From NCBI GenBank assembly GCA_963843525.1, contig CAWJKM010000007.1:405188-469187 (forward strand): DNA of 64,000 bases, in the 5' to 3' direction. Shown one piece after another: positions 1-64,000 of the stretch (positions within the stretch are counted from its first letter, which is position 1; every line of letters begins with the position of its first letter). This DNA comes from Ignavibacteriota bacterium (lineage in GTDB: Bacteria; Bacteroidota; Ignavibacteria; UBA10030; UBA6906). The position numbers and the translations under genes were made by a program. Below the pieces are notes generated by a model. It saw nothing but the letters and a program-made list of their open reading frames with translations, was not told where the DNA came from and ran no database searches.

Positions 1-460
1 GGTACGCCTGACAACTGCTATAAGGCCAATCTTCGGGCTCTTTAACAAGCCCCGCTTTGAGGGGGTTCTGGTGTATGTAACTTGCCAAATAGGGAACGCT
101 GTCATCTCGTTTGGCCCATTTCATTCCATATCGCCCCTGAAACAGATGGCCGCTGCGAGAAAGAGAGTGATTTAGCACTTTGGCGTAATCGCCGCAAACC
201 TGTTCCATCAAGCCTGATATTCCAAACGCCTGTAGCTGCTGGATCAACAGGTGAAAGTGGTTCGGCATGAGACAAAATGCCATTATGAGGAGCTCGCTGG
301 GGTTGAAGTACTGATTGATCAACTCCAGGAACTTCCTGTAATTCCGCTCCGAATGAAAAATAACCTGCTTATTGACACCTCTATTGTAGACGTGGAACGC
401 TTCGTTGCATGAGCGGATCATCTCAGATCGGGAATGTGCCTGCCGCGGAAATCGATTCAT
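1..460 (-). mobile_element. IS200/IS605-family HuH (Y1) tyrosine transposase, RAYT-like. The 5' end is complete (ATG at 458-460); the 3' end runs off the window start.
   Basis: Manual reverse-strand translation gives MNRFPRQAHSRSEMIRSCNEAFHVYNRGVNKQVIFHSERNYRKFLELINQYFNPSELLIMAFCLMPNHFHLLIQ...GHLFQGRYGMKWAKRDDSVPYLASYIHQNPLKAGLV... The HuH motif (HFHLL), GHLxQGRY and YIHxNP blocks are typical of the PF01797 transposase family. The ORF track omits it because it is window-truncated. Confidence 0.72.
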
Positions 461-683
461 TAGAATGTCCCTTGCTGTTCTGTTCGTTCGAAGATGGTCT
501 TCATATCGGCTTCAAGCATGCGGGACTTACGATTGTACTACGGACCAGTGGCCCATTGGGACTTCACTTGCGGCGATTTTCCATTTCTGTAGATGGTTGA
601 TTCCAAGTTGCCCGGTCCCAAGTGAAGGCCCTCATCTATCTATACGGCGCGCCCGGCCGATTTCCGACTACGAAAGGAAAAAA

Positions 684-705
684 GTGGCAGCCTAGGCAAC
701 CGTAG
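684..705. repeat. REP-like imperfect palindrome copy A: gtgg-GGCAGCCTAGGCAACC-gtag, preceded by an A-rich tract
   Basis: 16-bp near-palindrome centred on CCTAGG. Related copies at 747-762, 1961-1976 and 2071-2086. Sits about 225 bp upstream of the transposase start. Confidence 0.5.
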
Positions 706-744
706 ATTCTTCAAACGATCTTGCGGCAGAGCCGGCCGAAAAAG

Positions 745-764
745 ATGGCAGGCTAGGCAACCTT
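745..764. repeat. REP-like palindrome copy B (GGCAGGCTAGGCAACC), preceded by gaaaaagat
   Basis: Same motif family as 686-701, and the same A-rich 5' flank (gaaaaag[at]gg). Confidence 0.5.
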
Positions 765-1434
765 CTTTTCTCTCTTTGCACGATTGATACTTCAAGGCTC
801 AACAGCGTGTTCGATGAGAACCCCATCTGTGCTCCCCCTTCCAGGTGCGCAAACAACTTGTTTCCCACCCTGCTAGGAGCTCATCGGCGACAGAATCTAC
901 CGATACGTCCATGGACACTGACCAGCATCGCTCCAATTCTCGCGATGGCGATTCTCAGTGCAGGAATTGCATCCGGTGAGGGAGACCTCCTCTAGAAGAC
1001 GGCGCACGGCAAACTCGAAGTCGGAAGGAAAGAATCTCCGCTTAATTACGCCTACACAGTCCCCCTGAGCAACGACGAGATGCCCCTGATCCTGAGCGAT
1101 CAACCTCTGCAGACAAGGGTCTCAAGGACGTCTTTGAACGTATCCTCCGGGAGGAAGCCAACGAGATCCATACGGTCGAGTGCGTTCTCGATGCTCAGAA
1201 AACACCGATCTCCCCCTCGATACGGCACAAGGCTTTAACGACCGGCGGCGGTGGCGGATCGACGGAGGATCTCTTTGAGGCTACCAGGATCGATTCGAAG
1301 AGTGTCGCAGGAGGAGTCTATCGCAACTCTCCCGGATAATTTGAAGGTGTGAAGTGCACCTATGACGCCACATTCACGTCACCAGTCTGGAAGGAACCCC
1401 CGCCCAACTACAGTGGCGCCGCAGCAATTACTAG

Positions 1435-1728
1435 CCTCCAGGGAAAGGCGGCCCTTGTTTTCTTGAAAGCGGGCGAACGGGCATTGTCGCTGCGGTCAAA
1501 AGAACAATTGTCGTGAGCAGCCACGCCGATCTGGATGGTCCGAAGGGTATAGACATCGTGGAAATGATGAAACTCGATCCGGACCCGGAAAAAGCCAGAA
1601 TCGCGCGAGTCGATGTGAATGGAGAAACTGCGGTGATAACTCTTGAACAAAAGACAAAGGTGTCAAGGGAGACTACTACCATCAATCTCAATTTGGAAGA
1701 TGGACAGTGGAATGTCTCCCCTCGATAA
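1435..1728 (+). CDS. Small hypothetical protein, possibly a gene remnant
   Basis: Open frame only, with a GTG start at 1513 in the ORF track. No recognisable motifs. Embedded in a repeat-rich non-coding stretch. Confidence 0.15.
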   Translation, partial: PPGKGGPCFLESGRTGIVAAVKRTIVVSSHADLDGPKGIDIVEMMKLDPDPEKARIARVDVNGETAVITLEQKTKVSRETTTINLNLEDGQWNVSPR

Positions 1729-1956
1729 GCCCACTCAAATCATCGGCGTCCCTTTCCTAAGGACTCTTCATGCTTCGTGCTACTAGCGCGCGGCTCTCCA
1801 TGGAGCGTACTACATTCCGGGCTCAGGACCAGACCTGAGCCCTTCGCACTGTAACTCCCAGGGGTGTGCGTTTAGACACCTAGCGGCGTCGGAGTTTTCT
1901 TCGGGACAGGTGTAAGCGGTCAAGCTCTCGATCCGTCATTGACAGGTAGCCAAGAA

Positions 1957-1978
1957 AAGTGGCTGCCTAGGCAGCCAG
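1957..1978. repeat. Perfect 16-bp palindrome GGCTGCCTAGGCAGCC (copy C), preceded by agaaaagt
   Basis: Exact reverse-complement symmetry. It is a member of the same repeat family as copies A, B and D. Confidence 0.5.
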
Positions 1979-2062
1979 GAATATTCTTCCACAACGCGGG
2001 CACCCTACAGATCGACTCCAAACGAGGAACTCATATCTTGGGCCGCTATGTTTTTGCCCGGC

Positions 2063-2094
2063 AAAAACATGGCAGCCTAGGCAACCATGTTTTT
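2063..2094. repeat. Extended 32-bp palindrome aaaaacatgg-CAGCCTAGGCAA-ccatgttttt (copy D)
   Basis: Core GGCAGCCTAGGCAACC identical to copy A. The 10-bp flanking arms are perfectly inverted. Lies about 390 bp upstream of the sensor-kinase gene start. Confidence 0.5.
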
Positions 2095-2482
2095 TCCCCC
2101 AACATCAGTAATCCCCCCCCTTTTTACGCAATGGCCCCCCCTTTGTGCACTTAACAAAGCCCTCCGGCACCGTTTCCTGCCCCTCCTCAAAACAACAGCC
2201 GATTTCCGGTCAATTGTGCGTGTTTCGGAACAGAAGAGAAAGGGGCTGTTGGTATGGAAATTGTACCTTTTCATAGTCGCACTTGATAGAGAACCGTTCT
2301 GGAGGGCTATGTAGAAGCGATTTTGGGAAGTCTACTTCTGGGGATTAGCAATGCTCTGTTCCCTGCGACATAAGGTACTCCTGCAGCAAACATACCCCTC
2401 TGCTCTCCACCTCCAGAGGGGCAACGATTGCCTCCCTCGTGGGTCATCCGCCGGGAACAGTCCCATCCGTTTATGGCTCTTG

Positions 2483-5400
2483 ATGACGCTGGTGCTTCTC
2501 GCATCAATCCACCCCGGGAAAGTTCTTGCGCTTGACCCTCATAAAAGTATCGGCCAATACGGGCACGATGTCTGGCTGCGACAAAACGGCCTCCCGGCAA
2601 ATATCGTGAATACCCTCCTCCAGTCCAGCGACAGCTATCTCTGGGTCGGAACGACATCAGGCCTCTATCGTTTCGATGGCGTCCGCTTCAGCGAATGTTC
2701 CCTTGACACGCAGAAGCAGAAAATCTCAGAAACCATCGCCGCCGTGTGTGAATCGTCGGACAGGAGCATCTGGGTCGGAACGCTGTATGGCGGCCTGCGC
2801 CGCATTAAAGACGATCAGGTATCCATGTTCGGCGAAAAGGAAGGCTTGCCCGAACGGCAAATCCGAACCCTGTTCGAGAGCCGAGCCGGCCATCTCTGGG
2901 TGGGCACCACCAATGGGCTGTTTCGATCTTCTGGAAACACCTTTGTGCCCGTCCCCGTCGACCAGACCTTTTTCACCGGCATCACAGAGGATACCCAGGG
3001 AAGGATCTGGGTAGCAACTCATGACGGGGTCCGGATCTTCGACGATGAACGGATGACGTTGCTGCAGAGCCTCAGAACTGCAGAAGGACTCCCCGATAAA
3101 ATCACCACAGCGATTGCGTCGGATAGCAAGGGCAGTGTTTGGGTAGGGACTTCCCACGGTCTGTTCAAATGGAAGAACGGATCGACAACCGTGTATTCGA
3201 CAGGAAATGGCCTTCACAATGACCATGTCGGTGCAATGCATGAAGACAAAGACGGCAACTTCTGGGTCGGCACGTTTGGAGGTCTCTATCGCGAGCGCGA
3301 TGATGTCTGGACTTCCTTCACCGTGGATGACGGGCTGAGCAATAACCAGGTCCTCTCGATTACCGAAGATCGAGAGGGGAGTCTCTGGGTGGGAACACTC
3401 GAAGGATTGAATAGATTTAAAGATGTCAACCTTACGACGTATACCACGAAGGACGGGCTCGGTAATGACTACGTTTCAGGGATCGCCGAAACTCCTGACG
3501 GGGCAATCTACTTTCTCAGTAATGCAAACTCAACCGTTTCCTGCCTGCGAAACGGGCGGATGAGTACGTTTTCAAGCTCAGTCGGACCTACGTATGTCGC
3601 CCGCGACGGGAGCCTCTGGATCGGACAGAACGGCACACTGATCAATATCAGGAATGGACACATCACACGGTTCGATACCACTGCAGGTTTGCCCGCCAAG
3701 TGGATTTCCGCAATAACGGAAGATGCGCAAGGGTTGATCATCTTCGTGGATCATACCGGCTTGAAGAGATTTACCGGCGGTCGGGCCCGGCCTTTCCTCT
3801 TGCGGGATGGCAGGATGTATCCTTCCACGGAATACGTCGAATGTTTCTATACAGACCCCGGCGACACGCTATGGGTCGGGACGACAAATGGTCTCGTGCG
3901 AATGTATCGCGGGGAGTATAGCGTGTTCGGCACAGTCGATGGGATGGCCGATTACTGGGTGAGCGCCATCTATGATGATCACCGGGGAAGCCTCTGGTTT
4001 GGATCCGCGAATGGCGGATTGACCAGGTATTCGAACGGCAGGTTCACCGCCTACTCCGCGAAGAGCGGACTCTTCTCCAATGAGATCTATTGTGTTCTCG
4101 GCGATGCCCGGGGCGATCTCTGGCTGGGAAGTTCCCGGGGGATCGAGCACATTGCCAGAGCGGATCTGGATGGCTATGCAGCCGGAACATTGCCCGCGAT
4201 GTCGTCCCATGTTTATTCTATGGTGGACGGCATGAAGTCTGATGCATGCTTTGACGAGTGGCAACCCGCCGGAATCCGCGCGACAGACGGTCGCCTCTGG
4301 TTCTCAACGAAGAAAGGGGCGGTAATGATCGATCCGGGTGCCTTCAAACGGAACGAAGTCGTGCCGCCGGTCAGGATCGAGAAAGTGGTTGTCGAACAAC
4401 GAACAGTCGCTCCGGAACAGAAGCTGGTATTCGAGCCCGGCACAAAGAATCTCGAATTCCATTATACTGCCCTGAGTTTCCTGGTTCCCGAGCGCACGCT
4501 CTTCAAATACAAACTTGAGGGGTACGATCGAGACTGGGTGGAGGCTGGAACACGGCGCGCAGCCTATTATACGAGTCTCCCCCCCGGGAATTACCGCTTC
4601 CGGGTCATTGCCTGCAATAACGACGGACTGTGGAACGAAGACGGAGCGGACATCGGAGTAATCCTTACCCCGCACTTTTACGAGACATACTGGTTTACCG
4701 TCCTGGTTGCCGGTGTGATCCTGGCGTTAATCGTCCTCATTGTCAAGATGCGGCTCAGAACACTGCAGAGAAGGGAAAAGGAGCTCGAAAGAATCGTCCA
4801 TGTCAGGACAAAGGAGGTGCAGGATCAACGGTCCTTCCTTCGCAAAGTCATTGATTTGAATCCGAGCTTCATATTCGCAAAGGATTCTGAAGGGAGATTC
4901 ACCCTTGCCAACCGCGCGCTCGCTGAGGCATATGGGGCGACATCCGACGGCCTCATCGGAAGGACGGATGAGGCATTCAATCGTCACGGCGAGCAAGTGG
5001 ATAAATTCCGTGCCGATGATCGAGAAGTTTTTGAATCAAAGACGGAGAAGTACATCCCGGAGGAACGATTCACCGGGGCGGACGGCGAATCGCGTTGGCT
5101 GCAAGTCTCGAAAATCCCGATTACAAGCGAAGAGGGGACTGTGCAGCAGGTGCTTGCGGTAGCCACCGATATTACTGCGCAGAAAGCCGCAAAAGAAGTC
5201 GCCGAGGCCGCTACCCGTTCCAAAAGCGAATTCCTCGCAAATATGTCTCATGAAATCCGGACGCCGATGAACGCGGTGATAGGGATGTCCGGTCTTCTGG
5301 GCGACACAAATCTCGATGCAGAACAACGGGAGTTTGTCGATATCATCCGGACCAGTGGCGACACGCTGCTCACGATCATCAATGACATCCTGGACTTCTC

Positions 5401-6775
5401 GAAAATCGAGAGCGGCAAGCTCGAACTGGAAACCCAGGCGTTTGATTTGGCCCGTTGCATTGAAGATTCGCTGGACCTTCTTAGTTCAAAAGCATCCGAG
5501 AAGAGCATAGAACTGGCGTACCTCCTGGACGCGAGAACTCCCCGCGACATCGTGGGAGATAGGACGCGCCTCCGGCAAATCCTGATGAACCTCGTCGGCA
5601 ACGCTGTGAAGTTTACCCAAAACGGGGAAGTCATCGTTTCGGTCTCATCGAAATTGCTGCAGGATGATGAATATGAACTGCAATTTGCCGTTCGGGACAC
5701 CGGGATAGGCATACCGAAAGACCGGTTGGATCGATTGTTCAAGTCTTTCAGCCAGGTCGACTCTTCCACGACGCGGCACTATGGAGGAACGGGATTGGGG
5801 TTGGCGATCAGCAAGAGATTGAGTGAGATGATGAAGGGGAGGATGTGGGTGGAGAGCACGGAAGGGAAGGGTTCAACGTTCTCGTTTACGATCATCGCGA
5901 CGGCCGCGCCCAGCATTACCCGCGTGTCGCGGAAGGATGGGGAATTGCAGCTGGACGGGAAAGCGGTCTTGATTGTCGACGATAATGCGTCTAATCGACA
6001 GATCCTCACTCTGCAAACCCAGTCATGGGGAATGAAACCGACGGCTGTCGCTGACGGCCGCCAGGCCTTGGAGCTCCTCAAGCAAGAAAAGAAGTTCTCT
6101 CTGGCAATACTTGATATGCAAATGCCGGAGATGAATGGGGCACAGCTTTCCATCCAAATCCGCCGGACTTCAGGACTCCCGGCGCTTCCTCTCATATTGC
6201 TCACATCTGTGTCTGAGAGTAGCCGTCAATTGCGTGAACAGTATGGCGAGCTCAGCATTGCAGCCCATTTGAACAAACCCGTCAAATCGTCGCAGCTCTA
6301 TGAGACCATAGTCAGTGTTCTCGCCGATCACATAACAACAGAGCAAAAAGATCCGGTGAGCGAGGCCAAAGCTGTTGAGGGTGGTACAACGAGGAGACTC
6401 CGGATTCTGGTCGCCGAAGACAACGTGATCAATCAGAAAGTAGCCGTCCGGATTCTTGAACGATTTGGGTATCGTGCGGACATTGCTGCGAACGGCGTCG
6501 AGGCCATCGAAGCGATTCGCCGTCAGTCCTACGACCTGGTATTCATGGATGTCCATATGCCGGGAATGGACGGCCTCGAGGCAACACGGCACATTTGCAG
6601 CGAGTGGCCAACCGGGCGGCCCAAGATCATCGCGATGACTGCGGATGCGTTGCAGGGGGACCGTGAGCAATGTCTGGAAGCCGGCATGGACGGGTACATC
6701 AGCAAACCTGTCCGTGTAGAGGAACTGCGGACTATTCTGGAGAAGTATGAGGCGGAAGTCTGTGACCGCGTGTAG
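2483..6775 (+). CDS. Hybrid sensor histidine kinase/response regulator. Periplasmic beta-propeller + Y_Y_Y sensor, TM helix, PAS, HisKA/HATPase, and two receiver domains. No DNA-binding output domain.
   Basis: Repeated 'LWVGT..GL.R..G' propeller repeats; TM helix FTVLVAGVILALIVLIVKM; H-box SHEIRTPMNAVIGM; G-box GTGLGLAISKRL. REC1 is LIVDDNASNRQ...DMQMPEMNG; REC2 is ILVAEDNVINQ...DVHMPGMDG. The ORF is open from 2351. I prefer the ATG at 2483 because it begins a hydrophobic signal-like segment. Confidence 0.85.
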   Translation: MTLVLLASIHPGKVLALDPHKSIGQYGHDVWLRQNGLPANIVNTLLQSSDSYLWVGTTSGLYRFDGVRFSECSLDTQKQKISETIAAVCESSDRSIWVGTLYGGLRRIKDDQVSMFGEKEGLPERQIRTLFESRAGHLWVGTTNGLFRSSGNTFVPVPVDQTFFTGITEDTQGRIWVATHDGVRIFDDERMTLLQSLRTAEGLPDKITTAIASDSKGSVWVGTSHGLFKWKNGSTTVYSTGNGLHNDHVGAMHEDKDGNFWVGTFGGLYRERDDVWTSFTVDDGLSNNQVLSITEDREGSLWVGTLEGLNRFKDVNLTTYTTKDGLGNDYVSGIAETPDGAIYFLSNANSTVSCLRNGRMSTFSSSVGPTYVARDGSLWIGQNGTLINIRNGHITRFDTTAGLPAKWISAITEDAQGLIIFVDHTGLKRFTGGRARPFLLRDGRMYPSTEYVECFYTDPGDTLWVGTTNGLVRMYRGEYSVFGTVDGMADYWVSAIYDDHRGSLWFGSANGGLTRYSNGRFTAYSAKSGLFSNEIYCVLGDARGDLWLGSSRGIEHIARADLDGYAAGTLPAMSSHVYSMVDGMKSDACFDEWQPAGIRATDGRLWFSTKKGAVMIDPGAFKRNEVVPPVRIEKVVVEQRTVAPEQKLVFEPGTKNLEFHYTALSFLVPERTLFKYKLEGYDRDWVEAGTRRAAYYTSLPPGNYRFRVIACNNDGLWNEDGADIGVILTPHFYETYWFTVLVAGVILALIVLIVKMRLRTLQRREKELERIVHVRTKEVQDQRSFLRKVIDLNPSFIFAKDSEGRFTLANRALAEAYGATSDGLIGRTDEAFNRHGEQVDKFRADDREVFESKTEKYIPEERFTGADGESRWLQVSKIPITSEEGTVQQVLAVATDITAQKAAKEVAEAATRSKSEFLANMSHEIRTPMNAVIGMSGLLGDTNLDAEQREFVDIIRTSGDTLLTIINDILDFSKIESGKLELETQAFDLARCIEDSLDLLSSKASEKSIELAYLLDARTPRDIVGDRTRLRQILMNLVGNAVKFTQNGEVIVSVSSKLLQDDEYELQFAVRDTGIGIPKDRLDRLFKSFSQVDSSTTRHYGGTGLGLAISKRLSEMMKGRMWVESTEGKGSTFSFTIIATAAPSITRVSRKDGELQLDGKAVLIVDDNASNRQILTLQTQSWGMKPTAVADGRQALELLKQEKKFSLAILDMQMPEMNGAQLSIQIRRTSGLPALPLILLTSVSESSRQLREQYGELSIAAHLNKPVKSSQLYETIVSVLADHITTEQKDPVSEAKAVEGGTTRRLRILVAEDNVINQKVAVRILERFGYRADIAANGVEAIEAIRRQSYDLVFMDVHMPGMDGLEATRHICSEWPTGRPKIIAMTADALQGDREQCLEAGMDGYISKPVRVEELRTILEKYEAEVCDRV

Positions 6776-6854
6776 AGGTCACTATCCGACTGTTCCCCAT
6801 CCTCGCCTTAACCATGGTGTCACACTTCACTGGTCTGCCACGAGGAACACACGA

Positions 6855-6885
6855 GGAACCCGGCGTGCGTGCCGGGTTCCTTGTC
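6855..6885 (+). terminator. Rho-independent terminator candidate downstream of the sensor kinase
   Basis: GGAACCCGGC-gtgcgt-GCCGGGTTCC: a perfect 10-bp stem followed by TTGTC. Confidence 0.5.
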
Positions 6886-6989
6886 ATCCAGTAGTTCGCC
6901 AGTAGCGTCATACGCAATCTTGGAATTGTGAAGCCGTTAATGTACTTTATTCTGAAATCTTAAAATTCCAATGCCGGAAAGCCTCTCCA

Positions 6990-7844
6990 ATGCCAGAAAT
7001 ACTGTGGCGAAGGTCGTACCTGCGGTATTTTCTACTCTCTGCAATTATGTCAGCCACCCTTACCAGCTTCTCCTTTTCCCAGGAGGAAGAGGAAGCCGAA
7101 GTTGAAGAAGAGCAACCCTGGAACCTCTCGATAGACGCGAATTATCTCAGTCGGTACACACGATTCGGTGTTGACCTCAGCCAGAATGAACCCGCAGTGT
7201 CGCTCGAGGCAGCGCTGCTGCACAGCTCCGGCTTGAGCGCAGGCATCGCAGCAATTGGCTTGACCGGAGAAAACGGAGGCTACGAGGAATCTTCATTTCA
7301 CCTGGGTTACGAACGGCAGTTGATGAACGCGCTGACTCTTTCAGGAACATACACCTACCACCTTTACAGGAACGATTCGTTGAACGCGCTTACGGGGATT
7401 TCGAACACGCTTACTCTTGGCGCTGCCCTGGTGGTCAAGGGGATTCGATTGTCCGCTTCCTACAATCTCTACTTCGGAGGCGCAAGCGCAAACTACTTCT
7501 CGGGTGGACTGTCAACGACGGGTGTGATCGGAGATTTAACTATTCAACCGGCTCTCGAAGCCAGCATCGTATCGCAGGAGGTTGATATCAGTCTTCTCCC
7601 CAAGAACCGCGGGAAGGGGAAAGGATTGTCTAAGAAGCCCGGCGTTGCCACAACCAGTGTTGTGACAACCGAGACTATACGGGGACTGAGCAATTTTAGG
7701 GCCGTCTTGACGATGAGTTATCCTCTGGGCAAGGGGTTCACCGTCTCACTTGCGCCGGCGTGGGAATACTCTCCGTCTGATCTCGGGGGCACGACTTCAC
7801 AGTTCATTGTGGCTGTGGGGGCGGGGTATTCCGTCGATTTTTGA
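6990..7844 (+). CDS. Hypothetical outer-membrane beta-barrel protein
   Basis: N-terminal hydrophobic signal and an acidic EEEEAEVEEE linker. Alternating amphipathic strands and a C-terminal ...YSVDF, where a terminal Phe is typical of OMPs. Confidence 0.4.
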   Translation: MPEILWRRSYLRYFLLSAIMSATLTSFSFSQEEEEAEVEEEQPWNLSIDANYLSRYTRFGVDLSQNEPAVSLEAALLHSSGLSAGIAAIGLTGENGGYEESSFHLGYERQLMNALTLSGTYTYHLYRNDSLNALTGISNTLTLGAALVVKGIRLSASYNLYFGGASANYFSGGLSTTGVIGDLTIQPALEASIVSQEVDISLLPKNRGKGKGLSKKPGVATTSVVTTETIRGLSNFRAVLTMSYPLGKGFTVSLAPAWEYSPSDLGGTTSQFIVAVGAGYSVDF

Positions 7845-7891
7845 CGTTTGGATGCCGGGTGGTGTTTTTTCTCACATTGATCGCACACCCC

Positions 7892-8968
7892 ATGATTCGC
7901 AAATTGCTTTCTCCCTGTGGGTTGTTGTTCTTGACCCTTCTTTTCGTGTCATCTTACCCCGCTTTCAGTCAATCCGTTCGTCCGATCAGGGATGACGTAG
8001 GTTTCTGCTGGCGCGCGGCCGAGATGGATTCTCTTATGGGTTACCTTGCCGCGCATCAGGAACCCGCCCCGCGACCGGACGGTACGATCATTGGAGGGAT
8101 TTCCCCACATGACGATTTCCTGTACGCGGGTCGCGTATACTATCCGCTCTTTGCGATGATGAAAGCGCCCGAGGTAATCGTCATTGGCCTCACCCATGGA
8201 ACGGTCCGTAAAGAGGTCGGCGATCTCCGCGGGGTTCTTCTCTTCGACGACTTCGACCAGTGGGCGGGGCCGTACGGGCCGGTGAGCATTTCGCCCCTGC
8301 GCTCCTATGTCTCGGCGCATCTTGATACGGCTTTCTGGCGCACGAACAGAAAGGCGCAGATGGTGGAACACTCCATTGAAGCAATTGTCCCGTTTCTGCA
8401 ATACTATCAGCGGGACGTAAAGATCTTCCCGATCATGGTGACTGCAATGTCGCTCGATCGAATGAAAAGTGTGGCCGAAGCGCTTTCTTCCATTGTCGCG
8501 GGATACGTCAAAGAACGCCACCTCGTTCTGGGGAAGGATCTGGCCGTGATCATCTCCACCGATGCGAACCACTACGGTGCGGATTTCGGGAACACTCCCT
8601 TTGGTGAGGATAGCATTGCCCATGCCCGCGGGACTGCACTGGATCGGGAAATCATCACCGATGCGCTTACGGGGACTGTCGACACGGATCACGTTGCGCG
8701 ATTTGTAGGTTATACGTGGGGCGCTCATCCGACCGACCCCGGAAGAAGCCTCTGGTGTGGGAAATTCTCCGTCCCCTTTGGGCTCCTCTTTGTAGCGGAT
8801 CTGGTAAAGAGTACATCGGACGCAAGAGTGACGACCGTGCCACTTGCGTATTCAGACACCTGGACGGAAAAGGTGCTCCCGCTAAGGGGTACGCACATGG
8901 GGACCACCGCACCATTTTCTCTGAGGCATTGGGTGGGGTGGTGTTCGGTTGCATTCGTAACACGTTGA
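7892..8968 (+). CDS. MEMO1-family protein (AmmeMemoRadiSam system protein B-like), secreted
   Basis: ISPHDDFLYAGRVY resembles the MEMO PHAGYxYSG motif, and HSIEAIVPFLQYY and ISTDANHYGADFG blocks match MEMO1. The signal peptide is MIRKLLSPCGLLFLTLLFVSSYPAFSQ. The ORF is open from a TTG at 7841 that overlaps the upstream stop. Confidence 0.6.
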   Translation: MIRKLLSPCGLLFLTLLFVSSYPAFSQSVRPIRDDVGFCWRAAEMDSLMGYLAAHQEPAPRPDGTIIGGISPHDDFLYAGRVYYPLFAMMKAPEVIVIGLTHGTVRKEVGDLRGVLLFDDFDQWAGPYGPVSISPLRSYVSAHLDTAFWRTNRKAQMVEHSIEAIVPFLQYYQRDVKIFPIMVTAMSLDRMKSVAEALSSIVAGYVKERHLVLGKDLAVIISTDANHYGADFGNTPFGEDSIAHARGTALDREIITDALTGTVDTDHVARFVGYTWGAHPTDPGRSLWCGKFSVPFGLLFVADLVKSTSDARVTTVPLAYSDTWTEKVLPLRGTHMGTTAPFSLRHWVGWCSVAFVTR

Positions 8969-9146
8969 GCGCCATCTTGTCCATTCGCACGATCGAATCT
9001 TCGGGGTCGTGAAGGCCAGAGCCACAGCTGGCGCAGGAATTGTAGTGTAGGAACCGCACAACTCGTTTGAAATTCGCCACGCAAATCGGTACTATAAGAA
9101 CGCTATTTGATCGCGCTGACCATGTGATCTGTAGAATGAGTCCCCC

Positions 9147-10217
9147 ATGAAAAAAGAAGTCGTGGTGTTGCGGCAGAGAAGAGCCGCAGTGCAAAAGAAG
9201 AGCGTCTCACTCAGGATGCGTTCAACATCCGCCATGGCGCCTGCGCTTGTCGGGCAGCTCTCTACGAACTCGCCGATCCCGTTTGATATTGGCCTCGTTC
9301 AGTCCATCCGGGTCAACCGCAGCGCCGTGGAGGCGAGAGCAGCCGAACTTGGCACACGGCGGTCCTTCAAGGTTGAAGCACAGGTCGCAGCCTACCTTGC
9401 CGCAATTCGTTGCATGGATCTGACAACCCTTTCGGGTGACGATACACCCGGGAGGATCGCCCGTCTTTGTGCAAAAGCCCTCGCTCCCGTGGAACAAGAA
9501 ATCATTTCCGCACTGGGTGTGCGATTACAGAGTCCTCTCACCACCGGGGCGGTCTGCGTGTATCCCGCCCAGATAAGGTCGGCCGTGCTGTGCCTCAATG
9601 GCCGCATTCCTGTAGCCTCCGTGGCAACAGGATTTCCTTCCGGGCAGACCTTCCCGGACGTCAAACTTGTTGAGATTGAGCTGGCGATGAAAGCGGGGGC
9701 GACGGAGATCGATGTGGTGATCAGCAGGGAAAAAGTACTCACCGGGAAATGGAAATCGTTGTATGATGAGATCGTGGCCTATCGCCAGGTGTGCGGGCAG
9801 CGGGCCAGGCTCAAGACCATTCTTGGCATCGGGAATCTGGAAACCCTGACAAACATTGCTGCGGCAGCGTCCGTGGCAATTATGGCGGGCTCGGATATTA
9901 TCAAGACATCGACCGGGTTCGAACCGACGAATGCGACACTCCCCGGTGGACTGGTGATGGTGCGGCAGATACGGCGGTTTATGGATACCGGCGCGCTCAA
10001 CGGCCAGTATGTAGGGTTCAAACCCGCCGGCGGGATCCGCAGTGCAAAGGACGCGATGCTCTGGTTGATCCTCATGCTGGAAGAACTCGGTCAGGAATGG
10101 ACGAAGCCGGATCTCTTCCGCATCGGGGCGAGCGGACTCTTGACTGACATCGAACGACAGCTCCGCCATCTTGCGTTCGGCCGTTACGCAAATGCCCAGT
10201 ATCATCCGATGGCCTGA
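9147..10217 (+). CDS. deoC: Deoxyribose-phosphate aldolase, eukaryotic-type long DERA
   Basis: Near-collinear with animal DERA: IDLTTLSGDDT, AVCVYPA, IPVASVATGFPSGQT, GATEIDVVISREKVLTG, IKTSTGF (the Schiff-base Lys region), GFKPAGGIRSAKDA, LFRIGASGLLTDIERQ. The true start may be the internal ATG at 9216 or 9234. Confidence 0.85.
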   Translation: MKKEVVVLRQRRAAVQKKSVSLRMRSTSAMAPALVGQLSTNSPIPFDIGLVQSIRVNRSAVEARAAELGTRRSFKVEAQVAAYLAAIRCMDLTTLSGDDTPGRIARLCAKALAPVEQEIISALGVRLQSPLTTGAVCVYPAQIRSAVLCLNGRIPVASVATGFPSGQTFPDVKLVEIELAMKAGATEIDVVISREKVLTGKWKSLYDEIVAYRQVCGQRARLKTILGIGNLETLTNIAAAASVAIMAGSDIIKTSTGFEPTNATLPGGLVMVRQIRRFMDTGALNGQYVGFKPAGGIRSAKDAMLWLILMLEELGQEWTKPDLFRIGASGLLTDIERQLRHLAFGRYANAQYHPMA

Positions 10218-10244
10218 GAATCGCTACCCAAGAGAGAATTCATC

Positions 10245-12668
10245 ATGAACCAAGGTTCGCTGGCGTCTCTTCTCGAGAAGTTGGATTATGGTCCCGCACC
10301 GGAGTCGGAAGCGAAAACGCGGGAATGGATCAAGTCTCACCATGCTAAATTTTCGCACTGCATCGACGGTGAATGGCGACCTCCGCAACGGGGCAGGTAC
10401 TTCACGACCATCAATCCGGCCCGAAGCGACGAAGTGTTGGCCGAGGTCGCTCTGGGATCAGAAGAGGACGTCTCGGCAGCGCTCGAAGCTGCCAGAGCAG
10501 CGTTTCCGCGATGGAGTGCGCTCGCGGGTCATCAGCGTGCACGGTATCTGTATGCGATCGCGCGTTCAATAGCAAAACACGCGCGCGTCTTTGCGGTGCT
10601 TGAATCGCTCGATAATGGCAAACCGATCCGCGAAACGCGGGACATCGATATCCCGGTGGTGATACGGCATTTCTATTACCATGCAGGCTGGGCGCAGACA
10701 ATGGAACAGGAATTCCCGGGATATCGCCCGGGAGGGGTGATCGCCCAGATTGTTCCGTGGAATTTTCCCTTTCTGATGCTCGCCTGGAAGATCGCGCCCG
10801 CGATCGCGGCCGGGAACACCATCGTGATCAAGCCGTCAAAGTCCACGCCGCTGACCGCTCTTCTTCTTGCCGATATCCTCATGAATGAAGTTCACCTTCC
10901 CGCGGGGGTGGTGAACGTGCTCACGGGCGATTCGAAGACAGGTACGATGCTCTACGAGCACCCTATCCCATGGAAGGTCACGTTCACCGGATCGACGGAA
11001 GTCGGGCGAATCATCAGAGCGGGTACCGCCGGATCTCACAAACATCTCACGATGGAACTCGGCGGCAAATCACCTTTTATCGTTTTTGAAAATGCGGATA
11101 TCGACTCGGCCATCGAGGGCGTGGTGAACGGGATCTGGTTCAACGAGGGACAGGTCTGTTGTGCCGGTTCACGGCTCATTGTCCAGGAAGGCATCCATGA
11201 TGATTTTATCAAACGGCTGAAACGCCGGATGCGCAAGCTCCGTGTCGGGAACCCCCTGGACAAGGCCGTCGATATGGGTGCAATCAATAATGCGGAGCAA
11301 CTACAGAAAATCACACGGATGATGGCGCTGGGGACGCAGGAAGGCGCGGTCATGTGGCAGCCGGAGAACGTCGTTTGTCCACCCGGAGGTTTCTTCCTCC
11401 CGCCGACCTTGTTTACGAACGTCGAACCTTCCCACACGATCGCTCAGGAGGAAATCTTCGGGCCGGTGCTGGTGACATTGACCTTCCGGACTCCTTCCGA
11501 AGCGGTACAACTTGCCAACAATACGCGATACGGTCTGGCAGCATCCATCTGGTCCCAGGATATCGATACGGCAATGGATGTGGCGCGGAAGACAAAAGCG
11601 GGAACGATCTGGATCAACTCCACCAACCTGTTCGACGCGGCGTCAGGGTTTGGAGGGTACCGGGAAAGTGGCTATGGCAGGGAAGGGGGGCGGGAGGGGA
11701 TGTATGACGTGCTTGTCGACACTGATCCGGTGATATCTTCCGGTGAGCCCGGATCGGGGCCGACCACAAGCAGTGCAGAGGAGATCCCGGTTCATGCGGG
11801 GGCGAATGGAAACGGTCGGTCGCACAACGAAATTGATCGGACCTTCCGCTTCCTGATCGGGGGGAAACTTCAACGGCCGGACCAGGCCGGGAGTTTTACG
11901 GTGACCACTCCATCGGGCGATTTGCTGGCGGTGGTCGGGGAAGCGAACAGGAAAGACGTGCGCAACGCTGTGGAGGCTGCGCGATCGGCATTCCCTTCCT
12001 GGTTTGAGTCCGCCGCTCATCTCCGTGCACAAATCCTCTACTTCTGGGCGGAGAACCTGGCTGTGGAGAAAGAACGGTTTGCACTCGCGCTTGCCGCGCA
12101 GACCGGCTGCAACCAGGATGCAGCGCTGTCGGAGGTCGAACAATCGATCAGCAGGATTTTTGATTTCGCGGCCTATGCGGATAAGTTCGGCGGGACCGTC
12201 CAACCGGTCCTCGGCAGGAGATTGGTCGTTGGCCTGCGTGAACCTGTTGGGGTGATTGGTATCCGGGCGTCGGACTATTCCCCGCTCCTGAATCTGGTCA
12301 CCGTCATCTCTGCAGCGGTCGCGATGGCAAACACAGTGGCAGTCGTGGCAGGGAAACACTCTCTGACCGCGATGGACCTGGTCCAGGTGATCCAACACTC
12401 AGATGTTCCGCCAGGCGTCATGAACATTGTGACGGCTCAGAACCCGGACGCGATTGCCAGAATCCTTGCCGAACATGAGGACGTCGATGCGATCTGGTTC
12501 TTTGGAGGACCGGAGGGCAGTAGGGCCGTTGAAGCGGCCTCGATCAGCAACATGAAACAGACCTGGACATCGTACGGCAAGCAGATAGATTGGAGTCGTG
12601 TTCGCAACGAAAAACTGCTCTTGAAGTCCACACAGGTGAAAAACATCTGGGTGCCGTACGGAGTATAG
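10245..12668 (+). CDS. Aldehyde dehydrogenase family protein. A full catalytic ALDH domain is fused to a second, partial ALDH-like domain.
   Basis: ELGGKSP and FNEGQVCCAGSRL (catalytic Cys) motifs in the first about 480 aa. From about residue 530 there is a second ALDH N-terminal/NAD-binding-like region (AVEAARSAFPSWFE...) with no second catalytic Cys block. Confidence 0.8.
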   Translation: MNQGSLASLLEKLDYGPAPESEAKTREWIKSHHAKFSHCIDGEWRPPQRGRYFTTINPARSDEVLAEVALGSEEDVSAALEAARAAFPRWSALAGHQRARYLYAIARSIAKHARVFAVLESLDNGKPIRETRDIDIPVVIRHFYYHAGWAQTMEQEFPGYRPGGVIAQIVPWNFPFLMLAWKIAPAIAAGNTIVIKPSKSTPLTALLLADILMNEVHLPAGVVNVLTGDSKTGTMLYEHPIPWKVTFTGSTEVGRIIRAGTAGSHKHLTMELGGKSPFIVFENADIDSAIEGVVNGIWFNEGQVCCAGSRLIVQEGIHDDFIKRLKRRMRKLRVGNPLDKAVDMGAINNAEQLQKITRMMALGTQEGAVMWQPENVVCPPGGFFLPPTLFTNVEPSHTIAQEEIFGPVLVTLTFRTPSEAVQLANNTRYGLAASIWSQDIDTAMDVARKTKAGTIWINSTNLFDAASGFGGYRESGYGREGGREGMYDVLVDTDPVISSGEPGSGPTTSSAEEIPVHAGANGNGRSHNEIDRTFRFLIGGKLQRPDQAGSFTVTTPSGDLLAVVGEANRKDVRNAVEAARSAFPSWFESAAHLRAQILYFWAENLAVEKERFALALAAQTGCNQDAALSEVEQSISRIFDFAAYADKFGGTVQPVLGRRLVVGLREPVGVIGIRASDYSPLLNLVTVISAAVAMANTVAVVAGKHSLTAMDLVQVIQHSDVPPGVMNIVTAQNPDAIARILAEHEDVDAIWFFGGPEGSRAVEAASISNMKQTWTSYGKQIDWSRVRNEKLLLKSTQVKNIWVPYGV

Positions 12669-12698
12669 CCAAAATCTCACTGGTGGGAGGGGGTGTCT

Positions 12699-13226
12699 AT
12701 GACCTCGAGACCGGACAATTCGGAGTTTGCGTCATCATTCGCGGGCTACGTGGCGCTCGTCCCCGAGACCGATGTGCTTGCAGTTCTTCAGGATCAAATC
12801 ACGGTGGTCTTTCAACAGGCGGCTCAGGTCGCCGCCGATCGCGAGCGATATCGTTACGGCGTCGGGAAATGGAGTATCCGCGAAGTATTCGGTCACCTTG
12901 TAGATGCCGAACGGGTATTCGGATACCGGGCATTCTGCATTAGCCGGTGGGAATCAGTCTCGCTCCCCTCGTTCGAAGAGAATGATTACGTAAAGCGATC
13001 GCGGTATGACGAATGCCCCCTGAAAGATCTTGTCACGGAGCTCAAAATCGTCCGGGAAGGAAATCTGTCCTTCCTTCGCTTTCTGGACAACTCTGCGTGG
13101 GAACACATCGGGACCGCGAACAACCATCCTGTTTCCGTCCGTGCGCTCGCATACATTATGGCGGGACACGTGCGCCATCACTTCAAGGGTTTACACGATA
13201 ACTACGGAGTACCCGCGGCTCGTTAA
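12699..13226 (+). CDS. DinB/YfiT-like (DinB_2) metal-dependent hydrolase/thiol transferase family protein
   Basis: WSIREVFGHLVDAERVFGYR ... MAGHVRHH, the characteristic His triad spacing of the DinB_2 fold. RBS-like GGTGGGAGGGGG upstream. The frame is open from a GTG at 12693. Confidence 0.55.
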   Translation: MTSRPDNSEFASSFAGYVALVPETDVLAVLQDQITVVFQQAAQVAADRERYRYGVGKWSIREVFGHLVDAERVFGYRAFCISRWESVSLPSFEENDYVKRSRYDECPLKDLVTELKIVREGNLSFLRFLDNSAWEHIGTANNHPVSVRALAYIMAGHVRHHFKGLHDNYGVPAAR

Positions 13227-13552
13227 CGTCCTGTTATCACTCCCGCGGGACCATTGACCACGGAAACTTTTTCCTCTCTGTCTCCTTCCCGGCCGCCTTA
13301 CCAGCTGTCGGGGAATGTTATTGCCAACCTCCGCAAGAATTTCCGGCAGCTTTTAAAATTGACTTTGTGACGCCCTCGAAGTATATTCGCGCAGGTGAAT
13401 TGGGCTTCATTGTCCGGAAGACTCATTTGTTTTGTCCCGGCGAGCATGTTCGCCACATCCCATCCCTCTCTTCCGTAATCGCAGTCCGGCCAATCCGTTC
13501 CCTCATTTTCTCATCTGAGGGGACATGGCAGTCACTCCTCGGAGGGTCTCAA

Positions 13553-14638
13553 ATGTCTGCGCAATTTCTTCTTCTGCGTCCCTTAGGCTCCCTGCTGGGT
13601 CGGGCAGGCGCGTTGTTTCTCACCTTCTCTTTCTTCGTGCTGGCCCCAGACGTCGTGCAGGCCCAGGAAACCGATCGTCCGGGAGATGATACGACGGGGA
13701 TGGAGCCGCCCCTCTACGATCCTTTCGGGAAGGAAAACATGCCCGATCAGACCGGCCAGGGATCAGGAGGGGTGTTGACCTGCAGTCCTTATGACAATGT
13801 CGTGCAGACATACTTTACCAGTGTGAGTTCGGGATTCTATGGCCTGCAATACATGCTTGATTCCCCTTTGCAGATTGCTCTGGGTTCAGGCTGGTCTGCA
13901 TATCAGGACCATGGCTTCGGGTTTATGATGAAGGTGCGCTCGTCAGGGTTCCAGGAGGTACGGTACGATTCTTTGCTGGACGATGATGTGTCGTACTACT
14001 TTCTTTCGTTCGAAGGATCATTTGAATATCCGTACCGGGAACACGGATTCCGGTCCTTTAAGGTTCGTGTTCACGCGGAAACAGAGCCGGCCAGCCTGAG
14101 CATGGCGGGAGTGGGCGTCGTAGTCGCAAAACGGAATCTGCTGATAGGTGCCGACCAGCCGATGGACCGAAGACTGGAAGCAGAGGTGACTTGGATGCAG
14201 CTCGTGGGGGGTTATGTCATGCCCCTTTCTCCCAGCAAAGGAGGAATCAACCTGGCCCTCTGCGGTGCCGTCGACCTTGCGGGACTGAAGTATCAAACGT
14301 ACTATTCTGGTCTGGGCAACTTCGTCGGCGCTAAGATCGGCTCAGTCGGCTGGGTATTTGGTGCGGGCTGGAATGCGAACAGCCTGGTGAACCTGAGCGT
14401 CTATGTGGGCGGTGAGTGGAGTTTTTCCACGGGGGGTCTCTACCTGGCTACAAAACGAACAGTGTTTTCAGATATATCGCGAAGCTCCCTGTACGTGGGC
14501 TTGCAGGCCACCGGTCGCTGGGTCAACGTTGTCGGAGGAATACAGAAAGAATGGGAGAACAATGACTTTCAGGACTCGAGAGTTACAATGAAAGCTCTGC
14601 GCTACTATCTGGGGATGAATATCTACCTCCGGCGCTAA
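13553..14638 (+). CDS. Hypothetical secreted/outer-membrane protein
   Basis: Signal peptide MSAQFLLLRPLGSLLGRAGALFLTFSFFVLAPDVVQAQ after a GGAGGG RBS. Aromatic-rich beta-strand-like composition. The frame is open from 13367. Confidence 0.4.
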   Translation: MSAQFLLLRPLGSLLGRAGALFLTFSFFVLAPDVVQAQETDRPGDDTTGMEPPLYDPFGKENMPDQTGQGSGGVLTCSPYDNVVQTYFTSVSSGFYGLQYMLDSPLQIALGSGWSAYQDHGFGFMMKVRSSGFQEVRYDSLLDDDVSYYFLSFEGSFEYPYREHGFRSFKVRVHAETEPASLSMAGVGVVVAKRNLLIGADQPMDRRLEAEVTWMQLVGGYVMPLSPSKGGINLALCGAVDLAGLKYQTYYSGLGNFVGAKIGSVGWVFGAGWNANSLVNLSVYVGGEWSFSTGGLYLATKRTVFSDISRSSLYVGLQATGRWVNVVGGIQKEWENNDFQDSRVTMKALRYYLGMNIYLRR

Positions 14639-14651
14639 CGGGAGACTTGCC

Positions 14652-15965
14652 ATGCGGCTTCTGATCGTATGCAGTGCCCTTACTGCTTTTGCGGTCTCCT
14701 CCTGCAGAGACTTCAGTGGAGGAGGGACCTTTCCCGGGATTCCGGACGATGCCAAGCGTGTGTCGATGCGCCAACTGACCCGCTACTATCGGGAGCAATC
14801 GGACAGCCTCATCCTGCCCGTGAATCAGGGTTCAGGACGTCAAGCCCGCAGACTCTGGTTCAGAGTCGATCAATTCGACTCCACGAGAATCCTCGCGCCG
14901 ACCCGTTTTGGGCCAGACGAAATTCAGGACCTTTTCCGGTTTGATGCCGAGCGATTCTTCAGCCGTTCCGGCCAAGTCGACTTCCTCTCTGCCGCATATC
15001 AGTGGTATGCCGCTCGACCGTTTGATCATAAGTGGCAAAGGTTCGTCCCCCCGTACCGGACACTCGAATATTGGGGAAGTCTTTTCTACCCGCCGATCAA
15101 GCAATTGACTCAGCCGCTTTCGTTCTACCATGCAGGATTCACGGCCGAATTCGACCCGCGGGCGGTTTCTTCGGTGTATTTTGACCCGACATTCCAGATG
15201 AACCTGGATGACGCCACAGGGACCGAATTGACATACGGAAATTACGTCCGGGCACTTTTCAATGGCGTAGAGTCATACCCGGAGAAATTACGGCTTGCCT
15301 CCGAAGCCAAGAGATTCCTGTACGTCGCAGTCATGACGATCGTCGCCGATGAAACCGGCCGGGAGTTACTCCGGATCATGGTCAATCGAAAACGGGCGGG
15401 TGTGGACGTTCGCGTTATCACCGAAGGCTTCTACACGTTCTCCCTGTCCAACTTTGCGATGGGCGTGCTTGAAAAAGAAGGGATCCCCGTGGTTCGCGTG
15501 GAAGACAAGCGTCTCAACCAGGTCGACAGGATGTTCCACGACAAGTTCTGGATTCGAGACGGGGAAGAAGCGGTGCTGGGCGGGATGAACGTGATCGACT
15601 ATGAGAACACCGCTAACGGGTTCGATTTTCTGAACCGGGACACAGACATCCTTATCCGTGGACCAGCCGTAACGGATTTGCTGGAAAGGTTCATCAGTCT
15701 GTGGCACAGGTACGACCGGGATGGCCGGTCGATCGAACAAACCGAAGCGTACATGAAACGACAGCTTGCTTCCGAGCGCGCATCCGGAGTCCGCGGGCGA
15801 GAGAACTACGCCCGGTGGCTGGGGAATCCGGATACCCGAATGAACGGCATTTGCCGGACTGCTGTTCAGGGCGATGACGCGTCCTCGCAGAAGATTGCCA
15901 CCCTGCTGACCAGGTATCTCGAAGTGGCGCAGCATTCCTTCTACGTGACCAGCTCCGGGGATTGA
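14652..15965 (+). CDS. Phospholipase D superfamily lipoprotein, N-terminal part (first HKD motif). Interrupted by a frameshift.
   Basis: Lipobox LTAFAVSSC and HKD motif HDKFWIRDGEEAVLGGMNVID. The frame stops at 15963-15965 immediately after a GGGG run. Confidence 0.65.
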   Translation: MRLLIVCSALTAFAVSSCRDFSGGGTFPGIPDDAKRVSMRQLTRYYREQSDSLILPVNQGSGRQARRLWFRVDQFDSTRILAPTRFGPDEIQDLFRFDAERFFSRSGQVDFLSAAYQWYAARPFDHKWQRFVPPYRTLEYWGSLFYPPIKQLTQPLSFYHAGFTAEFDPRAVSSVYFDPTFQMNLDDATGTELTYGNYVRALFNGVESYPEKLRLASEAKRFLYVAVMTIVADETGRELLRIMVNRKRAGVDVRVITEGFYTFSLSNFAMGVLEKEGIPVVRVEDKRLNQVDRMFHDKFWIRDGEEAVLGGMNVIDYENTANGFDFLNRDTDILIRGPAVTDLLERFISLWHRYDRDGRSIEQTEAYMKRQLASERASGVRGRENYARWLGNPDTRMNGICRTAVQGDDASSQKIATLLTRYLEVAQHSFYVTSSGD

Positions 15966-16476
15966 GTATGAACCGAATCGCGGGGAACCAGCCTCCATCG
16001 ATACGCTTGCCCGCACGATGATTGAAAAGGCGTCGCTTCCAGGTTTCTCGGCGTCAGTCATTACGAACGGCAGCGACGGGGGGATGGGAGAAGCAACCTC
16101 GTTTCTCCGTTTGCGGGTGAAGAATGCCAGGCTGGCAAACGATCCATTCTGGATCGATATGTTGACGCCTCTTATCGATACAGGAAGCAGGGGAATAAAC
16201 AGGGGGAACAGACAAATTGCGAAACCCTTCATTGAAGCGGGTATCCACGTCTATCAATACTGCAATTACATACACGCGAAGGAGTTCTATTTTGACCGGC
16301 TGCTCGTGGGCATCGCCAGCTGGAATTTTGACAGTAACTCGGCGGACAAGAATCATGAAGCAGCGATCTTCTGCCTCGACACGAACCTTCGCACACAGAT
16401 CGAACGACAACTGGTTCTGGACATGATCAACTCGGTGCCGATTGTCGGTCCGATTGAAGATTTGTCTGTCCGTTAG
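15949..16476 (+). CDS. Phospholipase D superfamily, C-terminal part (second HKD motif), in the +1 frame relative to 14652-15965
   Basis: YIHAKEFYFDRLLVGIASWNFDSNS is the second HxKxxxxD motif. This frame is open back to 15949 and overlaps the end of the upstream frame. The track ORF is 16018-16476. Confidence 0.6.
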   Translation, partial: PAPGIEYEPNRGEPASIDTLARTMIEKASLPGFSASVITNGSDGGMGEATSFLRLRVKNARLANDPFWIDMLTPLIDTGSRGINRGNRQIAKPFIEAGIHVYQYCNYIHAKEFYFDRLLVGIASWNFDSNSADKNHEAAIFCLDTNLRTQIERQLVLDMINSVPIVGPIEDLSVR

Positions 16477-16548
16477 AGGATGAAGAAAGAGATGACTTCC
16501 GATCGGAATTCCGGGGTAGCCGCACCAGGCTTTGCCCCGGGGAATGGG

Positions 16549-17535
16549 TTACAACCGTTCATAGGCTTCGAGGATCCTGTCCATCATCCGGTGGGTTTCT
16601 TCACGAACGATGCACCGGGCCGGATCCTCTTCGAACCAATCCAGAGTCCGCCTGATCCCATTGGAGAACGGAATGACCGCGCTGAAATCCGGTACAAAGC
16701 GTTTGATCTTCTCGTTGCTGAACACGACGCTCACCGCCTTGTCGCCGAGCAATGAGCCGGACAGCGACGGTTCGCACCGGGCGAGGAAGTCAGAGGCGAT
16801 ATGGACGATGTTCGGCTCTTCGCCCGCAGCGTTCGCGACAGCGGTATAGATCTGATCCCACGTAAGAATCTCATCCGAAGTGATGTGAAAGGCCTGACCC
16901 ACTGCCTGTTGATGGCCCAGAAGCCCCACGAAACCTCCGGCAAAGTCCTCTGCGTGCGTAATGGTCCAGAGTGAACTCCCGTCCCCATGGACGATGATCT
17001 TCCGCTTTAGACGAATTCTGTCGATGATCGTGAATTCCTTCCAGCCCCCGATGGGGACGGGGATTACGGTGTCGTACGTCAGGGAGGGACGGACTATCGA
17101 GACCGGGAAGCCCTCGTCCCGGTAGGCACGGAGAAGCCGTTCCTCGCAGGCGATCTTCTGCCGTGAGTACTCCCAGAAGGGATTGCAGAGGGGTGTGGAT
17201 TCCGTAACGATCGGATGAGAAAGGGGTTTCTGATATGCAGATGCGGAGCTGATGAAGATGTACTGTGCGGTCCTGCCACGGAAAAGCTCAATGTCGCGCT
17301 CCACATCTCCCGGCTCGAATGCAATCCAGTTGACAACGGCATCCCACCGGCCGCCGGCAAGAGCGGCGAGGACTGCCGCCCGGTTCTTGATATCCGCAAC
17401 GATCGTTCTGGCTCCAGGAAAATGCGCCTCCGTGGTTCCCCGATTGATCAGTGTCAGATCGAAGCCGCGTTCAACGCAAAGCCGGCTGGCAGCTTTGCTG
17501 ATGTTCCCTGTTCCACCGATGAACAGTACCTTCAC
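16549..17535 (-). CDS. NAD-dependent epimerase/dehydratase (SDR family)
   Basis: N-terminal Rossmann motif MKVLFIGGTGNISKAASRL. Length and layout are typical of NAD(P)-binding sugar epimerases/reductases. Confidence 0.7.
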   Translation of the reverse strand: MKVLFIGGTGNISKAASRLCVERGFDLTLINRGTTEAHFPGARTIVADIKNRAAVLAALAGGRWDAVVNWIAFEPGDVERDIELFRGRTAQYIFISSASAYQKPLSHPIVTESTPLCNPFWEYSRQKIACEERLLRAYRDEGFPVSIVRPSLTYDTVIPVPIGGWKEFTIIDRIRLKRKIIVHGDGSSLWTITHAEDFAGGFVGLLGHQQAVGQAFHITSDEILTWDQIYTAVANAAGEEPNIVHIASDFLARCEPSLSGSLLGDKAVSVVFSNEKIKRFVPDFSAVIPFSNGIRRTLDWFEEDPARCIVREETHRMMDRILEAYERL

Positions 17536-17571
17536 TCGAATCTCCTTTCGCGAAAGAGAGGCGTGGGGGGG

Positions 17572-18504
17572 TCATACTTTGCCGACAGCATAACCTTTCG
17601 AAGAGAGATACTGGTAGCTCTGTCGAATGCCGTCGAAAATGTCTTTATCATATTCATCGAACTCCACAATCCACCACTCAGTGTTCCCGGCTCCCGCAGT
17701 GGCAATTGCTCCAAAATCCATCACCCCTTCTCCCGCCGGGACCTGGCGATTGGCGGCATCTCCTTTAACGGCTGGCCCGTCTTTGATATGGAGGAGAGGT
17801 GCACGCTTGCCGAAATCATGAACAATTTTCGCCGGGTCGCCCCCCGCGGTTTTCGCCCAGTACGTGTCAATTTCGAAGAAGATTGATGGTTCCACGTGTT
17901 TCAGGAGGTAATAGAACGGCCTGAATCCAGCCGTGTTTTCAAATTCCCACCAGTGGTTATGGAGCCCGAAGCGCAATCCGCGCGTCTTAAGGAAAGCCGC
18001 GGTTTCATTATAGATGCCGATCGTGTGCTTTATCGCATCGAGGCCCTTGTATTTTTCGCTTTCGGGCCATCCGGGGTATATCACCCTGTCGCACTCATAA
18101 GCATCCGCCTGCCGGAGAGCAGTTTCCCTCTTGTCTCCAACCGGCAGCTCAACATGCATCCCCAGGACTTGCAGGCCGACGCTCTTGAAGGTTTTCGCTG
18201 CATGATCAAGTGAGACGCTTTCCGGCAGGGCATACGTCTCGATCCCGGAGAACCCGGTCTTTGCAACCCGCCGGATTGTCGAGTCAAAGTCTGTTTCTAT
18301 CGCCTTGCGCACGGTATAGAGCTGTATGCCCAGTCGCGCCTTCCGCTTCACCGAGGCGTGCAGCATTGTTTCGGAAAGAGTTCCGGCAATCGCGCTGATC
18401 CCCAGAAGTCGCAAAAAGGATCGACGGGAAGAAGAAAGTGCACTCATGACAGGGTTTCCTTTGGTGTACGTGGTGCGATGGGCTGGTTTCTCACCAACTA
18501 TCAT
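17572..18504 (-). CDS. Sugar phosphate isomerase/epimerase (xylose-isomerase-like TIM barrel), Tat-exported
   Basis: Twin-arginine signal SSRRSFLRLLGISAIAG. AP-endonuclease-2/xylose-isomerase-like TIM barrel blocks (HNHWWEFE, HIKD). Confidence 0.65.
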   Translation of the reverse strand: MIVGEKPAHRTTYTKGNPVMSALSSSRRSFLRLLGISAIAGTLSETMLHASVKRKARLGIQLYTVRKAIETDFDSTIRRVAKTGFSGIETYALPESVSLDHAAKTFKSVGLQVLGMHVELPVGDKRETALRQADAYECDRVIYPGWPESEKYKGLDAIKHTIGIYNETAAFLKTRGLRFGLHNHWWEFENTAGFRPFYYLLKHVEPSIFFEIDTYWAKTAGGDPAKIVHDFGKRAPLLHIKDGPAVKGDAANRQVPAGEGVMDFGAIATAGAGNTEWWIVEFDEYDKDIFDGIRQSYQYLSSKGYAVGKV

Positions 18505-18818
18505 TTGATCGCCCCGGGAAAGAATTGTGTCGGACGTTCATTCTGCCGGCATGGTTTCCCACGGTGTTTGGTAGAATTCGCTGGCATGGGACGAATAGAC
18601 GACGGAACGGAACTCGCCAGGCTTCCATTTGCTTTCAGGAGACCAGGACGAGACCTTGGTTGTTCGCCTGTTCGATCCGGGGAGCGCGACTAAAATAGGT
18701 TGTATTTAGCGCAGTATCAAGACCTCTGGCGAGCCGGCCGCCAGGCCACCCGGTGTACTGGGTCTGCTTTTGCGGAAAGTGGAGTCGATGTCGAGGAATC
18801 GATGTCGTGAAGGGACTA

Positions 18819-20255
18819 TCAGTCGGCCGTCTTCACACACTCGGCAAAAAGATCGATCCGACACTCCTCGAACGTTATCTTTGTACACCGCGAACGGAAG
18901 GGTGAGGCGAGGAACAACCGATGCATATCTTCTTCCGTGCGATGAATCAGGTTCCACTCCAGCACATGGTCCATGAATTCCTTTGCGGGATTATCGGGAT
19001 GGAAATTCCCCAGAATAATCCTCCCGCCGGGGTTCAGGTGGTCATAAGCGAAGTGGAGCAGTTTGCCAACCAGTTTATCGTTGAGATAATCGATCAAACC
19101 AACACTGTAAATCATATCCTGAAGCGGGACCTGAACCCTGCCGCGGCCAAGGAAGAGGGCAATGAGGTTTTCGTTAATGAGGTCGATTTGCGTCGCGAGC
19201 TTTGACTTCCCCCGAAGATCGTCTACGAACGCAAGAGCCTGGAGGTCGATATCCAAAAGAGTCATTTTGAGCTTCGTCTTATCCGGAAGCTCCGAAAATG
19301 CATCGAAGACTTCCGATGCGGGTCCGCTCGCCAGGCACATGACGCGCGCCTGATGAGGTGCTTCTTCAACCGTCCGGAGAATTTCTCCCGCGAGTAATTT
19401 GCGCCGGTTCCTTACCGCGATGCATGGGGGCATTTCGAGGAACATCCTGTCAATGAGTGGACCGAGCCTGCTTGCACCGGAGGGCATATTCTGATAAATG
19501 CCGTGGATCGCAAGGTAGTCCCCCGCGTACCCTCTGGGCTTGGAATAAAAGCGTTCCGCGGTTCCTGTCGTAAGGAGATACGGCAACATATCGTTTTGAA
19601 GGCTTGCGCCGAGCTGCTCCTTTTCCGAACCGGTCAGGGGAGAGCCCTCTCCGAGGGCCCGGTGCAACGACTTCATCATCGAATTGGCCTGATCCATGAA
19701 TGCGGTCGTCGACGAATCTGCCATCACTCCCGATTTGATCGCTTCTTTATCGATACGCACCATCAGTGCTTTGAATCGGTCGATTTCCTCCTGCGTGGCC
19801 TGGACGAGGTCGCTCTGCGATTTTTCAGCACCGGTTTCGTGAAGGAGAGCGATAAATTTCAGAGAGAGACGGTGGTATTTGTCCGACATCGACGCGATCA
19901 CGGCTCTGTAAAGATCGGCAGCATAAATATGATCGTGTTCGAGCTTCGGGGAGAGCAGCAAGCGGGGGATATCCAGGACACGCGATGGTTCCACGGCGCG
20001 AAAGGTGGTGTGGGCCAGGTCGTTTGTGAAAAAGGGGACTTCACCGAGGGTGTTCCCAGGGGCAATCCGTTCGACCTGATGCGCTGAAGAGGCTCCGCCC
20101 ATCGAAGCAAAAAGACCGTCAAGGACGATAAAGAACGAATCGCAGCGTTCGCCCTCTTTTATAAGGACTTCGCCTTCCGACACAAGTCGGTCTCTGCCTT
20201 TCTGCACCATCCACTGAAGAACGTATTCCGGCACCAACTGGAGCAGATCGGGCAT
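18819..20255 (-). CDS. Cyclic-nucleotide-binding domain protein fused to a class I SAM-dependent methyltransferase-like C-terminal domain
   Basis: cNMP-binding domain (GEVLIKEGERCDSFFIVLDGLF ... GEVPFF). The C-terminal part has Rossmann-like MCLASGPASEV ... LLDIDLQALAFV ... NPGGRIILGNF. Confidence 0.5.
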   Translation of the reverse strand: MPDLLQLVPEYVLQWMVQKGRDRLVSEGEVLIKEGERCDSFFIVLDGLFASMGGASSAHQVERIAPGNTLGEVPFFTNDLAHTTFRAVEPSRVLDIPRLLLSPKLEHDHIYAADLYRAVIASMSDKYHRLSLKFIALLHETGAEKSQSDLVQATQEEIDRFKALMVRIDKEAIKSGVMADSSTTAFMDQANSMMKSLHRALGEGSPLTGSEKEQLGASLQNDMLPYLLTTGTAERFYSKPRGYAGDYLAIHGIYQNMPSGASRLGPLIDRMFLEMPPCIAVRNRRKLLAGEILRTVEEAPHQARVMCLASGPASEVFDAFSELPDKTKLKMTLLDIDLQALAFVDDLRGKSKLATQIDLINENLIALFLGRGRVQVPLQDMIYSVGLIDYLNDKLVGKLLHFAYDHLNPGGRIILGNFHPDNPAKEFMDHVLEWNLIHRTEEDMHRLFLASPFRSRCTKITFEECRIDLFAECVKTAD

Positions 20256-20990
20256 ATAAACCTCCTGGAATTGTTATATTGAGACAGCCCGTGATCCACC
20301 CATTCAAGCGATTGCACAGAGCCGCAGGATCTTCCTTCATCCTCAGAAAGACTCTAACGTAGGAATTTCCACCCGTTCGTTCAAGGCCTGACTGAATGTT
20401 CAGGCTCGTCATGGCTATGCCGGGCAGCGGAATGTCCTCGTGCATCCTGCTAACCTCCGATAGATACATCACGCCGATCTAAGTCTGAGTTGGCTTGTAA
20501 TGAAAAATTTCCATTCGTCCACGCGATTGAGAATCCTCGTCACCTCGCATAGAAGCCATTCGGGCAAAATGCTATATTTCCTATCATCACGAAATGCGGA
20601 TTGTGTGCGAAGGATCACAATTTTCTAACGATTGAATGCATAATCTTCTAGAGATCGTAATACTGTTGTCGTCCCCCTCCCCACGAATAGGGGAGAGACA
20701 GCGGCAACGAGTTCGCGACGTTATGATTACCGGCCATCCGATCCCCCGCTCGCTTTGCCTGCTCTCACAGCTCTTTCGATATCTCCACCCCAGTGTTCGG
20801 CCTGGCTCCTTTGGGAAACTCACGCAATGGTCTTTCTTAAGGGAGGAAGACTTGTGGCTTCACTATTGAACAAATGACTTTTTCGCCTTCGGTGATCACG
20901 TATTGTGCCTGGTTCACCGGGTTGCCTCCCATTCAGTCAAATGAAGTTTTCGTTTCGGTCCGTTGCGTATCTATCAGGGGGTAGTTTCAT

Positions 20991-22268
20991 ATGCTGCAAG
21001 GACAAACGTTGTCGGACAAGGAAATAGTGGTCGGAATAAACAGGTTCAATCTCATCATGAACCGCTATCCTGCCAACGTTCTGGAGGCAGTGCGCCTCAA
21101 AATCATTCACGATCCGGTCAGCCTCCTCAACTCTCTTCGGAGAAGGTTTATGCGTTCGGAACTCGAGGCCACCGAATTCCTTAATTGCATTCACTTCCAT
21201 CCGGGGATCGTACGTGCAGATCTTCTCCATCTGGTCAACGTGCTGTCTCTCAATTGGAAACCCTGGGTGGTCACGTTTGAACACTATCTACCTCGATGGG
21301 ACAAATCGTCAACGTTCGGGATCCGACTGCTTGCAGGCAACTCCTGCAGGAAGATTATTGCGATGAGCGAGTATGCCCTGCGAACACAGGAAAGCATCCT
21401 TGCACAGTTTCCGAGGGAGGAAGCTGCCATACGGAATAAGATGACGGTGGTCTACCCGGCTCAGGAAACGCTAACGAATTCGGCCAGGGAGAAACGACCG
21501 GCGGACGCCGACCTCTCCGTCGTGCTTGTCGGGCATGAGTTCTTTCGAAAAGGCGGGAAAGAAGTCCTCCGGGTCTTCGAAAGACTTATCTCCGAAGGCG
21601 AACATCTCTCTCTTACGATTGTCTCTTCATTGGCCACCGGAGACTACGCTTCGTGCTCCACGGATGAAGATCGTCGGGAAGCCCTGGCGACAATCGAGAG
21701 GCTGGGAAATCATGTTCAGTACCACTCGATAATTCCCCGAGATCAAGTCCTGGAGATTTTCAGGAGATCGGATCTGGCCCTTCTGCCGACGTATGATGAC
21801 ACGTTTGGGTTTTCCGTTCTTGAGGCGCAGGCCGCGGCTTGCCCCGTGATCACAACACGTTGCTGTGCGTTGCCGGAGATCAATAATTCGGACTGTGGGT
21901 GGCTGATCGACGTGCCGGTGGATGAATTGGGAACTCCCCTCCACGACACGGTGGAACAACGTGCCGAACTCTCAAAGGCCATTGAGGTTGGGCTCTATGC
22001 CCTCTTGAAAAACATTTGCAGAGATCCGCTTGTTGTCCGTCTCAAGGGCGCCGCCGCACTTGAACGGATCAAGACGCAACACGACCCGGGAATCATTGCA
22101 GGAAAAATGGAAAACATCTACCGGGAGGCGTTGACGGGGACAATTCGGCAACGGTCTGGACTCACGAAATCTTCATTCTTTTTCGGCATGAATACCCGGA
22201 GTCCCTTTTACCCTTCGAATACTAAGCGACTTTTTGTGGGGGGTGACAGGAACAAGGATGTCAGATAG
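20991..22268 (+). CDS. Glycosyltransferase family 4 (GT-B, GT1 clan)
   Basis: VLVGHEFFRKGGKEVLRVFERL ... FGFSVLEAQAAACPVITT, the EX7E-type GT4 C-terminal domain signature. Confidence 0.7.
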   Translation: MLQGQTLSDKEIVVGINRFNLIMNRYPANVLEAVRLKIIHDPVSLLNSLRRRFMRSELEATEFLNCIHFHPGIVRADLLHLVNVLSLNWKPWVVTFEHYLPRWDKSSTFGIRLLAGNSCRKIIAMSEYALRTQESILAQFPREEAAIRNKMTVVYPAQETLTNSAREKRPADADLSVVLVGHEFFRKGGKEVLRVFERLISEGEHLSLTIVSSLATGDYASCSTDEDRREALATIERLGNHVQYHSIIPRDQVLEIFRRSDLALLPTYDDTFGFSVLEAQAAACPVITTRCCALPEINNSDCGWLIDVPVDELGTPLHDTVEQRAELSKAIEVGLYALLKNICRDPLVVRLKGAAALERIKTQHDPGIIAGKMENIYREALTGTIRQRSGLTKSSFFFGMNTRSPFYPSNTKRLFVGGDRNKDVR

Positions 22269-22597
22269 CCATAACAGGAAAAGTGGCGCAAAATCCGTAG
22301 GGATAGGCGTTTGGGCGCTCCACCCCCTGCCCGCTGCCTCTTCGCTCCCTCGGGGGGGTCATCGGGTGAGCAAATATCTGAATCCTGGTTCACCATCGCT
22401 TCTCTCCTCTCCGAGGTAACGATCTTCTCACCGTCTGACGCGGGCTGCTCCATTCTGCCCGCAAGGGCCCGCCAACTCACCCCCGAAGCATATTCCACCT
22501 CCCGTGATCTCCCAATGCTGTGAGTTCCGCAACCTTTTCCCCCTTATCCCAGTCTAAGATGTATCAGCACTGTGCGTTACCCACCACGCGGGGCGAG

Positions 22598-23161
22598 ATG
22601 AACGATCACGAACTGATCCGAATGGCGCGCGACGGCAATGTCGGCGCCTTTGAGGAACTCGTCTATCGGCACGATAGAAGCGTCCTGTCGATCACTGCAC
22701 GTTATGTAACCAGCTCCGAAGAGGCCAAGGATATCTATCAGGAAGTCTTTTTGCGGGTGTTCCGCAACCTGAAGGATTTCCGGTTTCAGAGCGAGTTCTC
22801 GACATGGCTTTATCGGATCACAGTGAACGTCTGTCTGACGCACCTCTCGAGCCAGCGTTCCTCCGGGAGAAGGCAGAAGCATCACGATGAATCCGGGGAT
22901 GATAGCCAGGAGGATGGGGATATAGCAGACACTGCCGAAGGTCCTGACGGACAGGCCGTGCAGTCCGATATTGCTGAACATGTACATGACGGGCTTGCCC
23001 GGTTGGCGCCAAAGCATCGCATGGTATTCACGTTGCGACATCTCGAAGGATATTCTCTGAAGGAAATTGCAGCCATGATGGATTGTGCAGAAGGCACAGT
23101 GAAGAGGTATCTGTTCGATGCAACCCGCAAGATGAGAAATCACCTGAAGGACTTCGCATGA
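22598..23161 (+). CDS. RNA polymerase ECF-type sigma-70 factor
   Basis: Region 2 (ELVYRHDRSVLSITARYV...DIYQEVFLRVFRNLKDFRFQSEFSTWLYRITVNVCL) and region 4 (LKEIAAMMDCAEGTVKRYLFDATRKMRNHL). An acidic insert lies between regions 2 and 4. ORF open from 22520; I prefer the ATG at 22598, which gives the canonical 'HELIRMARDGNVGAFEEL' N-terminus. Confidence 0.85.
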   Translation: MNDHELIRMARDGNVGAFEELVYRHDRSVLSITARYVTSSEEAKDIYQEVFLRVFRNLKDFRFQSEFSTWLYRITVNVCLTHLSSQRSSGRRQKHHDESGDDSQEDGDIADTAEGPDGQAVQSDIAEHVHDGLARLAPKHRMVFTLRHLEGYSLKEIAAMMDCAEGTVKRYLFDATRKMRNHLKDFA

Positions 23162-24120
23162 GACACAGGAAATATGAAGAGCTGCTCGTTCTCTCTGTGA
23201 ACGGAGTGCTCAATGCGGCAGAAGAGTCAGAGCTCGCGCAGCATCTCGCAGGCTGTTCTCAATGCAGGAATGAACGGGTGTTGCTGCAAAAGCTGGAGAA
23301 GTCTGTGGAGGCTGCCCGTGAAGTCCCCCGGGCCGACGAAGCCCTCTTACAGGAATCGCGGCGGGATCTGCATGCCTTGCTCCTCAGGGAGGTGCACGCC
23401 CAGCAAAGGATCTCGCTGTTTGCTCGTTTTCGGGAATTGGCTTCGCCGGTTCGAATCAGCTTCGGCGGCGCACTCGTCTTCATGCTGGCTGTCGGACTCG
23501 TTGCCGGATGGTTCCTGCGGCCTGATCATGAACCAGCCAGATCCCCGCAAGGACTCGCAACTCCTGCAACGGCTTCATTTCCACAGGAAGGAAAGACCGA
23601 GATTGCGAATGTTCGATTTTTTGATAGGGGAGAATCTTCCGGCACGGTGGAGTTTTCCTTCGACGCGATCACACCTGTGCGAATGCGTGGAAGCGTCGAT
23701 GACCCGGCGATTCAGAAAGTCCTGGTCAGGGCGGTCCTGCACGATGAGAATCCCGGCGTGCGGTTGACGGCGATGAACGCAATCAGTGCGGGGCAACCTT
23801 TCCCTGAGGACAAAGAAATTGAAACAGCTCTGGTCAAAGCGTTGAAATCTGATCCCAATGCCGGTGTCAGAAAGCAAGCGCTCGCGATGCTGCACAAAAT
23901 GCCCCTTACCGAAGAGATCAAACAGGCGTTTCTGAATACTCTCGTATCCGACGCCAACCCCGGGCTTCGGGTCGCTGCAATTAACGCTCTCGATGAGACG
24001 TGGGGTCAGTCGGGAACCATCGACCCGAAAATACGTGAAATCCTTCAAGAGAGAGTGCAATCCGACAAAAACGATTACGTTCGCCTGAAAGCGAAGGCCG
24101 TCCTTCTGGAGAAACCATGA
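23158..24120 (+). CDS. Anti-sigma factor: N-terminal putative zinc-finger (ZAS-like), one TM helix, periplasmic HEAT-repeat domain
   Basis: Its start overlaps the sigma stop (ATGA at 23158-23161). Contains HLAGCSQCRNE and the TM helix GALVFMLAVGLVAGWFL. HEAT/PBS-lyase-like repeats: DENPGVRLTAMNAI, DPNAGVRKQALAML, DANPGLRVAAINAL, DKNDYVRLKAKAVL. Confidence 0.7.
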   Translation: MRHRKYEELLVLSVNGVLNAAEESELAQHLAGCSQCRNERVLLQKLEKSVEAAREVPRADEALLQESRRDLHALLLREVHAQQRISLFARFRELASPVRISFGGALVFMLAVGLVAGWFLRPDHEPARSPQGLATPATASFPQEGKTEIANVRFFDRGESSGTVEFSFDAITPVRMRGSVDDPAIQKVLVRAVLHDENPGVRLTAMNAISAGQPFPEDKEIETALVKALKSDPNAGVRKQALAMLHKMPLTEEIKQAFLNTLVSDANPGLRVAAINALDETWGQSGTIDPKIREILQERVQSDKNDYVRLKAKAVLLEKP

Positions 24121-25250
24121 CTATTCACATGTACGTCCGTAGAATCTGGCTCACTGCGCTCTTCATCGCTTGTGTCATTGCCGTAACCCCGGCCCGGGCA
24201 CAAGGGCTCAGCGCAAAGTCCTTTTCCGTGACGCCCGACGGTACGCTGAAAATCTCCCTTGGCGCCGGGAATATTCACATTGCCACGTGGGAGAAAGGGG
24301 AGGTGAGAATAAACGCCGTCGACAATGATAATCAGCTCCTCATGACGCAGGACGGCAATACGGTTGTCGTGAAGTCGTCGGGAGACGTAGACATCCAGGC
24401 AACCATCCCTTCACGTTTCAATATTGATCTGCAGTGCGGGAGCGGCGACATCAGCATCGACGGCCCGCTGGCAGGATCTCTGAAGGGGAAGACGAGCGGC
24501 GGAGGTATTAATCTCGGAAATCTCTCCGGGACGATCACGATGAGCACGAGTGGCGGAGAGATCACCGGGGGAAATATGCGTGGGAAGGTATCGGTGGTAT
24601 CGGCCGGTGGGAATCTCCGGCTCGGGAACGTGGAGGGCGATGCGGATCTTCAGACCGACGGTGGAGATATTGATGTCAAAGAGGTCGGGAAGTCGGTTTC
24701 CGCTAGCACGTCAGGTGGAAACGTATCGGTCGGGAAAGTCGGAGGGTCCGCGCGACTCTCGACGTCCGGCGGGGATGTGGAAGTCGGTCCTGTGGGAGGA
24801 GATTGCTCTCTCACCAGCTCGGGTGGCAATATTATTGTCCACGGGTGCGAGGCGAAGGCCTCGGCAAGCACTGCAGGGGGCGATTTGACCCTTGAGAATG
24901 TTGCCGGCTCTTTTTCCGGCTCGACTGCCGCGGGCAATATCGAGGCAACTTTGCTGAGTAGCGGCAAATCGAAGCGAACCGATGGCAGTCTCGCAAGTGG
25001 CGGAGGGAATATCCGGATTGTCGTGTCTCCTGCAATCAGTGCGGTGATCACCGCAAGAGTGCATTTCACGGACCGGTGGCAACGCGATCACGACGAAGAA
25101 TATATCACTTCGGATTTTCCCGCTGAATCTTACCACAAAGATGATCAGTCCGGGGAGATCATTGCAACCTATCGTGTGAACGGCGGAAGCGGCAGTATTA
25201 CTCTTGATGCTTCCATGGGCAGCATTACCATTCGCAAAGGCGCGCACTGA
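24117..25250 (+). CDS. DUF4097-family beta-strand repeat protein (putative adhesin / cell-envelope stress module partner)
   Basis: Start overlaps the anti-sigma stop (ATGA). Signal peptide, then repeated '..SGG.I.V..V.G....TSGGDV' units typical of DUF4097. This family is often co-encoded with ECF sigma/anti-sigma pairs. Confidence 0.65.
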   Translation: MTIHMYVRRIWLTALFIACVIAVTPARAQGLSAKSFSVTPDGTLKISLGAGNIHIATWEKGEVRINAVDNDNQLLMTQDGNTVVVKSSGDVDIQATIPSRFNIDLQCGSGDISIDGPLAGSLKGKTSGGGINLGNLSGTITMSTSGGEITGGNMRGKVSVVSAGGNLRLGNVEGDADLQTDGGDIDVKEVGKSVSASTSGGNVSVGKVGGSARLSTSGGDVEVGPVGGDCSLTSSGGNIIVHGCEAKASASTAGGDLTLENVAGSFSGSTAAGNIEATLLSSGKSKRTDGSLASGGGNIRIVVSPAISAVITARVHFTDRWQRDHDEEYITSDFPAESYHKDDQSGEIIATYRVNGGSGSITLDASMGSITIRKGAH

Positions 25251-25251
25251 G

Positions 25252-27873
25252 ATGATTGCAGCAGCAATGCTCGTTATGGCGCTCGCCACAGACACGGGAT
25301 CCACGGCGACTCCTGAAGTTCAAGCACTTCGGGTTGCGGAGCCCATCGTGGTGGACGGAAAGCTCGACGATGCCGAATGGGAATCGGTCCCGGTGTTCAC
25401 CCGCTTTGTGCAGCGGGATCCGATTGAGGGCGCATCGCCGTCGATGAGGACAGAAGTGCGCATTGCGTACGATGATGACGCGATCTACATCGCCGCCCGG
25501 ATGTTTGACCCTGCTGCGGATTCAATCACAGTCCGCCTCGGGCGGCGTGATGTGCAGCAAAACGCCGACCTCTTCCAGGTGTATCTCGATACTTATCACG
25601 ACCGCCGATCGGGCTACTATTTCGGTGTCGACGCTGCCGGCACGATGTACGACGGAATATTGTATAACGACGATTGGAACGACGATTCCTGGGATGGTGT
25701 GTGGGAGGCGAAGGTCCGGCGCGATGGATCCGGGTGGACAGCCGAACTCCGGATTCCCTTTTCCCAGCTCCGATTTCAGGATCAACAGAGCTATCGTTGG
25801 GGGATCAATTTCCAGCGTGACATCGCCCGCCGGAGTGAGACGGATTGGATTACCTTCACTCCAAAGAATGGAAGCGGATTTGTGTCCCGGTTTGCCACTC
25901 TGACGGGCATTGGGGAAATAACGCCTCCACGACGCATTGAACTCCTGCCATATCTCACGACCCGTGCGGAATATCTCCAACACCCTTCAGGCGATCCGTT
26001 CAATAACGGCGCGCGGTATACACCCCGGGTCGGGCTGGATGTCAAAATGGGGCTTGGTTCAAACCTCACCCTCGACGGCACCGTAAACCCGGATTTTGGT
26101 CAGGTGGAAGTCGACCCTGCTGTGGTCAATCTCGGCGATGTGGAAACATACTTCAATGAGAAACGACCGTTTTTCATCGAGGGTTCTTCAACGTTCAACT
26201 TCGGCCGTGGCGGCGCGGTCAGCTATTGGGGATTCAACTGGTCTGATCCGCAGTTCTTCTACAGCCGACGGATCGGAAGGGCTCCGGAGGGAGCATTGCC
26301 ACAGGCCGACTTTGCCGACGTGCCATCGGGAACAGCGATTCTCGGTGCTGCAAAGCTGACCGGCAAAGCAGGCCAGGGGTGGAACATTGGTGCGATCGAG
26401 GCGGTGACCGGAAGAGAACACGCTGACATTCAATTGTCGGGGAATCGATCGAGACTGGAGGTGGAGCCGTTGACTTCCTACACAATCGCGCGCGTGCAGA
26501 AGGAATTCAGCGAAGGCGGTCAGGGTCTCGGGGCGATGGCGACGATGACCTCTCGATTCTTCGACGAATCCTCGCTCCGGGATCAATTGAATTCCGGCTC
26601 GAACGTCGCCGGACTGGATGGTTGGACCTTCCTCGACAGTAGTCGCACATGGGTTCTCACCGGCTGGGGATCGGGTTCATTCGCGCGCGGGAGCAGTGAT
26701 CGTATGATCGCACTGCAAAGCAATGCGCAGCACTACCGCCAGCGGCCGGATGCCCTTCATGCAAGGATCGACAGCAGTGCAACGTCTGTCTCCGGATATG
26801 CAGGACGTCTCATGCTTTCCAAACAAAAAGGGAATTCCTTTGTAAACTCGGCAATCGGTGTGATCAGTCCCGATTTCGACATCAACGACCTGGGATTCCT
26901 CTGGCGTGCCGATGTGGTCAATATGCATGCCGTGGCAGGGTATCAGTGGACCAGTCCAACATCCTGGTATCGAAGCATTGTTACCGGGACCGCTCTCTTC
27001 CGCACGCTCAACTTTGACGGGATTACGACATGGGAGGGAATCTACAGTTACGCGACCTACCAGTTCCTCAATTATTACACGTTCCGATTCGACTGGGCAT
27101 ACAACCCACAAACCTCGAATGACCGGCGGACTCGCGGCGGGCCTCTAACCCTGAATCCCAAGGGGTACCAAATCGATTGGGAGATTCAGACGGACCCGAG
27201 GAAAGACATCGTGGGAGACGTCTCGTTCTTTTTCTATCGAGACCGCGAGGCAACCTGGTCACTCTCGGCTTCCATCGATGCACACCCGCTCCCAAACCTG
27301 GAAATCAGCGTTGGGCCGGAGATCGACAAGAACAGCGACTATGCCCAGTGGGTCGGTGCTTTTGCGGATCCCGCAGCCACTGCGACGTACGGTACACGGT
27401 ATATGTTCGCCCTTCTGGATCAGACAACTCTCTCAGCAAACATCAGGATAAACTGGACGTTCACTCCGCATCTGAGCCTCCAGCTCTACCTGCAGCCGTT
27501 GATCTCGTCTGCATCGTACCGTGACTTCCGAAGTCTCGTCAGGCCCGGGTCATACGATTTTCTGACCTATGGGACCAACGGATCGACCGTGTCAAACAAC
27601 GGAGGAAATGTTGTGGCCGATCCCGACGGGAACGGTCCCGTGGCATCGATTGGATTTCCCGACCCGAGTTTTCTGTTCAGTTCCCTCAGGGGCAATGCAG
27701 TCCTTCGCTGGGAATATCTCCCGGGCTCGACTCTTTATCTCGTCTGGACACAGACAAGGTCGGAATCTGATCAATGGGAGAATATTCTGTTCCGCTCGTC
27801 TGTCCGCCGTCTTGTGAATATCCGGCCGGATAACATCTTCATGGCAAAGCTCACGTACTGGTGGAACAGGTGA
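25252..27873 (+). CDS. DUF5916 domain protein with N-terminal CBM9-like carbohydrate-binding domain
   Basis: EPIVVDGKLDDAEWESVPVFTRFVQRDPIEG...IRIAYDDDAIYIAARMFD matches the CBM9-like module. The long C-terminal beta-rich region is consistent with DUF5916. The ATG lies 1 nt after the DUF4097 stop. Confidence 0.55.
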   Translation: MIAAAMLVMALATDTGSTATPEVQALRVAEPIVVDGKLDDAEWESVPVFTRFVQRDPIEGASPSMRTEVRIAYDDDAIYIAARMFDPAADSITVRLGRRDVQQNADLFQVYLDTYHDRRSGYYFGVDAAGTMYDGILYNDDWNDDSWDGVWEAKVRRDGSGWTAELRIPFSQLRFQDQQSYRWGINFQRDIARRSETDWITFTPKNGSGFVSRFATLTGIGEITPPRRIELLPYLTTRAEYLQHPSGDPFNNGARYTPRVGLDVKMGLGSNLTLDGTVNPDFGQVEVDPAVVNLGDVETYFNEKRPFFIEGSSTFNFGRGGAVSYWGFNWSDPQFFYSRRIGRAPEGALPQADFADVPSGTAILGAAKLTGKAGQGWNIGAIEAVTGREHADIQLSGNRSRLEVEPLTSYTIARVQKEFSEGGQGLGAMATMTSRFFDESSLRDQLNSGSNVAGLDGWTFLDSSRTWVLTGWGSGSFARGSSDRMIALQSNAQHYRQRPDALHARIDSSATSVSGYAGRLMLSKQKGNSFVNSAIGVISPDFDINDLGFLWRADVVNMHAVAGYQWTSPTSWYRSIVTGTALFRTLNFDGITTWEGIYSYATYQFLNYYTFRFDWAYNPQTSNDRRTRGGPLTLNPKGYQIDWEIQTDPRKDIVGDVSFFFYRDREATWSLSASIDAHPLPNLEISVGPEIDKNSDYAQWVGAFADPAATATYGTRYMFALLDQTTLSANIRINWTFTPHLSLQLYLQPLISSASYRDFRSLVRPGSYDFLTYGTNGSTVSNNGGNVVADPDGNGPVASIGFPDPSFLFSSLRGNAVLRWEYLPGSTLYLVWTQTRSESDQWENILFRSSVRRLVNIRPDNIFMAKLTYWWNR

Positions 27874-28127
27874 GGGCCCTCCCTGGTCTGATTTCAGAGT
27901 TCTTGGGCCTCACATGGAGATCCCATTCCTAAAAAAACCTCGCGCCAGACACGATAACCCCCACCCTCCTATTTCGGTGGTTGGGCTTGGCATTTTACCT
28001 TTTGTTTCTTTTCTTTTCCTCTAAGCTGCAAGTTCAAGAGTCCATAGGCGCTGGCCTTCGGAACCCCCGGGGGAGGTGCCTCGACCTGTAGGCGGGCTTT
28101 CCTTCCACTCACCCTGAAGCTCCAACC

Positions 28128-28646
28128 ATGAACCGGGCAGTCGGATCTGTGCTCATATTGCTTGTCCTTTTTGGTCTGGGGGGATGTAACGAAGAGCTGG
28201 GTCCTCTGAACGAACCCTCGGGCTTCAGTGGAGTCATCAGGTTCCGTCACTGGCCGCCGGTAGAGAGCATTCGCGAAATGCGACTTGTTGCATTCGAGTC
28301 AGTTCCTACCGATAGCGGGGGCATCATCCCGATGCTGATTGCCGGGAAGGCTGCGGCATACCCACCGATCGGGCAGGACTATCTCCCCACGCTCGTCGAT
28401 AGCGTGCACTACGAGTTCACCACAGCGATCGGAACGAACCTTCAGATCAAGAACTACGAGTACGTAGCAGTGATGTACCAGTATGGTCCGAACATCCTAT
28501 CCGACTGGCGTCCTGCGGGTGTCTTCTCCTCCGGACCACCGGCTTCCCAACCGGCTGCTGTACGCGTTATCCTGCATCATGTCATTCCCAATATCGACAT
28601 TCAGGTGGATTTTGACAGTCTTCCACCCATCCCATGGCGCCCATGA
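28128..28646 (+). CDS. Hypothetical lipoprotein
   Basis: Lipoprotein signal MNRAVGSVLILLVLFGLGGC. No other motifs. Confidence 0.4.
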   Translation: MNRAVGSVLILLVLFGLGGCNEELGPLNEPSGFSGVIRFRHWPPVESIREMRLVAFESVPTDSGGIIPMLIAGKAAAYPPIGQDYLPTLVDSVHYEFTTAIGTNLQIKNYEYVAVMYQYGPNILSDWRPAGVFSSGPPASQPAAVRVILHHVIPNIDIQVDFDSLPPIPWRP

Positions 28647-30832
28647 GCGGTAGATACCTCATATTGTGTCTCCTCGCATCTGTACTTTTTGCCCGAGCGT
28701 TCGGCGGGCAGATCGCGGGGCGCGTGACCGCGAGGGAGAACGGGGAGGGACTCGTAGGCGTCAGGGTGTACCTCGTAGGGACCGTCCGCGGGGTAAGTAC
28801 GGATATGCATGGAGACTTTGTCATTCCCAATCTCGCTGCAGGAAAGTACTCTGTGATGTTTTCCTCGTTGGGGTATCGACGGGAAACGCGCCCCGAGATC
28901 GTGGTGGAAGAAGGGCGGACGACGACTGTCGATGTTGCGCTCGAGTCCGTGCCGATCGAAACTGACCCCATTGTTGTCACCGCAAATAAGCGGGAACAAT
29001 CGCTCGAAGAGGTCCCTGTGAGCATCTCTGTACTCGATGCAACCGACATCGCACGCCGTAATGCTCAGACCATCGATGAAGCACTCCGCTACATTCCCGG
29101 GGTCAACATCACGGGCACCCAGGTGAACATCCGGGGCTCCAGCGGGTACAGTCTCGGGGCGGGGAGCCGTGTGCTCATGCTCCTCGATGGCATCCCGTTC
29201 ATTGCGGGCGACACCGGAGAACTGAATTTCGAATCGATCCCGATGGAAGAGGTGGACCGGATTGAAGTCGTGAAGGGAGCGAGTTCGGCTCTCTACGGTT
29301 CGAATGCCCTCGGCGGCGTCATCAATCTTATTACGAAGCCCATCGCGGAGGGATCGGCGACTACCGTCCGCATCTTCGAAGGGGTGTACAGCAAGTTCCC
29401 GTATGCGGAATGGAACTGGTCATCCAAAGACCGCTATTTTGCCGGTCAATCGGTGAGTCATGTCCGGAGAGTGGGAGATCTCGGCCTGTCGTTCTTTTTC
29501 TCACACCAATCGGACGACGGATACCGGCAGAACGACTACCACCACCGGTACAACGTGCTTGTGCGCGCGAAGGAGAATTTTTCGTCGACAAGTTCTCTGG
29601 CGCTCAACCTGGGGTTGGCGTCCGAGAATGAAGGGCAGTTTCTTTACTGGCGGAATATCGACTCCGCGCTGATTCCGCCGCTCCGCCACGAGACCGACAA
29701 TGAAGTCTCCACGAGATACTTCCTGAGCGGTCTCTACAATATCGCATTGTCCGACCATGTCCTCTTTACCGTCAAAGGCCTCTGGTATCACAATAATTGG
29801 GGGGTGGAACAGACAGGAGCCGACGCACGTACGGAATCCGTTGCTGATGATTTTCGGCTCGAAGCTCTCGCCACCATCCTCTCGGCAGACATTCATGCCG
29901 TCACAGTCGGCGTCGTCGGCAGCCTTGATCAAATCGGGGGGGATATTTTCGACAAGCAGGAGCTGGGGGGCTTTGCATTTTATGGTCAGGATGAAATGAG
30001 GCTTCTGGAACAACTCCGCTTGACCATCGGCATGCGGTTTGATTTTCAATCTGTCGGACTCTCAAGCGACGGAGGACAGCTCAATCCGAAAATCGGGGTC
30101 ACTTACAACCTGTTCCCCGGGACGGTCCTTCGCGCGTCGTTCGGTGAGGGGTACCGGGTTCCCTCGCTGCCCGAAGCCTTCGTTTCGGCAGGGTCGACGG
30201 GAGTGATTGCCGTCCCCAACAAGGATCTGCGACCGGAAAAAAGCAGATCGGTGGAATTCGGAGTTTCACAGAGAATCGGCGAGATCGGGTCGATGGATAT
30301 TGCAGCGTTTCTTTCCGACATCGACAACCTGATCGAGCCCGGCCTGATCTACTCGGGGACTGACCTTGAAGTCCAGTGGAGGAATGTCACCAGAGCACGC
30401 ATTCAAGGTTTCGAAACGTCCCTCAAATGGGGGCTCTTCGGCGGCGCACTGATGTCCGGCGTCGGATATACTTACGCCTATCCACAGGACCTCACGCTTC
30501 ATGAATTGCTCAAGTACCGTCCTCGACATGTGCTCTATCTCAATGCAGACACCCGACTTGGCTGGTTCACCGCCTCCGTGGATTTCCGGTATATCAGCAG
30601 AGTTGACCGCATCGACGACGAACTTGTCTTTGCGGGGGTGATCCCCGACGGAGACCAGCGAGTCCCGATCTACGTGACCGACATCCGGATAGGCGGCGAC
30701 TTTTCTCTTGGCGCCACGATGTTCTCCGTAAGTTTTAACGTGAATAATGTCTTTCAACACCGATATATCGAATTAATAGGCAACGTGATGCCCCCCCGGA
30801 ATTTCGTAATCGTGCTCCAGGCGAAAGTGTGA
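28634..30832 (+). CDS. TonB-dependent receptor with N-terminal carboxypeptidase-regulatory-like (CarbopepD_reg) domain
   Basis: GQIAGRVTARENGEGLVGVRVYLVGT...DMHGDFVIPNLAAGKYSV is the CarbopepD_reg domain. The plug is PIVVTANKREQSLEEVPVSISVL. NIRGSSGY and GIPFIAGD blocks follow, then a C-terminal beta-barrel. Confidence 0.85.
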   Translation: MAPMSGRYLILCLLASVLFARAFGGQIAGRVTARENGEGLVGVRVYLVGTVRGVSTDMHGDFVIPNLAAGKYSVMFSSLGYRRETRPEIVVEEGRTTTVDVALESVPIETDPIVVTANKREQSLEEVPVSISVLDATDIARRNAQTIDEALRYIPGVNITGTQVNIRGSSGYSLGAGSRVLMLLDGIPFIAGDTGELNFESIPMEEVDRIEVVKGASSALYGSNALGGVINLITKPIAEGSATTVRIFEGVYSKFPYAEWNWSSKDRYFAGQSVSHVRRVGDLGLSFFFSHQSDDGYRQNDYHHRYNVLVRAKENFSSTSSLALNLGLASENEGQFLYWRNIDSALIPPLRHETDNEVSTRYFLSGLYNIALSDHVLFTVKGLWYHNNWGVEQTGADARTESVADDFRLEALATILSADIHAVTVGVVGSLDQIGGDIFDKQELGGFAFYGQDEMRLLEQLRLTIGMRFDFQSVGLSSDGGQLNPKIGVTYNLFPGTVLRASFGEGYRVPSLPEAFVSAGSTGVIAVPNKDLRPEKSRSVEFGVSQRIGEIGSMDIAAFLSDIDNLIEPGLIYSGTDLEVQWRNVTRARIQGFETSLKWGLFGGALMSGVGYTYAYPQDLTLHELLKYRPRHVLYLNADTRLGWFTASVDFRYISRVDRIDDELVFAGVIPDGDQRVPIYVTDIRIGGDFSLGATMFSVSFNVNNVFQHRYIELIGNVMPPRNFVIVLQAKV

Positions 30833-30875
30833 CCGACGCTGCCCTCCCGTGCATTCCAGAATACTGTGAGTCCCT

Positions 30876-33800
30876 ATGTCTACCGCATTGACACGCATTC
30901 GGCTGTCTCCTCTTCTCTTCTCGCTGGTGGTGCTCCCTGCATTGTGCCTGGCCGGATTCAAAGAATCGGTCGAGCAGACTCTTCACCTCGTCCAGGCATT
31001 TGAGGGCTGTGCGGAAGGATATGGGTCGACGAGTATCGGAGCGACACTTCAATACCCCCGGATCCGATCGGACGCTCCCAACGCGCTGATCTCCCGTGCC
31101 ACCGATGGTAAACAAGTGATTGAATGGTTGACAGGGCCGGTCCCGGCCACGCGAAGCACTGAGTCGGTTTCGTTTGTGGTGCGTGCAGGGATCTACGGAC
31201 AGGAAGAGCCGGGGAAGAAGTTCCATCTCTTCGTGGATGGCGCGGAACGCATCGCGTTTTCAACGTCGAATCGTGACCGATGGGTGATCAAGGGGGAAAA
31301 TGGAAGTGAACTCTTTTTTGAAAGCGTGATGAAAGATCAATTCGGCGATCTGTTCGGATACCTGCGCCTGACCATCCCCTCCAGTTGGACGACCGGCGAT
31401 GCACCTGTGCGATTGAAGATCGTCGGTGAAAATGAAGGGTCGTCGGCATGGGTGATGATCTACCAGGATTCGACGGCCTTATCGTATCTACGGGAGCAGG
31501 CTCTTGAACAGGCATGGTGCCGGGTTGACGTGGACCTGTCGGGCCCGGAGGCTCTCGCTACATGTATGGCTTCTTCCTCCTGGGTGGGAAGGCATATGAC
31601 CTGGCAGGTCGGATCGCAGGCTCCGGGAAGCACCGAGCTCACTTCTCACGACAAGTTTGCCCGCGCCGTCTTTCACATGGAATTGAAACCGCATGATGCT
31701 TTGACATTGTCCGTGGGAATGGACACGCTGTTTCGCGGGGCAATCTCCGGGGATAGCCTTACAGAAAGTGCGATTTACCCGAAGAGACTGGTGACCCGCC
31801 GGTCTTCCTCCGGAGTCCAATCGTGGAGCGTGGAGTATCAATCGACGTATATGCCCGAACTGGGAACGTCGCTCCTCGAACTCTCGGACGAATCCAGGGG
31901 GAAGGGGAGCCAGTATCTGATCATCTCATCCCACCAGGATATCGCCTGGATGGACACACCCACTGAATGCGTGAAGGAGAGGGATGAGAAGGTTATCACA
32001 CCGGCGCTGTCGTTGCTTCATGATGATCCCCGGTTTTGCTTCGACCTCGAAGACGTCCTCGAACTCAGGGAGTACCTGGGCCGTCATCCTGATCGAAAGG
32101 ACGAGATCTCCGGATTCATCAAGCAGGGGAGGCTGGGGATCGGCGCTTCCTTCAACATGCCGTATGAAGATCTTTGCTCCGGCGAAATGCTGGTCCGGCA
32201 GTTCTATGCCGGGCTCCGCTGGTTGAGAAAGAATCTCCCCGGCTGTGACAGCCGAACGGTATGGAATCCCGACGTCCCCGGAAGGTCCACCCAGGCTCTC
32301 CAGGTGATGCACAAAGCCGGCGTGCGATTCCTGCTGATCAGCCGGCAGAAGCCGGGTCTCTATGACTGGAGCAGTCCGGATGGCTCGAGCGTCCTTGTTT
32401 TCAGTCCCGGTCACTATGCCCTGTTCAACGAACGAACGACTGGGAAACCTTTCCCTGAAGCAGCGGCCTATCTTGCATCTTTTGACCGGCAATGGGAAGC
32501 AGCGGTCAACAAAGAGAGCACAAACACGCCGGTCCTCTCGATGTCGGACATGAGCGCTCCGGTCCGGTACGATGATTTCATCGATACCTGGAACGGGCTG
32601 CATTCCATTGCGGTCGCCGGCGGGAAGTCCCGTCCTCTCACCCTCCCGTCTCTTCACTATTCAACCGCAAGCGCTTTCTTCTCCGCCGTCGAACGGGAAG
32701 ACGCGCCCCGCCCAACCATCCGGGGCGAGCGTCCGAACATCTGGTTGTATATTCATGGACCGACGCATCACCGTGCGATAGACGCAAAGCGGCAAGCTGA
32801 TGGATTCCTGACTTCCGCGGAAATATTCTCGACTGTCGATGGGTTGCTGGAGCATTCCTTCGCCCGGTACCCCCAGGAAGAGCTGACCAACGCCTGGGAA
32901 GCACAACTCTATCCGGATCACGGTTGGGGTGGGAAGAACGGCGAAATTACCGATAGCACGTTCCGTGCGAAATTTGAGTTTGCCAGGGATGTGGCCCGGC
33001 GGATCACCACCTCGGCGACGAACGCGCTCGCATCGCGAGTGAAAACTTCGTCCCGCAAAGGCGTACCGCTGGTGATTTTCAACTCGCTTTCCTGGAAGAG
33101 GAGCTCGCCGGTGGAATGCACGGTGCAGTTTCCCCCGGCCCTCTTTCGAGGAAGTTTCTCTCTGTCGACCTCCTCCGGGAAATCCGTCCCGGTGCAACTG
33201 CTTTCGATAACGAGGAACTCGGATGGATCGCTCAAATCGGCGCGGATCGTTTTCGTTGCGGAAAATGTGCCCTCAATAGGCTATTCGACGTACTATGTTC
33301 ATTCCGTCAAGGGAGTCCCCGCGCTTGCCGGAAAAGACACTGCTGCTCCTCCATTGTTGGAAAGCGCCGATTACCGGCTTGCCCTGAGTGCCGGGGGGAT
33401 TCAGCAAATTTATGACAAGGACCTGCGCAGGAACCTTCTTTCAACCGGGAAGTTTCTCGGCGGCGAGCTCTTCACCATGCAATCGGTGGGCGAAGATGCA
33501 GGCGAATGGAGCGAGCCGCAACAACCGACCATGGAGGGGTTTGATCAATTGCAGCGCCACAAACCGGTGTGGCGATTGGTGGAGACAGGCCCCGTCAGGC
33601 AAGTGGTGGAACTCCGGCAAGATATCGACCACGCGACTGTGCACCAACGGCTTCTCCTCTACAACCATCTGAAGCAGCTGGATGTTGAGACAGCCCTCCT
33701 CCGGTGGGATGGGACGAAATACCGCGAGTTTCGTCTGGCGTTTCCGGTGGCGATGCCAAAAGGCCAGGTCACCTACGAAGTTCCCTTTGGCACTGTTGAG

Positions 33801-34454
33801 GTGGGGAAGGACGAACTACCGGGTGCTCCCGGAGAGCGGTATACGCAGGATGCGCGGCAGATCAGGCCGAGAAGCATTCAGAACTGGATCGATGTTTCGG
33901 ATAGCACAGCAGGGATAACAATCAGTTCCAGCGTTGCTGTGTGGGACTACAAGGATCCGACAGACCATCCGGAAGCGATGCCTGTGCTTCAACCCGTGCT
34001 CCTTGCATCACGAAAGAGTTGTCACTGGGAAGGGAACTGGTATCTTCAGAAAGGAGATCACTCTTTCCGGTTCTCCCTGACCTCACACAGTCGGGGCTGG
34101 AGGATGGGTCGACAGTTCGGGGTGGGGGCAAATACACCGCTTTTCGTCGCAGCCGGACCGTTTCAGAACATAAGAAAGACACTGCCTGAACAAGAGAGTT
34201 TTTTCTCTCTCGATTCTCAAAACGTTCTTCTCAGCACGATGAAAAAGGCGGAAGACGGCGATCGCGTGGTCCTGAGACTGGTTGAAGAGGAAGGGAGGGC
34301 GGGAAAGGTAACCCTGAATTTGTTTGGGCGGGTTCATCGGGCCGAGCAGACGAACATCATTGAGAATGATGGAAAAGTCGTACCTGCGGAGGGCAAACAT
34401 CTTTCGCTGGATATCGCAGGGCACGCCATCGAGACATTTGTGCTGGACTTCTGA
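30876..34454 (+). CDS. GH38-like glycoside hydrolase (putative alpha-mannosidase) with an N-terminal accessory domain. Paralog of 44938-48318.
   Basis: LIISSHQDIAWMD fits the GH38 N-domain metal-site pattern H-x-D-x-x-W. About 1.2 kaa and secreted. Its N-terminal approx. 200 aa are clearly homologous to the other paralog (KKFHLFVDGAERIAFS...DLFGYLRLTIP vs VRKFHLSVNGSPLVAFS...DLFGYAFLTLP). Confidence 0.45.
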   Translation: MSTALTRIRLSPLLFSLVVLPALCLAGFKESVEQTLHLVQAFEGCAEGYGSTSIGATLQYPRIRSDAPNALISRATDGKQVIEWLTGPVPATRSTESVSFVVRAGIYGQEEPGKKFHLFVDGAERIAFSTSNRDRWVIKGENGSELFFESVMKDQFGDLFGYLRLTIPSSWTTGDAPVRLKIVGENEGSSAWVMIYQDSTALSYLREQALEQAWCRVDVDLSGPEALATCMASSSWVGRHMTWQVGSQAPGSTELTSHDKFARAVFHMELKPHDALTLSVGMDTLFRGAISGDSLTESAIYPKRLVTRRSSSGVQSWSVEYQSTYMPELGTSLLELSDESRGKGSQYLIISSHQDIAWMDTPTECVKERDEKVITPALSLLHDDPRFCFDLEDVLELREYLGRHPDRKDEISGFIKQGRLGIGASFNMPYEDLCSGEMLVRQFYAGLRWLRKNLPGCDSRTVWNPDVPGRSTQALQVMHKAGVRFLLISRQKPGLYDWSSPDGSSVLVFSPGHYALFNERTTGKPFPEAAAYLASFDRQWEAAVNKESTNTPVLSMSDMSAPVRYDDFIDTWNGLHSIAVAGGKSRPLTLPSLHYSTASAFFSAVEREDAPRPTIRGERPNIWLYIHGPTHHRAIDAKRQADGFLTSAEIFSTVDGLLEHSFARYPQEELTNAWEAQLYPDHGWGGKNGEITDSTFRAKFEFARDVARRITTSATNALASRVKTSSRKGVPLVIFNSLSWKRSSPVECTVQFPPALFRGSFSLSTSSGKSVPVQLLSITRNSDGSLKSARIVFVAENVPSIGYSTYYVHSVKGVPALAGKDTAAPPLLESADYRLALSAGGIQQIYDKDLRRNLLSTGKFLGGELFTMQSVGEDAGEWSEPQQPTMEGFDQLQRHKPVWRLVETGPVRQVVELRQDIDHATVHQRLLLYNHLKQLDVETALLRWDGTKYREFRLAFPVAMPKGQVTYEVPFGTVEVGKDELPGAPGERYTQDARQIRPRSIQNWIDVSDSTAGITISSSVAVWDYKDPTDHPEAMPVLQPVLLASRKSCHWEGNWYLQKGDHSFRFSLTSHSRGWRMGRQFGVGANTPLFVAAGPFQNIRKTLPEQESFFSLDSQNVLLSTMKKAEDGDRVVLRLVEEEGRAGKVTLNLFGRVHRAEQTNIIENDGKVVPAEGKHLSLDIAGHAIETFVLDF

Positions 34455-34555
34455 TTGCCGGGCGACACGATACTCACAAAAGGGGGGTTTGCCATTTCTG
34501 ATTAAACGGTTCTCCATGCCGGTGGTCTAATGAAGAAACGAGGAGCATCGGCACA

Positions 34556-37363
34556 ATGCGTGCACCTCTCATCTTCATGAGTTGCATTCTTTTTTCCTTC
34601 CCTTCGTTTGCCCGGGATTCCCCTCTTCGGGGGCGTGTCGTCGACGAGAAAAACACTCCGCTTCCCGGGGTGCATGTGCGCCTCGTAACCATCCTGGACA
34701 CTTCCACGGCAATCTTCGCAACGAGCGGACTGGATGGGAGTTTTCAGATCCCAGACCTCTCCTCCGGAAGCTACCGCCTCGACATTACGGCCATCGGACA
34801 CAGATCCATCCAACAAGTTGTCAGAGTGCAGGGGAGGGCCATAGACCTGGGGACCATCGTTTTAGCCGAGAGTCCAATCCAGCTTGGCGAAGTCCTTATC
34901 GAACGGCGGCCGCCGGCCGCCGTGTTAAACGGTGACACGACGGAATTTCTCGCCGCATCGGTGAAGGTCAACAGGGATGCGACAGCCGAGGATATGCTCA
35001 CAAAATTGCCCGGAATCACCGTCTCAAACGGAACGGTGAGCCAGGGGGGAGAAAACGTCCAGCGGGTTCTCGTGGACGGAAAACCCTTTTTCGGGGACGA
35101 TCCGACCCTCGCGCTCCGGAATCTTCCCGCCGAAGTTGTTGACAAGATCCAGGTGTTCGACCAGATGAGCGATCAGGCGCAATTCACCGGATTCGACGAC
35201 GGCCAATCGGTGAAAGCATTGAACATCATCACCCGCCGGCGGGGAAGGGATCTCAATTTCGGCAAGGTCGCGACAGGTTACGGGGACAACCAGCGATACG
35301 AGGTGGGAGGGAACGTCCATCTGTTCGATGGCGATCGAAGGATTTCTGTGCTGGGGCTCTCCAACAACGTCAACGATCAGAACTTTTCGATGCAGGACAT
35401 CCTTGGCGTGATCTCGTCGAACAATCAAATGCGCACGCCGGGGATGGGCCCACGCGGACGCGGGCCGGGCGGAGGCGGAGGATTCCGGCAGGCCAGCCCC
35501 TTCGGGCGGTCGGGCGCCGGCGGCAACCCCTCCTCACTCGTTGGTCAGCAGCAGGGTATCAATACGACCTCCATGTTCGGAACGAATTACTCCGATAGTC
35601 TTGCGTCGAATCTCTTCATGCAGTCTTCGTATTTTTTCAACCGTATCGACAACACCAATGAACAACTGGACAGGAGACAGTACCTCCTGGGAGGAGATTC
35701 GATCGGTCTTTATCATCAGACCTCCAACGCCGACGGGAAGAATTTCAATCACCGGATCAACAGCAGGATCGAGTACGCCCCTGATCCATCTGATGTGCTC
35801 ACGGTTCTCCCGCAATTGTACTTCCAATCAAACCGCTCATCGAACATGCTGGACGCGATCACGGCGCTGAATTCCACGGCGTCCCTTTCGCAAAGCGTTA
35901 CTGATGGCTCGAATTCCGGGTACAATCTCTCCGGCCACGTGGTCTACCGGCACAAATTCGATCTCCCTGGTCGTACGATATCACTCGACGTCGGAATGGC
36001 GGCGAATCGGAAAGTGTCGGTGGGACTCCTTTCGGCGTCCGATCAGTACGAAGGGACCTCGGGGATCAATGACTCCCTCGCGCAGCGCTCCGACTACCTT
36101 TCCAATGTGAACACGGTGAGCGCGAACATTGTCTACACCGAGCCTGTGAGCGTTGACGATCTCGTGGAACTCCTGTACACGCCGTCTCTCACGAAGAGTA
36201 CCGCCGACAAGAACACCTTGGATCTCGATCGATTGGTGGGGATGTATTCAATCCCGAATGCCGCTCTTTCGAACGCCTATGCGAACAACTATCTGACGCA
36301 AAGTGCGGGTGTCGGGTATCGTTGGCGCGGGACGGCGATGAACCTGATGACGAACTTGTCGTATCAGGTAGCCCAGCTGCGGAGTGACAATATTCTCCCC
36401 GGGGCGGACCTCTCCAAGAGATTCGGATCCTTTCTCCCCAGCGCGTTATTCATCTCTTCGATGGCGGACCACCGGACGCTCAGGATCTTCTATCGAACAT
36501 CGACCCAGTCTCCCAGTGTGACACAACTTCAGCAGGTCGTTGATAATTCCAATCCTCTCCTGGTCACCACAGGCAATCCGGACCTCATACAGTCGTATAC
36601 TCATTCACTTCTTGCGCGGTATGCGCTCACCTCGGCGGACAGGGTTCACAGCATGTTCCTGCTTCTTGCCGGGACGTATACATCGCACTACGTTGCCAAT
36701 GCGACACTCATCCCTTCGCGCGACACACTTCTTGCCGGAGGCACGGTTGTGCCTGTGGGGAGCCAGTTGACCTACCCGGTGAACTTAAACGGCTACTGGA
36801 ACGTCCGTTCGTTCTTCACGTACGGATTACCGTTCAGCCTGCTGGGCAGTACATTGAACCTCAATAGCGGCGTCACTTTTTCCCGGACTCCTGCACTGCT
36901 CAACGCCGTCCGGAGCACCGGAAACTCGGTCGCCTTTACTGAGGGGTTTGTCCTGGGAAGCAATCTCAGTGAAGACTTTGATTTCACCATTTCCTATTCC
37001 GGCAATTATACACTCTCACGGAATTCACTGCAACCAAATGCCAACAGCAACTCCTATTCTCACACGGCGTCGCTCCGGTGGGTATGGACGTTCTGGAATG
37101 GCTTTGTCTTGAGAAACGATGTGACTAATGCGCTGACGAACGGGCTTGCAGAGGGTTTCAATCAAAACTCAGTCCTCTGGAATGTCAGTCTGGGGAAGAA
37201 ACTCTTTGCAGAGGAGAGGGGAGAGATCAAGATGGGAGTGACGGACCTTCTGGGGCAGAACAAGAGCGTTAATCGTTCGGTCACCGGCACCTACATCGAC
37301 GACACCTCCAATGAAGTGCTGACAAGGTATTTTTTGGTAACGTTCACCTACACGTTGCGATGA
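34556..37363 (+). CDS. TonB-dependent receptor-like outer-membrane protein (CarbopepD_reg + plug + barrel) with an internal Gly/Arg-rich low-complexity segment
   Basis: RGRVVDEKNTPLPGVHVRLV...DGSFQIPDLSSGSYRL is the CarbopepD_reg domain. The plug is TTEFLAASVKVNRDATAEDMLTKLPGITV. The low-complexity GMGPRGRGPGGGGGFRQ segment is internal, and the protein ends in beta-barrel strands. Confidence 0.7.
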   Translation: MRAPLIFMSCILFSFPSFARDSPLRGRVVDEKNTPLPGVHVRLVTILDTSTAIFATSGLDGSFQIPDLSSGSYRLDITAIGHRSIQQVVRVQGRAIDLGTIVLAESPIQLGEVLIERRPPAAVLNGDTTEFLAASVKVNRDATAEDMLTKLPGITVSNGTVSQGGENVQRVLVDGKPFFGDDPTLALRNLPAEVVDKIQVFDQMSDQAQFTGFDDGQSVKALNIITRRRGRDLNFGKVATGYGDNQRYEVGGNVHLFDGDRRISVLGLSNNVNDQNFSMQDILGVISSNNQMRTPGMGPRGRGPGGGGGFRQASPFGRSGAGGNPSSLVGQQQGINTTSMFGTNYSDSLASNLFMQSSYFFNRIDNTNEQLDRRQYLLGGDSIGLYHQTSNADGKNFNHRINSRIEYAPDPSDVLTVLPQLYFQSNRSSNMLDAITALNSTASLSQSVTDGSNSGYNLSGHVVYRHKFDLPGRTISLDVGMAANRKVSVGLLSASDQYEGTSGINDSLAQRSDYLSNVNTVSANIVYTEPVSVDDLVELLYTPSLTKSTADKNTLDLDRLVGMYSIPNAALSNAYANNYLTQSAGVGYRWRGTAMNLMTNLSYQVAQLRSDNILPGADLSKRFGSFLPSALFISSMADHRTLRIFYRTSTQSPSVTQLQQVVDNSNPLLVTTGNPDLIQSYTHSLLARYALTSADRVHSMFLLLAGTYTSHYVANATLIPSRDTLLAGGTVVPVGSQLTYPVNLNGYWNVRSFFTYGLPFSLLGSTLNLNSGVTFSRTPALLNAVRSTGNSVAFTEGFVLGSNLSEDFDFTISYSGNYTLSRNSLQPNANSNSYSHTASLRWVWTFWNGFVLRNDVTNALTNGLAEGFNQNSVLWNVSLGKKLFAEERGEIKMGVTDLLGQNKSVNRSVTGTYIDDTSNEVLTRYFLVTFTYTLR

Positions 37364-37552
37364 GAGGCGTACGGGATATCTCTATGGAAATGGGAAAAGT
37401 TCTGATGCAAGATCTGCGTGAGCTGCGAGAGAATCAGTAGCCAGAGGCATGTGCACAAGGGGTGGGGCATCGATCGTGTGCAGAGCCGGCTCATTTCTAT
37501 TGACTCTTAGATTAGGAATTCGTAAGGTTCCTGCCAATTTAATTGTTTTCGT

Positions 37553-38179
37553 ATGCCCAGGAAACGGTTGCTCGGTATGGCCTTCTGCGACACCCAGTCT
37601 CTTCGCCTCTTTGAAGTCCTCAGAGAGCAGGCTTCGTTCACTGAGGACGAAATCCAATGCTTCCAGTCGTTCCTGGATCTGAGGGTCTTCAAAAAAAAGG
37701 AGCACCTCCTCCGCGCAGGAGAAATATCCGGGGCGACATCCTACGTGAAGAAGGGGTGCCTCCGTCGGTATGTTATCGATGAGCATGCCAAAGAAGTAAT
37801 CATAAATTTTGCAGTGGAAGACTGGTGGATCGGCGACCTGGAGAGCTTTCATTTCCAGCGGCCCAGCCCATACTACATCCAGGCTCTTGAAGAGAGTGAA
37901 TTGCTCCTCCTCTCCCGGCAGAATTTTTTGCGCGTGTGCGAGGAGTTGCCGAAATACAAAGTCTTCCATGAACGGAAGGAGCAACGCTCCCATTACGCTA
38001 CCCTCAAACGGCTCTCCATCATCTCGGGGGGGACCCCCGAAGAGAAATACCTCCTGCTCATGAAACAGCAGCCGCAGCTGTTTCAGCGCATCCCCCTCCA
38101 CTATATAGCCTCCTATCTCGGCATTGAACCGGAATCGCTCAGCCGTCTCCGCAGGCGCCTCGCCGAAAAGAAATCCTAA
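37553..38179 (+). CDS. Crp/Fnr-family transcriptional regulator
   Basis: N-terminal cNMP-binding domain (KKEHLLRAGEISGATSYVKKGCLRRYVIDEHAKEVII) and C-terminal HTH (HYIASYLGIEPESLSRLRRRL). An antisense ORF (37382-38101) is judged spurious. Confidence 0.75.
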   Translation: MPRKRLLGMAFCDTQSLRLFEVLREQASFTEDEIQCFQSFLDLRVFKKKEHLLRAGEISGATSYVKKGCLRRYVIDEHAKEVIINFAVEDWWIGDLESFHFQRPSPYYIQALEESELLLLSRQNFLRVCEELPKYKVFHERKEQRSHYATLKRLSIISGGTPEEKYLLLMKQQPQLFQRIPLHYIASYLGIEPESLSRLRRRLAEKKS

Positions 38180-38255
38180 CCATCGTCAATGACTTGCCGT
38201 CCATCGGCCTGTACCTTTGATCCATCAACCAACAACACCATCAAAGGGAGGTCCT

Positions 38256-39326
38256 ATGGATACCGCAACACTTGCTTCGAAGGTCGTAGTCAGCCCGGCC
38301 ACTCCGGTCAGCCCCGAACATATCCTGAAACTGGGGATGGGGTATTGGGCCTCAAAAACCGTCCTGACCGCAGTGCAACTCAAGCTGTTTACCATTCTTG
38401 CGCAAAAGCCGCACAGCGCAGGCGAAATCCGGGAGCGTCTGGGACTGCATGAACGTTCGTATCTTGACTTCCTGGACGCACTGGTAGCATTGAAACTCCT
38501 GAAACGAAAAGGGCTGGGAGGCGAAGCAATCTATTCCAACACGCCGGAGACCGATACTTTCCTCGACAGGAACAAGCCATCCTACCTTGGCGGGATTCTG
38601 GAAATGAGCAACAACCGCCTGTACAAGTACTGGAACGATCTCGAAGAGGGTTTGAAAACCGGGCTCCCGCAAAACGAATTGAAGGATTCTCACTCAGAAT
38701 CGCAATTCAACGATTTCTACAGCAATCCGGAGTCGCTGGCCGAGTTCATGAGGGCCATGGCCGGAATACAAATGGGCGCTTTCATCTCTTTGGCCCAGCA
38801 ATTCGACTTCTCACCGTACAGGAGATTTGTCGATATCGGAGGTGGAAACGGATCGCTTTCCATCCAGGTGGCCCTGCACAATCCTCAGATCGAATGCACG
38901 ACGTTCGACTTGCCGGTGGTGGAGCCGGTTGCGAAAGATACGATAGACCGGTTCAGCCTTTCCACAAGAATTCGCACGGCCGGAGGCGACTTCTTCAACG
39001 ATGACCTTCCGCAAGGCGATGTTGTCGCGATGGGAAATGTCCTCCATGACTGGAATGAGAAAGAGAAACTCTTGCTCATGAAGAAGGCGTTTGACCTCCT
39101 GCCCGCCGGCGGGGCCTTCGTGTGCATAGAGAGCATTATTGACAACAACAGAAGTGAGAATGCTTTCGGGCTCTTGATGTCCTTGAATATGCTGATCGAG
39201 ACCAAGGGCGGTTTCGATTATACATTCAATGATTTCGATCGATGGGCTCACCAGTCAGGATTCCACCGCACGGAATGGCTGCCCCTCGCCGGACCGACCA
39301 GCGCAGCGATAGCGTACAAAGCATGA
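38256..39326 (+). CDS. Class I SAM-dependent O-methyltransferase (O-MTase family 2-like)
   Basis: Strong SD (AGGGAGG) before the ATG at 38256. SAM motifs FVDIGGGNGSLSIQ, DLPVVEP, GDFFNDDLPQGDVVAMGNVLHDW. N-terminal dimerisation-type winged helix. Confidence 0.75.
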   Translation: MDTATLASKVVVSPATPVSPEHILKLGMGYWASKTVLTAVQLKLFTILAQKPHSAGEIRERLGLHERSYLDFLDALVALKLLKRKGLGGEAIYSNTPETDTFLDRNKPSYLGGILEMSNNRLYKYWNDLEEGLKTGLPQNELKDSHSESQFNDFYSNPESLAEFMRAMAGIQMGAFISLAQQFDFSPYRRFVDIGGGNGSLSIQVALHNPQIECTTFDLPVVEPVAKDTIDRFSLSTRIRTAGGDFFNDDLPQGDVVAMGNVLHDWNEKEKLLLMKKAFDLLPAGGAFVCIESIIDNNRSENAFGLLMSLNMLIETKGGFDYTFNDFDRWAHQSGFHRTEWLPLAGPTSAAIAYKA

Positions 39327-39368
39327 AGTCCTGAGCTGCGGACTTCTCTGTGCGTGAAGTGTCTTCGC

Positions 39369-39408
39369 GCCCGCATACCCCGAAGGTGTGCGGGCTTTGT
39401 TTTCTGTT
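39369..39408 (+). terminator. Rho-independent terminator after the O-methyltransferase
   Basis: GCCCGCATACC-ccgaa-GGTGTGCGGGC (one G-U pair) followed by TTTGTTTTCTGTT. Confidence 0.6.
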
Positions 39409-39525
39409 CGGGTGCTTGATTCGGCGCGCGTGGCGGGCTCCACTGATTGTGAATTCTCTCATGCGTTCTTGACAATTGGTTTTCCTTCCGCTATTATTTC
39501 GCAGGAACGCTTGCAGAGATTTATC

Positions 39526-40017
39526 ATGCTCGATCAAAGTTGTCGATACGAGGTGCCAGCGATCCACTTCATGTCAGAGAAGGCCTATCTCATGAATATC
39601 AGCATCCTGGACGCCAGCAATTATTTCAAGGGTGTTCTTCTCCTGATCCGGAAGGACCGGAAAATCACCGAACCGGAAGTTGAACTTGTGAAGCATATCG
39701 GCAAATCCCTCGGTTTTGAACCGGAATTCTGCACGAATGCGATCAACGAAATCCTTGAAAACAGGTTTATTATCGACTCCCCCCCGGTGTTTTCCACGAA
39801 GGAATTAGCCCTGAAATTCGTCAAGGACGGCCTTGCTGTGGCATTTTCCGATAATAGACTCGACCCCGCCGAGGAACAATGGCTCAAAGAAACGCTCGAG
39901 AACAATGGATTCGACGAAGAGGTATTCCCACGGGAACGAAAGATGGCCTCTGCACGACAAGTATTTCCAGAGAAACTGGAAGTCGATGACCTGACCGTTG
40001 AACATTCGAAAACGTGA
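39526..40017 (+). CDS. Hypothetical protein with two TerB-like/DjlA-N-like helical repeats
   Basis: Two about 55-aa repeats (YFKGVLLLIRKDRKITEPEVELVKHIGKSLGF and ALKFVKDGLAVAFSDNRLDPAEEQWLKETL) resembling the TerB co-chaperone fold. The start is chosen downstream of the terminator; the ORF is open from 39388. Confidence 0.3.
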   Translation: MLDQSCRYEVPAIHFMSEKAYLMNISILDASNYFKGVLLLIRKDRKITEPEVELVKHIGKSLGFEPEFCTNAINEILENRFIIDSPPVFSTKELALKFVKDGLAVAFSDNRLDPAEEQWLKETLENNGFDEEVFPRERKMASARQVFPEKLEVDDLTVEHSKT

Positions 40018-40026
40018 AAGACGACA

Positions 40027-40380
40027 GTGATTTCTAAGGTAAATATTGCGGAACAAGCGGGCGCGATTCACGAACACTGGCGTCCCGTCACCATCGCCTC
40101 CTTGAACGGACAAGAAGTGAAGATTGCGAAATTCAAAGGGGAATTCGTATGGCACTCCCATAAGGATGAGGACGAACTTTTCCTGGGCGTAAAGGGATAC
40201 TTTCGGGTGGAATTCCGTGATCACGTCGCGGAGATCGGACCCGGAGATCTGATTGTCGTCCCGCGAGGCGTCGAACACCGGACAATTGCTGAAAATGAAG
40301 CGGAGGCTTTGCTCTTCGAACCGGCAGGCGTCAGGAACACGGGAAACGTGTTCCACCCGACACTAACAGCCCCACAGTAA
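40027..40380 (+). CDS. Cupin-domain protein (cupin_2)
   Basis: Two-His cupin motifs: HSHKDEDELFLGVKGYF ... GDLIVVPRGVEHRT. Confidence 0.6.
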   Translation: MISKVNIAEQAGAIHEHWRPVTIASLNGQEVKIAKFKGEFVWHSHKDEDELFLGVKGYFRVEFRDHVAEIGPGDLIVVPRGVEHRTIAENEAEALLFEPAGVRNTGNVFHPTLTAPQ

Positions 40381-40563
40381 ATTGGAGAAAAAGAAAAGTT
40401 TCCAGGGTCTACCTCGCGGAATTTTCGGATGGGTTGCGCCGCACCAGACGGGCCTCTTGGTGCCTTCTGGTCGAATCAACTTTGCCGGATCCTTTTGTGC
40501 ATACCCCACAGATCCCACCGCTTTTAACCGATTGCGGGCCGTCGTCGACCCGCGCTTCATAGC

Positions 40564-42315
40564 TCAAGAATTCGTCCTCACATAAGCCTTGATGGTTGCA
40601 CACTTCTTTCTGTTGCTTGACCCGGCAGGCCGGATCGTGTAATTGCCGACGGAGGCGGGGACGATGAACGTTTCCGCATAGTGGACTTGAAATGGGGGAA
40701 AAGCATTGGTCGGACTTTCGACGACGATTTCATCGCCTTCGACAAGACAGAGGACATTCACGCCGCCACCGGTCTCATGGGAGACCGTACCGGTGAACCA
40801 GTGCCGGCGCGTTTCAATAAACTCCCGTTCGTGAAGGCCCGTTCGTTCTTCCACCCAGCCATCGCCGCTTGCGACTCTTTCCACCCGGTTTGCCAGGTTC
40901 TCCTCCGTCCAGAGTGTCGTCCGCTCCCATTGAATGGACCGTTTGCCATGATCGATATTGATGGGTCTCGGCTTTCCATCGAGTCCCAGGCGTCCCCAGT
41001 CCCATAACTTAAACGTAAAGATGTATGGTGTCGCGCTGATTTCCAGTACCACGCTGTTTTTCCCGGAGCAATGAATTGTGCCTGCGGGAATCAGGTAATG
41101 TTCGTGCTTTCGCACCGGCCAGGTCTGTACGTAGCGTTCTGCATCAAAAGGAACGGATCCCTTCTCCGCTTCCACCAGTCCCGCGATCATCTCGTCCGGA
41201 TCGATCCCGTCCCTGAGCCCCAGGTACACGACGGCGCCATCTCGGGCCTCCATGATGTAGTAACTTTCGTCCTGCGTGTACTGGATGCCGAATTGCTCCC
41301 GGATATATTCCGTCAGCGGATGGACTTGAAGGCTGAGATTGCCTCCGTCCATGGTGTCGAGGTAATCGAATCGAATGGGGAATTCATCACCAAATTGCTC
41401 ACGCACAGCCTCCCCGAGCAGAGATTGAGGATCGAAGAGCACCAGATTGAGTGAAGGGATTTCGATAGTCGTTCCGCCGAAACTGAGCAGCAGGCTGTTC
41501 TCCTCGGGGACGCAATTGAAGCACCATGCGTAGTTGCTGACGGATCTATCGAGGTTGCAGATTTTCTTCAGCCATTGCCCTCCCCATGGGCCGGGATCAA
41601 AGAAAGGGACCACGCTGAACGGCCGCTGCAAGGCCTGTTTCAGCCCCTCGCGAACGCTCTCCCCGTCGATGAGTTTTGGAATCGACCGATCATTCGTATC
41701 GAGAAGGAAGTCCCAGCGCGTCATCAACTGCTTCTTCAGCCTGTCGCACACCCTCCAATCGACGAAGTACCCCTGCTTGTAGAGGAGCATCCAGTCTTCC
41801 GTATCTTTGTTGGAGACCCCGAGGTTGCTTATTTCGTGCCTCCTCATCCTGAGCTGGATCTCCCACCGCGCCATATCGGCATAGACCAGGAGATCAAACT
41901 CCTCGGGAATGATCGCCGCGCCGGATCCAACGACGAGAAGGATTCCGTCATGATGGGAGGAGATCCTTTGTCGGGCCGCCTGGAGTTTGTCAGGTTCGAA
42001 GAAATCTTCGATGGTCAATCGGGTGAGACGCCCGAAGAGGCGGTCGTCCGTCACATCCGGGTGGACCAGATTCTTCACTTCGCTGATGTCCCGATAGAGG
42101 CTCGCCGCAGTGAGAAGAAAGTCCGGAACCAACCCCTCGACCAGGGCTCGTGTGACCTCTTCTTCGAGGACGCCGTGGTAGTATTCCACAACGACGACCT
42201 TTTTCTTCCCGGGGAGTACCGCGATGCGCTCCCGAAGCACGCGAATGATCCTGTCCCAACCCTCTGCAACCTCCGTGTCACGTTGCACGTCGATCGCCGG
42301 ATATTTCTGGAACAT
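40564..42315 (-). CDS. manA: Class I mannose-6-phosphate isomerase domain protein, long form with N-terminal extension
   Basis: LSLQVHP is the PMI type I zinc-site motif, and YLIPAGTIHCSGKN is the second PMI block. The protein is 583 aa, about 170 aa longer at the N-terminus than canonical ManA. Confidence 0.65.
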   Translation of the reverse strand: MFQKYPAIDVQRDTEVAEGWDRIIRVLRERIAVLPGKKKVVVVEYYHGVLEEEVTRALVEGLVPDFLLTAASLYRDISEVKNLVHPDVTDDRLFGRLTRLTIEDFFEPDKLQAARQRISSHHDGILLVVGSGAAIIPEEFDLLVYADMARWEIQLRMRRHEISNLGVSNKDTEDWMLLYKQGYFVDWRVCDRLKKQLMTRWDFLLDTNDRSIPKLIDGESVREGLKQALQRPFSVVPFFDPGPWGGQWLKKICNLDRSVSNYAWCFNCVPEENSLLLSFGGTTIEIPSLNLVLFDPQSLLGEAVREQFGDEFPIRFDYLDTMDGGNLSLQVHPLTEYIREQFGIQYTQDESYYIMEARDGAVVYLGLRDGIDPDEMIAGLVEAEKGSVPFDAERYVQTWPVRKHEHYLIPAGTIHCSGKNSVVLEISATPYIFTFKLWDWGRLGLDGKPRPINIDHGKRSIQWERTTLWTEENLANRVERVASGDGWVEERTGLHEREFIETRRHWFTGTVSHETGGGVNVLCLVEGDEIVVESPTNAFPPFQVHYAETFIVPASVGNYTIRPAGSSNRKKCATIKAYVRTNS

Positions 42316-42333
42316 ACGGTCCTTTCCGTTTTC

Positions 42334-43284
42334 CTAAAGAGATCCCCGGAGACTTTCTGAGAGAAGATGCGCGACGCCGAGAAGGGCGGCGTTGTCGATG
42401 TCCTGGGCTTTTACGACATGGACCTTCCCCCACGGCGTCCATGCACGCCGGGCGACCTGGTCGGCAATGAAGGGGATAATTCTCTCCGCACTGCGCATCA
42501 TCCCGCCACCGATGATGGCTCGTTCGGGGTCATAGGCGTGGATGAGATTGATCACACCGGCGCTCCACGCCAGGAGGCTGCGATGGACAAGGCGCTGGGA
42601 GAGAGGATCATTGTTTGCGGCGAGACGGAAGAGCACCTCATAATCGATGGTGGGCGCTTTTGAAAGGCCACTGGTGGCGAAATCCTTCTCGGCTACGGCA
42701 AGTGAAGCCAACCGCCAGGAAGAGGCCTCGGATTCCACGCACCCGATATTGCCACAGTTGCAGGTTTGCCCCTCGTAAGCGATCGTGAAGTGTCCGCCGA
42801 GGCACCCGGCCTGGAAATGCTTCCCGCGAAGTAACTCCCCCTCCATGAGTGCGGCGGCGCCGACTCCTGTACCGAGTGTGACCATCACGAGATTGTCACA
42901 TCCCTTGCCGGAACCGAATTGCCACTCGCCTGCAAGCGCTGCCCGGGCATCGTTTTCCAGGAAGAGAGGGAGACCGAATGTGCTATCCGACCATTGTCGA
43001 AAATCAAATCCCACGATGTCGTTATATTTTTGATTGATGGAGAGCACCCGCGCGACCTTCGAGTCCACGATTCCGGGGACAGACAACCCAATCCCCCGGA
43101 TATCCCCGCGTGAAAATCGTGGATCGTGAAGGAGTTCGACGAGCATGGGCTCGAGAGCCGTCAGCCGCGGAAGGAACCCGCGATCGGAGAGTGCCTCAAC
43201 GACGCGACTTTCGAGAATCTTCTCCTGCTCCACAACGCCGATCTTTATCCTGGTACCACCGAGGTCGAGTGCAAGAATTTTCAT
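42334..43284 (-). CDS. ROK-family sugar kinase (putative mannokinase/glucokinase)
   Basis: MKILALDLGGTRIKIG is the actin-like ATPase N-terminus, and CNCGNIGCVESEAS is the ROK zinc-binding motif. The start is taken at the internal ATG (43284); the ORF is open to 43389. Confidence 0.8.
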   Translation of the reverse strand: MKILALDLGGTRIKIGVVEQEKILESRVVEALSDRGFLPRLTALEPMLVELLHDPRFSRGDIRGIGLSVPGIVDSKVARVLSINQKYNDIVGFDFRQWSDSTFGLPLFLENDARAALAGEWQFGSGKGCDNLVMVTLGTGVGAAALMEGELLRGKHFQAGCLGGHFTIAYEGQTCNCGNIGCVESEASSWRLASLAVAEKDFATSGLSKAPTIDYEVLFRLAANNDPLSQRLVHRSLLAWSAGVINLIHAYDPERAIIGGGMMRSAERIIPFIADQVARRAWTPWGKVHVVKAQDIDNAALLGVAHLLSESLRGSL

Positions 43285-43524
43285 TGTTTCCGAAGTCTGT
43301 ACGTGCAATGGAAGAATGTCCGGCGATCTGAGGGCATTGGAGATCTCAGAGCCGTACGTTCTCAAAAATCTCTTGGACGGTGAGTACAAAGCTAGCCACT
43401 ATTCTGTATATTTCCAAGAATCAAAAGGGCGGGGGGAACTATGATCGGGACGGGACCATTCCTGCAACGGACTTTCGGCAGCAGGTTGTGGGACCGTGAA
43501 AAGCTTTGACCATGCGGAGAGGTT

Positions 43525-44922
43525 ATGAACGGAAAACGAAATTGGATTCTTATTGGAGCTTCTCTCACAGCGGCATTCGGCGGTTTTCTCTTCGGCTTCG
43601 ACACGGCGGTTATTTCCGGGACGCTCTCTTTCGTCCAGCAGCAATTCCACCTCACCACTCTTGAGGAAGGGTGGTATGTGAGTTCAGCTCTTGTGGGATG
43701 CATCGCGGGGGTCGCCATTGCCGGAACTCTCAGCGATCGATTCGGCAGGCGCAAGGTGCTGCTCCTCTCCTCATTCTTGTTCCTGCTGTCGACTGCGGGT
43801 TGCACGATCGCTCCGGCGTTGCCCACTTTGATCGCATCGCGTCTGGTCGCGGGAATGGCCATCGGCGTGGCTTCCATGCTTGCTCCGCTCTACATCTCCG
43901 AGATTGCGCCCGCTCAACGCCGCGGTATGCTTGTGGCCCTCTACCAATTTGCGATAACGCTCGGGATCCTCTGCGCATATTTCTCCAATGCCTGGGTTGT
44001 CGACCTCTCAAACCGCTTGAGTCTGCAATCAGGGCTTTGGAAATTCGTTTATGTCGACGAAGTCTGGCGAGGAATGTTCGGGAACATGCTGGGTCCGAAC
44101 ATCGTGTTTATCCTTCTTCTCCTGTTCATACCCGAGAGCCCGCGGTGGCTCATCGCTCACGGACGCGCAGACCAGGCACGGGCCATCATGGAGAAGATCG
44201 TTGCTCCGGGATCATTGGAGTCAGAATTCCGCCAGATCTCCGACGCTATACTTGACGAACAGCCTTCCTTTCTGCAGCTTTTCCAGGCCGGGATGCGGAA
44301 GCCGCTCCTTGTCGGTCTTCTTCTCCCGATGTTCTCTCAGCTGAGCGGCATTAACGCGATCATCTATTACGGCCCGAAAATCCTCAGCGAAGCGGGATTC
44401 TCAATCAGCGATGCGCTCGGCGGGCAGGTGTCGATAGGAATCGTCAACGTGCTTTTCACGGTTCTCGCCATTCAACTGGTGGATCGTTGGGGGAGGAAAC
44501 CGTTACTCCTCATCGGGATCAGCGGGGTGATCCTGTCTCTGTCTGCTGTTGGCTTTCTTTTTGCCCTCGGGATATCGCATGGCTGGCTTCTTATCGGCTT
44601 CATCATGTGTTTCATTGCTTGTTTTGCGTTTTCTCTCGGTCCAGTGACCTGGATCGTGATCTCAGAGATCTTCCCGACGCACATCCGTGGACGGGCAATG
44701 GCGCTCGCAACATTCGCAGTGTGGGGGACGAACGCCGTTGTCGGACAGCTTTTCCCCTGGCTGTTGGAGCATCTCGGGTCTTCCGGGACCTTCTGGACGT
44801 TCGCGATTATCTGCCTTCCTTCCATCCCTTTCCTCGCCAAAGTGTTGCCGGAAACGAAGGGAAAGACTCTTGAAGAGGTGGAAGCATCCTTTCATTCGCA
44901 GGCCCCGTTGAAAGCCCTGTGA
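43525..44922 (+). CDS. MFS sugar porter family transporter
   Basis: GFDTAVISG, GRRKVLLLSS, PESPRWL and PETKGKTLEE are classic sugar-porter signatures. 12 predicted TM helices. Confidence 0.85.
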   Translation: MNGKRNWILIGASLTAAFGGFLFGFDTAVISGTLSFVQQQFHLTTLEEGWYVSSALVGCIAGVAIAGTLSDRFGRRKVLLLSSFLFLLSTAGCTIAPALPTLIASRLVAGMAIGVASMLAPLYISEIAPAQRRGMLVALYQFAITLGILCAYFSNAWVVDLSNRLSLQSGLWKFVYVDEVWRGMFGNMLGPNIVFILLLLFIPESPRWLIAHGRADQARAIMEKIVAPGSLESEFRQISDAILDEQPSFLQLFQAGMRKPLLVGLLLPMFSQLSGINAIIYYGPKILSEAGFSISDALGGQVSIGIVNVLFTVLAIQLVDRWGRKPLLLIGISGVILSLSAVGFLFALGISHGWLLIGFIMCFIACFAFSLGPVTWIVISEIFPTHIRGRAMALATFAVWGTNAVVGQLFPWLLEHLGSSGTFWTFAIICLPSIPFLAKVLPETKGKTLEEVEASFHSQAPLKAL

Positions 44923-44937
44923 AGAAATGCAGCCGAA

Positions 44938-47900
44938 TCACTGTGCCAATTCCAGGAACTTGACTTCCAAAGGCTTGAAGTCAAGTGCATCGTCGAGGCG
45001 TCGTATCTTCTCTCCGAGAACGTTAACCTGGTCCGCGGATCTTACCCGGGCGTTCTCCAGAACACCGGATAGCGGAAGATGGGTCTGTTTCCCGTCAACC
45101 TCTCGCAGTTGGAGGATAATGCCGGTATTGTCCCCTGACGGCGTCGCCCCCACCAGAAGTATGTTGGATGGCAAAACTTTGAGAAACGATGCATCCATGG
45201 CGGAACCGTGACCTGCTCCTGCGGGAAGGACTCGTGAGACAAACGGTACCCTTGCGCCCCAGCCGAACTCCGTCGCATACGAATCGGAAGTGTCTGGCGT
45301 CGATGTGAGGTAATAACTCCATTTCAATTCTCCATCCTCTTCTGCGAGAAAATTCGTCGTCCAGTAATTATTTGAGACCCATGAAAAAACAGAGGGACGG
45401 TCGATGCGGGCAATGCGCTGGAATTTTCCCGTATTGATATCGCCGAATTGCATCAGGGGAGCTTCATCGCTGCCGATAATGATCTGGCCCGATGGGTTTC
45501 TCGCGGCGGCGAAATTCTGAACGGTCTGCCAATCGGAGGAAGAGCCGGGAATTTGTGAAATGCCGGGAACGACGGTTCCCCCCTGGACGTCGTAGTGGAT
45601 GGTAGCCCCGGGGAGGGAAAATGGAAACGCGACATAGAGTGCTTCCGGGTCGGTGATCGGAAGCTTCATGATGGAGTACCGGATCTCAATTCTCTTTGCA
45701 TTGTTGTAGAGGCGGACTTCGCAGGTCACACCATCCGGGCCTTCGCAAGCCTCCGACCTCCCGGCGAACACAACGCTCTTCCAGATTTTGCCTTCTGACC
45801 AGCTCTTGATGCGCACATCTTTGAGAGTTGACCTGCTGTAACTGTCCATCCTATACTGTTCAAGCTGTTGCCGGTTTGTCAGCGTTTCGCGGATGAATTG
45901 TCCCGCCTGCCACGGAGAGCTTGTGTCGACGAGGTCTTTGCGGAGCTCCTTGTCGTAAATGTCTTTCACGGTCCCCCGTGTGGGGTCCAGCACGACCCGG
46001 TAGAATGCATTTTCAAGCACCGAAGGGGCGGCATTACTCTGGATTTCCGGCGCGGCAGGTGTCCCCGACACTTCAATGCGAAGTGTTTTGTACCCCATCG
46101 GCGGGACATCCTCAACCCACAAACCCCAGTAGTTCCCATCCGCACGCTTCGCGATGAGTTGCGCAGAGACTTCCTTCCCGTGAGCATCAAGGATTGTGAA
46201 TTCCCGGTCTGACGGAAGAACCTGGTTATCGATGTATACCGTGTGAAGCCCGGACCGTTTCCAGGAAAGGGTGTTGAAGATCGTGATCGTCGGGACGGTC
46301 GAATGGAAAAGTTTATCCTGGAGAAGTCCGAGCGCGTATTCGCGCGCGAGCCCTGAGTTTTTTACGGCATCCCAGACGTACGCGCTTTTTTCCGCCCATT
46401 GGACCTCAGAGTTTTCCGCCCGTGGATCCGTAATGCTTTCAGCGGCGCCGAAGGTGTGTTCGTCGTAGAAGAGCAGATTCTCCATGATCGAGCTGTTGTG
46501 ATCGAGCATCCCGGCAGGGATGTTTACTCCAAGGATCCTCGCCATGGCAAGGAGACCCTGGGTTGAGATCATTTCCGCCTGGGTTCTCCGTGCCGCGGCT
46601 GTCTCCCGAGGGGCCGAACCGGTTCCGTCAGTCCACCAGTCGGGCCATGCGGCGCGTACTGTCCGGAGGTCGTTCGCATGTGTCTTCTCGATATATTCGG
46701 GGAACTCATGGTCGGTTGCGCTCCTGAGATGCGGCCAGAGATACTTCCGGTTCCAGGCTTCGATGACATTGCACCCCGCAGTGGAAGGCGGTGAGTTGTC
46801 GGTGAAGTAGCCGGAATACTGGACCGCTATCCTGTCGAACGGATATGCGTGCCGTTCGAGGTTGTTCAGGTATTCAAACATATCCGGTTCGACAATGTCC
46901 AGTTTTCCCCGTTCTATCCCCATGAAATTTCCGGTCATGTAGTGATCGGCCCGGAACACCAGGATCCGGTTTCCCGAAGGGGATTCCCACCAGAAGGGGG
47001 TCGGAACATCAAAAGGTCTGAGAGCCCGGGCAATGTTTTCGCCCATGGTGAGGTATTTGATGCCGATATCATGACAGTAATCGACCAGACACCAGGCCAC
47101 GCCGTTTACATCGTCCTGCATTCCGGTCTGCACGGGGATCCCAAGCTTCTTGAACTGGAGGATCGGCTTGAGAAAAGTCACGTAAGCGTTTTCATCAGGA
47201 AGTTCTGACATGTTAAAGAGCATTCCTGTAGCCTCGATTCGTCCCTCCCGAACCCTGCGTTTGAACCGCTCGATTTGTTCCGGGGGCCGATTGTTAAGAT
47301 ACTGGCTCACCGGCCACGATGCCTCGCACGTCCAACGAAACTTTGCATCGTCGGGCAGGCTGTCCGTCTGATCGCAATAGTCCAATGCATAGTCGATGAA
47401 GCGGAGATGTTCAGGAAGAATTTCAGTCTGGGGGCGGGTATACCCAATATCCGTGTGGGCATGCTCCACGAGGTACACCGTCCACTTCCGGATCGGTTTC
47501 TGCAGAAAGGAATACGATTTCATGCCAGTGTTGTCGAAGCCCACGCCGATGGCGACGGTTCTCTCTGCATCAGTGTTGCGCAGTTTGAGAACCAATCTGT
47601 TGAACCCGAATTGCAGCTTCGAATGCACCTCCGCACCTTCCGGTGACTTCAGGTGCACCTCGGCACCGTCGCGTAAGTGGATGATGTCTACGCTCACAGG
47701 TTGGAGCCCGTTCTTCCCCTCACGGAGCAACGCTTCCTGTGGGATGATCATGACGGTATCAGCAAGGCCGTACTGGAATGTCATATACCAAACCTGGCTG
47801 CCTGCACTCTCACCATTGACGCGGATGCGCAGCGGTTTGCCGCGCTCCAGGAGTGAGGCGGGGAGGGTCAGGAAGGCATATCCGAAGAGGTCGTCGTTCT

Positions 47901-48318
47901 TATCGATAAGGGTCCGGCGAAAATGCAGCTTCGCCCCGTTTGCTGCCCGGACGGTCCATTCAGATTGTTCAATTTTCTCCGGTCTGGAAAACGCAACAAG
48001 TGGAGATCCATTGACGGAAAGATGGAACTTCCGCACTTCCATATTTGCGCCGATCCCAAAAATCCATGCAAAGGTCGCCTCTTCGCCGTGAAATTGTGAT
48101 GGCACCGGGCTGGTTTCCCATTCGATGTATTCAGTCGAGTCCAGGGAGCGCACGAGTAATGCAGCGTTGGCGTCGGGCTGACAGGAACGATACTCGATGA
48201 CCCCTCCATGGATGGACCGCACATAACCGCGAAGTGGAATCTGCTCCTCGCCGTAAGAAACATGAAGGGCGGGAAGGGAGAAAAGCAGGCAGAGCAGGAT
48301 GGAGCAGTGGAATTTCAT
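44938..48318 (-). CDS. GH38-like glycoside hydrolase (putative alpha-mannosidase), paralog of 30876-34454
   Basis: YLVEHAHTDIGYT fits the GH38 N-domain H-x-H-x-D-x-G pattern. Signal peptide MKFHCSILLCLLFSLPALHVSYG with the ATG at 48318; the ORF is open to 48387. The N-terminal domain is homologous to the other paralog. Confidence 0.45.
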   Translation of the reverse strand: MKFHCSILLCLLFSLPALHVSYGEEQIPLRGYVRSIHGGVIEYRSCQPDANAALLVRSLDSTEYIEWETSPVPSQFHGEEATFAWIFGIGANMEVRKFHLSVNGSPLVAFSRPEKIEQSEWTVRAANGAKLHFRRTLIDKNDDLFGYAFLTLPASLLERGKPLRIRVNGESAGSQVWYMTFQYGLADTVMIIPQEALLREGKNGLQPVSVDIIHLRDGAEVHLKSPEGAEVHSKLQFGFNRLVLKLRNTDAERTVAIGVGFDNTGMKSYSFLQKPIRKWTVYLVEHAHTDIGYTRPQTEILPEHLRFIDYALDYCDQTDSLPDDAKFRWTCEASWPVSQYLNNRPPEQIERFKRRVREGRIEATGMLFNMSELPDENAYVTFLKPILQFKKLGIPVQTGMQDDVNGVAWCLVDYCHDIGIKYLTMGENIARALRPFDVPTPFWWESPSGNRILVFRADHYMTGNFMGIERGKLDIVEPDMFEYLNNLERHAYPFDRIAVQYSGYFTDNSPPSTAGCNVIEAWNRKYLWPHLRSATDHEFPEYIEKTHANDLRTVRAAWPDWWTDGTGSAPRETAAARRTQAEMISTQGLLAMARILGVNIPAGMLDHNSSIMENLLFYDEHTFGAAESITDPRAENSEVQWAEKSAYVWDAVKNSGLAREYALGLLQDKLFHSTVPTITIFNTLSWKRSGLHTVYIDNQVLPSDREFTILDAHGKEVSAQLIAKRADGNYWGLWVEDVPPMGYKTLRIEVSGTPAAPEIQSNAAPSVLENAFYRVVLDPTRGTVKDIYDKELRKDLVDTSSPWQAGQFIRETLTNRQQLEQYRMDSYSRSTLKDVRIKSWSEGKIWKSVVFAGRSEACEGPDGVTCEVRLYNNAKRIEIRYSIMKLPITDPEALYVAFPFSLPGATIHYDVQGGTVVPGISQIPGSSSDWQTVQNFAAARNPSGQIIIGSDEAPLMQFGDINTGKFQRIARIDRPSVFSWVSNNYWTTNFLAEEDGELKWSYYLTSTPDTSDSYATEFGWGARVPFVSRVLPAGAGHGSAMDASFLKVLPSNILLVGATPSGDNTGIILQLREVDGKQTHLPLSGVLENARVRSADQVNVLGEKIRRLDDALDFKPLEVKFLELAQ

Positions 48319-48631
48319 ACGAGATGCCTTTGATGTGATACCGGGATCTCTGCAGCGGGCGGACCTTCGAGACATCGATGCGTGCACCTCACGGCGAGGT
48401 TACGCCTTCAAGAATACTGGCGGAGGCAAAAGGTTTGAGTATGTTTGAGAACGCTGCCGGCCGTTTGCAGGCGTACGATATTGTAATCACCTCTCCGCCG
48501 AAAATCAATTTTCTTGGGTAACCCTTTGAACCGACTGTGCGCATCTCCTTGAATGTTACGATTTTTGTTTCAACATTCATGGACAGCCCGCTGAAATCCT
48601 TCTCGAATGATTCCGTTTCAGAGAGTTCTTC

Positions 48632-50803
48632 ATGAAAATCCCGGCGTTTATCATTTCTCTGGCTACCACGGCGTTCTTTGCTGTTGCTCCGGCCGACTCT
48701 CAATGGACCCAACTCGGGCCTCCGGGACCCGTATCAGCACTCACGACAGTGGGAGGGACAATTCTGGCAGGATCTTTGGGCGGAGGAGTCTATGTGTCAT
48801 CAGACAATGGAGGATCCTGGAAAGCCAGTTCAACGGGGCTGACGAGTCTGAATGTAACGGGCCTTGCGACGAATGGGAGCAACGTACTTGCCGCCACAAG
48901 CGACGCAGGAGTGTTTCTCAGCACAGACGAGGGGATTACCTGGAACACCAGCAAAACGGGGTTGATCAGCCTGAGCATCAATTCAATCGCATCGGTCGGC
49001 GCCACCCTCTTTGTGGGCCCCGGTAACTTCGGGGCGTTCATGTCGACGGACGGGGGAACGACCTGGGCTCCCGCCGGGAAAGGGTTCGCCAGCGGCACGG
49101 CAACGTCGTTTGTTAGCCTGGGAGGGTTGATTTTCGGCGGCTCCCTCCAGAAGGGAGTTTACATTTCAAGTGACGGCGGCAAAAATTGGTCGCAATCGAA
49201 TGCCGGCCTCACTTCGCCGTTTGTTGCCTCACTCGCAGTGAGTGGAACGCATGTCTTTGCCGGGACACAGAGCGCGGGAGTCTTTGTTTCCGCCGACAGC
49301 GGCGCTTCGTGGAATCTTGTAGGAAACGGGTTGACCAACAAAGAAATGGTGTCGTTGACCGCAGTGACTCCGTCAGGTGGAAACGCGACACTGATTGCAG
49401 GGACAGCGAGCGGAGGAATGTTCGTCTCAACGGACAACGGCGCTTCGTGGAACCCGGCAGAACTTTCCCTGGTGAACAAGGCCGTTAACACGCTTGCCGC
49501 CGCAGGGACGAGTGCCTATGCCGGAACAGGAGACGGAGTTTTTGTGTCAAATGATGGGGGATTCCACTGGACCGATCTCAGCTCCAACCTTTCCAATTCA
49601 AGCGTTACGGCGGTTGTTGCCGGCGGGGGGAACATCTTCGTCGGTTTGAAAAACGGAGGGGTCTGCATTTCTACGGGCGCCGTGGAATCCTGGACTCGTG
49701 CCAACCAGGGATTGACGAGCACTGCAATCACATCGATGACACGTTTGGGTACAACGACCTTCGCGGGGACCGGGGGAGGAGGCGTGTTCGAACGCGCAGA
49801 CAGCGACACAATGTGGACGGATCAGAGCGTCGGTTTACCGACCGACTTTCTCAATGCTCTCCAGGCACTCGGGACGAGGCTTTTTGCCGGCCCTGCAGGA
49901 GCCGGAATATACTATTCCTCCAATGGCGGATCGACATGGAATGCCGGCGGTGGATCGAATCCCGGCGGTTTGGCGGGGACAAATGTCCTTGCTTTCACCC
50001 GCGGAAGGAATGTGGTCATGGCGGGTACGGACGGATTTGGTGTTTTGATATCAGCCACTGACGGGCAGAACTGGGGCTTCCCAGACACGACCTCTTCTGT
50101 GTTGAACAGCATGAGATCCATGAGAGTGAGTGCGGCTCCGCTTCCCTCCCACGTCCTCTCCTTATTTACACTCGATACTCTCGTGTTTGCGGGAACCAGT
50201 GGCGGACCGTATGTGACGAGTGACGACGGGTCGCATTGGAACGCGGCAGGAAATGGTTTCGGGACGCATCCGTTACTCACGATGGCAGCGAGCGGGAATG
50301 TGCTGATCGCAGGAACAAGCGGTGCCGGGGTGTTTGTGTCCGCTGACCGTGGGGCAAACTGGCAGGCCGCAAATTCCGGGTTGCCGGTCTCCACAATTCA
50401 GGGTCTGGCGATCGATGGAGATTATGTGTACGCCGGCACACAGTGGGGCGGTCTCTGCAGACGAACCATCAGCGATCTAGTGACATCACTCGCTGTCGAG
50501 AATCACCCGTCCCTCCCTGTGGAGTTTCGGCTGGAACAAAATTATCCGAACCCGTTCAATCCATCAACAGTTATCAGTGGACAGTTGACGGTAGACAGTC
50601 GGGTGAGGCTTGTGGTGTATGATATGTTGGGACGTGTCGTGGCGACGTTGGCTGATGGGAGATATCCTGCCGGGAGATACTCGTTTGGCTTCGATGCCAC
50701 GGGTTTGGCGAGTGGCGTGTATCTCTACAGGATCGACGTGCGTGGGACCAGGAGGTCGGGGGAGAGCTATAGTGCAACGAGAGCGATGGTTCTGCTTCGA
50801 TAA
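48632..50803 (+). CDS. Secreted multi-repeat BNR/sortilin (xyloglucanase-type) repeat protein with T9SS C-terminal sorting domain
   Basis: About 14 repeats of 'GVF(V/L)S.D.G.SW...GL'. The C-terminal NYPNPFNPSTVISGQL...VVYDMLGRVVATL...GVYLYRID matches the Por/T9SS sorting domain (TIGR04183-like). Confidence 0.75.
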   Translation: MKIPAFIISLATTAFFAVAPADSQWTQLGPPGPVSALTTVGGTILAGSLGGGVYVSSDNGGSWKASSTGLTSLNVTGLATNGSNVLAATSDAGVFLSTDEGITWNTSKTGLISLSINSIASVGATLFVGPGNFGAFMSTDGGTTWAPAGKGFASGTATSFVSLGGLIFGGSLQKGVYISSDGGKNWSQSNAGLTSPFVASLAVSGTHVFAGTQSAGVFVSADSGASWNLVGNGLTNKEMVSLTAVTPSGGNATLIAGTASGGMFVSTDNGASWNPAELSLVNKAVNTLAAAGTSAYAGTGDGVFVSNDGGFHWTDLSSNLSNSSVTAVVAGGGNIFVGLKNGGVCISTGAVESWTRANQGLTSTAITSMTRLGTTTFAGTGGGGVFERADSDTMWTDQSVGLPTDFLNALQALGTRLFAGPAGAGIYYSSNGGSTWNAGGGSNPGGLAGTNVLAFTRGRNVVMAGTDGFGVLISATDGQNWGFPDTTSSVLNSMRSMRVSAAPLPSHVLSLFTLDTLVFAGTSGGPYVTSDDGSHWNAAGNGFGTHPLLTMAASGNVLIAGTSGAGVFVSADRGANWQAANSGLPVSTIQGLAIDGDYVYAGTQWGGLCRRTISDLVTSLAVENHPSLPVEFRLEQNYPNPFNPSTVISGQLTVDSRVRLVVYDMLGRVVATLADGRYPAGRYSFGFDATGLASGVYLYRIDVRGTRRSGESYSATRAMVLLR

Positions 50804-50837
50804 GAAATCACGATGGAGGTTTTCTTGTCTTTGGCCC

Positions 50838-50867
50838 GGGCAGCCCCGATCAGGCTGCCCTTTTTTT
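50838..50867 (+). terminator. Rho-independent terminator after the T9SS cargo gene
   Basis: GGGCAGCC-ccgatca-GGCTGCCC followed by TTTTTTT. Confidence 0.7.
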
Positions 50868-50881
50868 GCGGGAGTAAAGAG

Positions 50882-51808
50882 CTATCTGGTGATCGGATAG
50901 GTTTGCGTCACCGTCACAGAGCTCCCGAATACCCCGAGGCCCCGCGGGATGTTCGTGTAGTCCGGTTGATCCAGTCTGATGCTCGATTTGTCAACCGGCC
51001 CGTTGTTCACGTAATAGTAGTTATATAACACGTCGTCGATCTGGGTGAGAACAAAAACACCCTGCAGCCAGATGACGGGAGCCTCCGGATATTGCCGGAT
51101 GACTTCAGCGCGCGTGCTGACATACTGCGTGGTGTCGAGTAATATCGGTACGGTTTTCTGAGCCGGCGTCAGGCTGCGAACAAGTGAGAGCGACGGATAC
51201 GTTTTGATGAGGTTGCCGTTGCTATCATAGTACCTGCTCAGAGGGACTTCCGAGCGATGGAACTCCCATCCGCCGTCGACGAATGCATAGTAGTCAATGT
51301 AGAAGTGAAGAACATAGGCACCCCCCGAACTCCGGAAGATGGTGTTCAGGGTAATCTGTTCGGTGGTCGACCTGTCCAGGATCCTTGCATCCTTCAACGC
51401 CATCGAGGGGAGAAGAAGGGCCTGTGTATTAACCGTGGCGGTGAGGCCGGTCGGTGTCAAAACCTGTAAAGTATAATTACCTCCCGGACTTATGGGCTGG
51501 TTATAGGCCACATACACATTGATCGGGAGCGGGTTGCCTGCGCCGTCGGTACCGACCACAACCGTGTCGCGGAAGGGAATTGTCCTGCCATTGGTGAACA
51601 TCTGCACCGTCGCATTATCGATCACCGGTCCGGGTGGATTCGCGTAGGTCGTTCCCACACGCACGAATTGCGTGCTGCTCGCAGAATTCAAAATGCTATA
51701 GACCGCAAGTTTGCTGCTTACCGGGCCGTCCGGTTCAAACGGCTGATTGCAGGAGGCGATGACTGCGCACGCCGCAACGACGAATCCTCTGTGGAGTGGA
51801 ATCTTCAT
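50882..51808 (-). CDS. DUF4249-like lipoprotein, partner of the adjacent TonB-dependent receptor
   Basis: Lipoprotein signal MKIPLHRGFVVAACAVIASC. About 300 aa and beta-rich. Located immediately downstream of a CarbopepD_reg TonB receptor, the usual arrangement for DUF4249. Confidence 0.4.
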   Translation of the reverse strand: MKIPLHRGFVVAACAVIASCNQPFEPDGPVSSKLAVYSILNSASSTQFVRVGTTYANPPGPVIDNATVQMFTNGRTIPFRDTVVVGTDGAGNPLPINVYVAYNQPISPGGNYTLQVLTPTGLTATVNTQALLLPSMALKDARILDRSTTEQITLNTIFRSSGGAYVLHFYIDYYAFVDGGWEFHRSEVPLSRYYDSNGNLIKTYPSLSLVRSLTPAQKTVPILLDTTQYVSTRAEVIRQYPEAPVIWLQGVFVLTQIDDVLYNYYYVNNGPVDKSSIRLDQPDYTNIPRGLGVFGSSVTVTQTYPITR

Positions 51809-51810
51809 GT

Positions 51811-54060
51811 TCAGAACTCGACGGACAGTGAAGCGGTGGGAAAGAAGGGGATCATATAGTCCGTCTTTCCGGTGTTGCGATCATAGTAGAGAATGTTCTT
51901 CTGGTTGTAAAGATTGATGATGCTGACGCCGACGGTACTGCGAACCCCTCCGAGAGACAGCGCATACGACACCGCCGCATCCAGCCGGTGATAGGCGGGG
52001 AGACGCGCTGCATTTTTCTCCCCGAGGGTGCGACTGGGCGAGCCTGGACCGGCCGGGAAGGGGTCCGTCCCGATTCCCGACAGCGGAAGACGATCGTAGA
52101 AGCCGGCACTCTGGGTGAAAGGATACCCGCTGCCGTAATCCCACCGCAACGTTGCTTCCAGACCGGGGAGAATATGGAAAGTCGTCACCGCCTTTGCGGT
52201 ATGCCTCCTGTCGTACCGGGGCGAATAGGTCACATCGTTTGCACTGACCGTGACATACGAAAGGGCGTACGAGGCGTAGACGTCGACAAACCGGGAGGCG
52301 TAACGAAGGAGGATCTCGGAGCCGTAGGCCCGGCCCGTCCCATTGAGATAATCCGGGTCCCCGGGATAGACCTTCGCGCTATTGTAAAGGGTGAGCGACC
52401 GGTAAGATTTTATATACGTCTGGACATTAAGAGCAAGCGACGGGAGGATGTTCCCTTCGAGACCCAGGACGTAGTGGTGTGCCTCCTCCGGCCGTAATTC
52501 CGTCGGGAGCAGGATCCAGGCGTCGAACAGGGATATCAGGTCGTCTTCGTTGCTGATAGTGATCAAATTTTGGGTGAAGACACCGTATGAGGCCTTCGCT
52601 ATCCAGCTGTTCCCAAAATCGTAGGAAAGGGTGAACCGCGGCTGCAGCCCCTGACGAAGTGGCCCGCCATTCATGATGAGAAGGATATCGGAGTGTATGC
52701 CCAGGTCGAATCCCAGATTTCCCATCTTTCCCTGATACCGGAGCCAGACATACCATTCGATATCGCTGTCTTTGATTTCGTTCGGGAAAATGTTATTGGT
52801 GTACAGTGAATCATCAACTGAAGGGAAGTTGATTTCAAACCCCTCAAAAAAAGTATTCTGGCTCTCGGTAAATGACGTGAACTCTACTTTGAGCCCGACT
52901 TCCTGAAGTTTTGAGGATGCCGGGGTCACCGAAAGCGCCTGCTTCGGCTCCCGTTTGATGGTCGAAGATGAATACGTAAAGGCTGCATCAAAATAGGTCC
53001 TGTCATCCGCCAGGCCGGAAAGGACTGCCGAGAATGCTGAATTGCGCCAGGAGTGATTGGGTTGATCGACATCGTTCGGCAGCACATCATCGCCGCTAAT
53101 GTAGCCGCGGAAGCCGATCCGCCCGGTGGAGGTGCCCATCGTCCCCTTGAGAAAGAGATCGTAAAAGGAGAGAGGTGCGGGGTTAGGGATGAGTTTGTCC
53201 ACCGCGTTGCGGAAGAGCGATGAGCGGCCGCTGACGAGCCAGGAATTATCTCCGGAAAACGGGCCGTCCAGTTCGAGTTTCCCGGAAAGGAAGTTTATGT
53301 TCGCTGACCCGGAAATTTTCGAAAGATTACCTTCCTTTGAGGTCACGTTGACAACAGAGGAGAGCCTTCCACCGTAGCCTGCGGGGAATGCTCCCGTGTA
53401 CACTTCCGCCGTTTGGACGATGTCGGGATCCAGGATGCTGAACAGGCCGAAAGCGTGGAAGGGGTTGTAGATCTTCATGCCGTCGAGAAGGATGAGGTTC
53501 TGGTCTCCTGCACCTCCCCGGACATAAAACTTTGCGCTCACATCCGAGGTCGACGTGATCCCGGGAAGCATCTGGAGAGATCGCAAAAGATCCTGTTGCC
53601 CGACCGCCGGAATCGATTGGAGCTCTCTTGGAGTGATAATATGCACACTCGCGCTCTGTTCCGAGAGCGTGGAAATGCCGCGCGAGCGCACCACAACCTC
53701 GCCGGTCTGAATCACCCGGGCTGCAAGGCGCACATTTACGGTCAGCGGGTCCCGGCCGTTGACCCGGATAGTGGTCACGCGTCGTTCATACCCCACCGCG
53801 CTGACCATTAACTCATAGGTGCCGGCGGGGAGTCCGGTGATGATATAGAAACCGTTCAGGTTCGTTGTTGCCCCCCGGTTTGTCCCCGACACGGTCAGGT
53901 TGACACCGAGAAGCCGTTCGCCATTCGCACTATCAGAGACAATTCCCCGAACATCAGAAACCTGCGGTGTTTCCTCTCGCGGAGTCCCAAACGATTGTGC
54001 TCGAAGAGATATTCCGGGCAGGACAAGGAGGACGAGGAGAGGGATTCGAAGAGAGTTCAC
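51811..54060 (-). CDS. TonB-dependent receptor (CarbopepD_reg + plug + 22-strand barrel)
   Basis: VRGIVSDSANGERLLGVNLTVSGT...NGFYIITGLPAGTYEL is the CarbopepD_reg domain. The plug follows, and the C-terminus SLSVEF ends in Phe. The start is taken at the in-frame GTG (54058-54060), which gives the signal peptide MNSLRIPLLVLLVLPGISLRAQS. The ORF is open to 54216. Confidence 0.8.
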   Translation of the reverse strand: MNSLRIPLLVLLVLPGISLRAQSFGTPREETPQVSDVRGIVSDSANGERLLGVNLTVSGTNRGATTNLNGFYIITGLPAGTYELMVSAVGYERRVTTIRVNGRDPLTVNVRLAARVIQTGEVVVRSRGISTLSEQSASVHIITPRELQSIPAVGQQDLLRSLQMLPGITSTSDVSAKFYVRGGAGDQNLILLDGMKIYNPFHAFGLFSILDPDIVQTAEVYTGAFPAGYGGRLSSVVNVTSKEGNLSKISGSANINFLSGKLELDGPFSGDNSWLVSGRSSLFRNAVDKLIPNPAPLSFYDLFLKGTMGTSTGRIGFRGYISGDDVLPNDVDQPNHSWRNSAFSAVLSGLADDRTYFDAAFTYSSSTIKREPKQALSVTPASSKLQEVGLKVEFTSFTESQNTFFEGFEINFPSVDDSLYTNNIFPNEIKDSDIEWYVWLRYQGKMGNLGFDLGIHSDILLIMNGGPLRQGLQPRFTLSYDFGNSWIAKASYGVFTQNLITISNEDDLISLFDAWILLPTELRPEEAHHYVLGLEGNILPSLALNVQTYIKSYRSLTLYNSAKVYPGDPDYLNGTGRAYGSEILLRYASRFVDVYASYALSYVTVSANDVTYSPRYDRRHTAKAVTTFHILPGLEATLRWDYGSGYPFTQSAGFYDRLPLSGIGTDPFPAGPGSPSRTLGEKNAARLPAYHRLDAAVSYALSLGGVRSTVGVSIINLYNQKNILYYDRNTGKTDYMIPFFPTASLSVEF

Positions 54061-54472
54061 CGGAGCAGGGGTTAGAGTCTTGGACGTGATTGCGATAGGA
54101 AGGAGCAGAGAGACACTTACATTCAAAAGAAACGCAAATCCTCTCCAATATGCAAGGAATCGGTGCACTCCGAGGAGGGCTCTCAACAGCGAAGCGGCAG
54201 ACTCCCGGGAGGTCAAATCAATTCCGTTTTGAGCAACTGGAACTCAAAAATGGATGCTCGCCGTTGTATTATCATTATGACGGCAGAGAGATCGGTGAGG
54301 GGAAGTTCGCTCACGGAGTAGGGCAGCATGACGTGGTAGGTCCCTTCCCGTCGGAGGGTTTGGGATTGAAGTCCGGAACGAGAACCCTGCAAAGATTAAA
54401 CCGGCGTTTCATTTCCGATGTCAAACAGTGAATCCATCGTTTTACCTCCACATAGGCCTGCGAGATTTCATA

Positions 54473-55279
54473 ATGACCCTCCGATCCTCTTCCTTGGCGC
54501 TTCCGTTTGCAGTGAGTGTCCTCCTTTCCGTAGGTGGCTGTTCATCGGTGATTGAAATGACCAGTGATCATGCAAATCCGGGCCTTGCTATCGATGGGAT
54601 CCCGAACGAATGGGAGGGGAAGCTCTATATCTTCAAAGACAAGGGGCTGCTCGTCGGTGTTCAGGATGATAGCCGTGATGTCTACGTCTGTGTAGAAGGC
54701 CTCGATCCGTCGACGTCCCGGGGGATGATGCGGGGAGGTGTCACAATCTGGTTTGATCCGGGTTCGGGGGAGCAAAACAGGTTCGGCGTTCATTACGGAG
54801 GGATGCACGGAGGGGCATTCCGTGAACAGGATGATCAGATGTTTCACCCGATGTCACCAGCAGACATCGAGATTCTCGGTCCCGACAAAGCGATCAAAAT
54901 GAAAATCCCCTCCATAAGCTCCGAGCAGGAATACGGGCTCAAGGTCGCTCTCCGCGATTCGGGCGGGGCAGCGGTCTTCGAAATGAAGGTTCCCCGGGGT
55001 GTAAAGGCAGGCGATGTAGGACTGGAACAAATCGTCGATAAAACTCTAGGGGTTGAAGTTGAGACGTCGAAGGGTCCGACGGGAGGCTCATCTTCTTCAT
55101 CCCGCGGTGATGGCGAACGCGAGGGTGAGGGGGGGAGGCGTGGCGGCGGAATGCGGGGGGGAATGGGGAGAGGCCGTCCGGAAGGGGGAGAAGGAGCGGA
55201 AGGTGGGCCACGCGACCGCGAAGGGGGAAGAAAACCAGATTCGATGAGCCTGTCCTTGCGGGTTCACCTGGCATCTTGA
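54473..55279 (+). CDS. Hypothetical lipoprotein with a Gly/Arg/Glu-rich low-complexity C-terminal tail
   Basis: Lipobox LLSVGGC. C-terminal SSSSSRGDGEREGEGGRRGGGMRGGMGRGRPEGGEGAEGGPRDREGGRK. Confidence 0.4.
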   Translation: MTLRSSSLALPFAVSVLLSVGGCSSVIEMTSDHANPGLAIDGIPNEWEGKLYIFKDKGLLVGVQDDSRDVYVCVEGLDPSTSRGMMRGGVTIWFDPGSGEQNRFGVHYGGMHGGAFREQDDQMFHPMSPADIEILGPDKAIKMKIPSISSEQEYGLKVALRDSGGAAVFEMKVPRGVKAGDVGLEQIVDKTLGVEVETSKGPTGGSSSSSRGDGEREGEGGRRGGGMRGGMGRGRPEGGEGAEGGPRDREGGRKPDSMSLSLRVHLAS

Positions 55280-55529
55280 CAATAGGAGGCCGGAACCTTA
55301 TCGCACCCCATATGTGTTAACCCCACAGTATCCAACCTGCCGAAAGGTACAATGATCCTCTTTTGATACCGGTTTAATCGCCGAACTCATCTCCCGGGGA
55401 GCGTTGTGCCACATATTGCCATTCTCAAGTGTTATGTATCCAGACCCTGGTGTAACCTGCCGGGATCCCGGGAATGCACGCGCCCTCAAGAAAATGTCTA
55501 ACCAGTAATCCTCCAACAAGGAGATTCTC

Positions 55530-56351
55530 GTGTCCCTCTCCTGTCGGCTCGATCCAGCGTTACGCCGGAATATCCTCTCCTTCGTAGGTCTCATTGGCGT
55601 TCTCATCGTTTTTGCTCCATCGAGCGGCAGGTCAGGCGTCCTCTGGACCCAACTGCATATCGATTCGAGTCGGGCGGTGTTCCCTTCATCGCTGAGTTTT
55701 GCTCGCGTCGAGCCGGTCGATGGTGAATCGGGTTTGTTCCCGGTAAGCCTGGTGACTCTTCAGGATACTCCTGTTGTTGAGCATCATGAACCACGTCTTT
55801 TGCCTCCGTCGCTCAGCCCGGTTGAGAAAATCATTTGGGGAGAGAGCGGGTTCCTGCGTACCACCGGGATCGCGCCGCTGACCCCTTCTGCACGGATGAG
55901 TGAACTCCGATTCCGGAGGACCATGCTGACAATTCATCAGATCGGTGGGTTTGTGACCCTTGGTCTTCTTGTTCCCACCATCATCTATGGTCAACGCAAC
56001 ATCCAGAACTGGAACGATGCCATGATGGGCGTGCGCCCGCTCGACCGTCAGCTCAACCGGACCCATCGCATGTGGGCGGATCTTGCGTTCACATCCTATC
56101 TTGTCACGGCCGCGATGGCGATCCTCTCGCCGCCGCCGATCATCCGTCGCAATGAGGCAAGCACGATTACCACGCACAAGATTCTGGCATGGGTCCATTT
56201 CACGGGGATGATCGCCCTGCCCATTCTTGGCGCGCTTGCAGCACATGCCAACACTGCAGACCAGGCCAAGACACTGCGCACCGTACACGCGATCACTGCC
56301 TATACGACTGCGGCAGCACTCGCGACCGCCATGATTGTCATAACTTTTTAA
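55530..56351 (+). CDS. Hypothetical integral membrane protein
   Basis: An N-terminal TM, then 3-4 C-terminal TM helices (VTLGLLVPTIIYG, LAFTSYLVTAAMAIL, ILAWVHFTGMIALPILGALAAH, AITAYTTAAALATAMIVI). No recognised family. Confidence 0.35.
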   Translation: MSLSCRLDPALRRNILSFVGLIGVLIVFAPSSGRSGVLWTQLHIDSSRAVFPSSLSFARVEPVDGESGLFPVSLVTLQDTPVVEHHEPRLLPPSLSPVEKIIWGESGFLRTTGIAPLTPSARMSELRFRRTMLTIHQIGGFVTLGLLVPTIIYGQRNIQNWNDAMMGVRPLDRQLNRTHRMWADLAFTSYLVTAAMAILSPPPIIRRNEASTITTHKILAWVHFTGMIALPILGALAAHANTADQAKTLRTVHAITAYTTAAALATAMIVITF

Positions 56352-56363
56352 GGGGGGAGTCTC

Positions 56364-56942
56364 ATGGGAAAAGTCTTTCATGTTCTCACCGGCCTGGCGC
56401 TCCTTGTGACACTGGGCGCTGCACCGTTGCTCGCAGGTGCGCCGGTCCACCTGACGGCGCTCAAGGGGGATTCGTTCTTGAAATACATCCTTGTCCATCC
56501 ACTTCATCACGTGGAGGGTGTGAGCAAAGAGGTAACTTGCTCGATGGACTACGATGACGCGACACATACGGTCACGGCGGCGTCGTTTCAGGCCGATGTG
56601 GCATCATTTGACAGCGGGAACAGCAGCCGTGACTCGCACGCGATGGAGGTGCTTGACGCTCTGGAATACCCGGAGGTCTCCTTTACAAGCAAGAGCATCA
56701 CGAGTTCAGGACGGAACATGCAGGTTCAGGGGGATTTGACCTTTCACGGACAGACGAAACCCGTTGCATTCCCGGCCACGCTGGATGCGGCAGGATCGAA
56801 AATCTCCGTAGAAGGGAATGCCGCGGTGAGTCTCACGGCGTTCGGAATTGAACGACCATCCCTTCTTTTAATCCCGGTGGAGGACACGCTGCATATCTCC
56901 TTCACGATGGTCTTCCCGAACTCAGGTCTGTCGAGCAAATAA
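56364..56942 (+). CDS. YceI-family periplasmic protein
   Basis: Signal peptide, with length and beta-barrel composition typical of YceI-like polyisoprenoid-binding proteins (FTSKSITSSGRNMQVQGDLTFHGQTKPV). Confidence 0.55.
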   Translation: MGKVFHVLTGLALLVTLGAAPLLAGAPVHLTALKGDSFLKYILVHPLHHVEGVSKEVTCSMDYDDATHTVTAASFQADVASFDSGNSSRDSHAMEVLDALEYPEVSFTSKSITSSGRNMQVQGDLTFHGQTKPVAFPATLDAAGSKISVEGNAAVSLTAFGIERPSLLLIPVEDTLHISFTMVFPNSGLSSK

Positions 56943-56999
56943 TCGTTGGACAGGCTTCAGGACCACAGGGTGCGACATTCCATACAACAGAGGATACAC

Positions 57000-57476
57000 A
57001 TGGACACCAGTCTTCAAACACGGCGAGAATTCTTCATCCGTACTGCGCAGGCCGGTTCGCTCGTGGCATTGGGGGGAGTTCTCAGCACATTTCTCTCTGC
57101 ATGTAATTCCAACGGGAATAGTCTCGGGAATGCGCCGACGCTCCCGACCATCAAGGCTACCGTCTCGAACAATACGATCACGATTTCGACTGCATCCGGT
57201 TCTCCCATCGCAGGTGTCGGCAGTGCGGCACTGGTGCAGTATGGCAACGGGAATCTTCTGGTTGCGCATACCGCCCAGGATGCTTTCACGGTCCTGACGG
57301 CGATTTGCACACACCAGGGGTGCATTGTGGACGGATTCAGCGGCGGGATCTACACCTGCCCCTGCCACGGAGCCGAATACGATACCAACGGCAACGTGGT
57401 GCATGGGCCCGCCACGGCTGCTCTACGAAAGATTCCCGCCCAGTATGCGAATAACCAACTTGTCATTTCCGTTTGA
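57000..57476 (+). CDS. Rieske [2Fe-2S] domain protein, Tat-exported lipoprotein
   Basis: RBS AGAGGA before the ATG at 57000. Tat motif TRREFFIRTAQAG and lipobox LSAC. Rieske boxes CTHQGC and CPCHGAEY. ORF open from 56946. Confidence 0.75.
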   Translation: MDTSLQTRREFFIRTAQAGSLVALGGVLSTFLSACNSNGNSLGNAPTLPTIKATVSNNTITISTASGSPIAGVGSAALVQYGNGNLLVAHTAQDAFTVLTAICTHQGCIVDGFSGGIYTCPCHGAEYDTNGNVVHGPATAALRKIPAQYANNQLVISV

Positions 57477-57570
57477 TGTCCCCGGAGATTGGAGGGCCAT
57501 CCCGAAACGTGGGCAGCTGAGAGGCTCTGTGGTGGGAGAAGCACGGTAGAAGGGTGGCCGTTCCATGAAC

Positions 57571-57610
57571 GCCCGGCGTGGGAGTACAACCGCGCCGGGT
57601 TTTTTTTTGT
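57571..57610 (+). terminator. Rho-independent terminator after the Rieske gene
   Basis: GCCCGGCG-tgggagtacaac-CGCGCCGGG followed by a T9 run. Confidence 0.65.
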
Positions 57611-57680
57611 CCATGCCCACTTGCACAGGTCGGTGAAGTGTCCCTACATTGGACCACCACCCACCCTGTCTGGAGGTCCC

Positions 57681-58682
57681 ATGGTACCGCTCCCTCGCCC
57701 GGCATTATCTCTCGCCGTCCTTATCCTTGTTCTTCTCTCCTCCTGCGCCAAACGCGACTATCACGGCGTCGAGTCAAAAGACGTTTACCCTGTGCAGGAG
57801 GGTTATGTTGACGCTCATGGAGTTCTGATCTACTATACGATCGTGGGCAATGGAGCGCCGCTGCTGATCCTCCATGGCGGACCGGGGGCGTCGCACGACT
57901 ATTTCCTGCCCTACCTCCTTCCGCTTGCGCGCACGCACCGCCTCGTGTTCATCGACGAGCGGGGTTCCGGCCGATCGGAAAAGCTCGAAGATCCTGCGGG
58001 CTACACTGTTGAAACAATGGTTGAAGATGTCGAGGCTGTACGGGCGGATCTGGGGCTCGGAACCATCGATCTCCTCGGTCATTCCTACGGGGGAGTCCTG
58101 GCGCAGGCATACGCGTTGAAGTATCAGCAACACCTGAGACACCTTATTCTCTGCAGCACGTTTCAAAGCACGTCGAAAATGAACAAAGTGTTCGACGTCA
58201 TGAAACAACGGATGGCCGAACCTCTTCGCAAGCGCATTAACGCGATGGAATCGACGGGCCTGTTTGGCAAGGGAAAGGAATACGAACAGGGGAGATATCA
58301 ACCGGAGTACATGGTTGCTGCGTGGGGGGAAGGCTACTTTCCGTACTTGTATCAAAACCACCCCGATCCCAACTACGACCCCGTTCAGAATGGTGTAATG
58401 TCGTGGGACCTCTATCGGGAGATGTGGGGGTCGCATGGGGAATTCGTGATCGACGGGAACCTCTCGTCGGTCGAGTATGACGATCGCCTGGCGACGCTGA
58501 AGGTGCCGACACTGATCACGGTCGGCGACCATGACGAATGCGATCCTTCGTTGTCCCGGGAGATGCATAGCGAAATCGCAGGGTCGACATTAACAATCTT
58601 TCCCAAGAGCGGTCACATGACGTTTGTCGATCAGCCGGGGTTGTTCATCCGGACCGTGAACGATTTTCTTGGCGCCAAATAG
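57681..58682 (+). CDS. Alpha/beta hydrolase, proline iminopeptidase (S33) family, lipoprotein
   Basis: LILHGGPGASHDY (the HGGPG motif) and the nucleophile elbow GHSYGG. Signal peptide/lipobox LSSCAK. The upstream part of the track ORF (from 57489) contains the terminator, so the start is placed at 57681. Confidence 0.75.
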   Translation: MVPLPRPALSLAVLILVLLSSCAKRDYHGVESKDVYPVQEGYVDAHGVLIYYTIVGNGAPLLILHGGPGASHDYFLPYLLPLARTHRLVFIDERGSGRSEKLEDPAGYTVETMVEDVEAVRADLGLGTIDLLGHSYGGVLAQAYALKYQQHLRHLILCSTFQSTSKMNKVFDVMKQRMAEPLRKRINAMESTGLFGKGKEYEQGRYQPEYMVAAWGEGYFPYLYQNHPDPNYDPVQNGVMSWDLYREMWGSHGEFVIDGNLSSVEYDDRLATLKVPTLITVGDHDECDPSLSREMHSEIAGSTLTIFPKSGHMTFVDQPGLFIRTVNDFLGAK

Positions 58683-58716
58683 ATACCTGCCCAGCCAGGG
58701 CGGGAAGGAGAAAGTC

Positions 58717-59844
58717 ATGGTGCGCTCTTTGATGATGTTCCCGTTATTGGCACTCCTGAGCTTCGGCGGATTTGTCTGTGGGAAATCGGAGGAACGTTCC
58801 GTATCCACGAATGCGAGGGAATTACGATTCAAGGTGGCGCGATGCATCGATCGTGAAGGCATCGGGATAGAGGCGTTCAGCCTCCTCATTCCTGCAGATT
58901 GGGCCTTTGAGGCCGCAATACATTGGAATGTTCAAAATCCAGGCATGCCGGCGGTCGCGACCATGCGGACGATGAGCCCGGACAGCACGAAAGAAGTTGA
59001 CGTCTTTCCCAATCAATCGTTCTTTTGGACCGACAATCCCATGACCAGATCAATGTTCCCGGTCGGATCGCGGTACTTTGGGGCGGAGGTGCGCCCGGTT
59101 TTGCAGGTACGCGACATGCTGCGCCGGATTGTCCTACCGCGATTCCGCCGACACGCGAAAGAGTTGAAAGTCGTAAAGGAGGAAAACGTGCCTGCCCTCG
59201 CGCGAATCGCTGAAACCGGAAATTCTGCAGCGGCAAGCGGACTTTTCCACGCGGAAGGGGGCAAGATCAGAATTGAATACAGGACGGGAAACGCGTGGAG
59301 CGAGGAAGATCTCTACGGTGTGGTGGAAAGCTATGGGATACCTCTTCAGACGCTTTCCGGAAGTTCGACGAACACCATGTGGACTGCCGACTACCTCTTT
59401 TCCCTGAGAGCCGGCAAAGGCACACTCGACTCCAGCGGCCAGCTCTTTCGTGTCATTATCGGCTCTTTTCGTGTCAATCCGCAATGGTTCAACAGATACG
59501 GACAGGTCGTTGCCGCGTTGATCCGCGCAAACATCCAGCAGATCCATCGCGTGGGGGAGCTGAGTAGAATCATCAGCCGTACCTCGAACCAGATTTCCGA
59601 TGATATGCTCCGTTCATACAACGACCGCCAGAATGTGTACGACCGTCTTGCTGATGACTTCTGCAGGCATATTCGGGACGTGGATGCCTATTACGATCCG
59701 TATGCAGAAAAGGAAGTGGAACTTCCTGCGGGGTACAACCAGGCATGGACCAACAATCTCGGGGAGTACGTGATCAGCGAGGCCGAAGACTTCAACCCCA
59801 ATATCGGTTCGAACCTTCACTGGCAACGCATGGAAAAGAAGTAG
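58717..59844 (+). CDS. Hypothetical secreted protein
   Basis: RBS AAGGAGAAAG before the ATG at 58717. Signal peptide MVRSLMMFPLLALLSFGGFVCG. No family recognised. Confidence 0.4.
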   Translation: MVRSLMMFPLLALLSFGGFVCGKSEERSVSTNARELRFKVARCIDREGIGIEAFSLLIPADWAFEAAIHWNVQNPGMPAVATMRTMSPDSTKEVDVFPNQSFFWTDNPMTRSMFPVGSRYFGAEVRPVLQVRDMLRRIVLPRFRRHAKELKVVKEENVPALARIAETGNSAAASGLFHAEGGKIRIEYRTGNAWSEEDLYGVVESYGIPLQTLSGSSTNTMWTADYLFSLRAGKGTLDSSGQLFRVIIGSFRVNPQWFNRYGQVVAALIRANIQQIHRVGELSRIISRTSNQISDDMLRSYNDRQNVYDRLADDFCRHIRDVDAYYDPYAEKEVELPAGYNQAWTNNLGEYVISEAEDFNPNIGSNLHWQRMEKK

Positions 59845-60570
59845 TTATGGTGTCAGCTTGAACAGCCCTTCCGGCCGTGAACCTCGAAGTCCGGCCTCGT
59901 AGGAGCGGGGGTCAACTTTGGCCAGCCCCGCCACCATTCCCCTGGTCAGAAGGGGATACCGTCTCATCTTCTCAAGCTTCGCGGCAATGAGTTCCATTGT
60001 TTCCTCGCGCGTCATCCAGGCGCGGGAGGAGAAGGTCGTCAGCCGAAGCGGTCGCGTGTACCCCCGCAGCGTTTTCTCTCCCGCCACATTGAAGTACTGC
60101 TCGAAGTACGAAATTATGAGTTCCCGCAAAGTCCTGTGGATCGGCTCGCGGTAGCGGAGCCCCACGAAATTCGATTTCCCCAGTGCTCCCCAGGCTCCAT
60201 GCCGACGGAATAACGCCACCAGGTGCTCGTCGTCCCGGCTGTTCGGGAACATGTTGACGATGAGCGGCGGATGCCCGAGGAGACTCAGCATCCCCGCCCC
60301 AAAGACTGCTCCATCATAACAATGGGCTTGCCCGTCGCGGAGAACGCGGAGTGGCGAACGGTACGTGGACTCGGCACTGTACGTCATCCCATCCATGAAC
60401 GACTGGATAGCAAAGGGTGAACGAAGAGACTGCACGGTTCGTCGTTCGTTCGGCGTGAGGACACGGAGAAACTCGTCTCGATCGAGTATTGCCATTGGAC
60501 AGGGAAGCGGTTGTGGCAGTATGAGTGAGAGATAGTGTGGATGGTACGGAAATCGTCGCGACGTTGCCAC
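59845..60570 (-). CDS. Hypothetical protein, possibly transglutaminase-like cysteine-protease fold
   Basis: GQAHCYDGAVFGAGMLSLLGHPPLIV weakly resembles the transglutaminase-like Cys-containing core. Convergent with the upstream gene. Confidence 0.25.
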   Translation of the reverse strand: MATSRRFPYHPHYLSLILPQPLPCPMAILDRDEFLRVLTPNERRTVQSLRSPFAIQSFMDGMTYSAESTYRSPLRVLRDGQAHCYDGAVFGAGMLSLLGHPPLIVNMFPNSRDDEHLVALFRRHGAWGALGKSNFVGLRYREPIHRTLRELIISYFEQYFNVAGEKTLRGYTRPLRLTTFSSRAWMTREETMELIAAKLEKMRRYPLLTRGMVAGLAKVDPRSYEAGLRGSRPEGLFKLTP

Positions 60571-60723
60571 CCCTGAATGAAATGCAAAACCTGCGACGAT
60601 ACATTCTCAAGAATTGGAAAGCTCGAGGTCGGGCCAACATGATTATTAGATAATATATGATAACGTGCATTGGCATGAAACCTGATGATCTAGACTATAG
60701 GTTTTGGAGCCAGAGGAACACTT

Positions 60724-61230
60724 ATGCAGAATTTCGACCAGGACACATCGGTTTATTCGATTGGCAGCGTGGCGCGCAGGCTGGGAGTCTCCGTCCAGAC
60801 CCTGAGGCTGTACGAAGCCGAGGGGATGATTCTCCCGACGAAATCCGGTGGGGGGCAGCGGCGATACTCTGAGAGGGATGTGAAGCGCCTGGAATGCATT
60901 CGTCAGGCAATCGTGAAGGACGGGATCAGTGTTGCCGGGATACGGCGGATGCAATCCCTCGTGCCCTGCTGGTCGATCGTCCATTGTACGGAAGCAGAAC
61001 GGGTCGTCTGTCCTGCATTCCGCGACCATGACGGCGGTTGCTGGACCTATAAGCACGCAGACAACGTGTGTTCCGGTAAAGACTGCCGGCTCTGTGAAGT
61101 GTACCAGCTCTCCTCGACCTGTGAAGGAATAAAGCAAATCATTTCAAGGACCACCATCGTTCCGCGGACGGAAGTGCGACCGGCGCGTGCCGCGGACGGC
61201 GGGAAATTGGAGAGAGAGACCAGCGTATGA
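60724..61230 (+). CDS. MerR-family transcriptional regulator with a C-terminal 7-cysteine domain
   Basis: MerR HTH (YSIGSVARRLGVSVQTLRLYEAEGMILPTKSGGGQRRYSERDVKRLECIRQ). C-terminus: CWSIVHC...CPAF...GGCW...CSGKDCRLC...STC. The stop overlaps the start of the cytochrome gene (ATGA). Confidence 0.7.
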   Translation: MQNFDQDTSVYSIGSVARRLGVSVQTLRLYEAEGMILPTKSGGGQRRYSERDVKRLECIRQAIVKDGISVAGIRRMQSLVPCWSIVHCTEAERVVCPAFRDHDGGCWTYKHADNVCSGKDCRLCEVYQLSSTCEGIKQIISRTTIVPRTEVRPARAADGGKLERETSV

Positions 61231-62804
61231 AACGGATTCTTCTAGGCGTTGTTCTGGTTCTCGTGATCATGGGAGCAATTCTCACATCTCTGGACCGAAA
61301 AACGAGTGAGCCGTCCGACATCGAGCTGTTGCGGCAGCGTTATTCGCAGAAGCATTCGGAATCGGTGGACCATTCGAAATTCACCCAGCTGCAAAAGCAT
61401 TTCAACAAACCCCAGGAAGTGACCGCAGCGTGCATCGGCTGCCACAACGGCAGGGCAAGCGAGGTGATGCGCTCCTCCCACTGGAACTGGGAGTCGGAAC
61501 AATACATCGAGGGCAGGGGGATTCGAGCGATAGGGAAGAAGAATATACTCAACAACTTCTGCATCGGCACCGCGGGGTCGCATCAAAGCTGCAACAAATG
61601 TCATATCGGATATGGGTGGGGGGACAAAGGGGAGTTCGACTTCACTGACTCGTTGAACGTCGATTGCCTCGCGTGCCACGATAACAGCAATACCTATATC
61701 AAGGGGACAGGCATGGCCGGGTATCCCGACTCTTCCGTTGACCTGAACAAGGTGGCGCAGTCGGTGGGGAGACCGACACGCGTCACGTGCGGAACGTGCC
61801 ACTTTTTCGGTGGCGGGGGAAACAATGTAAAGCACGGGGACCTGGAGATGTCCATGTTCGATCCCTCGCGAAGCGTCGACGTGCATATGGGATCTGATGG
61901 CGCCGATATGCAATGCGTGGATTGTCATACTGCGACACAACATCAGATGAAGGGGAAATCGTTTGCCGTCTCCTCCATGAATCGTGGTCTCGTGGCGTGC
62001 CAGGATTGCCACACGGCGATGCCCCACGACAGCGAAGTCCTGAATGAACATACGTACAAGGTGGCGTGTGAAACATGCCATATACCGATCTACGCAAAGG
62101 TCAACAAGACGAAAGTCTATTGGGACTGGTCAACCGCCGGCAAACTTCGCAACGGGGAACCGTACGAAGTGCGGGACACGTCGGGCTATGATTCGTACCT
62201 GTCCATCAAAGGATCATTTGTGTGGGCGAAAAATCTTGTCCCCGAGTATGTCTGGTCGAACGGGACTGCCACGCATTATCTCCTCGGGGACACGATCACG
62301 ACTGTCCCGATCCGGCTGAACGATCTTCATGGGAGTTACAGCGATCCCGATGCGAAGATCATCCCGGTGAAAATCTCGCGGGCGAAACAACCGTACGATG
62401 AACGGTACCACTGGCTTATCCAGCCGAAGTTGTTTGGCGAGAAGAAGGGGGAAGGTGCCTTCTGGGAGGATTTTGACTGGAACCAGGCGGCAAAGGAAGG
62501 GATGGCTGTCGTCGGGAAGCCGTTCAGCGGCGACATGGGCTTTGTGGAAACGGAAATGGTTCTACCCGTCAATCACATGGTCTCGCCCAAAGGACAGACC
62601 GTTCAGTGCATTGAGTGTCACACGAGGAACCACTCCCGGCTTGCCGGGCTGAAGGACTTCTACCTGCCCGGTCGTGACCACAATGCAGCCATCGACGGCG
62701 CGGGACTACTCCTGATCGGTCTCTCCCTTGCAGGAGTTGTTACGCATGCCACTATCCGCATCATGTCCAATCGACGTCACAAGGAGGGGAGTCATCACGC
62801 ATGA
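61227..62804 (+). CDS. Octaheme c-type cytochrome, tetrathionate-reductase (OTR) family-like, membrane anchored
   Basis: Eight CxxCH motifs (CIGCH, CNKCH, CLACH, CGTCH, CVDCH, CQDCH, CETCH, CIECH) in 525 aa. N-terminal signal-anchor and C-terminal hydrophobic helix. The size and heme count match the OTR family. Confidence 0.7.
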   Translation: MKRILLGVVLVLVIMGAILTSLDRKTSEPSDIELLRQRYSQKHSESVDHSKFTQLQKHFNKPQEVTAACIGCHNGRASEVMRSSHWNWESEQYIEGRGIRAIGKKNILNNFCIGTAGSHQSCNKCHIGYGWGDKGEFDFTDSLNVDCLACHDNSNTYIKGTGMAGYPDSSVDLNKVAQSVGRPTRVTCGTCHFFGGGGNNVKHGDLEMSMFDPSRSVDVHMGSDGADMQCVDCHTATQHQMKGKSFAVSSMNRGLVACQDCHTAMPHDSEVLNEHTYKVACETCHIPIYAKVNKTKVYWDWSTAGKLRNGEPYEVRDTSGYDSYLSIKGSFVWAKNLVPEYVWSNGTATHYLLGDTITTVPIRLNDLHGSYSDPDAKIIPVKISRAKQPYDERYHWLIQPKLFGEKKGEGAFWEDFDWNQAAKEGMAVVGKPFSGDMGFVETEMVLPVNHMVSPKGQTVQCIECHTRNHSRLAGLKDFYLPGRDHNAAIDGAGLLLIGLSLAGVVTHATIRIMSNRRHKEGSHHA

Positions 62805-63454
62805 AACGGGAATATGTGTATAAGGCCTTTGAACGCTTCTGGCATTGGACGCAGGCCGTGCTCATCCTGTTTCTGGGGGTGACGGGTTTTGAGATTCACG
62901 GTTCGATCTCCTTCTTCGGATACGATCAAGCCGTCCGGTATCATAGTCTTGCAGCGTGGGCGTTCCTCGCGCTGATTGCCTTTGCGATCTTCTGGCATGT
63001 CACCACCGGTGAATGGCGGCAATATCTGCCCACGTGGCACAACCTGCGGGCCCAGGCGGAATTCTATCTCATCGGCATCTTCCATAATGCACCGCACCCG
63101 ACGCGAAAAACCGTCCTTAGCAAGCTGAACCCGCTCCAGCGTCTTGTGTACCTCGGACTTAAAATCCTCGTGATTCCGGTGATGGTGTTTTCCGGGTTGT
63201 TGTACATGTTCTACCGGTATCCGCAGCGCCACGAAATCGTTGCACTGAACATCAGCGGTCTTCAGCTCGTTGCGTTCATTCATACGGCGGCAGCCTTTCT
63301 CCTGGTCGCGTTCGTTATCGTGCACCTGTATCTGATCACTACGGGAGAAACGCCCACGTCAAACCTTCGTGCGATGATCACGGGATGGGAAGACCTCCCG
63401 CACGCAGAGAGTCATGCTCCCAAACGGGCAGTTCAGGAAGGAGTCCCGTCATGA
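62801..63454 (+). CDS. Di-heme cytochrome b, PhsC/FdnI/HyaC-like (PF01292) quinol-interacting membrane subunit
   Basis: ERFWHWTQAVLILFLGVTG is the RxxHW motif of the Ni/Fe-hydrogenase b-type cytochrome family. Four TM helices with conserved His. ATGA overlap with the upstream cytochrome c. Confidence 0.65.
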   Translation: MKREYVYKAFERFWHWTQAVLILFLGVTGFEIHGSISFFGYDQAVRYHSLAAWAFLALIAFAIFWHVTTGEWRQYLPTWHNLRAQAEFYLIGIFHNAPHPTRKTVLSKLNPLQRLVYLGLKILVIPVMVFSGLLYMFYRYPQRHEIVALNISGLQLVAFIHTAAAFLLVAFVIVHLYLITTGETPTSNLRAMITGWEDLPHAESHAPKRAVQEGVPS

Positions 63455-63963
63455 AAACACAGTACATGAATCCCTATCTGGCCGGCGTCCTTCTCGGGCT
63501 GGTGCTGCTCGCCTCAGTGTTCATCACCGGACGTGGATTAGGAGCCAGCGGAGCGCTCAAAAGCGTTGTGGTGGAGGGTGTGAGCGTTGTGGCTCCCACT
63601 CACCTCCAGTCGGGGGAATTCTACAAAGAGTTCAGCTCAGGTCATTCCGGCAGCCCGCTCAAGCAGTGGCTCGTGTTTGAAATGCTGGGGGTGGCCATTG
63701 GAGCATTCTTCTCCGGTGTCGTTTCAAAGCGACTGAAGTGGACCACGGAAAAGGGCCCTCACGTGGGGGGCGGCTTACGCATCGGACTTGCCGTACTCGG
63801 CGGAGCCCTCTTTGGAATTGGAGCCCAGTTCGCACGGGGGTGCACAAGCGGGGCGGCGTTGAGCGGGATGGCGGTACTCTCCACCGGCGGATTCATCACG
63901 ATGATGGCAATTTTCGGCACCGGGTATGCCGTTGCCTTCTTTTTCCGAAAACTCTGGCTCTAG
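63451..63963 (+). CDS. YeeE/YedE-family (DUF395) sulfur-compound transporter, half-size protein
   Basis: RBS AGGAAGGAG before the ATG at 63451, which overlaps the cyt b stop. GCTSGAALSGMAVLSTGG matches the conserved Cys-containing YeeE/YedE motif. A second ATG at 63976 probably starts the partner half (window-truncated). Confidence 0.6.
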   Translation: MKTQYMNPYLAGVLLGLVLLASVFITGRGLGASGALKSVVVEGVSVVAPTHLQSGEFYKEFSSGHSGSPLKQWLVFEMLGVAIGAFFSGVVSKRLKWTTEKGPHVGGGLRIGLAVLGGALFGIGAQFARGCTSGAALSGMAVLSTGGFITMMAIFGTGYAVAFFFRKLWL

Positions 63964-64000
63964 GAGGAGGCGACTATGGGACCATTTGTGCCTGACTTCA

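Follow-up and report, generated by a model that had tools for sequence, protein, structure and literature searches.

The first 460 nucleotides of the window, by which we mean the whole 64-kb stretch of DNA that was analyzed, raise the question of whether a mobile element, the remains of one, or a resident gene lies at its edge. The initial annotation described this segment as a Y1 transposase of the PF01797 type on the reverse strand, cut by the window boundary and belonging to the REP-associated single-gene type, and it took the gene to mark a mobile or formerly mobile locus. Next to it, positions 461–2350 form a gene-poor stretch of 1.9 kb that holds four copies of a short palindromic repeat, and a second question is how the gene and the repeat are related.

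A Y1 transposase-like gene at the window edge

Read on the minus strand, positions 460..2 contain 153 sense codons and zero stops (153-residue translation, MNRFPRQAHSRSEMIRSCNEAFHVYNRGVNKQVIFHSERNYRKFLELINQYFNPSELLIMAFCLMPNHFHLLIQQLQAFGISGLMEQVCGDYAKVLNHSLSRSGHLFQGRYGMKWAKRDDSVPYLASYIHQNPLKAGLVKEPEDWPYSSCQAY). The frame starts with an ATG at 460..458, has a Shine-Dalgarno-like AAGGGA 8–13 nt ahead of this codon, and is separated from sequences farther upstream by an in-frame stop, the nearest one, at 514..512. At its other end, the ORF exits the window at position 1. The gene is missing from the ORF list because frames running off the window end were omitted there, just as the initial annotation had reasoned. 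The segment 1..460 (minus strand) represents the N-terminal 153 of 199 codons of a Y1 HUH endonuclease/transposase-like gene, an assignment that draws on the translation, the Pfam family PF01797, the identity to a database protein, and the predicted fold. That database protein (P0001, 199 aa) was retrieved in a protein search with 100% identity across all 153 window residues. The approximately 46 C-terminal codons outside the window were recovered from two contigs, in both of which the full-length product comprises 199 residues. L001 (Logan SRR28002858, 1,205 bp) matches the window at 459 of the 460 coding bases, with window position 1 as the sole difference, and reaches 424 bp beyond the window edge. 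L042 (JGI Ga0316624_10135610, 1,809 bp) contains the same locus from another strain, with 94.5% nucleotide identity, 95.5% protein identity, and all 199 codons intact.

The window fragment matches Pfam PF01797 (Y1_Tnp) with an E-value of 2.3e-11 and a score of 44.3 bits, compared to a gathering score of 23, and full-length P0001 reaches 43.4 bits against the same cutoff. The three motifs reported earlier are present at the expected places. The HUH metal-binding motif, H68-F-H70-L-L, is found within MPNHFHLL at 259..245 (minus strand), GHLFQGRY is found at 151..128 (minus strand), and the catalytic tyrosine motif, Y128-I-H-Q-N132-P133 (YIHQNP), is found at 79..62 (minus strand). In an alignment of 120 homologs, H68, H70, G104, Y128, and N132 are invariant columns. 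H68/H70 and Y128 align with H59/H61 and Y115 of the Escherichia coli TnpA-REP structure 4er8, and the GHLFQGRY motif aligns with residues I93-W94-Q95-P96-R97-F98 of the same protein (HMMER alignment to 4er8). With an asparagine at Y+4 and a proline at Y+5, the tyrosine motif of the window protein has the form Y---NP, which is the signature of class 2 (TnpA-REP-like), whereas Y---Q is the signature of the IS200 class 1 (Quentin et al. 2018, PMC6006769, Table 1). A missing catalytic Tyr region and a failure against PF01797 had been named in advance as grounds for giving up the assignment; the region is present, and the model matches.

A comparison with solved structures leads to the same protein. 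A sequence search returned E. coli TnpA-REP, 4er8, as its only match (E = 0.007). An AlphaFold (AF2) model of the Y1 protein, with a pLDDT of 92.5, has as its best PDB match 4er8_A, in which TnpA-REP is bound to a REP hairpin (E = 4e-8, target TM 0.73). The top 29 PDB matches of the model are all Y1 transposases, and the transposases of IS608, ISDra2, and IS200 match about four orders of magnitude less well (Foldseek E ~2e-4 for IS200/IS608 TnpA). The W-x-[YF]-S-[ST] tail of E. coli TnpA-REP is also present.

The equivalog models of NCBIfam set limits to this similarity. The IS200 model, NF033573, failed at 13.6 bits, compared to a cutoff of 55. The RAYT model, NF047646, was missed at 69.7–70.8 bits, compared to a cutoff of 80, and it is also missed by the five closest homologs, P0002–P0006 (63.8–69.1 bits against 80). 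In E. coli TnpA-REP, the GTAG tetranucleotide is contacted by W94, Q95, E100, H101, and R104 (PMC6006769); the corresponding positions here are F107, Q108, M113, K114, and K117, with only the glutamine kept. No Pfam domain was detected in the C-terminal tail of P0001, neither an HTH nor a DnaA_C-like domain. The description of the gene as a "textbook" transposase was therefore too strong, given the shortfall against the RAYT cutoff and the lack of a GT[AG]G tag in the repeats described below. The protein most probably falls in class 2 (Y---NP), which is the REP-associated branch.

The locus is probably single-copy. No tnpB-sized ORF was found beside it, and no second copy of it was found in the 64-kb window or in approximately 200 kb of related loci. 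In the protein search, the orthologs are each recorded on only one or two contigs. An IS200 identity of the gene was rejected on the HMM score, the Tyr motif, and the copy number in these sequences. The ORF of 199 codons is uninterrupted in three strains as well as in every ortholog. Between the L001 and L042 alleles, dN/dS is 0.13, which indicates that the gene is under purifying selection and is no relic.

Palindromic repeats on both sides of the gene

The repeats at 678–2096 went unmentioned in the initial annotation, and they are the actual evidence for a REP association. The repeat is an imperfect palindrome of approximately 34 nt with the core GGCAGCCTAGGCAACC, an A-run on one side, and a T-run on the other. 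Its consensus, AAAAA-CATGG-CA-GCC-TA-GGC-AA-CCATG-TTTTT (34 nt), carries a conserved 2x2 mismatch (C-A opposite A-A), and the 5' arm is the better conserved one. The interval from the start codon to the first repeat copy (461..677, minus strand), as read from the sequence, comprises the 5' leader and the probable promoter region of the gene. Copy 1 (678..711, plus strand) contains the exact core and is antisense to the gene; with its 3' arm decayed, it folds into only a poor hairpin. Copy 2 (739..772, plus strand) has one core mismatch and lies 61 nt from copy 1, with which it shares its orientation. Copy 3 (1953..1986, plus strand) is a symmetrised variant, TGGCTGCCTAGGCAGCCA, with a perfect 7-bp stem, and copy 4 (2063..2096, plus strand) is a perfect match to the family consensus, AAAAACATGGCAGCCTAGGCAACCATGTTTTT. 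The promoter side of the gene carries two doublets of the palindrome. A search of the spacer at 780–1950 for a gene gave no significant Pfam match. Two adjacent ORFs in this spacer resemble one frameshifted small protein, on evidence below threshold. The next gene, at 2351–6775, encodes a hybrid sensor kinase of 1,474 aa.

Within the window, the repeat is restricted to this flank. With the 17-nt core TGGCAGCCTAGGCAACC and up to three mismatches, four sites were located at 685–2086 and zero in the other ~62 kb; the scan of the 64 kb lists five matches, with the symmetric copy 3 matching both strands, compared to 0.1 expected by chance. The repeat is the sole non-coding repeat family in the window, in which no other dispersed repeats were found, and the remaining families are protein-internal (BNR and Reg_prop repeats).

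A fifth copy, in inverted orientation, is located just off-window in L001 and L042, 10–20 nt downstream of the stop codon. Inverted copies of the palindrome thus stand on both sides of the gene, an arrangement that has been published as a REPtron or TIRtron, and the hairpin–gene–hairpin unit measures approximately 1.3 kb at the window locus. This observation modifies the earlier statement that the gene is "not an IS with inverted repeats": the failure of the IS200 model is in keeping with the first half of that statement, yet inverted palindrome copies do bracket the gene.

Copy 4 (2063–2096), folded as single-stranded DNA, reaches −8.9 kcal/mol (z = −3.2) and keeps the CA/AA internal mismatch. 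The three copies nearest the gene fold poorly. In the wider set of copies described below, the CA/AA mismatch is kept in 50 or more of 65. The foot of the hairpin reads AAAAA[C/T]ATGG, with GTGG in only 7 of 67 copies and GTAG at that position in 0, and a GT[AG]G tag ahead of the hairpin is absent. Covariation in the stem, apparent by eye in its outer part, was rejected as a signal, with 79.4% paired positions compared to 78.7% in column shuffles (52/500; 65 copies). Since pairing shows no excess over the shuffles, only a palindromic consensus is claimed here, not structure-preserving evolution. Decay of the copies from a palindromic master sequence would fit these data.

These properties bear on whether the locus is a decaying relic, that is, a formerly active RAYT with fossil repeats and a gene that no longer functions. 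The poor hairpins of the three gene-proximal copies, a stem maintained by no covariation, and a modest copy number would all be compatible with decay. However, the perfect consensus copy at 2063–2096, the retention of all catalytic residues, the 199-codon ORF intact in three strains and all orthologs, and the dN/dS of 0.13 are at odds with it, and a relic is a highly improbable description of this locus.

With Rfam, window positions 1–2600 yielded nothing meaningful at E ≤ 1, with one sub-threshold match to a eukaryotic element, and two repeat-rich loci yielded nothing at the gathering score. A sigma-70 promoter scan of positions 1–2600 found zero promoter-like sites. A terminator scan of the same positions found one terminator-like site, which is repeat copy 3, fewer than in shuffled sequences. 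The A-run/stem/T-run shape of the repeat resembles that of a bidirectional intrinsic terminator.

Conservation and dispersal of the gene and the repeat

Four orthologs, P0003–P0006, are 54–57% identical to P0001 over the full length and 59–63% identical over the window fragment. Each of them has 2–4 copies of the window element 160–330 nt upstream, in antisense orientation, as in the window. Seven homologous loci were examined; six of them have repeats that begin 160–225 nt upstream of the gene, and the diverged P0002 locus has its nearest copy 105 nt upstream. The element is on the promoter side of the gene at all seven. The P0002 locus carries a diverged variant of the repeat, GGTACCCTAGGCATCC, both upstream and downstream of the gene, as would be expected if an enzyme and its substrate diverged together. 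Two homologs at a greater distance, P0011 (45% identity) and P0038 (39%, from a Ca. Leptofilum genome), each lie tightly between palindromes of their own, which are 31–33 nt long and unrelated to the window element. Palindromes thus surround the distant homologs as well, so that flanking hairpins are a trait of the family. In the distant homologs, the hairpin–gene–hairpin units are very compact.

The genomic surroundings of the gene differ between lineages. P0003–P0006 sit in conserved synteny, in a DUF3795/glyoxalase context, which suggests vertical descent. In the window lineage, the neighbors are the sensor kinase on one side and a GH130-like ORF on the other. The claim of a "mobile or formerly mobile locus" is borne out in part: the different neighbors in the window lineage agree with it, but the four orthologs are syntenic, and mobility most likely resides in the short repeats.

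These surroundings are also where an autonomous IS200-like insertion sequence has to be weighed, a unit in which hairpin, gene, and hairpin move as a whole and for which the window edge would be a recent insertion. Such an element would account for the bracketing by inverted palindrome copies, for neighbors in the window lineage that differ from the DUF3795/glyoxalase context of P0003–P0006, and for the very compact units formed by distant homologs. It conflicts with the score of the IS200 model (NF033573, 13.6 bits vs 55), with a Tyr motif of the form Y---NP and not the class 1 Y---Q, with the lack of a tnpB partner, with the lack of a second copy in the 64 kb or in the ~200 kb of related loci, and with the recovery of orthologs on one or two contigs each. 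It conflicts further with a synteny common to four orthologs that are only 54–57% identical to P0001, with the presence of the repeats in 16 clusters without the gene, and with a dN/dS that amounts to 0.13 when strains are compared at this one locus, which points to a resident gene. A unit that moves as a whole is thus very improbable.

To assess the dispersal of the repeat, 185,579 species genomes were scanned with AAANNTGGCWGSCTAGGCARCC, and 20 loci were returned. Fifteen of the 20 are in one MAG, Ignavibacteriota MFD01872.bin.1.311, whose 535-kb contig also encodes the ortholog P0003. Three loci of the scan are in the sister MAG bin.1.283, and five occur singly in unrelated taxa, which is close to chance expectation. 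Relaxed matching in the related MAG loci yielded 53 copies in 17 clusters, only one of which adjoins the gene, and a scan of JGI metagenomes yielded 65 copies on 29 contigs, most of which come from three related samples and of which only L042 has the gene. On a contig for which gene calls are present (L022), every copy is intergenic or located inside one dubious 80-codon call. An orthologous intergenic site has a single copy in bin.1.283 (L003), as opposed to two in bin.1.311 (L002). The copy number of the repeat is modest, amounting to tens and not hundreds. The G+C content is 0.55–0.58 at the MAG loci and 0.55 in the window, and we infer that the window comes from a relative of the Ignavibacteriota MAGs bin.1.311 and bin.1.283. 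The earlier assignment to the REP-associated single-gene type holds, with 4er8 as the best match and a cognate palindrome that flanks the gene and is also dispersed without it.

Neighboring copies nearly always point the same way (34:2 for the MAG loci, 33:1 for the metagenome loci). They are most often spaced at 40 nt, with arrays of up to seven units (L011:1704-1990). A quadruplet of the form R-R-spacer-R-R, approximately 190 nt long with a semi-conserved central spacer, was found at at least six loci and upstream of three orthologs.

With this layout at hand, one can address the possibility that the palindromes serve the host in regulation, whether as bidirectional intrinsic terminators or as operator sites, and that they are unrelated to the Y1 protein, which would have a separate, domesticated role on single-stranded DNA. 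The architecture of A-run, GC stem, and T-run fits this possibility, as do the one copy called terminator-like, the copy directly after the stop codon of the gene, the extragenic position of the copies in L022, and the report by Quentin et al. of no REPs for the best-fitting subclass. However, unlike terminators, the repeats have a 16-nt core that is common across species whose Y1 proteins are 54–57% identical, and at the P0002 locus the core and the protein have diverged together. Most copies (50+/65) retain the asymmetric CA/AA mismatch, tandem arrays of up to seven units with a 40-nt period are not terminator-like, and a terminator on the promoter side of the gene, where the element lies at 7/7 loci, would make no sense for that gene. 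On balance, a regulatory origin independent of the Y1 protein is unlikely.

Relation to known systems and a proposed model for repeat mobility

Based on these results, the locus is best explained as a functional, single-copy gene for a 199-aa Y1 HUH single-stranded DNA endonuclease/transposase of the REP-associated class 2, located in a REPtron/TIRtron-like unit, and we put the probability of this reading at roughly three in four (0.77). An intact, selected gene, its motifs, its predicted fold, flanking repeats conserved at the orthologs, and a dispersal of the repeat without the gene are observed here. The published relatives of such units are compared below.

E. coli TnpA-REP/RAYT (4er8; subclass 2.2, Bertels group 2) resembles the Y1 protein in its core of HUH and single Tyr, in Y---NP, and in the W-x-[YF]-S-[ST] tail, and it is likewise encoded by a single gene that has its own imperfect palindromes in the extragenic DNA on its flanks and at dispersed sites of the genome. 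The hairpins of both systems are interrupted by a conserved mismatch; E. coli TnpA-REP requires an imperfect palindrome with a bulge and a conserved motif ahead of it (PMC8266576). In contrast, identity in the structural alignment is only 16%, the Y1 protein is below the RAYT cutoff, four of the five GTAG-contact residues are replaced, and the repeats have no GTAG tag. Unlike E. coli REPs, the repeats are flanked by A-runs and T-runs, and their copies number in the tens and not in the hundreds. They form same-orientation arrays with a 40-nt period, in contrast to REPINs, which are inverted pairs, and to BIMEs, whose orientation alternates.

The second relative is subclass 2.1, with the signature NH[YF]H / FQ / Y[IV]HLNP, which corresponds to Bertels group 1 (Quentin et al. 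2018, PMC6006769). No REP-like sequences were found for this subclass, and it was equated with the TIRYTs of Di Nocera et al. (PMC6006769). Its members have a median length of 238 aa and a C-terminal HTH/Bac_DnaA_C-like domain, with subclass 2.1.2 being heterogeneous and the domain present or absent (PMC6006769). TIRYT genes are flanked by inverted repeats that may be self-complementary and that belong to moderately abundant families with dimers and clusters (Di Nocera et al. 2013, PMC3733652). Genes of group 1 are flanked by 16-mers with approximately 12 occurrences per replicon, more than for housekeeping genes and fewer than for the REPIN-associated groups 2 and 3 (Bertels et al. 2017), and the modest copy numbers of the repeat are in line with this frequency.

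The window protein carries NHFH / FQ / YIHQNP, and YIHLNP is found in the orthologs and in the 120-sequence family consensus (NHFH / LFQGR / YIHLNP). In a comparison of motifs only, this fits the subclass 2.1 signature, especially that of subclass 2.1.2. Further similarities to TIRYTs and TIRtrons are the inverted flanking repeats, which are self-complementary and form moderately abundant families in dimers and clusters, and a membership that is taxonomically scattered and of heterogeneous length. Unlike the typical member, the Y1 protein has 199 aa, compared to the median of 238, and no detectable DnaA_C/HTH C-terminal domain. The TIR motif GGGGWSAS is missing near the gene: neither the gene-proximal flanks nor L001 and L042 contain it, and its only match in window 1–2400 is at 1714 on the minus strand. 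REP-like sequences, which Quentin et al. did not find for subclass 2.1, are clear here. A placement of the Y1 protein in subclass 2.1, or among the "TIRYTs," fits by motifs only, with subclass 2.6 as the alternative.

Subclass 2.6 (Bertels group 5) is known from Bacteroidetes, with "atypical secondary structures" and the motif YIH[QN]NP (Quentin et al. 2018, PMC6006769). The host lineage of the window, which probably belongs to the FCB group, would suit this subclass, and so would YIHQNP, the SS tail motif, and untagged hairpins that flank the gene and have further copies elsewhere in the genome. In contrast, the middle residue of the HuH motif is F here and L, I, or V in subclass 2.6, FQ takes the place of WQ, the orthologs have YIHLNP, and the published hairpins (e.g., GCTAGCGCGAGCG...) are unrelated in sequence. 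TnpA of IS200/IS608 (subclass 1.1) shares the fold, the chemistry, and the principle of subterminal hairpin recognition. It differs in that the IS200 model failed, the tyrosine motif is Y---NP and not Y---Q, extra N- and C-terminal segments are present here, and the gene is not multi-copy and has no tnpB.

A simple model for the activity of the protein can be drawn by analogy with E. coli TnpA-REP (4er8; PMC8266576), from which binding, cleavage, and mobilisation of the repeats by the Y1 protein would follow. The protein would bind the folded hairpin on single-stranded DNA, for example, on the lagging-strand template. H68 and H70 would hold a divalent metal, and Y128 would cleave beside the hairpin via a 5'-phosphotyrosine intermediate and then rejoin the strand. 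In this manner, repeats may be copied, deleted, or rearranged in trans, while the gene itself would stay in place. Likely recognition features are the conserved CA/AA mismatch and the 5' arm with its good conservation, which would replace the GTAG "tag" of classical REPs.

A more specific proposal is that the locus represents the first example of a distinct REP system, in an Ignavibacteriota-like lineage, in which a short 2.1-type Y1 enzyme serves an untagged, mismatch-bearing, terminator-shaped hairpin that spreads as same-orientation 40-nt arrays and R-R-spacer-R-R quadruplets, not as inverted REPIN pairs. We regard this proposal as tentative and the odds as being against it. If it were true, the logic of recognition and cleavage-site choice would differ from the GTAG-guided one.

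For the annotation of the window, the gain is a real gene that the ORF track had dropped at the window edge, and the gene-poor stretch 461–2350 is explained as the repeat-bearing flank of a REPtron-like unit. The gene is a real but ordinary addition to the family of REP/TIR-associated Y1 transposases, from a little-studied lineage, and it opens no new class of system. Two aspects are mildly notable: the same-orientation arrays of untagged repeats shaped like terminators, and the conflict with a best-fitting subclass that has been published as having no REPs. More generally, the locus provides a clean gene–repeat pair that falls between published categories, in that REP-like repeats lacking a GTAG tag occur together with a TIRYT/2.1-like protein. 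Pairs of this kind would be useful for testing how Y1 proteins recognize hairpins without a guide tetranucleotide, and they could show whether REP arrays double as transcription terminators.

Upstream motif and coding sequence of the Y1 gene

In an alignment of the orthologs (A2), a motif of the form TCGGAAAAC...AGTATA is conserved upstream of the start codon, on the gene side of the repeat cluster (columns ~270-310; ~5850-5890 in L022, a related MAG locus), and a diverged version, TCGTAAGTC...GATATG, lies on the minus strand of the window at ~525-560. This motif may be the promoter of the Y1 gene. The sole coding difference between the window and L001, a Logan contig of the same locus from another sample, is at base 1, where the window has g and L001 has t; on the minus strand, codon 154 would thereby go from ATC (Ile) to a codon starting with C. 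This difference may be an edge artefact.

Genes around the repeats

Between the two repeat doublets of the window, the plus strand carries two adjacent ORFs, 1349..1516 and 1513..1728 (span 1349-1728), which are read in different frames. Together, they resemble a single small protein with a frameshift near 1510, the fused product of which yielded only a sub-threshold Pfam match, to Lumazine_bd_2 (NTF2-like; E = 0.085). Either a pseudogene or an error in the sequencing could account for the split ORF. The gene-poor stretch that bears the repeats is followed directly, on the plus strand, by the gene for a hybrid sensor kinase of 1,474 aa (2351-6775), with seven Reg_prop repeats, Y_Y_Y, PAS, HisKA, and HATPase_c domains, and two receiver domains. 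Farther along, a glycan-utilisation neighbourhood (25204-54216) includes two GH38 alpha-mannosidase-like genes, a BNR-repeat protein, a sugar transporter, a CBM9/DUF5916 protein, and three outer-membrane proteins of the CarboxypepD_reg/TonB-dependent receptor type. Outside the window, the next gene downstream of Y1 is represented on L042, a JGI contig of the same locus (1530-1809); its product has no Pfam match and, by eye, looks like a secreted GH130-type protein.

Repeat arrangements and their inheritance

The genes of two distant Y1 homologs, P0011 and a Ca. Leptofilum protein, P0038 (genome size, 6.36 Mb), are bracketed by perfect 31-33-nt palindromes of their own, at most 90 nt away. The resulting compact hairpin-gene-hairpin units, each ~650-700 bp (L058:9913-10618 and L059:9950-10598), look more IS-like than the window locus.

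Copies of the palindromic element in a related Ignavibacteriota MAG are arrayed in the same orientation, with a period of 40 nt and up to seven units per array; the element also forms a recurrent ~190-nt quadruplet, in which two repeat copies (R-R), a semi-conserved spacer of ~32 nt, and a second R-R follow one another. Such arrays and quadruplets occur at L011:1704-1990, L002:1968-2135, L012:5132-5299, L015:1173-1340, L017:3146-3313, L007:3415-3601, and L021:6558-6744. The unit that moves may be the R-R-spacer-R-R quadruplet itself.

Two sister MAGs share an orthologous intergenic repeat site, the flanking genes of which are ~76% identical at the nucleotide level. The site holds one repeat copy in bin.1.283 (L003:3502) versus two in bin.1.311 (L002:7292 and 7365); therefore, repeat sites are inherited, and array size shifts over time.

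Follow-up and report, generated by a model that had tools for sequence, protein, structure and literature searches.

The four short palindromes near the left end of the window (the whole 64-kb stretch of DNA that was analyzed) appear to be copies of a REP-type repeat, and the adjacent RAYT gene is predicted to encode their cognate enzyme, an arrangement termed a 'REPtron'; from sequence comparisons, we place the probability of this reading at approximately 85%. The system is of an atypical REP/RAYT type that lacks the GTAG tag, an earlier undescribed family of a known repeat class. Dispersal of the family was seen in a related MAG, and in the window's own lineage copies are known only near the RAYT gene. 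The REP/RAYT reading, which the first-pass annotation of this DNA had proposed, is supported by the intergenic dispersal of the repeat in related genomes, its adjacency to RAYT orthologs, the codivergence of repeat and gene, and the TnpA-REP-like nature of the protein. Proteobacterial REP/RAYT systems have been studied in depth, but descriptions from the FCB group are scarce, and our literature search found no paper linking them to Ignavibacteria. The 31-nt unit, in which the mismatch is conserved and a GTAG guide is absent, makes the family a compact and defined substrate, and the RAYT orthologs matched with identical, variant, or unrelated repeats provide material on GTAG-independent hairpin recognition. 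The sites would not be regulatory for the downstream sensor kinase gene.

Repeat copies in the window

A pattern search of the 64-kb window with GGCWGSCTAGGCARCC gave exact matches at 686-701, 747-762, 1961-1976, and 2071-2086, the four places where they had been annotated, compared to 0 matches in 100 shuffles. When up to 3 mismatches to GGCWGSCTAGGCARCC were allowed, nothing family-like was found in the remaining 62 kb. The complete unit spans 31 nt, AAAAACATGGCAGCCTAGGCAACCATnTTTT. In a position-weight scan with this unit, the four copies scored 19 to 54 bits, the null maximum was 5.3, and no further copy was detected in the 64 kb. The unit consists of an A-run, CATGGCAGCC-TA-GGCAACCATG, and a T-run, and it forms an imperfect palindrome with a CTAG loop and a conserved stem mismatch (GGCAG versus CAACC, giving C.A plus A.A, or T.G plus T.T on the bottom strand). 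The sequence at 2063-2094 had been described as a perfect 32-bp palindrome, but in this consensus copy 28 of the 32 positions are self-complementary, and the core has two mismatched pairs (GGCAGCC/GGCAACC); the copy is a short, imperfect, hairpin-forming palindrome of the kind (20 to 40 bp) that defines REPs. The asymmetric GGCAG...CAACC core was kept in 46 of 66 copies, the right arm was nearly invariant, and the CTAG loop was the only mutational hotspot of the unit, with C-to-T changes. No signal of stem covariation beyond conservation was detected among the copies, because the sequence is simply conserved.

The A-rich 5' flank noted previously was found as an A-run beside all four copies. 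No GT[AG]G or CGTC tag was present at the foot of the hairpin, which instead is bordered by an A-run and a T-run. The tetranucleotides reported beside copy A, GTGG and GTAG, do occur there, but GTAG is not a feature of the family: a sister strain from the window's own lineage (contig L113) has ATAG, and none of the other copies carries GTAG. The GTAG beside copy A was a coincidence.

Table 1. Positions of the repeat copies and associated features in the window
Feature	Coordinates	Strand	Details
RAYT/TnpA-REP-like Y1 (HUH) transposase, 5' part	2..460	-	Pfam Y1_Tnp, E 2e-11
Conserved TCGGAAA-N15-GTA element	640..667	-	Between repeat array and RAYT start codon; coordinates transferred from L113
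Putative REP copy A, AAAAAAGTGGCAGCCTAGGCAACCGTAGATT	678..708	+	37.4 bits; T-run flank decayed; weak ssDNA fold
Putative REP copy B, AAAAAGATGGCAGGCTAGGCAACCTTCTTTT	739..769	+	46.4 bits; starts 61 nt after A, orientation shared
Pseudogene of conserved 261- to 298-aa hypothetical protein	888..1728	+	Codon usage, homologs, tblastn
Putative REP copy C, symmetric variant	1953..1984	.	19.2 bits; A-run on one flank only
Partial repeat of copy D right half, GGCCGCTATGTTTTTGCCC vs GGCAACCATGTTTTTTCCC	2041..2059	+	79% identity
Putative REP copy D, consensus form AAAAACATGGCAGCCTAGGCAACCATGTTTT	2063..2093	+	53.9 bits

All four copies are extragenic: they occupy the two intergenic spacers that adjoin the RAYT gene (Table 1). 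Copies A and B both folded poorly as ssDNA. Copy C contains TGGCTGCCTAGGCAGCCA, a perfect palindrome that had been recognized over 16 bp (1961-1976) and extends to 18 bp (1960-1977); its predicted ssDNA hairpin has a free energy of -7.5 kcal/mol, and it was flagged as terminator-like on the minus strand. For copy D, the corresponding values were -9.5 kcal/mol on the top strand (z -3.3) and -11.9 kcal/mol on the bottom strand (z -4.3). The heptamer ATTCTTC is shared by copies A and C, 5 to 7 nt to their right. The partial repeat, which lies 39 nt upstream of copy D and overlaps a spacer palindrome (TTTTTGCCCGGCAAAAA, 2051-2067), was not significant alone (position-weight score of -8.9) but probably represents what is left of a doublet partner of copy D, since a phasing of 39 to 41 nt is the commonest spacing in the family.

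The two repeat pairs are separated by a region, between the transposase and sensor kinase genes, that had been said to contain no convincing coding sequence. It holds no intact ORF, but it does hold a pseudogene with at least 2 frameshifts and two in-frame stops, as seen from tblastn pieces in three frames and from a codon-usage trace that passes from frame +3 to +2 to +1. Its homologs are 45 to 68% identical, and the 98-codon ORF at 1435-1728 is its C-terminal piece. This pseudogene is no part of the repeat system, and no copies of the 31-nt repeat were found at the loci of its intact homologs (L121 to L123).

Several other candidates were rejected. A sigma-54 promoter (TGGCAG...GCAAC) would require a GG-to-GC offset of 12 nt, and the offset here is 10 nt. 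The unit is too short for a MITE, has no target duplications, and has no DDE transposase nearby. Only a subthreshold chance match to Rfam was obtained in positions 1 to 3000 (G-CSF_SLDE, E 0.09), and nothing reached the gathering score in the whole window; no tRNAs were found.

Dispersal of the repeat in related genomes

Scanning a genome collection returned mostly single chance matches, but also 15 stretches from two Ignavibacteriota MAGs, all of which had identical A-run and T-run flanks. Between the window and these two MAGs, only the repeats matched, apart from a weak 68%-identity stretch at 50540-50715, and the window does not come from either of them. One of the MAGs carries at least 48 copies at at least 12 sites on two contigs (1.2 Mb), both counts being lower bounds; these copies are all intergenic and lie in convergent, tandem, and divergent spacers. 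At 14 related loci, every copy was likewise between ORFs, as placed by approximate ORF calls. Contig_125037 of the 48-copy MAG also carries P0003, a RAYT ortholog of 63% identity that is preceded upstream by 4 copies of the repeat. Spacing within the family was quantized at 39 to 41 nt (27 pairs) and 71 to 73 nt (10 pairs), with 43 adjacent pairs no more than 300 nt apart in the same orientation versus 4 in opposite orientations. The longest arrays had 7 units at a phase of 40 nt. Pairs spaced at 72 nt had a linker of approximately 41 nt in common at 7 of 8 loci, as in BIMEs. MAFFT gave no alignment support for a match between this MAG linker and the window spacers (61 nt for A-B and 109 nt for C-D), inspection of the linker revealed no match to an IHF-type consensus, and the 8-kb loci were too noisy for any signal of copy orientation relative to GC skew.

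Within the window's lineage, the five known copies are all within approximately 1.7 kb of the RAYT gene, and there were 0 copies in the remaining 62 kb of the window, including dozens of intergenic spacers. It is possible, though we consider it doubtful, that the window's genome has the repeats only at the RAYT locus, as a relic or a family that never expanded. The location of the known copies is as expected from such confinement, as are the degenerate state of copies A, B, and C, the decay of the neighboring gene into a pseudogene, and the detection of an exact 22-mer on a single JGI metagenome contig in a metagenome scan; REPtrons without a dispersed family have also been reported (PMC3733652). 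Against confinement, the related MAG with the 63% ortholog has its copies dispersed, copy D is a perfect consensus with 100% identity over 32 nt to one MAG copy (L050), and the RAYT reading frame is intact. The 62 empty kb are uninformative rather than contrary to dispersal, because at the density seen in the MAG (at least 1 site per 100 kb) approximately half of such windows would be empty.

The locations of the dispersed copies also bear on whether the units are mainly bidirectional intrinsic terminators or mRNA-end hairpins that were selected for that role and not spread by a transposase. Each unit has a GC-rich hairpin between an A-tract and a T-tract, and as RNA the core plus CAUG stem is predicted to fold at -7.8 kcal/mol (top strand) or -10.3 kcal/mol (bottom strand) and is followed by U5. 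Many copies are located between convergent or tandem genes, and the flag on copy C points the same way. We nevertheless judge this explanation unlikely, since functional terminators would not share 31 near-identical nt across sites and genomes. The 40-nt-phased arrays of up to 7 units do not fit it either; copies are found in divergent promoter spacers as well and always upstream of RAYT, their orientation does not track that of the gene upstream (agreement in 4 of 6 tandem cases), and the conserved stem mismatch weakens the hairpin. As a secondary effect, termination would be consistent with the REP reading.

The first-pass annotation had also suggested that the palindromes are local operators, and we considered them as sites for a dimeric regulator of the sensor kinase or the transposase. 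As it had noted, copies C and D lie 250 to 400 bp upstream of the kinase gene (374 and 264 nt, respectively, before the ATG at 2351); copies A and B are 225 to 300 nt upstream of the RAYT start, the cores are near-palindromic, and the conservation of upstream arrays at all orthologs makes RAYT autoregulation conceivable. However, in other genomes the motif also occurs between convergent gene ends, beside unrelated genes, and in arrays of up to 7 units, and the neighbors of RAYT there are different genes, not the sensor kinase. The repeat travels with the transposase and not with the kinase. The half-site asymmetry is conserved, which a symmetric dimer site would not need, and the A-run and T-run flanks and 40-nt arrays are unlike operators. 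An operator function is thus very unlikely.

The RAYT gene and its orthologs

The window holds 153 of the 199 RAYT codons, with the remainder beyond its left end. A full-length protein of 100% identity was found (P0001, 199 aa), and the left flank of the locus was taken from L113. REP_Tyr_transpos was the only NCBIfam match (69.7 bits, E 2.4e-19), a score below the 80-bit equivalog cutoff of NF047646, and in sequence the protein is a distant subclass relative to that family. When a profile of the clade was compared to the PDB, the best match was 4ER8, the E. coli TnpA-REP (2.2e-8), with ISDra2 and other IS200-type transposases at 2e-3 or weaker; by these scores the RAYT is closer to TnpA-REP than to the IS200/IS605 transposases. 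Invariant in 24 clade members were PNHFH (H68 and H70), Y128-IHQNP, N132, and W145. These motifs align with HMH and YIYINP of 4ER8 and comprise an HUH plus a single Tyr in a YIxxNP context.

Repeats were found just upstream of every close RAYT ortholog examined. The orthologs of 59 to 100% identity (L112, L113, L114, L117/118, and L120) each had at least 2 upstream copies with an identical core, the nearest of which was approximately 165 to 225 nt from the start codon and on the strand opposite to the gene. In L113, two copies lie upstream and one, inverted, lies 18 nt after the stop codon; flanking of RAYT by repeats on both sides was also seen at L115/116 and L119. A 65% ortholog was flanked by a variant repeat, GGTACCCTAGGCATCC, and a 51% ortholog had an unrelated palindrome, GACCGTCACCTTTAAGGTGACGGTC, on both sides. 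Judged from these sequences, the repeat co-varies with the transposase lineage. When the upstream regions of six orthologs were aligned, invariant block columns occurred only in the TCGGAAA-N15-GTA element (Table 1), which may be a promoter or other control site; a sigma-70 promoter scan of positions 400 to 2500 found nothing. The contig of the sister strain stops just past copy B, and the repeats are a likely cause of assembly breaks.

The inverted hairpins on both sides of the gene in L113 could be taken as the two ends of an autonomous insertion sequence of the IS200/IS605 type with a Y1 transposase, and both the membership of the protein in the Y1_Tnp superfamily and the duplicated host sequence that flanks the gene on either side at L115/L116 would accord with this. 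We regard it as extremely unlikely. A tblastn search of the window and of 12 repeat-bearing loci detected no further copy of the transposase, no tnpB-like neighbor was present at the examined RAYT loci, the repeats far outnumber the gene, and the protein is nearer to TnpA-REP than to IS200 transposases. In addition, the chromosomal position of the gene is conserved, with RAYT adjacent to a glyoxalase gene in three genomes (L112, L114, and L120). Each ortholog was represented by one contig, and each such contig carried one RAYT gene.

Relation to known systems and proposed mechanism

TnpA-REP subclass 2.6 (Quentin et al. 2018), which is the same as RAYT group 5 (Bertels et al. 2017) and occurs mostly in Bacteroidetes, has atypical GTAG-less hairpins that flank the gene, with copies elsewhere in the genome (PMC6006769). 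In comparison with the published motifs and descriptions, the window system resembles this subclass in its Y motif (YIHQNP, which fits YIH[QN]NP), an NHxH HuH motif, a size of approximately 180 to 200 aa, GTAG-less weak-stem hairpins that flank the gene and, in the related MAG, have copies elsewhere, and an FCB-group host. It differs in that its HuH motif is NHFH, the F of which is outside the published NH[LIV]H, in the replacement of the WQ motif by FQ, and in its Ignavibacteriota hosts, a phylum unmentioned in PMC6006769. Untagged REP families are known (PMC3733652).

With the E. coli REP/BIME and TnpA-REP (4ER8) system, the window family shares a short extragenic palindrome that is imperfect and has a conserved mismatch in its stem, mosaic clusters in which a linker is conserved, a putatively single transposase gene with its own repeats on either side, and alignable HUH and Tyr motifs. 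Unlike it, the window family lacks the 5' GTAG guide tetranucleotide, has a CTAG loop and A- and T-run flanks that extend the palindrome, and forms same-orientation arrays (43:4) phased at 40 or 72 nt, whereas E. coli alternates Y and Z REPs; the E. coli protein is only distantly related to the window RAYT (E 0.0055 with the single RAYT sequence). The Pseudomonas REPIN-RAYT system (Bertels and Rainey 2011) is similar in having an over-represented extragenic flanking repeat, which for the window family is dispersed in a related MAG, and in the co-variation of repeat and RAYT between lineages; its RAYT is single copy and vertically inherited, as the window gene may be. A REPIN is an inverted REP doublet, while the window family has direct doublets in which each 31-nt unit is itself a hairpin. 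IS200/IS605 elements (IS608 and ISDra2) have an enzyme of the same superfamily, and recognition of subterminal ssDNA hairpins would be common to both; the window gene differs in having no second copy at the loci searched, no tnpB, and a conserved position, and its PDB matches to these transposases are approximately 10^5-fold weaker than to TnpA-REP.

The TnpA-REP of E. coli is described as binding and cleaving its own REP as ssDNA (PMC3479197, as summarized in PMC3733652). By analogy with this enzyme and with IS200/IS605, the unit would fold into a hairpin when the DNA is single stranded, for example at a replication fork, and the RAYT would recognize the mismatched hairpin together with flanking bases. 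Cleavage by Tyr128 would then proceed via a 5'-phosphotyrosine intermediate, with the metal held by His68 and His70, and the DNA would be rejoined. Such cleavage and rejoining could copy or move units and build phased arrays. As a likely by-product, the copies could also act as two-way transcription terminators or mRNA-end stabilizers, given that an A-tract, a hairpin, and a T-tract make up each unit.

We also considered whether the family represents a distinct, GTAG-less REP mode, in which the 31-nt sequence, the mismatch, the same-orientation arrays with their 40- or 72-nt phasing, and the linker remained static while the RAYT diverged to approximately 60% identity. This is rather unlikely. 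If true, it would imply another geometry of recognition or cleavage, such as a cut in or beside the CTAG loop, and that the arrays are kept by a host-level role, for instance transcription termination in both directions or the provision of a phased platform for binding.

Repeat copies in the window and their folding

All four copies of a short palindrome claimed in the first-pass annotation were recovered as GGCWGSCTAGGCARCC matches, compared to 0 expected by chance in 64 kb. No further exact match was found in the whole 64 kb, and allowing 3 mismatches added nothing family-like. A repeat search lengthened the copies to approximately 34 nt by taking in flanks that are A-rich on the left and T-rich on the right. 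When the window was scanned with a weight matrix built from the copies of relatives, these four scored 19 to 54 bits compared to a null maximum of 5.3, and no fifth copy was found in the whole window. The perfect palindrome described at 1961-1976 was borne out and reaches 18 bp (1960-1977), while that described as perfect over 32 bp (2063-2094) has just 28 self-complementary positions out of 32. The GTAG tag does adjoin copy A but is not conserved, being ATAG in the sister strain. The right half of copy D is partly repeated 39 nt upstream of that copy. Three cytosine runs just after copy D (C5, 2096-2100; C8, 2113-2120; C7, 2135-2141), approximately 210 to 250 nt upstream of the sensor-kinase start, are possibly slippage-prone tracts.

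Features at the left end of the window
Feature	Position	Strand	Evidence
Y1_Tnp protein (RAYT), first 153 codons	460 to 2	-	translation and Pfam
Repeat copy A	678-708	+	GGCWGSCTAGGCARCC match at 686
Repeat copy B	739-769	+	GGCWGSCTAGGCARCC match at 747
Frameshifted pseudogene, conserved 261-298-aa hypothetical protein	888-1728	+	codon usage, homologs, tblastn
Repeat copy C	1953-1984	+	GGCWGSCTAGGCARCC match at 1961
Repeat copy D	2063-2093	+	GGCWGSCTAGGCARCC match at 2071
Hybrid sensor kinase, 1474 aa	2351-6775	+	domain matches

Pooling the window copies with those of related loci gave 66, whose consensus was AAAAACATGGCAGCCTAGGCAACCATnTTTT. Its right arm, GCAACC, is nearly invariant. The left arm reads GGCAG in 47 of the 66, which leaves C.A and A.A mismatched in the folded top strand and T.G and T.T in the bottom strand; the fully symmetric forms, GGTTG...CAACC and (in copy C, for one) GGCTG...CAGCC, are in the minority. 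Only the outer loop bases of the core vary strongly, the centre being CCTAGG in 25 copies, CTTAGG in 17, CCTAAG in 12, and the double mutant in 1. Across the window and related loci L024 to L120, these changes are almost all transitions at unit positions 15 and 18, where one strand or the other has the inner C, and the remainder of the core is invariant. Deamination could account for this hotspot, acting either on 5-methylcytosine or on cytosines that the hairpin loop exposes. Stem covariation added no signal among the copies because the unit sequence is simply conserved. Predicted single-stranded DNA folding gave -9.5 kcal/mol (top) and -11.9 (bottom) for copy D and -7.5 for copy C; copies A and B, with decayed flanks, were predicted to fold weakly. 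As RNA, the core followed by U5 was predicted to fold at -7.8 kcal/mol on the top strand and -10.3 on the bottom, and two-way transcription termination by the units is therefore plausible as a side effect.

CTAG is strongly depleted in the window, with 17 sites compared to approximately 244 expected from base composition and approximately 41 from a Markov estimate. Nine of these (692, 753, 873, 992, 1431, 1783, 1880, 1967, and 2077) lie within the 1.4-kb repeat and pseudogene region, 4 of them in repeat loops, and 8 lie elsewhere; in related loci, CTAG sites are also mostly within repeats.

The spacer between transposase and kinase, which had been described as lacking any convincing CDS, contains no intact ORF but does hold a pseudogene. 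Codon-usage scores across 900-1730 shift frame from +3 to +2 to +1, and the joined translation matches 261-298-aa proteins at 45 to 68% identity, with tblastn pieces at 888-1118, 1109-1477, and 1435-1725 and in-frame stops near 990 and 1340. The 98-codon ORF noted earlier is the tail of this pseudogene, whose homologs have a signal-peptide-like N-terminus. Since the pseudogene separates the repeat pairs, copies A and B are in the divergent RAYT/pseudogene spacer; copies C and D are in the tandem spacer leading to the sensor kinase, which carries Reg_prop beta-propeller repeats, Y_Y_Y, PAS, HisKA, HATPase_c, and two receiver domains.

Dispersal in related genomes

A collection scan for TGGCWGSCTAGGCARCC, with one genome per species, returned at least 111 stretches. 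Among the matches listed, most were single chance matches without flanks and 15 stretches came from two Ignavibacteriota MAGs of one soil metagenome, with A-run and T-run flanks in 15 of 15. The window is from neither MAG but is similar in GC content (0.55-0.58). An exact 22-mer was found on one JGI metagenome contig only, and the family is therefore restricted to a narrow lineage.

In one MAG, CAWESL01, two contigs (1.2 Mb together) yielded at least 48 weight-matrix copies, distributed over 12 or more sites. Every one of these copies is intergenic, and the spacers that hold them are of all three kinds, convergent, tandem, and divergent. Clustered copies had the same orientation in 43 pairs compared to the opposite in 4, and their start-to-start spacing was quantised at 39 to 41 nt (27 pairs) and 71 to 73 nt (10 pairs), with a few at 81 or 90-91 nt. 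The 72-nt pairs have in common a conserved linker of approximately 41 nt (GAAATTCTTCATTTTGAGGCCGTAAACAAAGGAC...). The typical cluster is therefore a BIME-like mosaic of the form (unit-9 nt-unit)-linker-(unit-9 nt-unit). The window spacings (61 and 109 nt) and spacers did not fit the MAG linker.

Taken together, these results demonstrate a repeat family with hairpin potential, a conserved mismatch, and intergenic dispersal in relatives. The alternative that the repeats are operator sites for the sensor kinase is opposed by the occurrence of the motif between convergent gene ends and beside unrelated genes, by arrays that reach 7 units, and by the motif tracking the RAYT gene rather than the kinase. 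Termination as the primary role would leave unexplained the 31-nt identity across sites and genomes, the copies in divergent spacers, and an orientation independent of the upstream gene.

On CAWESL010000008.1 (535 kb; loci L078, L073, L098, L112, and L107), copies are minus at approximately 248 and 424 kb and plus at approximately 448, 462-475, and 512 kb; on contig 2, they are mostly minus from 280 to 528 kb. A replication origin or terminus could lie at the switch near 432-448 kb, for which the GC skew of 8-kb pieces was too noisy to serve as a check.

The RAYT protein and its repeats

The transposase matched Pfam Y1_Tnp (E 2e-11), and its sole NCBIfam match was REP_Tyr_transpos (E 2e-19; 69.7 bits, below the cutoff of 80). 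The sole match in a PDB sequence search was E. coli TnpA-REP (4ER8), which a profile of the 24-member clade found at 2e-8, compared to 2e-3 or weaker for IS200/IS605 transposases. All members of the clade have H68, H70, Y128, N132, and W145. In TnpA-REP subclass 2.6, mostly from Bacteroidetes, atypical hairpins without GT[AG]G are described as flanking the genes and as having copies elsewhere in the genome (PMC6006769). Compared to the motifs of that subclass (NH[LIV]H and YIH[QN]NP), the protein here has a fitting YIHQNP, whereas its NHFH places F outside [LIV].

The partial protein retrieved an identical full-length one (P0001, 199 aa) and orthologs at 48 to 65% identity. The sister-strain contig encoding P0001 (L113) overlaps the window and reaches 424 nt past its left end, with copies A and B upstream of the RAYT gene and a further consensus copy, inverted, 18 nt after its stop codon. 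Position 1 of this contig, from SRR28002858, is window 781, and 12 nt separate this contig end from copy B, as would be expected if the repeats break short-read assemblies. A few SNPs distinguish the contig from the window, the GTAG/ATAG position among them. The gene for P0003 (63% identity) lies on a MAG contig bearing dispersed copies and has four upstream, and those for P0006, P0004, and P0005 (59 to 61%) each have 2 to 4 upstream copies, without exception on the opposite strand to the gene. The repeat flanking P0002 (65%) is a variant, GGTACCCTAGGCATCC, and P0011 (51%) has an unrelated palindrome, GACCGTCACCTTTAAGGTGACGGTC, on both sides. At the latter locus (L119, 4920-4950 and 5580-5607), the perfect palindrome (GA)CCGTCACCTT(T/A)AAGGTGACGGTC is presumably that ortholog's own REP family. 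Judged from these sequences, the repeats change along with divergence of the RAYT protein.

The same glyoxalase gene adjoins the RAYT gene in three genomes, and no second RAYT copy was found in the window or in 12 repeat-bearing loci. An autonomous IS made of gene and hairpins is opposed by this apparently single-copy gene in a conserved position, by the lack of tnpB, and by repeats far outnumbering the gene. RAYTs are defined as single-copy, vertically inherited, repeat-flanked, and co-varying with their repeats (PMC5581495; PMC6006769), the pattern that the loci covered here suggest for the window RAYT and its relatives. The repeats are associated and co-vary with an intact HUH/Y1 enzyme. 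The REP/RAYT reading of the first-pass annotation is supported by an intergenic family in relatives that adjoins and co-varies with RAYT, and its kinase-operator alternative is not supported. The window locus belongs to the REP/RAYT systems with GTAG-less, atypical hairpins, and its lineage is a relative of the Ignavibacteriota MAGs. What sets this system apart is its 40-nt phasing of arrays in one orientation, its conserved linker, its CTAG loop, and the transition hotspot within that loop. A bare REPtron, with no repeats away from the RAYT locus, may be all that the window's own genome has, and 5 of 5 known copies are local to RAYT; however, at the density of the MAG, 62 empty kb would be expected approximately half the time.

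By analogy with E. coli TnpA-REP and IS608, the RAYT would bind the folded unit on single-stranded DNA, cleave through Tyr128, and rejoin strands, which would spread units and build arrays. Repair of the near-loop mismatch abolishes cleavage in E. coli, as summarised in PMC3733652, which offers a reason why the CA/AA mismatch is conserved in this family.

In the genome with the 65% ortholog, the RAYT gene has on either side a copy of one piece, comprising the 5' end of the neighbouring glyoxalase gene (first 18 codons) and the variant repeat (L115, 38-333 and 1189-1274; likewise L116), a duplication that suggests a repeat-associated rearrangement. Across six orthologous loci, the sole conserved block from the repeat array to the RAYT start codon is TCGGAAA-N15-GTA(T/G)A, at window 640-667 (-), at approximately 5847-5871 in locus L112, and at equivalent positions in L114, L117, L120, and L115; this block may serve as a promoter or control site.

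Follow-up and report, generated by a model that had tools for sequence, protein, structure and literature searches.

Characterized members of GH38 are alpha-mannoside hydrolases. Solved GH38 structures include those of Streptococcus pyogenes SpGH38 (PDB 2wyh; 905 residues, without an N-terminal extension) and Bifidobacterium longum Bl_Man38B (7ufs), as well as Ams1/MAN2C1-type enzymes (PDB 6lz1, 7dd9, and 5jm0), in which ~270 residues lie N-terminal to the catalytic barrel. Type I phosphomannose isomerases (PMIs; PMI_typeI_cat; TIGR00218 manA), such as B. subtilis YvyI (PDB 1qwr), are proteins of ~320 aa with a cupin core. In Bacteroides, alpha-mannan and N-glycan PULs combine SusC/SusD with GH92, GH76, GH125, and GH38 (e.g., BT3774; PMC4978465).

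The gene cluster described here resembles these PULs in its predicted TonB-dependent import and periplasmic exo-mannosidases. It differs from them in having neither a SusD-like gene nor a SusC-type pairing; instead, its receptor has as partners a small lipoprotein and a second barrel (OMP_b-brl_3), and no GH76, GH92, GH125, or GH18 gene was found in the window (i.e., the whole 64-kb stretch of DNA that was analyzed). Its two GH38 proteins, GH38-A and GH38-B, are 17 to 20% identical to SpGH38 and Bl_Man38B, from which they are distinguished by signal peptides, by a distal His motif of DHG or EHT rather than HD, and by a 320-aa two-domain N-terminal extension that is present in no solved GH38. 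The best sequence-profile match was to the Ams1/MAN2C1 type (E = 1e-32).

Gene content of the cluster

Two large secreted ORFs were present where the first-pass annotation of this DNA had placed them (Table 1). That annotation had listed a barrel receptor, a Crp regulator, a PMI with an LSLQVHP motif, a ROK kinase, and an MFS porter between them, and all of these were found there on the basis of Pfam searches and NCBI names. Three genes in the same interval, encoding the O-methyltransferase, the TerB-like protein, and the cupin, were missing from its list, and the canonical TonB-dependent receptor and the 172-aa lipoprotein lie outside its span, just upstream of GH38-A. All genes of the cluster had already been annotated by NCBI. 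Genes unrelated to mannose catabolism are interspersed in the proposed mannose-catabolic island.

Table 1. Features of the cluster (positions counted from the first nucleotide of the window)
Feature	Position	Strand	Basis or remark
Lipoprotein, 172 aa, lipobox LFGLGG/C (cleavage before C)	28128..28646	+	Read from sequence; overlaps start of receptor gene
TonB-dependent receptor, CarboxypepD_reg + Plug + barrel	28634..30832	+	Pfam: Plug, 97.5 bits; TonB_dep_Rec_b-barrel, 144 bits
GH38-A, secreted alpha-mannosidase-like, 1192 aa	30876..34454	+	Pfam, alignments
Module 1 of GH38-A, ~160-aa beta-sandwich	30999..31475	+	Predicted model, pLDDT 91.8; without Pfam model
Second outer-membrane barrel, CarboxypepD_reg + OMP_b-brl_3, 935 aa	34556..37363	+	Pfam; NCBI "outer membrane beta-barrel protein"
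Crp/Fnr-family regulator	37577..38179	+	cNMP_binding, weak HTH_Crp_2; NCBI name
Class I SAM O-methyltransferase	38256..39326	+	Pfam: Methyltransf_2 + dimerisation domain; NCBI name
TerB-like protein, 141 aa, role unassigned	39592..40017	+	Weak TerB match (Pfam); gene call in L009
Cupin_2 protein, 117 aa	40027..40380	+	Pfam; NCBI name
Long-form class-I-PMI-like protein, 583 aa, without signal peptide	40564..42315	-	PDB 1qwr alignment; NCBI name
ROK-family sugar kinase, 316 aa	42334..43284	-	Pfam: ROK, 154.7 bits; exact deposited protein
MFS sugar porter, XylE/GlcP-like proton symporter	43525..44922	+	Pfam: Sugar_tr, 392.9 bits; TIGR00879
GH38-B, secreted alpha-mannosidase-like, 1126 aa	44938..48318	-	Pfam; exact match to deposited protein P0121

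The TonB-dependent receptor ends 43 nt before GH38-A, and its position is kept in the closest syntenic relative (L006). The lipoprotein, for which a Pfam search returned no match, is a candidate surface partner of this receptor; in L006, L007, and L002, the same spot before the receptor is occupied by a small gene (172, 178, and 121 aa, respectively). For the second barrel, Pfam reported no Plug match. A Plug-like stretch at approximately residues 115 to 230 was seen by eye only. Among the window ORFs of at least 220 aa, Pfam detected no SusD-family protein, and the adjacent SusC-like/SusD-like pair of a PUL was not found. Pfam likewise detected no glycoside hydrolases besides GH38-A and GH38-B in the 64-kb window, and scanning the entire window for Rfam families and tRNAs gave no matches.

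A 13-mer, TTCMAGAATACTG, is present upstream of both GH38 genes and has exactly two copies in the window, where its near-matches are statistically unusual. As a common operator it was rejected, because it points in opposite directions with respect to the two genes and is missing ahead of their orthologs in L006 and L002. It is left unexplained, outside the model proposed below.

The two GH38 enzymes

GH38-A comprises a signal peptide, a helix, module 1 (residues ~42 to 200), a second beta-sandwich (~213 to 325), and the GH38 core (348 to 1192). GH38-B contains module 1 (~25 to 185), a shorter linker domain, and the GH38 core from residue ~280. The ORF of GH38-B extends to a GTG at 48387 (1,149 aa), and the deposited protein begins at the ATG at 48318. 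The latter is also the start in the first-pass annotation.

Both proteins matched the Pfam models for the catalytic (beta/alpha)7 domain at the N-terminal side, Glyco_hydro_38N (GH38-A, 88.3 bits; GH38-B, 100.6 bits; gathering cutoff, 25), and for the C-terminal beta-domains, Glyco_hydro_38C (56.9 and 42.3 bits, respectively), and GH38-A also matched Glyco_hydro38C2 (41.7 bits). They share 24% identity end to end (E = 6e-58). The N-terminal domains had been proposed to be homologous, and they do fall inside this alignment (residues ~45 to 200 of GH38-A against ~47 to 210 of the 1,149-aa ORF). Five residues are invariant in each type, namely, H353, D355, D466, D558, and H682 among 32 A-type sequences and H288, D290, D403, D507, and H621 among 26 B-type sequences. 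These correspond to the H-x-D motif, the Asp of NPDVPG (A) or QDDVNG (B), the Asp of SDMS or TDNS, and the His of DHGWGG or DEHTFG, and they align with HxD, WLPDTFG, GDGGGG, and QFHD of Ams1. The alignment thus places the metal-site H-x-D, the nucleophile Asp, and the distal His at canonical GH38 positions in both paralogs; D558 and D507 are the putative acid/base residues, and in the A family this column aligns with the Asp of the Ams1 GDGGGG motif. The GH38-like metal-site motif claimed in the first-pass annotation therefore stands, since Pfam places both paralogs in GH38 rather than in another family, their H-x-D matches that of Ams1, and the downstream Asp matches that of WLPDTFG.

The residue following the distal His is G in GH38-A and T in GH38-B instead of the D of the canonical HD, and because of this difference an altered specificity is possible. 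A more radical departure, in which one or both paralogs form a neofunctionalized GH38 subfamily with another glycone or a non-hydrolytic role rather than an alpha-mannosidase, appears very unlikely. The rearranged His motif (DHGWGG and DEHTFG), an identity of only 15 to 20% to characterized GH38s, and the database name of many B-type homologs (merely "hypothetical protein") would be in keeping with it, but the metal-ligand and presumed catalytic positions are all invariant and aligned with Ams1, the overall GH38 fold is matched over the complete core, and the activity common to characterized members is the hydrolysis of alpha-mannosides.

Hydrophobic Sec-type signal sequences were read by eye at the N termini of both enzymes, and it is from these only that we infer a periplasmic location. 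Pfam reported no T9SS tail domain in GH38-A or GH38-B. A T9SS-secreted surface enzyme was rejected, as the GH38s have no Por_Secre_tail, whereas a neighboring BNR protein has one. The only NCBIfam match was to an MngB-type mannosylglycerate hydrolase; this assignment was rejected because the scores (65 and 24 bits) were far below the cutoff of 1138 and because MngB is cytoplasmic, whereas the GH38s of the window carry signal peptides.

N-terminal beta-sandwich module

The first-pass annotation had held that the extra N-terminal domain is not a standard GH38 module and had suggested structure prediction as a check. The predicted model consists of two beta-sandwich domains (pLDDT, ~92), the second being smaller and Ig-like. 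Consistent with that view, the extension has no Pfam model, no counterpart among solved GH38 structures, and no close neighbor in the PDB libraries.

Module 1 occurs in 390 protein clusters (E ≤ 1e-3); an alignment of the module contains conserved G/Y/R/W/D..D.FG/W positions, and its architectures are not confined to mannosidases. Among CAZymes, it accompanies GH38, GH92 mannosidases (as an insertion in the catalytic domain), heparinase II/III-like proteins, and CE2_N-containing proteins; its other partners, non-CAZyme hydrolases among them, include S9/esterase-like, beta-lactamase-fold, peptidase-like, PD40, and DUF3604 proteins. It is a discrete, independent fold appended to carbohydrate-active enzymes, as a CBM would be. 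Its PDB neighbors are only weak and include the beta-jelly-rolls of CBM6, CBM27, and CBM35 (target-normalized TM-scores, ≤0.49; identity, ≤15%), from which it differs in its lack of a Pfam model and in its beta-lactamase-fold, S9/esterase-like, and DUF3604 partners. Literature searches for a GH38/GH92-associated CBM and for PDB codes 7UFR to 7UFU returned nothing relevant.

Module 1 is most likely a noncatalytic binding module that aims the enzyme at its substrate or at the cell envelope, and it is probably undescribed. Its ligand is not necessarily mannose, because its partners include esterases, beta-lactamase-fold proteins, and peptidase-like proteins. A mannose-specific CBM, a reading prompted by the association with GH38 and GH92, was weakened by the esterase, beta-lactamase-fold, PD40, and DUF3604 partners. 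More tentatively, module 1 could be the founding member of an undescribed family that has moved among at least six kinds of secreted hydrolases (GH38, GH92, heparinase II/III-like, beta-lactamase-fold, S9/esterase-like, and DUF3604) in the FCB group and neighboring phyla and whose members recognize the same ligand, be it a glycan with mannose residues or a shared component of the cell envelope; we put this at somewhat below an even chance. If true, module 1 would stand for a novel CBM family or for a novel type of module that retains proteins in the periplasm or at the outer membrane.

Candidate pathway genes

The PMI-like protein shares the cupin core and the VHP/E/H ligands of type I PMIs and differs from them in its size and in an additional N-terminal domain of ~230 aa that precedes the core. 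It carries LSLQVHP, DESYYI, and GTIH in the core, and residues 230 to 454 align with the B. subtilis enzyme (E = 6.9e-9), including the metal-ligand positions VHP, E(S/C)(Y/W)YI, and GT(I/L)H. In NCBI and JGI records, it bears the name class I mannose-6-phosphate isomerase. Its scores were nonetheless below the curated cutoffs (PMI_typeI_cat, 14.6 versus 22 bits in Pfam; TIGR00218, 22.5 versus 116.2). The family has at least 8,000 matches, with 63 to 70% identity among the matches listed, and our search found no characterized member of this long form. Because it is so abundant and conserved, the family may be of a housekeeping nature (e.g., GDP-mannose supply) rather than dedicated to catabolism.

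The ROK kinase contains the ATP motif DLGGT (DxGxT) and the zinc motif CNCGNIGC (CxCGxxGC), with no match to a DNA-binding/HTH domain; its best NCBIfam matches were glucokinase-type models, below cutoff. The MFS porter belongs to the MFS sugar porter family (TC 2.A.1.1; TIGR00879, 370.9 bits versus a cutoff of 237.8). Since the kinase matches are of the glucokinase type and the porter is XylE/GlcP-like, the substrate of both could be glucose or some other hexose. A complete route from mannoside via mannose and Man-6-P to Fru-6-P, as first proposed, is plausible and permitted by the gene set, but its completeness is qualified by the sub-cutoff scores of the PMI-like protein and by the sugar of the ROK and MFS proteins, which cannot be read from sequence.

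Comparison with other genomes

In L006, in which GH38-A is 65% identical, the TonB-dependent receptor, GH38-A, the second barrel, the TerB-like protein, the cupin, the PMI-like protein, the ROK kinase, and the MFS porter are kept in synteny, and the Crp regulator, the methyltransferase, and GH38-B are absent. The TerB-like counterpart there is a 153-aa protein with a faint TerB match in the same position; a cupin similar to that of the cluster also lies near GH38-A in L007. In L002, the receptor, the outer-membrane barrel, and GH38-B are directly adjacent, with none of the remaining cluster genes. The bracketing of the island by two paralogs, emphasized in the first-pass annotation, is thus correct for this window, but it is a lineage-specific mosaic that differs in both relatives.

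A-type GH38 genes are widespread, with >580 loci at the species level. In approximately 14 of 80 species-level loci of other genomes, the A-type GH38 and an MFS sugar porter are no more than 500 bp apart; these loci come from Cytophagales, Prolixibacteraceae, KSB1, and a Planctomycetaceae bin. A PMI is near an A-type GH38 in 3 of 52 long loci, and a ROK gene is in 2 of 52. A long PMI-like paralog (36% identical), which retains the VHP, E, and H motifs, is encoded inside a GH38-GH29-GH38-PMI-GH38A operon of a Prolixibacteraceae genome (L037), and another adjoins GH38A in L039.

These data bear on whether the GH38 genes merely neighbor the PMI/ROK/MFS block without a functional relationship to it, the block providing general hexose uptake and GDP-mannose supply and the GH38s relying on partner glycan-degrading enzymes elsewhere in the genome. 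The ubiquity and conservation of the PMI-like family, the L002 arrangement without PMI, ROK, or MFS genes, the low PMI and ROK counts near A-type GH38s, and the interspersed methyltransferase, Crp, TerB-like, and cupin genes all favor this explanation. Against it are the adjacency of MFS porters to A-type GH38s across many unrelated lineages, the PMI-like paralog within the Prolixibacteraceae operon, and the synteny of the block in L006, and we consider it improbable, albeit worth weighing. The MFS and PMI adjacency elsewhere gives some independent support to the mannoside route.

Homologous GH38s in other genomes cluster with GH3, GH20, GH29, GH116, GH123, and additional GH38 copies, so the enzymes may naturally act on a complex heteroglycan instead of on plain mannan. 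In a specific form of this idea, GH38-A and GH38-B would trim mannose off bacterial exopolysaccharides or off the N-glycan cores of glycoproteins from algae, plants, or fungi, not off alpha-mannan, with complementary linkage specificities and in cooperation with fucosidases and hexosaminidases encoded elsewhere. The GH29 fucosidases and other enzymes of these clusters, the direct A/B adjacency that recurs in L001, L015, and L022, and literature linking GH38 to the breakdown of N-glycans, yeast mannan, and xanthan argue in its favor; the lack of any further glycoside hydrolase in the 64-kb window argues against it. We judge this form to be slightly less probable than unrelated neighbors. It is compatible with the mannoside-scavenging explanation, from which it differs solely in substrate.

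Proposed mechanism and significance

On the basis of the gene set, we favor, with moderate confidence, a non-PUL mannoside-scavenging cluster that uses TonB-dependent receptors without SusD in an uncultured bacterium of the Bacteroidota. Alpha-mannose-containing oligosaccharides would enter the periplasm via the lipoprotein, the TonB-dependent receptor, and the second barrel, and mannose would be freed there by GH38-A and GH38-B acting as divergent, retaining, metal-dependent exo-alpha-mannosidases that probably cleave different linkages. The MFS proton symporter would then import mannose, the ROK kinase would convert it to Man-6-P, and the long-form class-I PMI-like enzyme would convert Man-6-P to Fru-6-P. 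The Crp-like regulator and the O-methyltransferase would be a later insertion, dispensable for the pathway.

The cluster itself would represent routine sugar scavenging, i.e., one more TonB-receptor-linked mannoside gene set in an uncultured Bacteroidota lineage. Its wider relevance concerns two large, widespread, and biochemically uncharacterized GH38 subfamilies, which recur side by side and beside MFS porters, and a long-form PMI-like family that escapes curated models but is linked, in two or more lineages, with GH38 operons. The mobile beta-sandwich module, itself unannotated, could reasonably be a new CBM or retention domain; with its characterization, the CAZymes of environmental Bacteroidota, Ignavibacteria, KSB1, and related phyla would be better annotated.

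Two divergent GH38 paralogs

The first-pass annotation had described two large GH38-like open reading frames (ORFs) on opposite strands, and the coordinates and Pfam scores bear this out. Glyco_hydro_38N matched GH38-A and GH38-B at 88 and 101 bits, respectively, and this domain and Glyco_hydro_38C exceeded the Pfam gathering threshold in both proteins. The deposited start of GH38-B is 48318 (exact match, P0121) and differs from that of a longer GTG-initiated ORF extending to 48387. The two proteins aligned over their full length (24% identity; E = 6e-58), including the stretch lying between signal peptide and catalytic domain, so that the claimed homology of their N-terminal domains also held. 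Judged from their sequences, GH38-A and GH38-B are distant paralogs. This full-length paralogy, together with the Pfam GH38 matches, means that the original observation was correct.

Active-site residues were placed by HMMER alignment to solved Ams1 chains. SSHQDIAW and WNPDVPGRS of GH38-A aligned with GHCHIDTAW and WLPDTFGYS of Ams1, the Asp of SDMS with the Asp of GDGGGG, and the His of DHGWGG with the His of QFHD; the H-x-D motif thus aligns with the GH38 catalytic site. In alignments of 32 A-type and 26 B-type homologs, H353/D355, D466, D558, and H682 (A type) and H288/D290, D403, D507, and H621 (B type) were invariant. Alongside this conservation, we consider it very improbable that the proteins form a GH38 offshoot with a non-mannosidase function.

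Features of the window around the two GH38 genes
Feature	Position	Strand	Remarks
Hybrid sensor, 1474 aa	2351-6775	+	Reg_prop/Y_Y_Y, PAS, HisKA, HATPase_c, two receiver domains
zf-HC2/HEAT anti-sigma-like and DUF4097 genes	within 23083-27873	+
DUF5916/CBM9 protein	25204-27873
Lipoprotein, 172 aa	28128-28646	+	Lipobox LFGLGG↓C; overlaps receptor gene start
TonB-dependent receptor (TBDR)	28634-30832		Canonical; just upstream of GH38-A
TTCMAGAATACTG, copy 1	30854-30866	+	10 nt upstream of GH38-A start
GH38-A, 1192 aa	30876-34454	+	Glyco_hydro_38N, Glyco_hydro_38C, Glyco_hydro38C2
OMP_b-brl_3/CarboxypepD_reg barrel (OMP)	34556-37363
Crp-like regulator	37577-38179	+
O-Methyltransferase	38256-39326	+
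TerB-like protein, 141 aa	39592-40017
Cupin, 117 aa	40027-40380
PMI-like protein, 583 aa	40564-42315	-	LSLQVHP; aligned to 1qwr
ROK kinase	42334-43284		Without HTH domain
MFS sugar porter	43525-44922		Above TIGR00879 cut-off
GH38-B, 1126 aa	44938-48318	-	Glyco_hydro_38N, Glyco_hydro_38C
TTCMAGAATACTG, copy 2	48407-48419	+	About 89 nt upstream of GH38-B start, opposite orientation relative to GH38-B
BNR/Sortilin-type protein (T9SS sorting tail), DUF4249 protein, TBDR	48632-54216	+, -, -	Beyond GH38-B, in this order

Gene content of the cluster

Among the genes reported between the paralogs, the OMP barrel, Crp-like regulator, ROK kinase, and MFS porter were confirmed, while the O-methyltransferase, TerB-like protein, and cupin had been missed. 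The phosphomannose isomerase (PMI) assignment stood by alignment to the Bacillus subtilis type I enzyme (1qwr; E = 7e-9; VHP, Glu, and His positions matched) but not by the Pfam and TIGR00218 cut-offs, below which the protein scored. NCBI and JGI name it class I mannose-6-phosphate isomerase. At least 8,000 matches were listed at 63 to 70% identity, and the family is therefore very widespread and conserved. The family splits deeply into two or more groups of paralogs (36% identity). The protein carries an additional N-terminal domain of about 230 aa; residues 1 to 230 had no Pfam or PDB sequence match and were strongly conserved at the same identity across thousands of homologs.

Among ORFs of ≥220 aa, the window had no SusD-family Pfam match; it contained no glycoside hydrolases besides GH38-A and GH38-B and no Rfam elements or tRNAs. 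The 172-aa lipoprotein, which had no Pfam match, may be a SusD-independent surface partner for this receptor type; small genes occupy the same place before the receptor in loci L006 (172 aa), L007 (178 aa), and L002 (121 aa) of other genomes.

The hybrid sensor resembles the hybrid two-component glycan sensors of Bacteroides and had no AraC-type HTH match. The zf-HC2/HEAT and DUF4097 genes precede the cluster both here and in L006, in which the upstream region also encodes an ECF sigma factor; the DUF5916/CBM9 protein is missing from L006. The TBDR-GH38-A unit may be regulated by the ECF system. Exactly two copies of the 13-mer TTCMAGAATACTG are present in the 64 kb (7 matches at ≤2 mismatches; shuffle mean, 1.6). 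The 13-mer was not preserved ahead of the orthologous genes in L006 and L002 and may therefore represent chance or a local operator.

Comparison with related loci

An identical sequence is present in the public Bacteroidota MAG GCA_049587695.1, in which every gene is already named. The closest syntenic relative, L006 (GH38-A 65% identical), retains the lipoprotein, TBDR, GH38-A, OMP, TerB-like, cupin, PMI, ROK, and MFS genes and lacks Crp, the methyltransferase, and GH38-B. The Crp/O-methyltransferase pair looks like an insertion into the cluster. In L002 (GH38-B 63% identical), TBDR, OMP, and GH38-B are directly adjacent, and GH38-A and PMI/ROK/MFS are absent; an equivalent BNR/Sortilin-DUF4249-TBDR trio flanks GH38-B there. 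The proposed island bracketed by two paralogs is thus present as a layout in the window but, by gene content, is a lineage-specific mosaic, since one relative lacks GH38-B and the other GH38-A.

Of 80 species-level loci with an A-type GH38, about 14 (Cytophagales, Cyclobacteriaceae, Prolixibacteraceae, KSB1, and one Planctomycetaceae bin) have an MFS sugar porter gene no more than about 500 bp away from it. Sunxiuqinia, Draconibacterium, and Puteibacter are among the relatives with an A-type GH38. In a Prolixibacteraceae MAG (L037), a 36%-identical long PMI-like paralog (600 aa) with the same motifs lies in an operon-like array (739-13564) after GH38 (886 aa), GH29 fucosidase, and GH38 (998 aa) genes and before a 1185-aa GH38 of the A type. 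The PMI-like product looks cytoplasmic, although its gene lies among those of glycosidases. Such a paralog also adjoins an A-type gene in L039, and A- and B-type genes are direct neighbors in three loci (L001, L015, and L022). As far as gene order tells, MFS-GH38A, PMI-like-GH38, and A/B adjacency recur independently in other genomes. That the GH38 genes lie beside a housekeeping hexose module by coincidence seems unlikely to us.

The mechanism that we moderately favor as the most likely one would lead from mannosides to Fru-6-P. Mannose-containing oligosaccharides would enter the periplasm by TonB-dependent import and undergo exo-hydrolysis there by the two secreted GH38s, which would differ in linkage preference. 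Mannose would then be taken up by the MFS porter (proton symport), phosphorylated by the ROK kinase, and converted from Man-6-P to Fru-6-P by the long PMI-like enzyme; the N-terminal module would probably hold substrate or position the enzymes. In other genomes, these GH38s accompany GH3, GH20, GH29, GH116, and GH123 genes, a hint that their substrate may be complex glycans that contain mannose and not plain mannan. A complex glycan in place of mannan, a reading compatible with this mechanism, was given a low probability.

The first-pass interpretation is therefore partly supported and largely reasonable. The finding is an ordinary one: it adds members to established families, arranged as a mosaic in an already annotated MAG.

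A mobile N-terminal module

The N-terminal beta-sandwich (module 1; about residues 42 to 200 of GH38-A and 25 to 185 of GH38-B) was searched as residues 30 to 215 by exhaustive HMMER against 1.84 billion representatives, yielding 390 clusters at E ≤ 1e-3 (198 at E ≤ 1e-10). The best 150 of the 390 comprised GH38 proteins (61 clusters), short proteins of <450 aa that were mostly fragments (63), beta-lactamase-fold (9), GH92 (7), and heparinase II/III-like (2) proteins, and 8 others of ≥450 aa, including S9/esterase-like alpha/beta-hydrolases and one protein each of the PD40/DPPIV-like, DUF3604, and CE2_N kinds. In GH92 proteins, module 1 is an insertion within the catalytic domain (e.g., P0332, residues 476 to 631). 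A multiple alignment revealed a signature kept across architectures (G-Y...G...Y, L..R, W.T..P, F.W, F.L.V, D...D.FGY, and G....W.M.F). R74, W84, D154, D158, and W192 are among the conserved residues of module 1.

From this distribution, module 1 is a mobile module that behaves like a putative accessory binding module. Its presence in two unrelated mannosidase families (GH38 and GH92) is suggestive; a strictly mannose-specific role is argued against by its other partners. It also heads P0248, P0275, P0279, P0318, P0327, P0339, and P0344, which carry beta-lactamase-fold, S9/esterase-like, PD40/DPPIV-like, or DUF3604 domains, so that its ligand may be one that many hydrolases of the periplasm or the secretome share, instead of mannose. 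This unannotated module, a candidate new binding-module family, is the sole lead worth pursuing.
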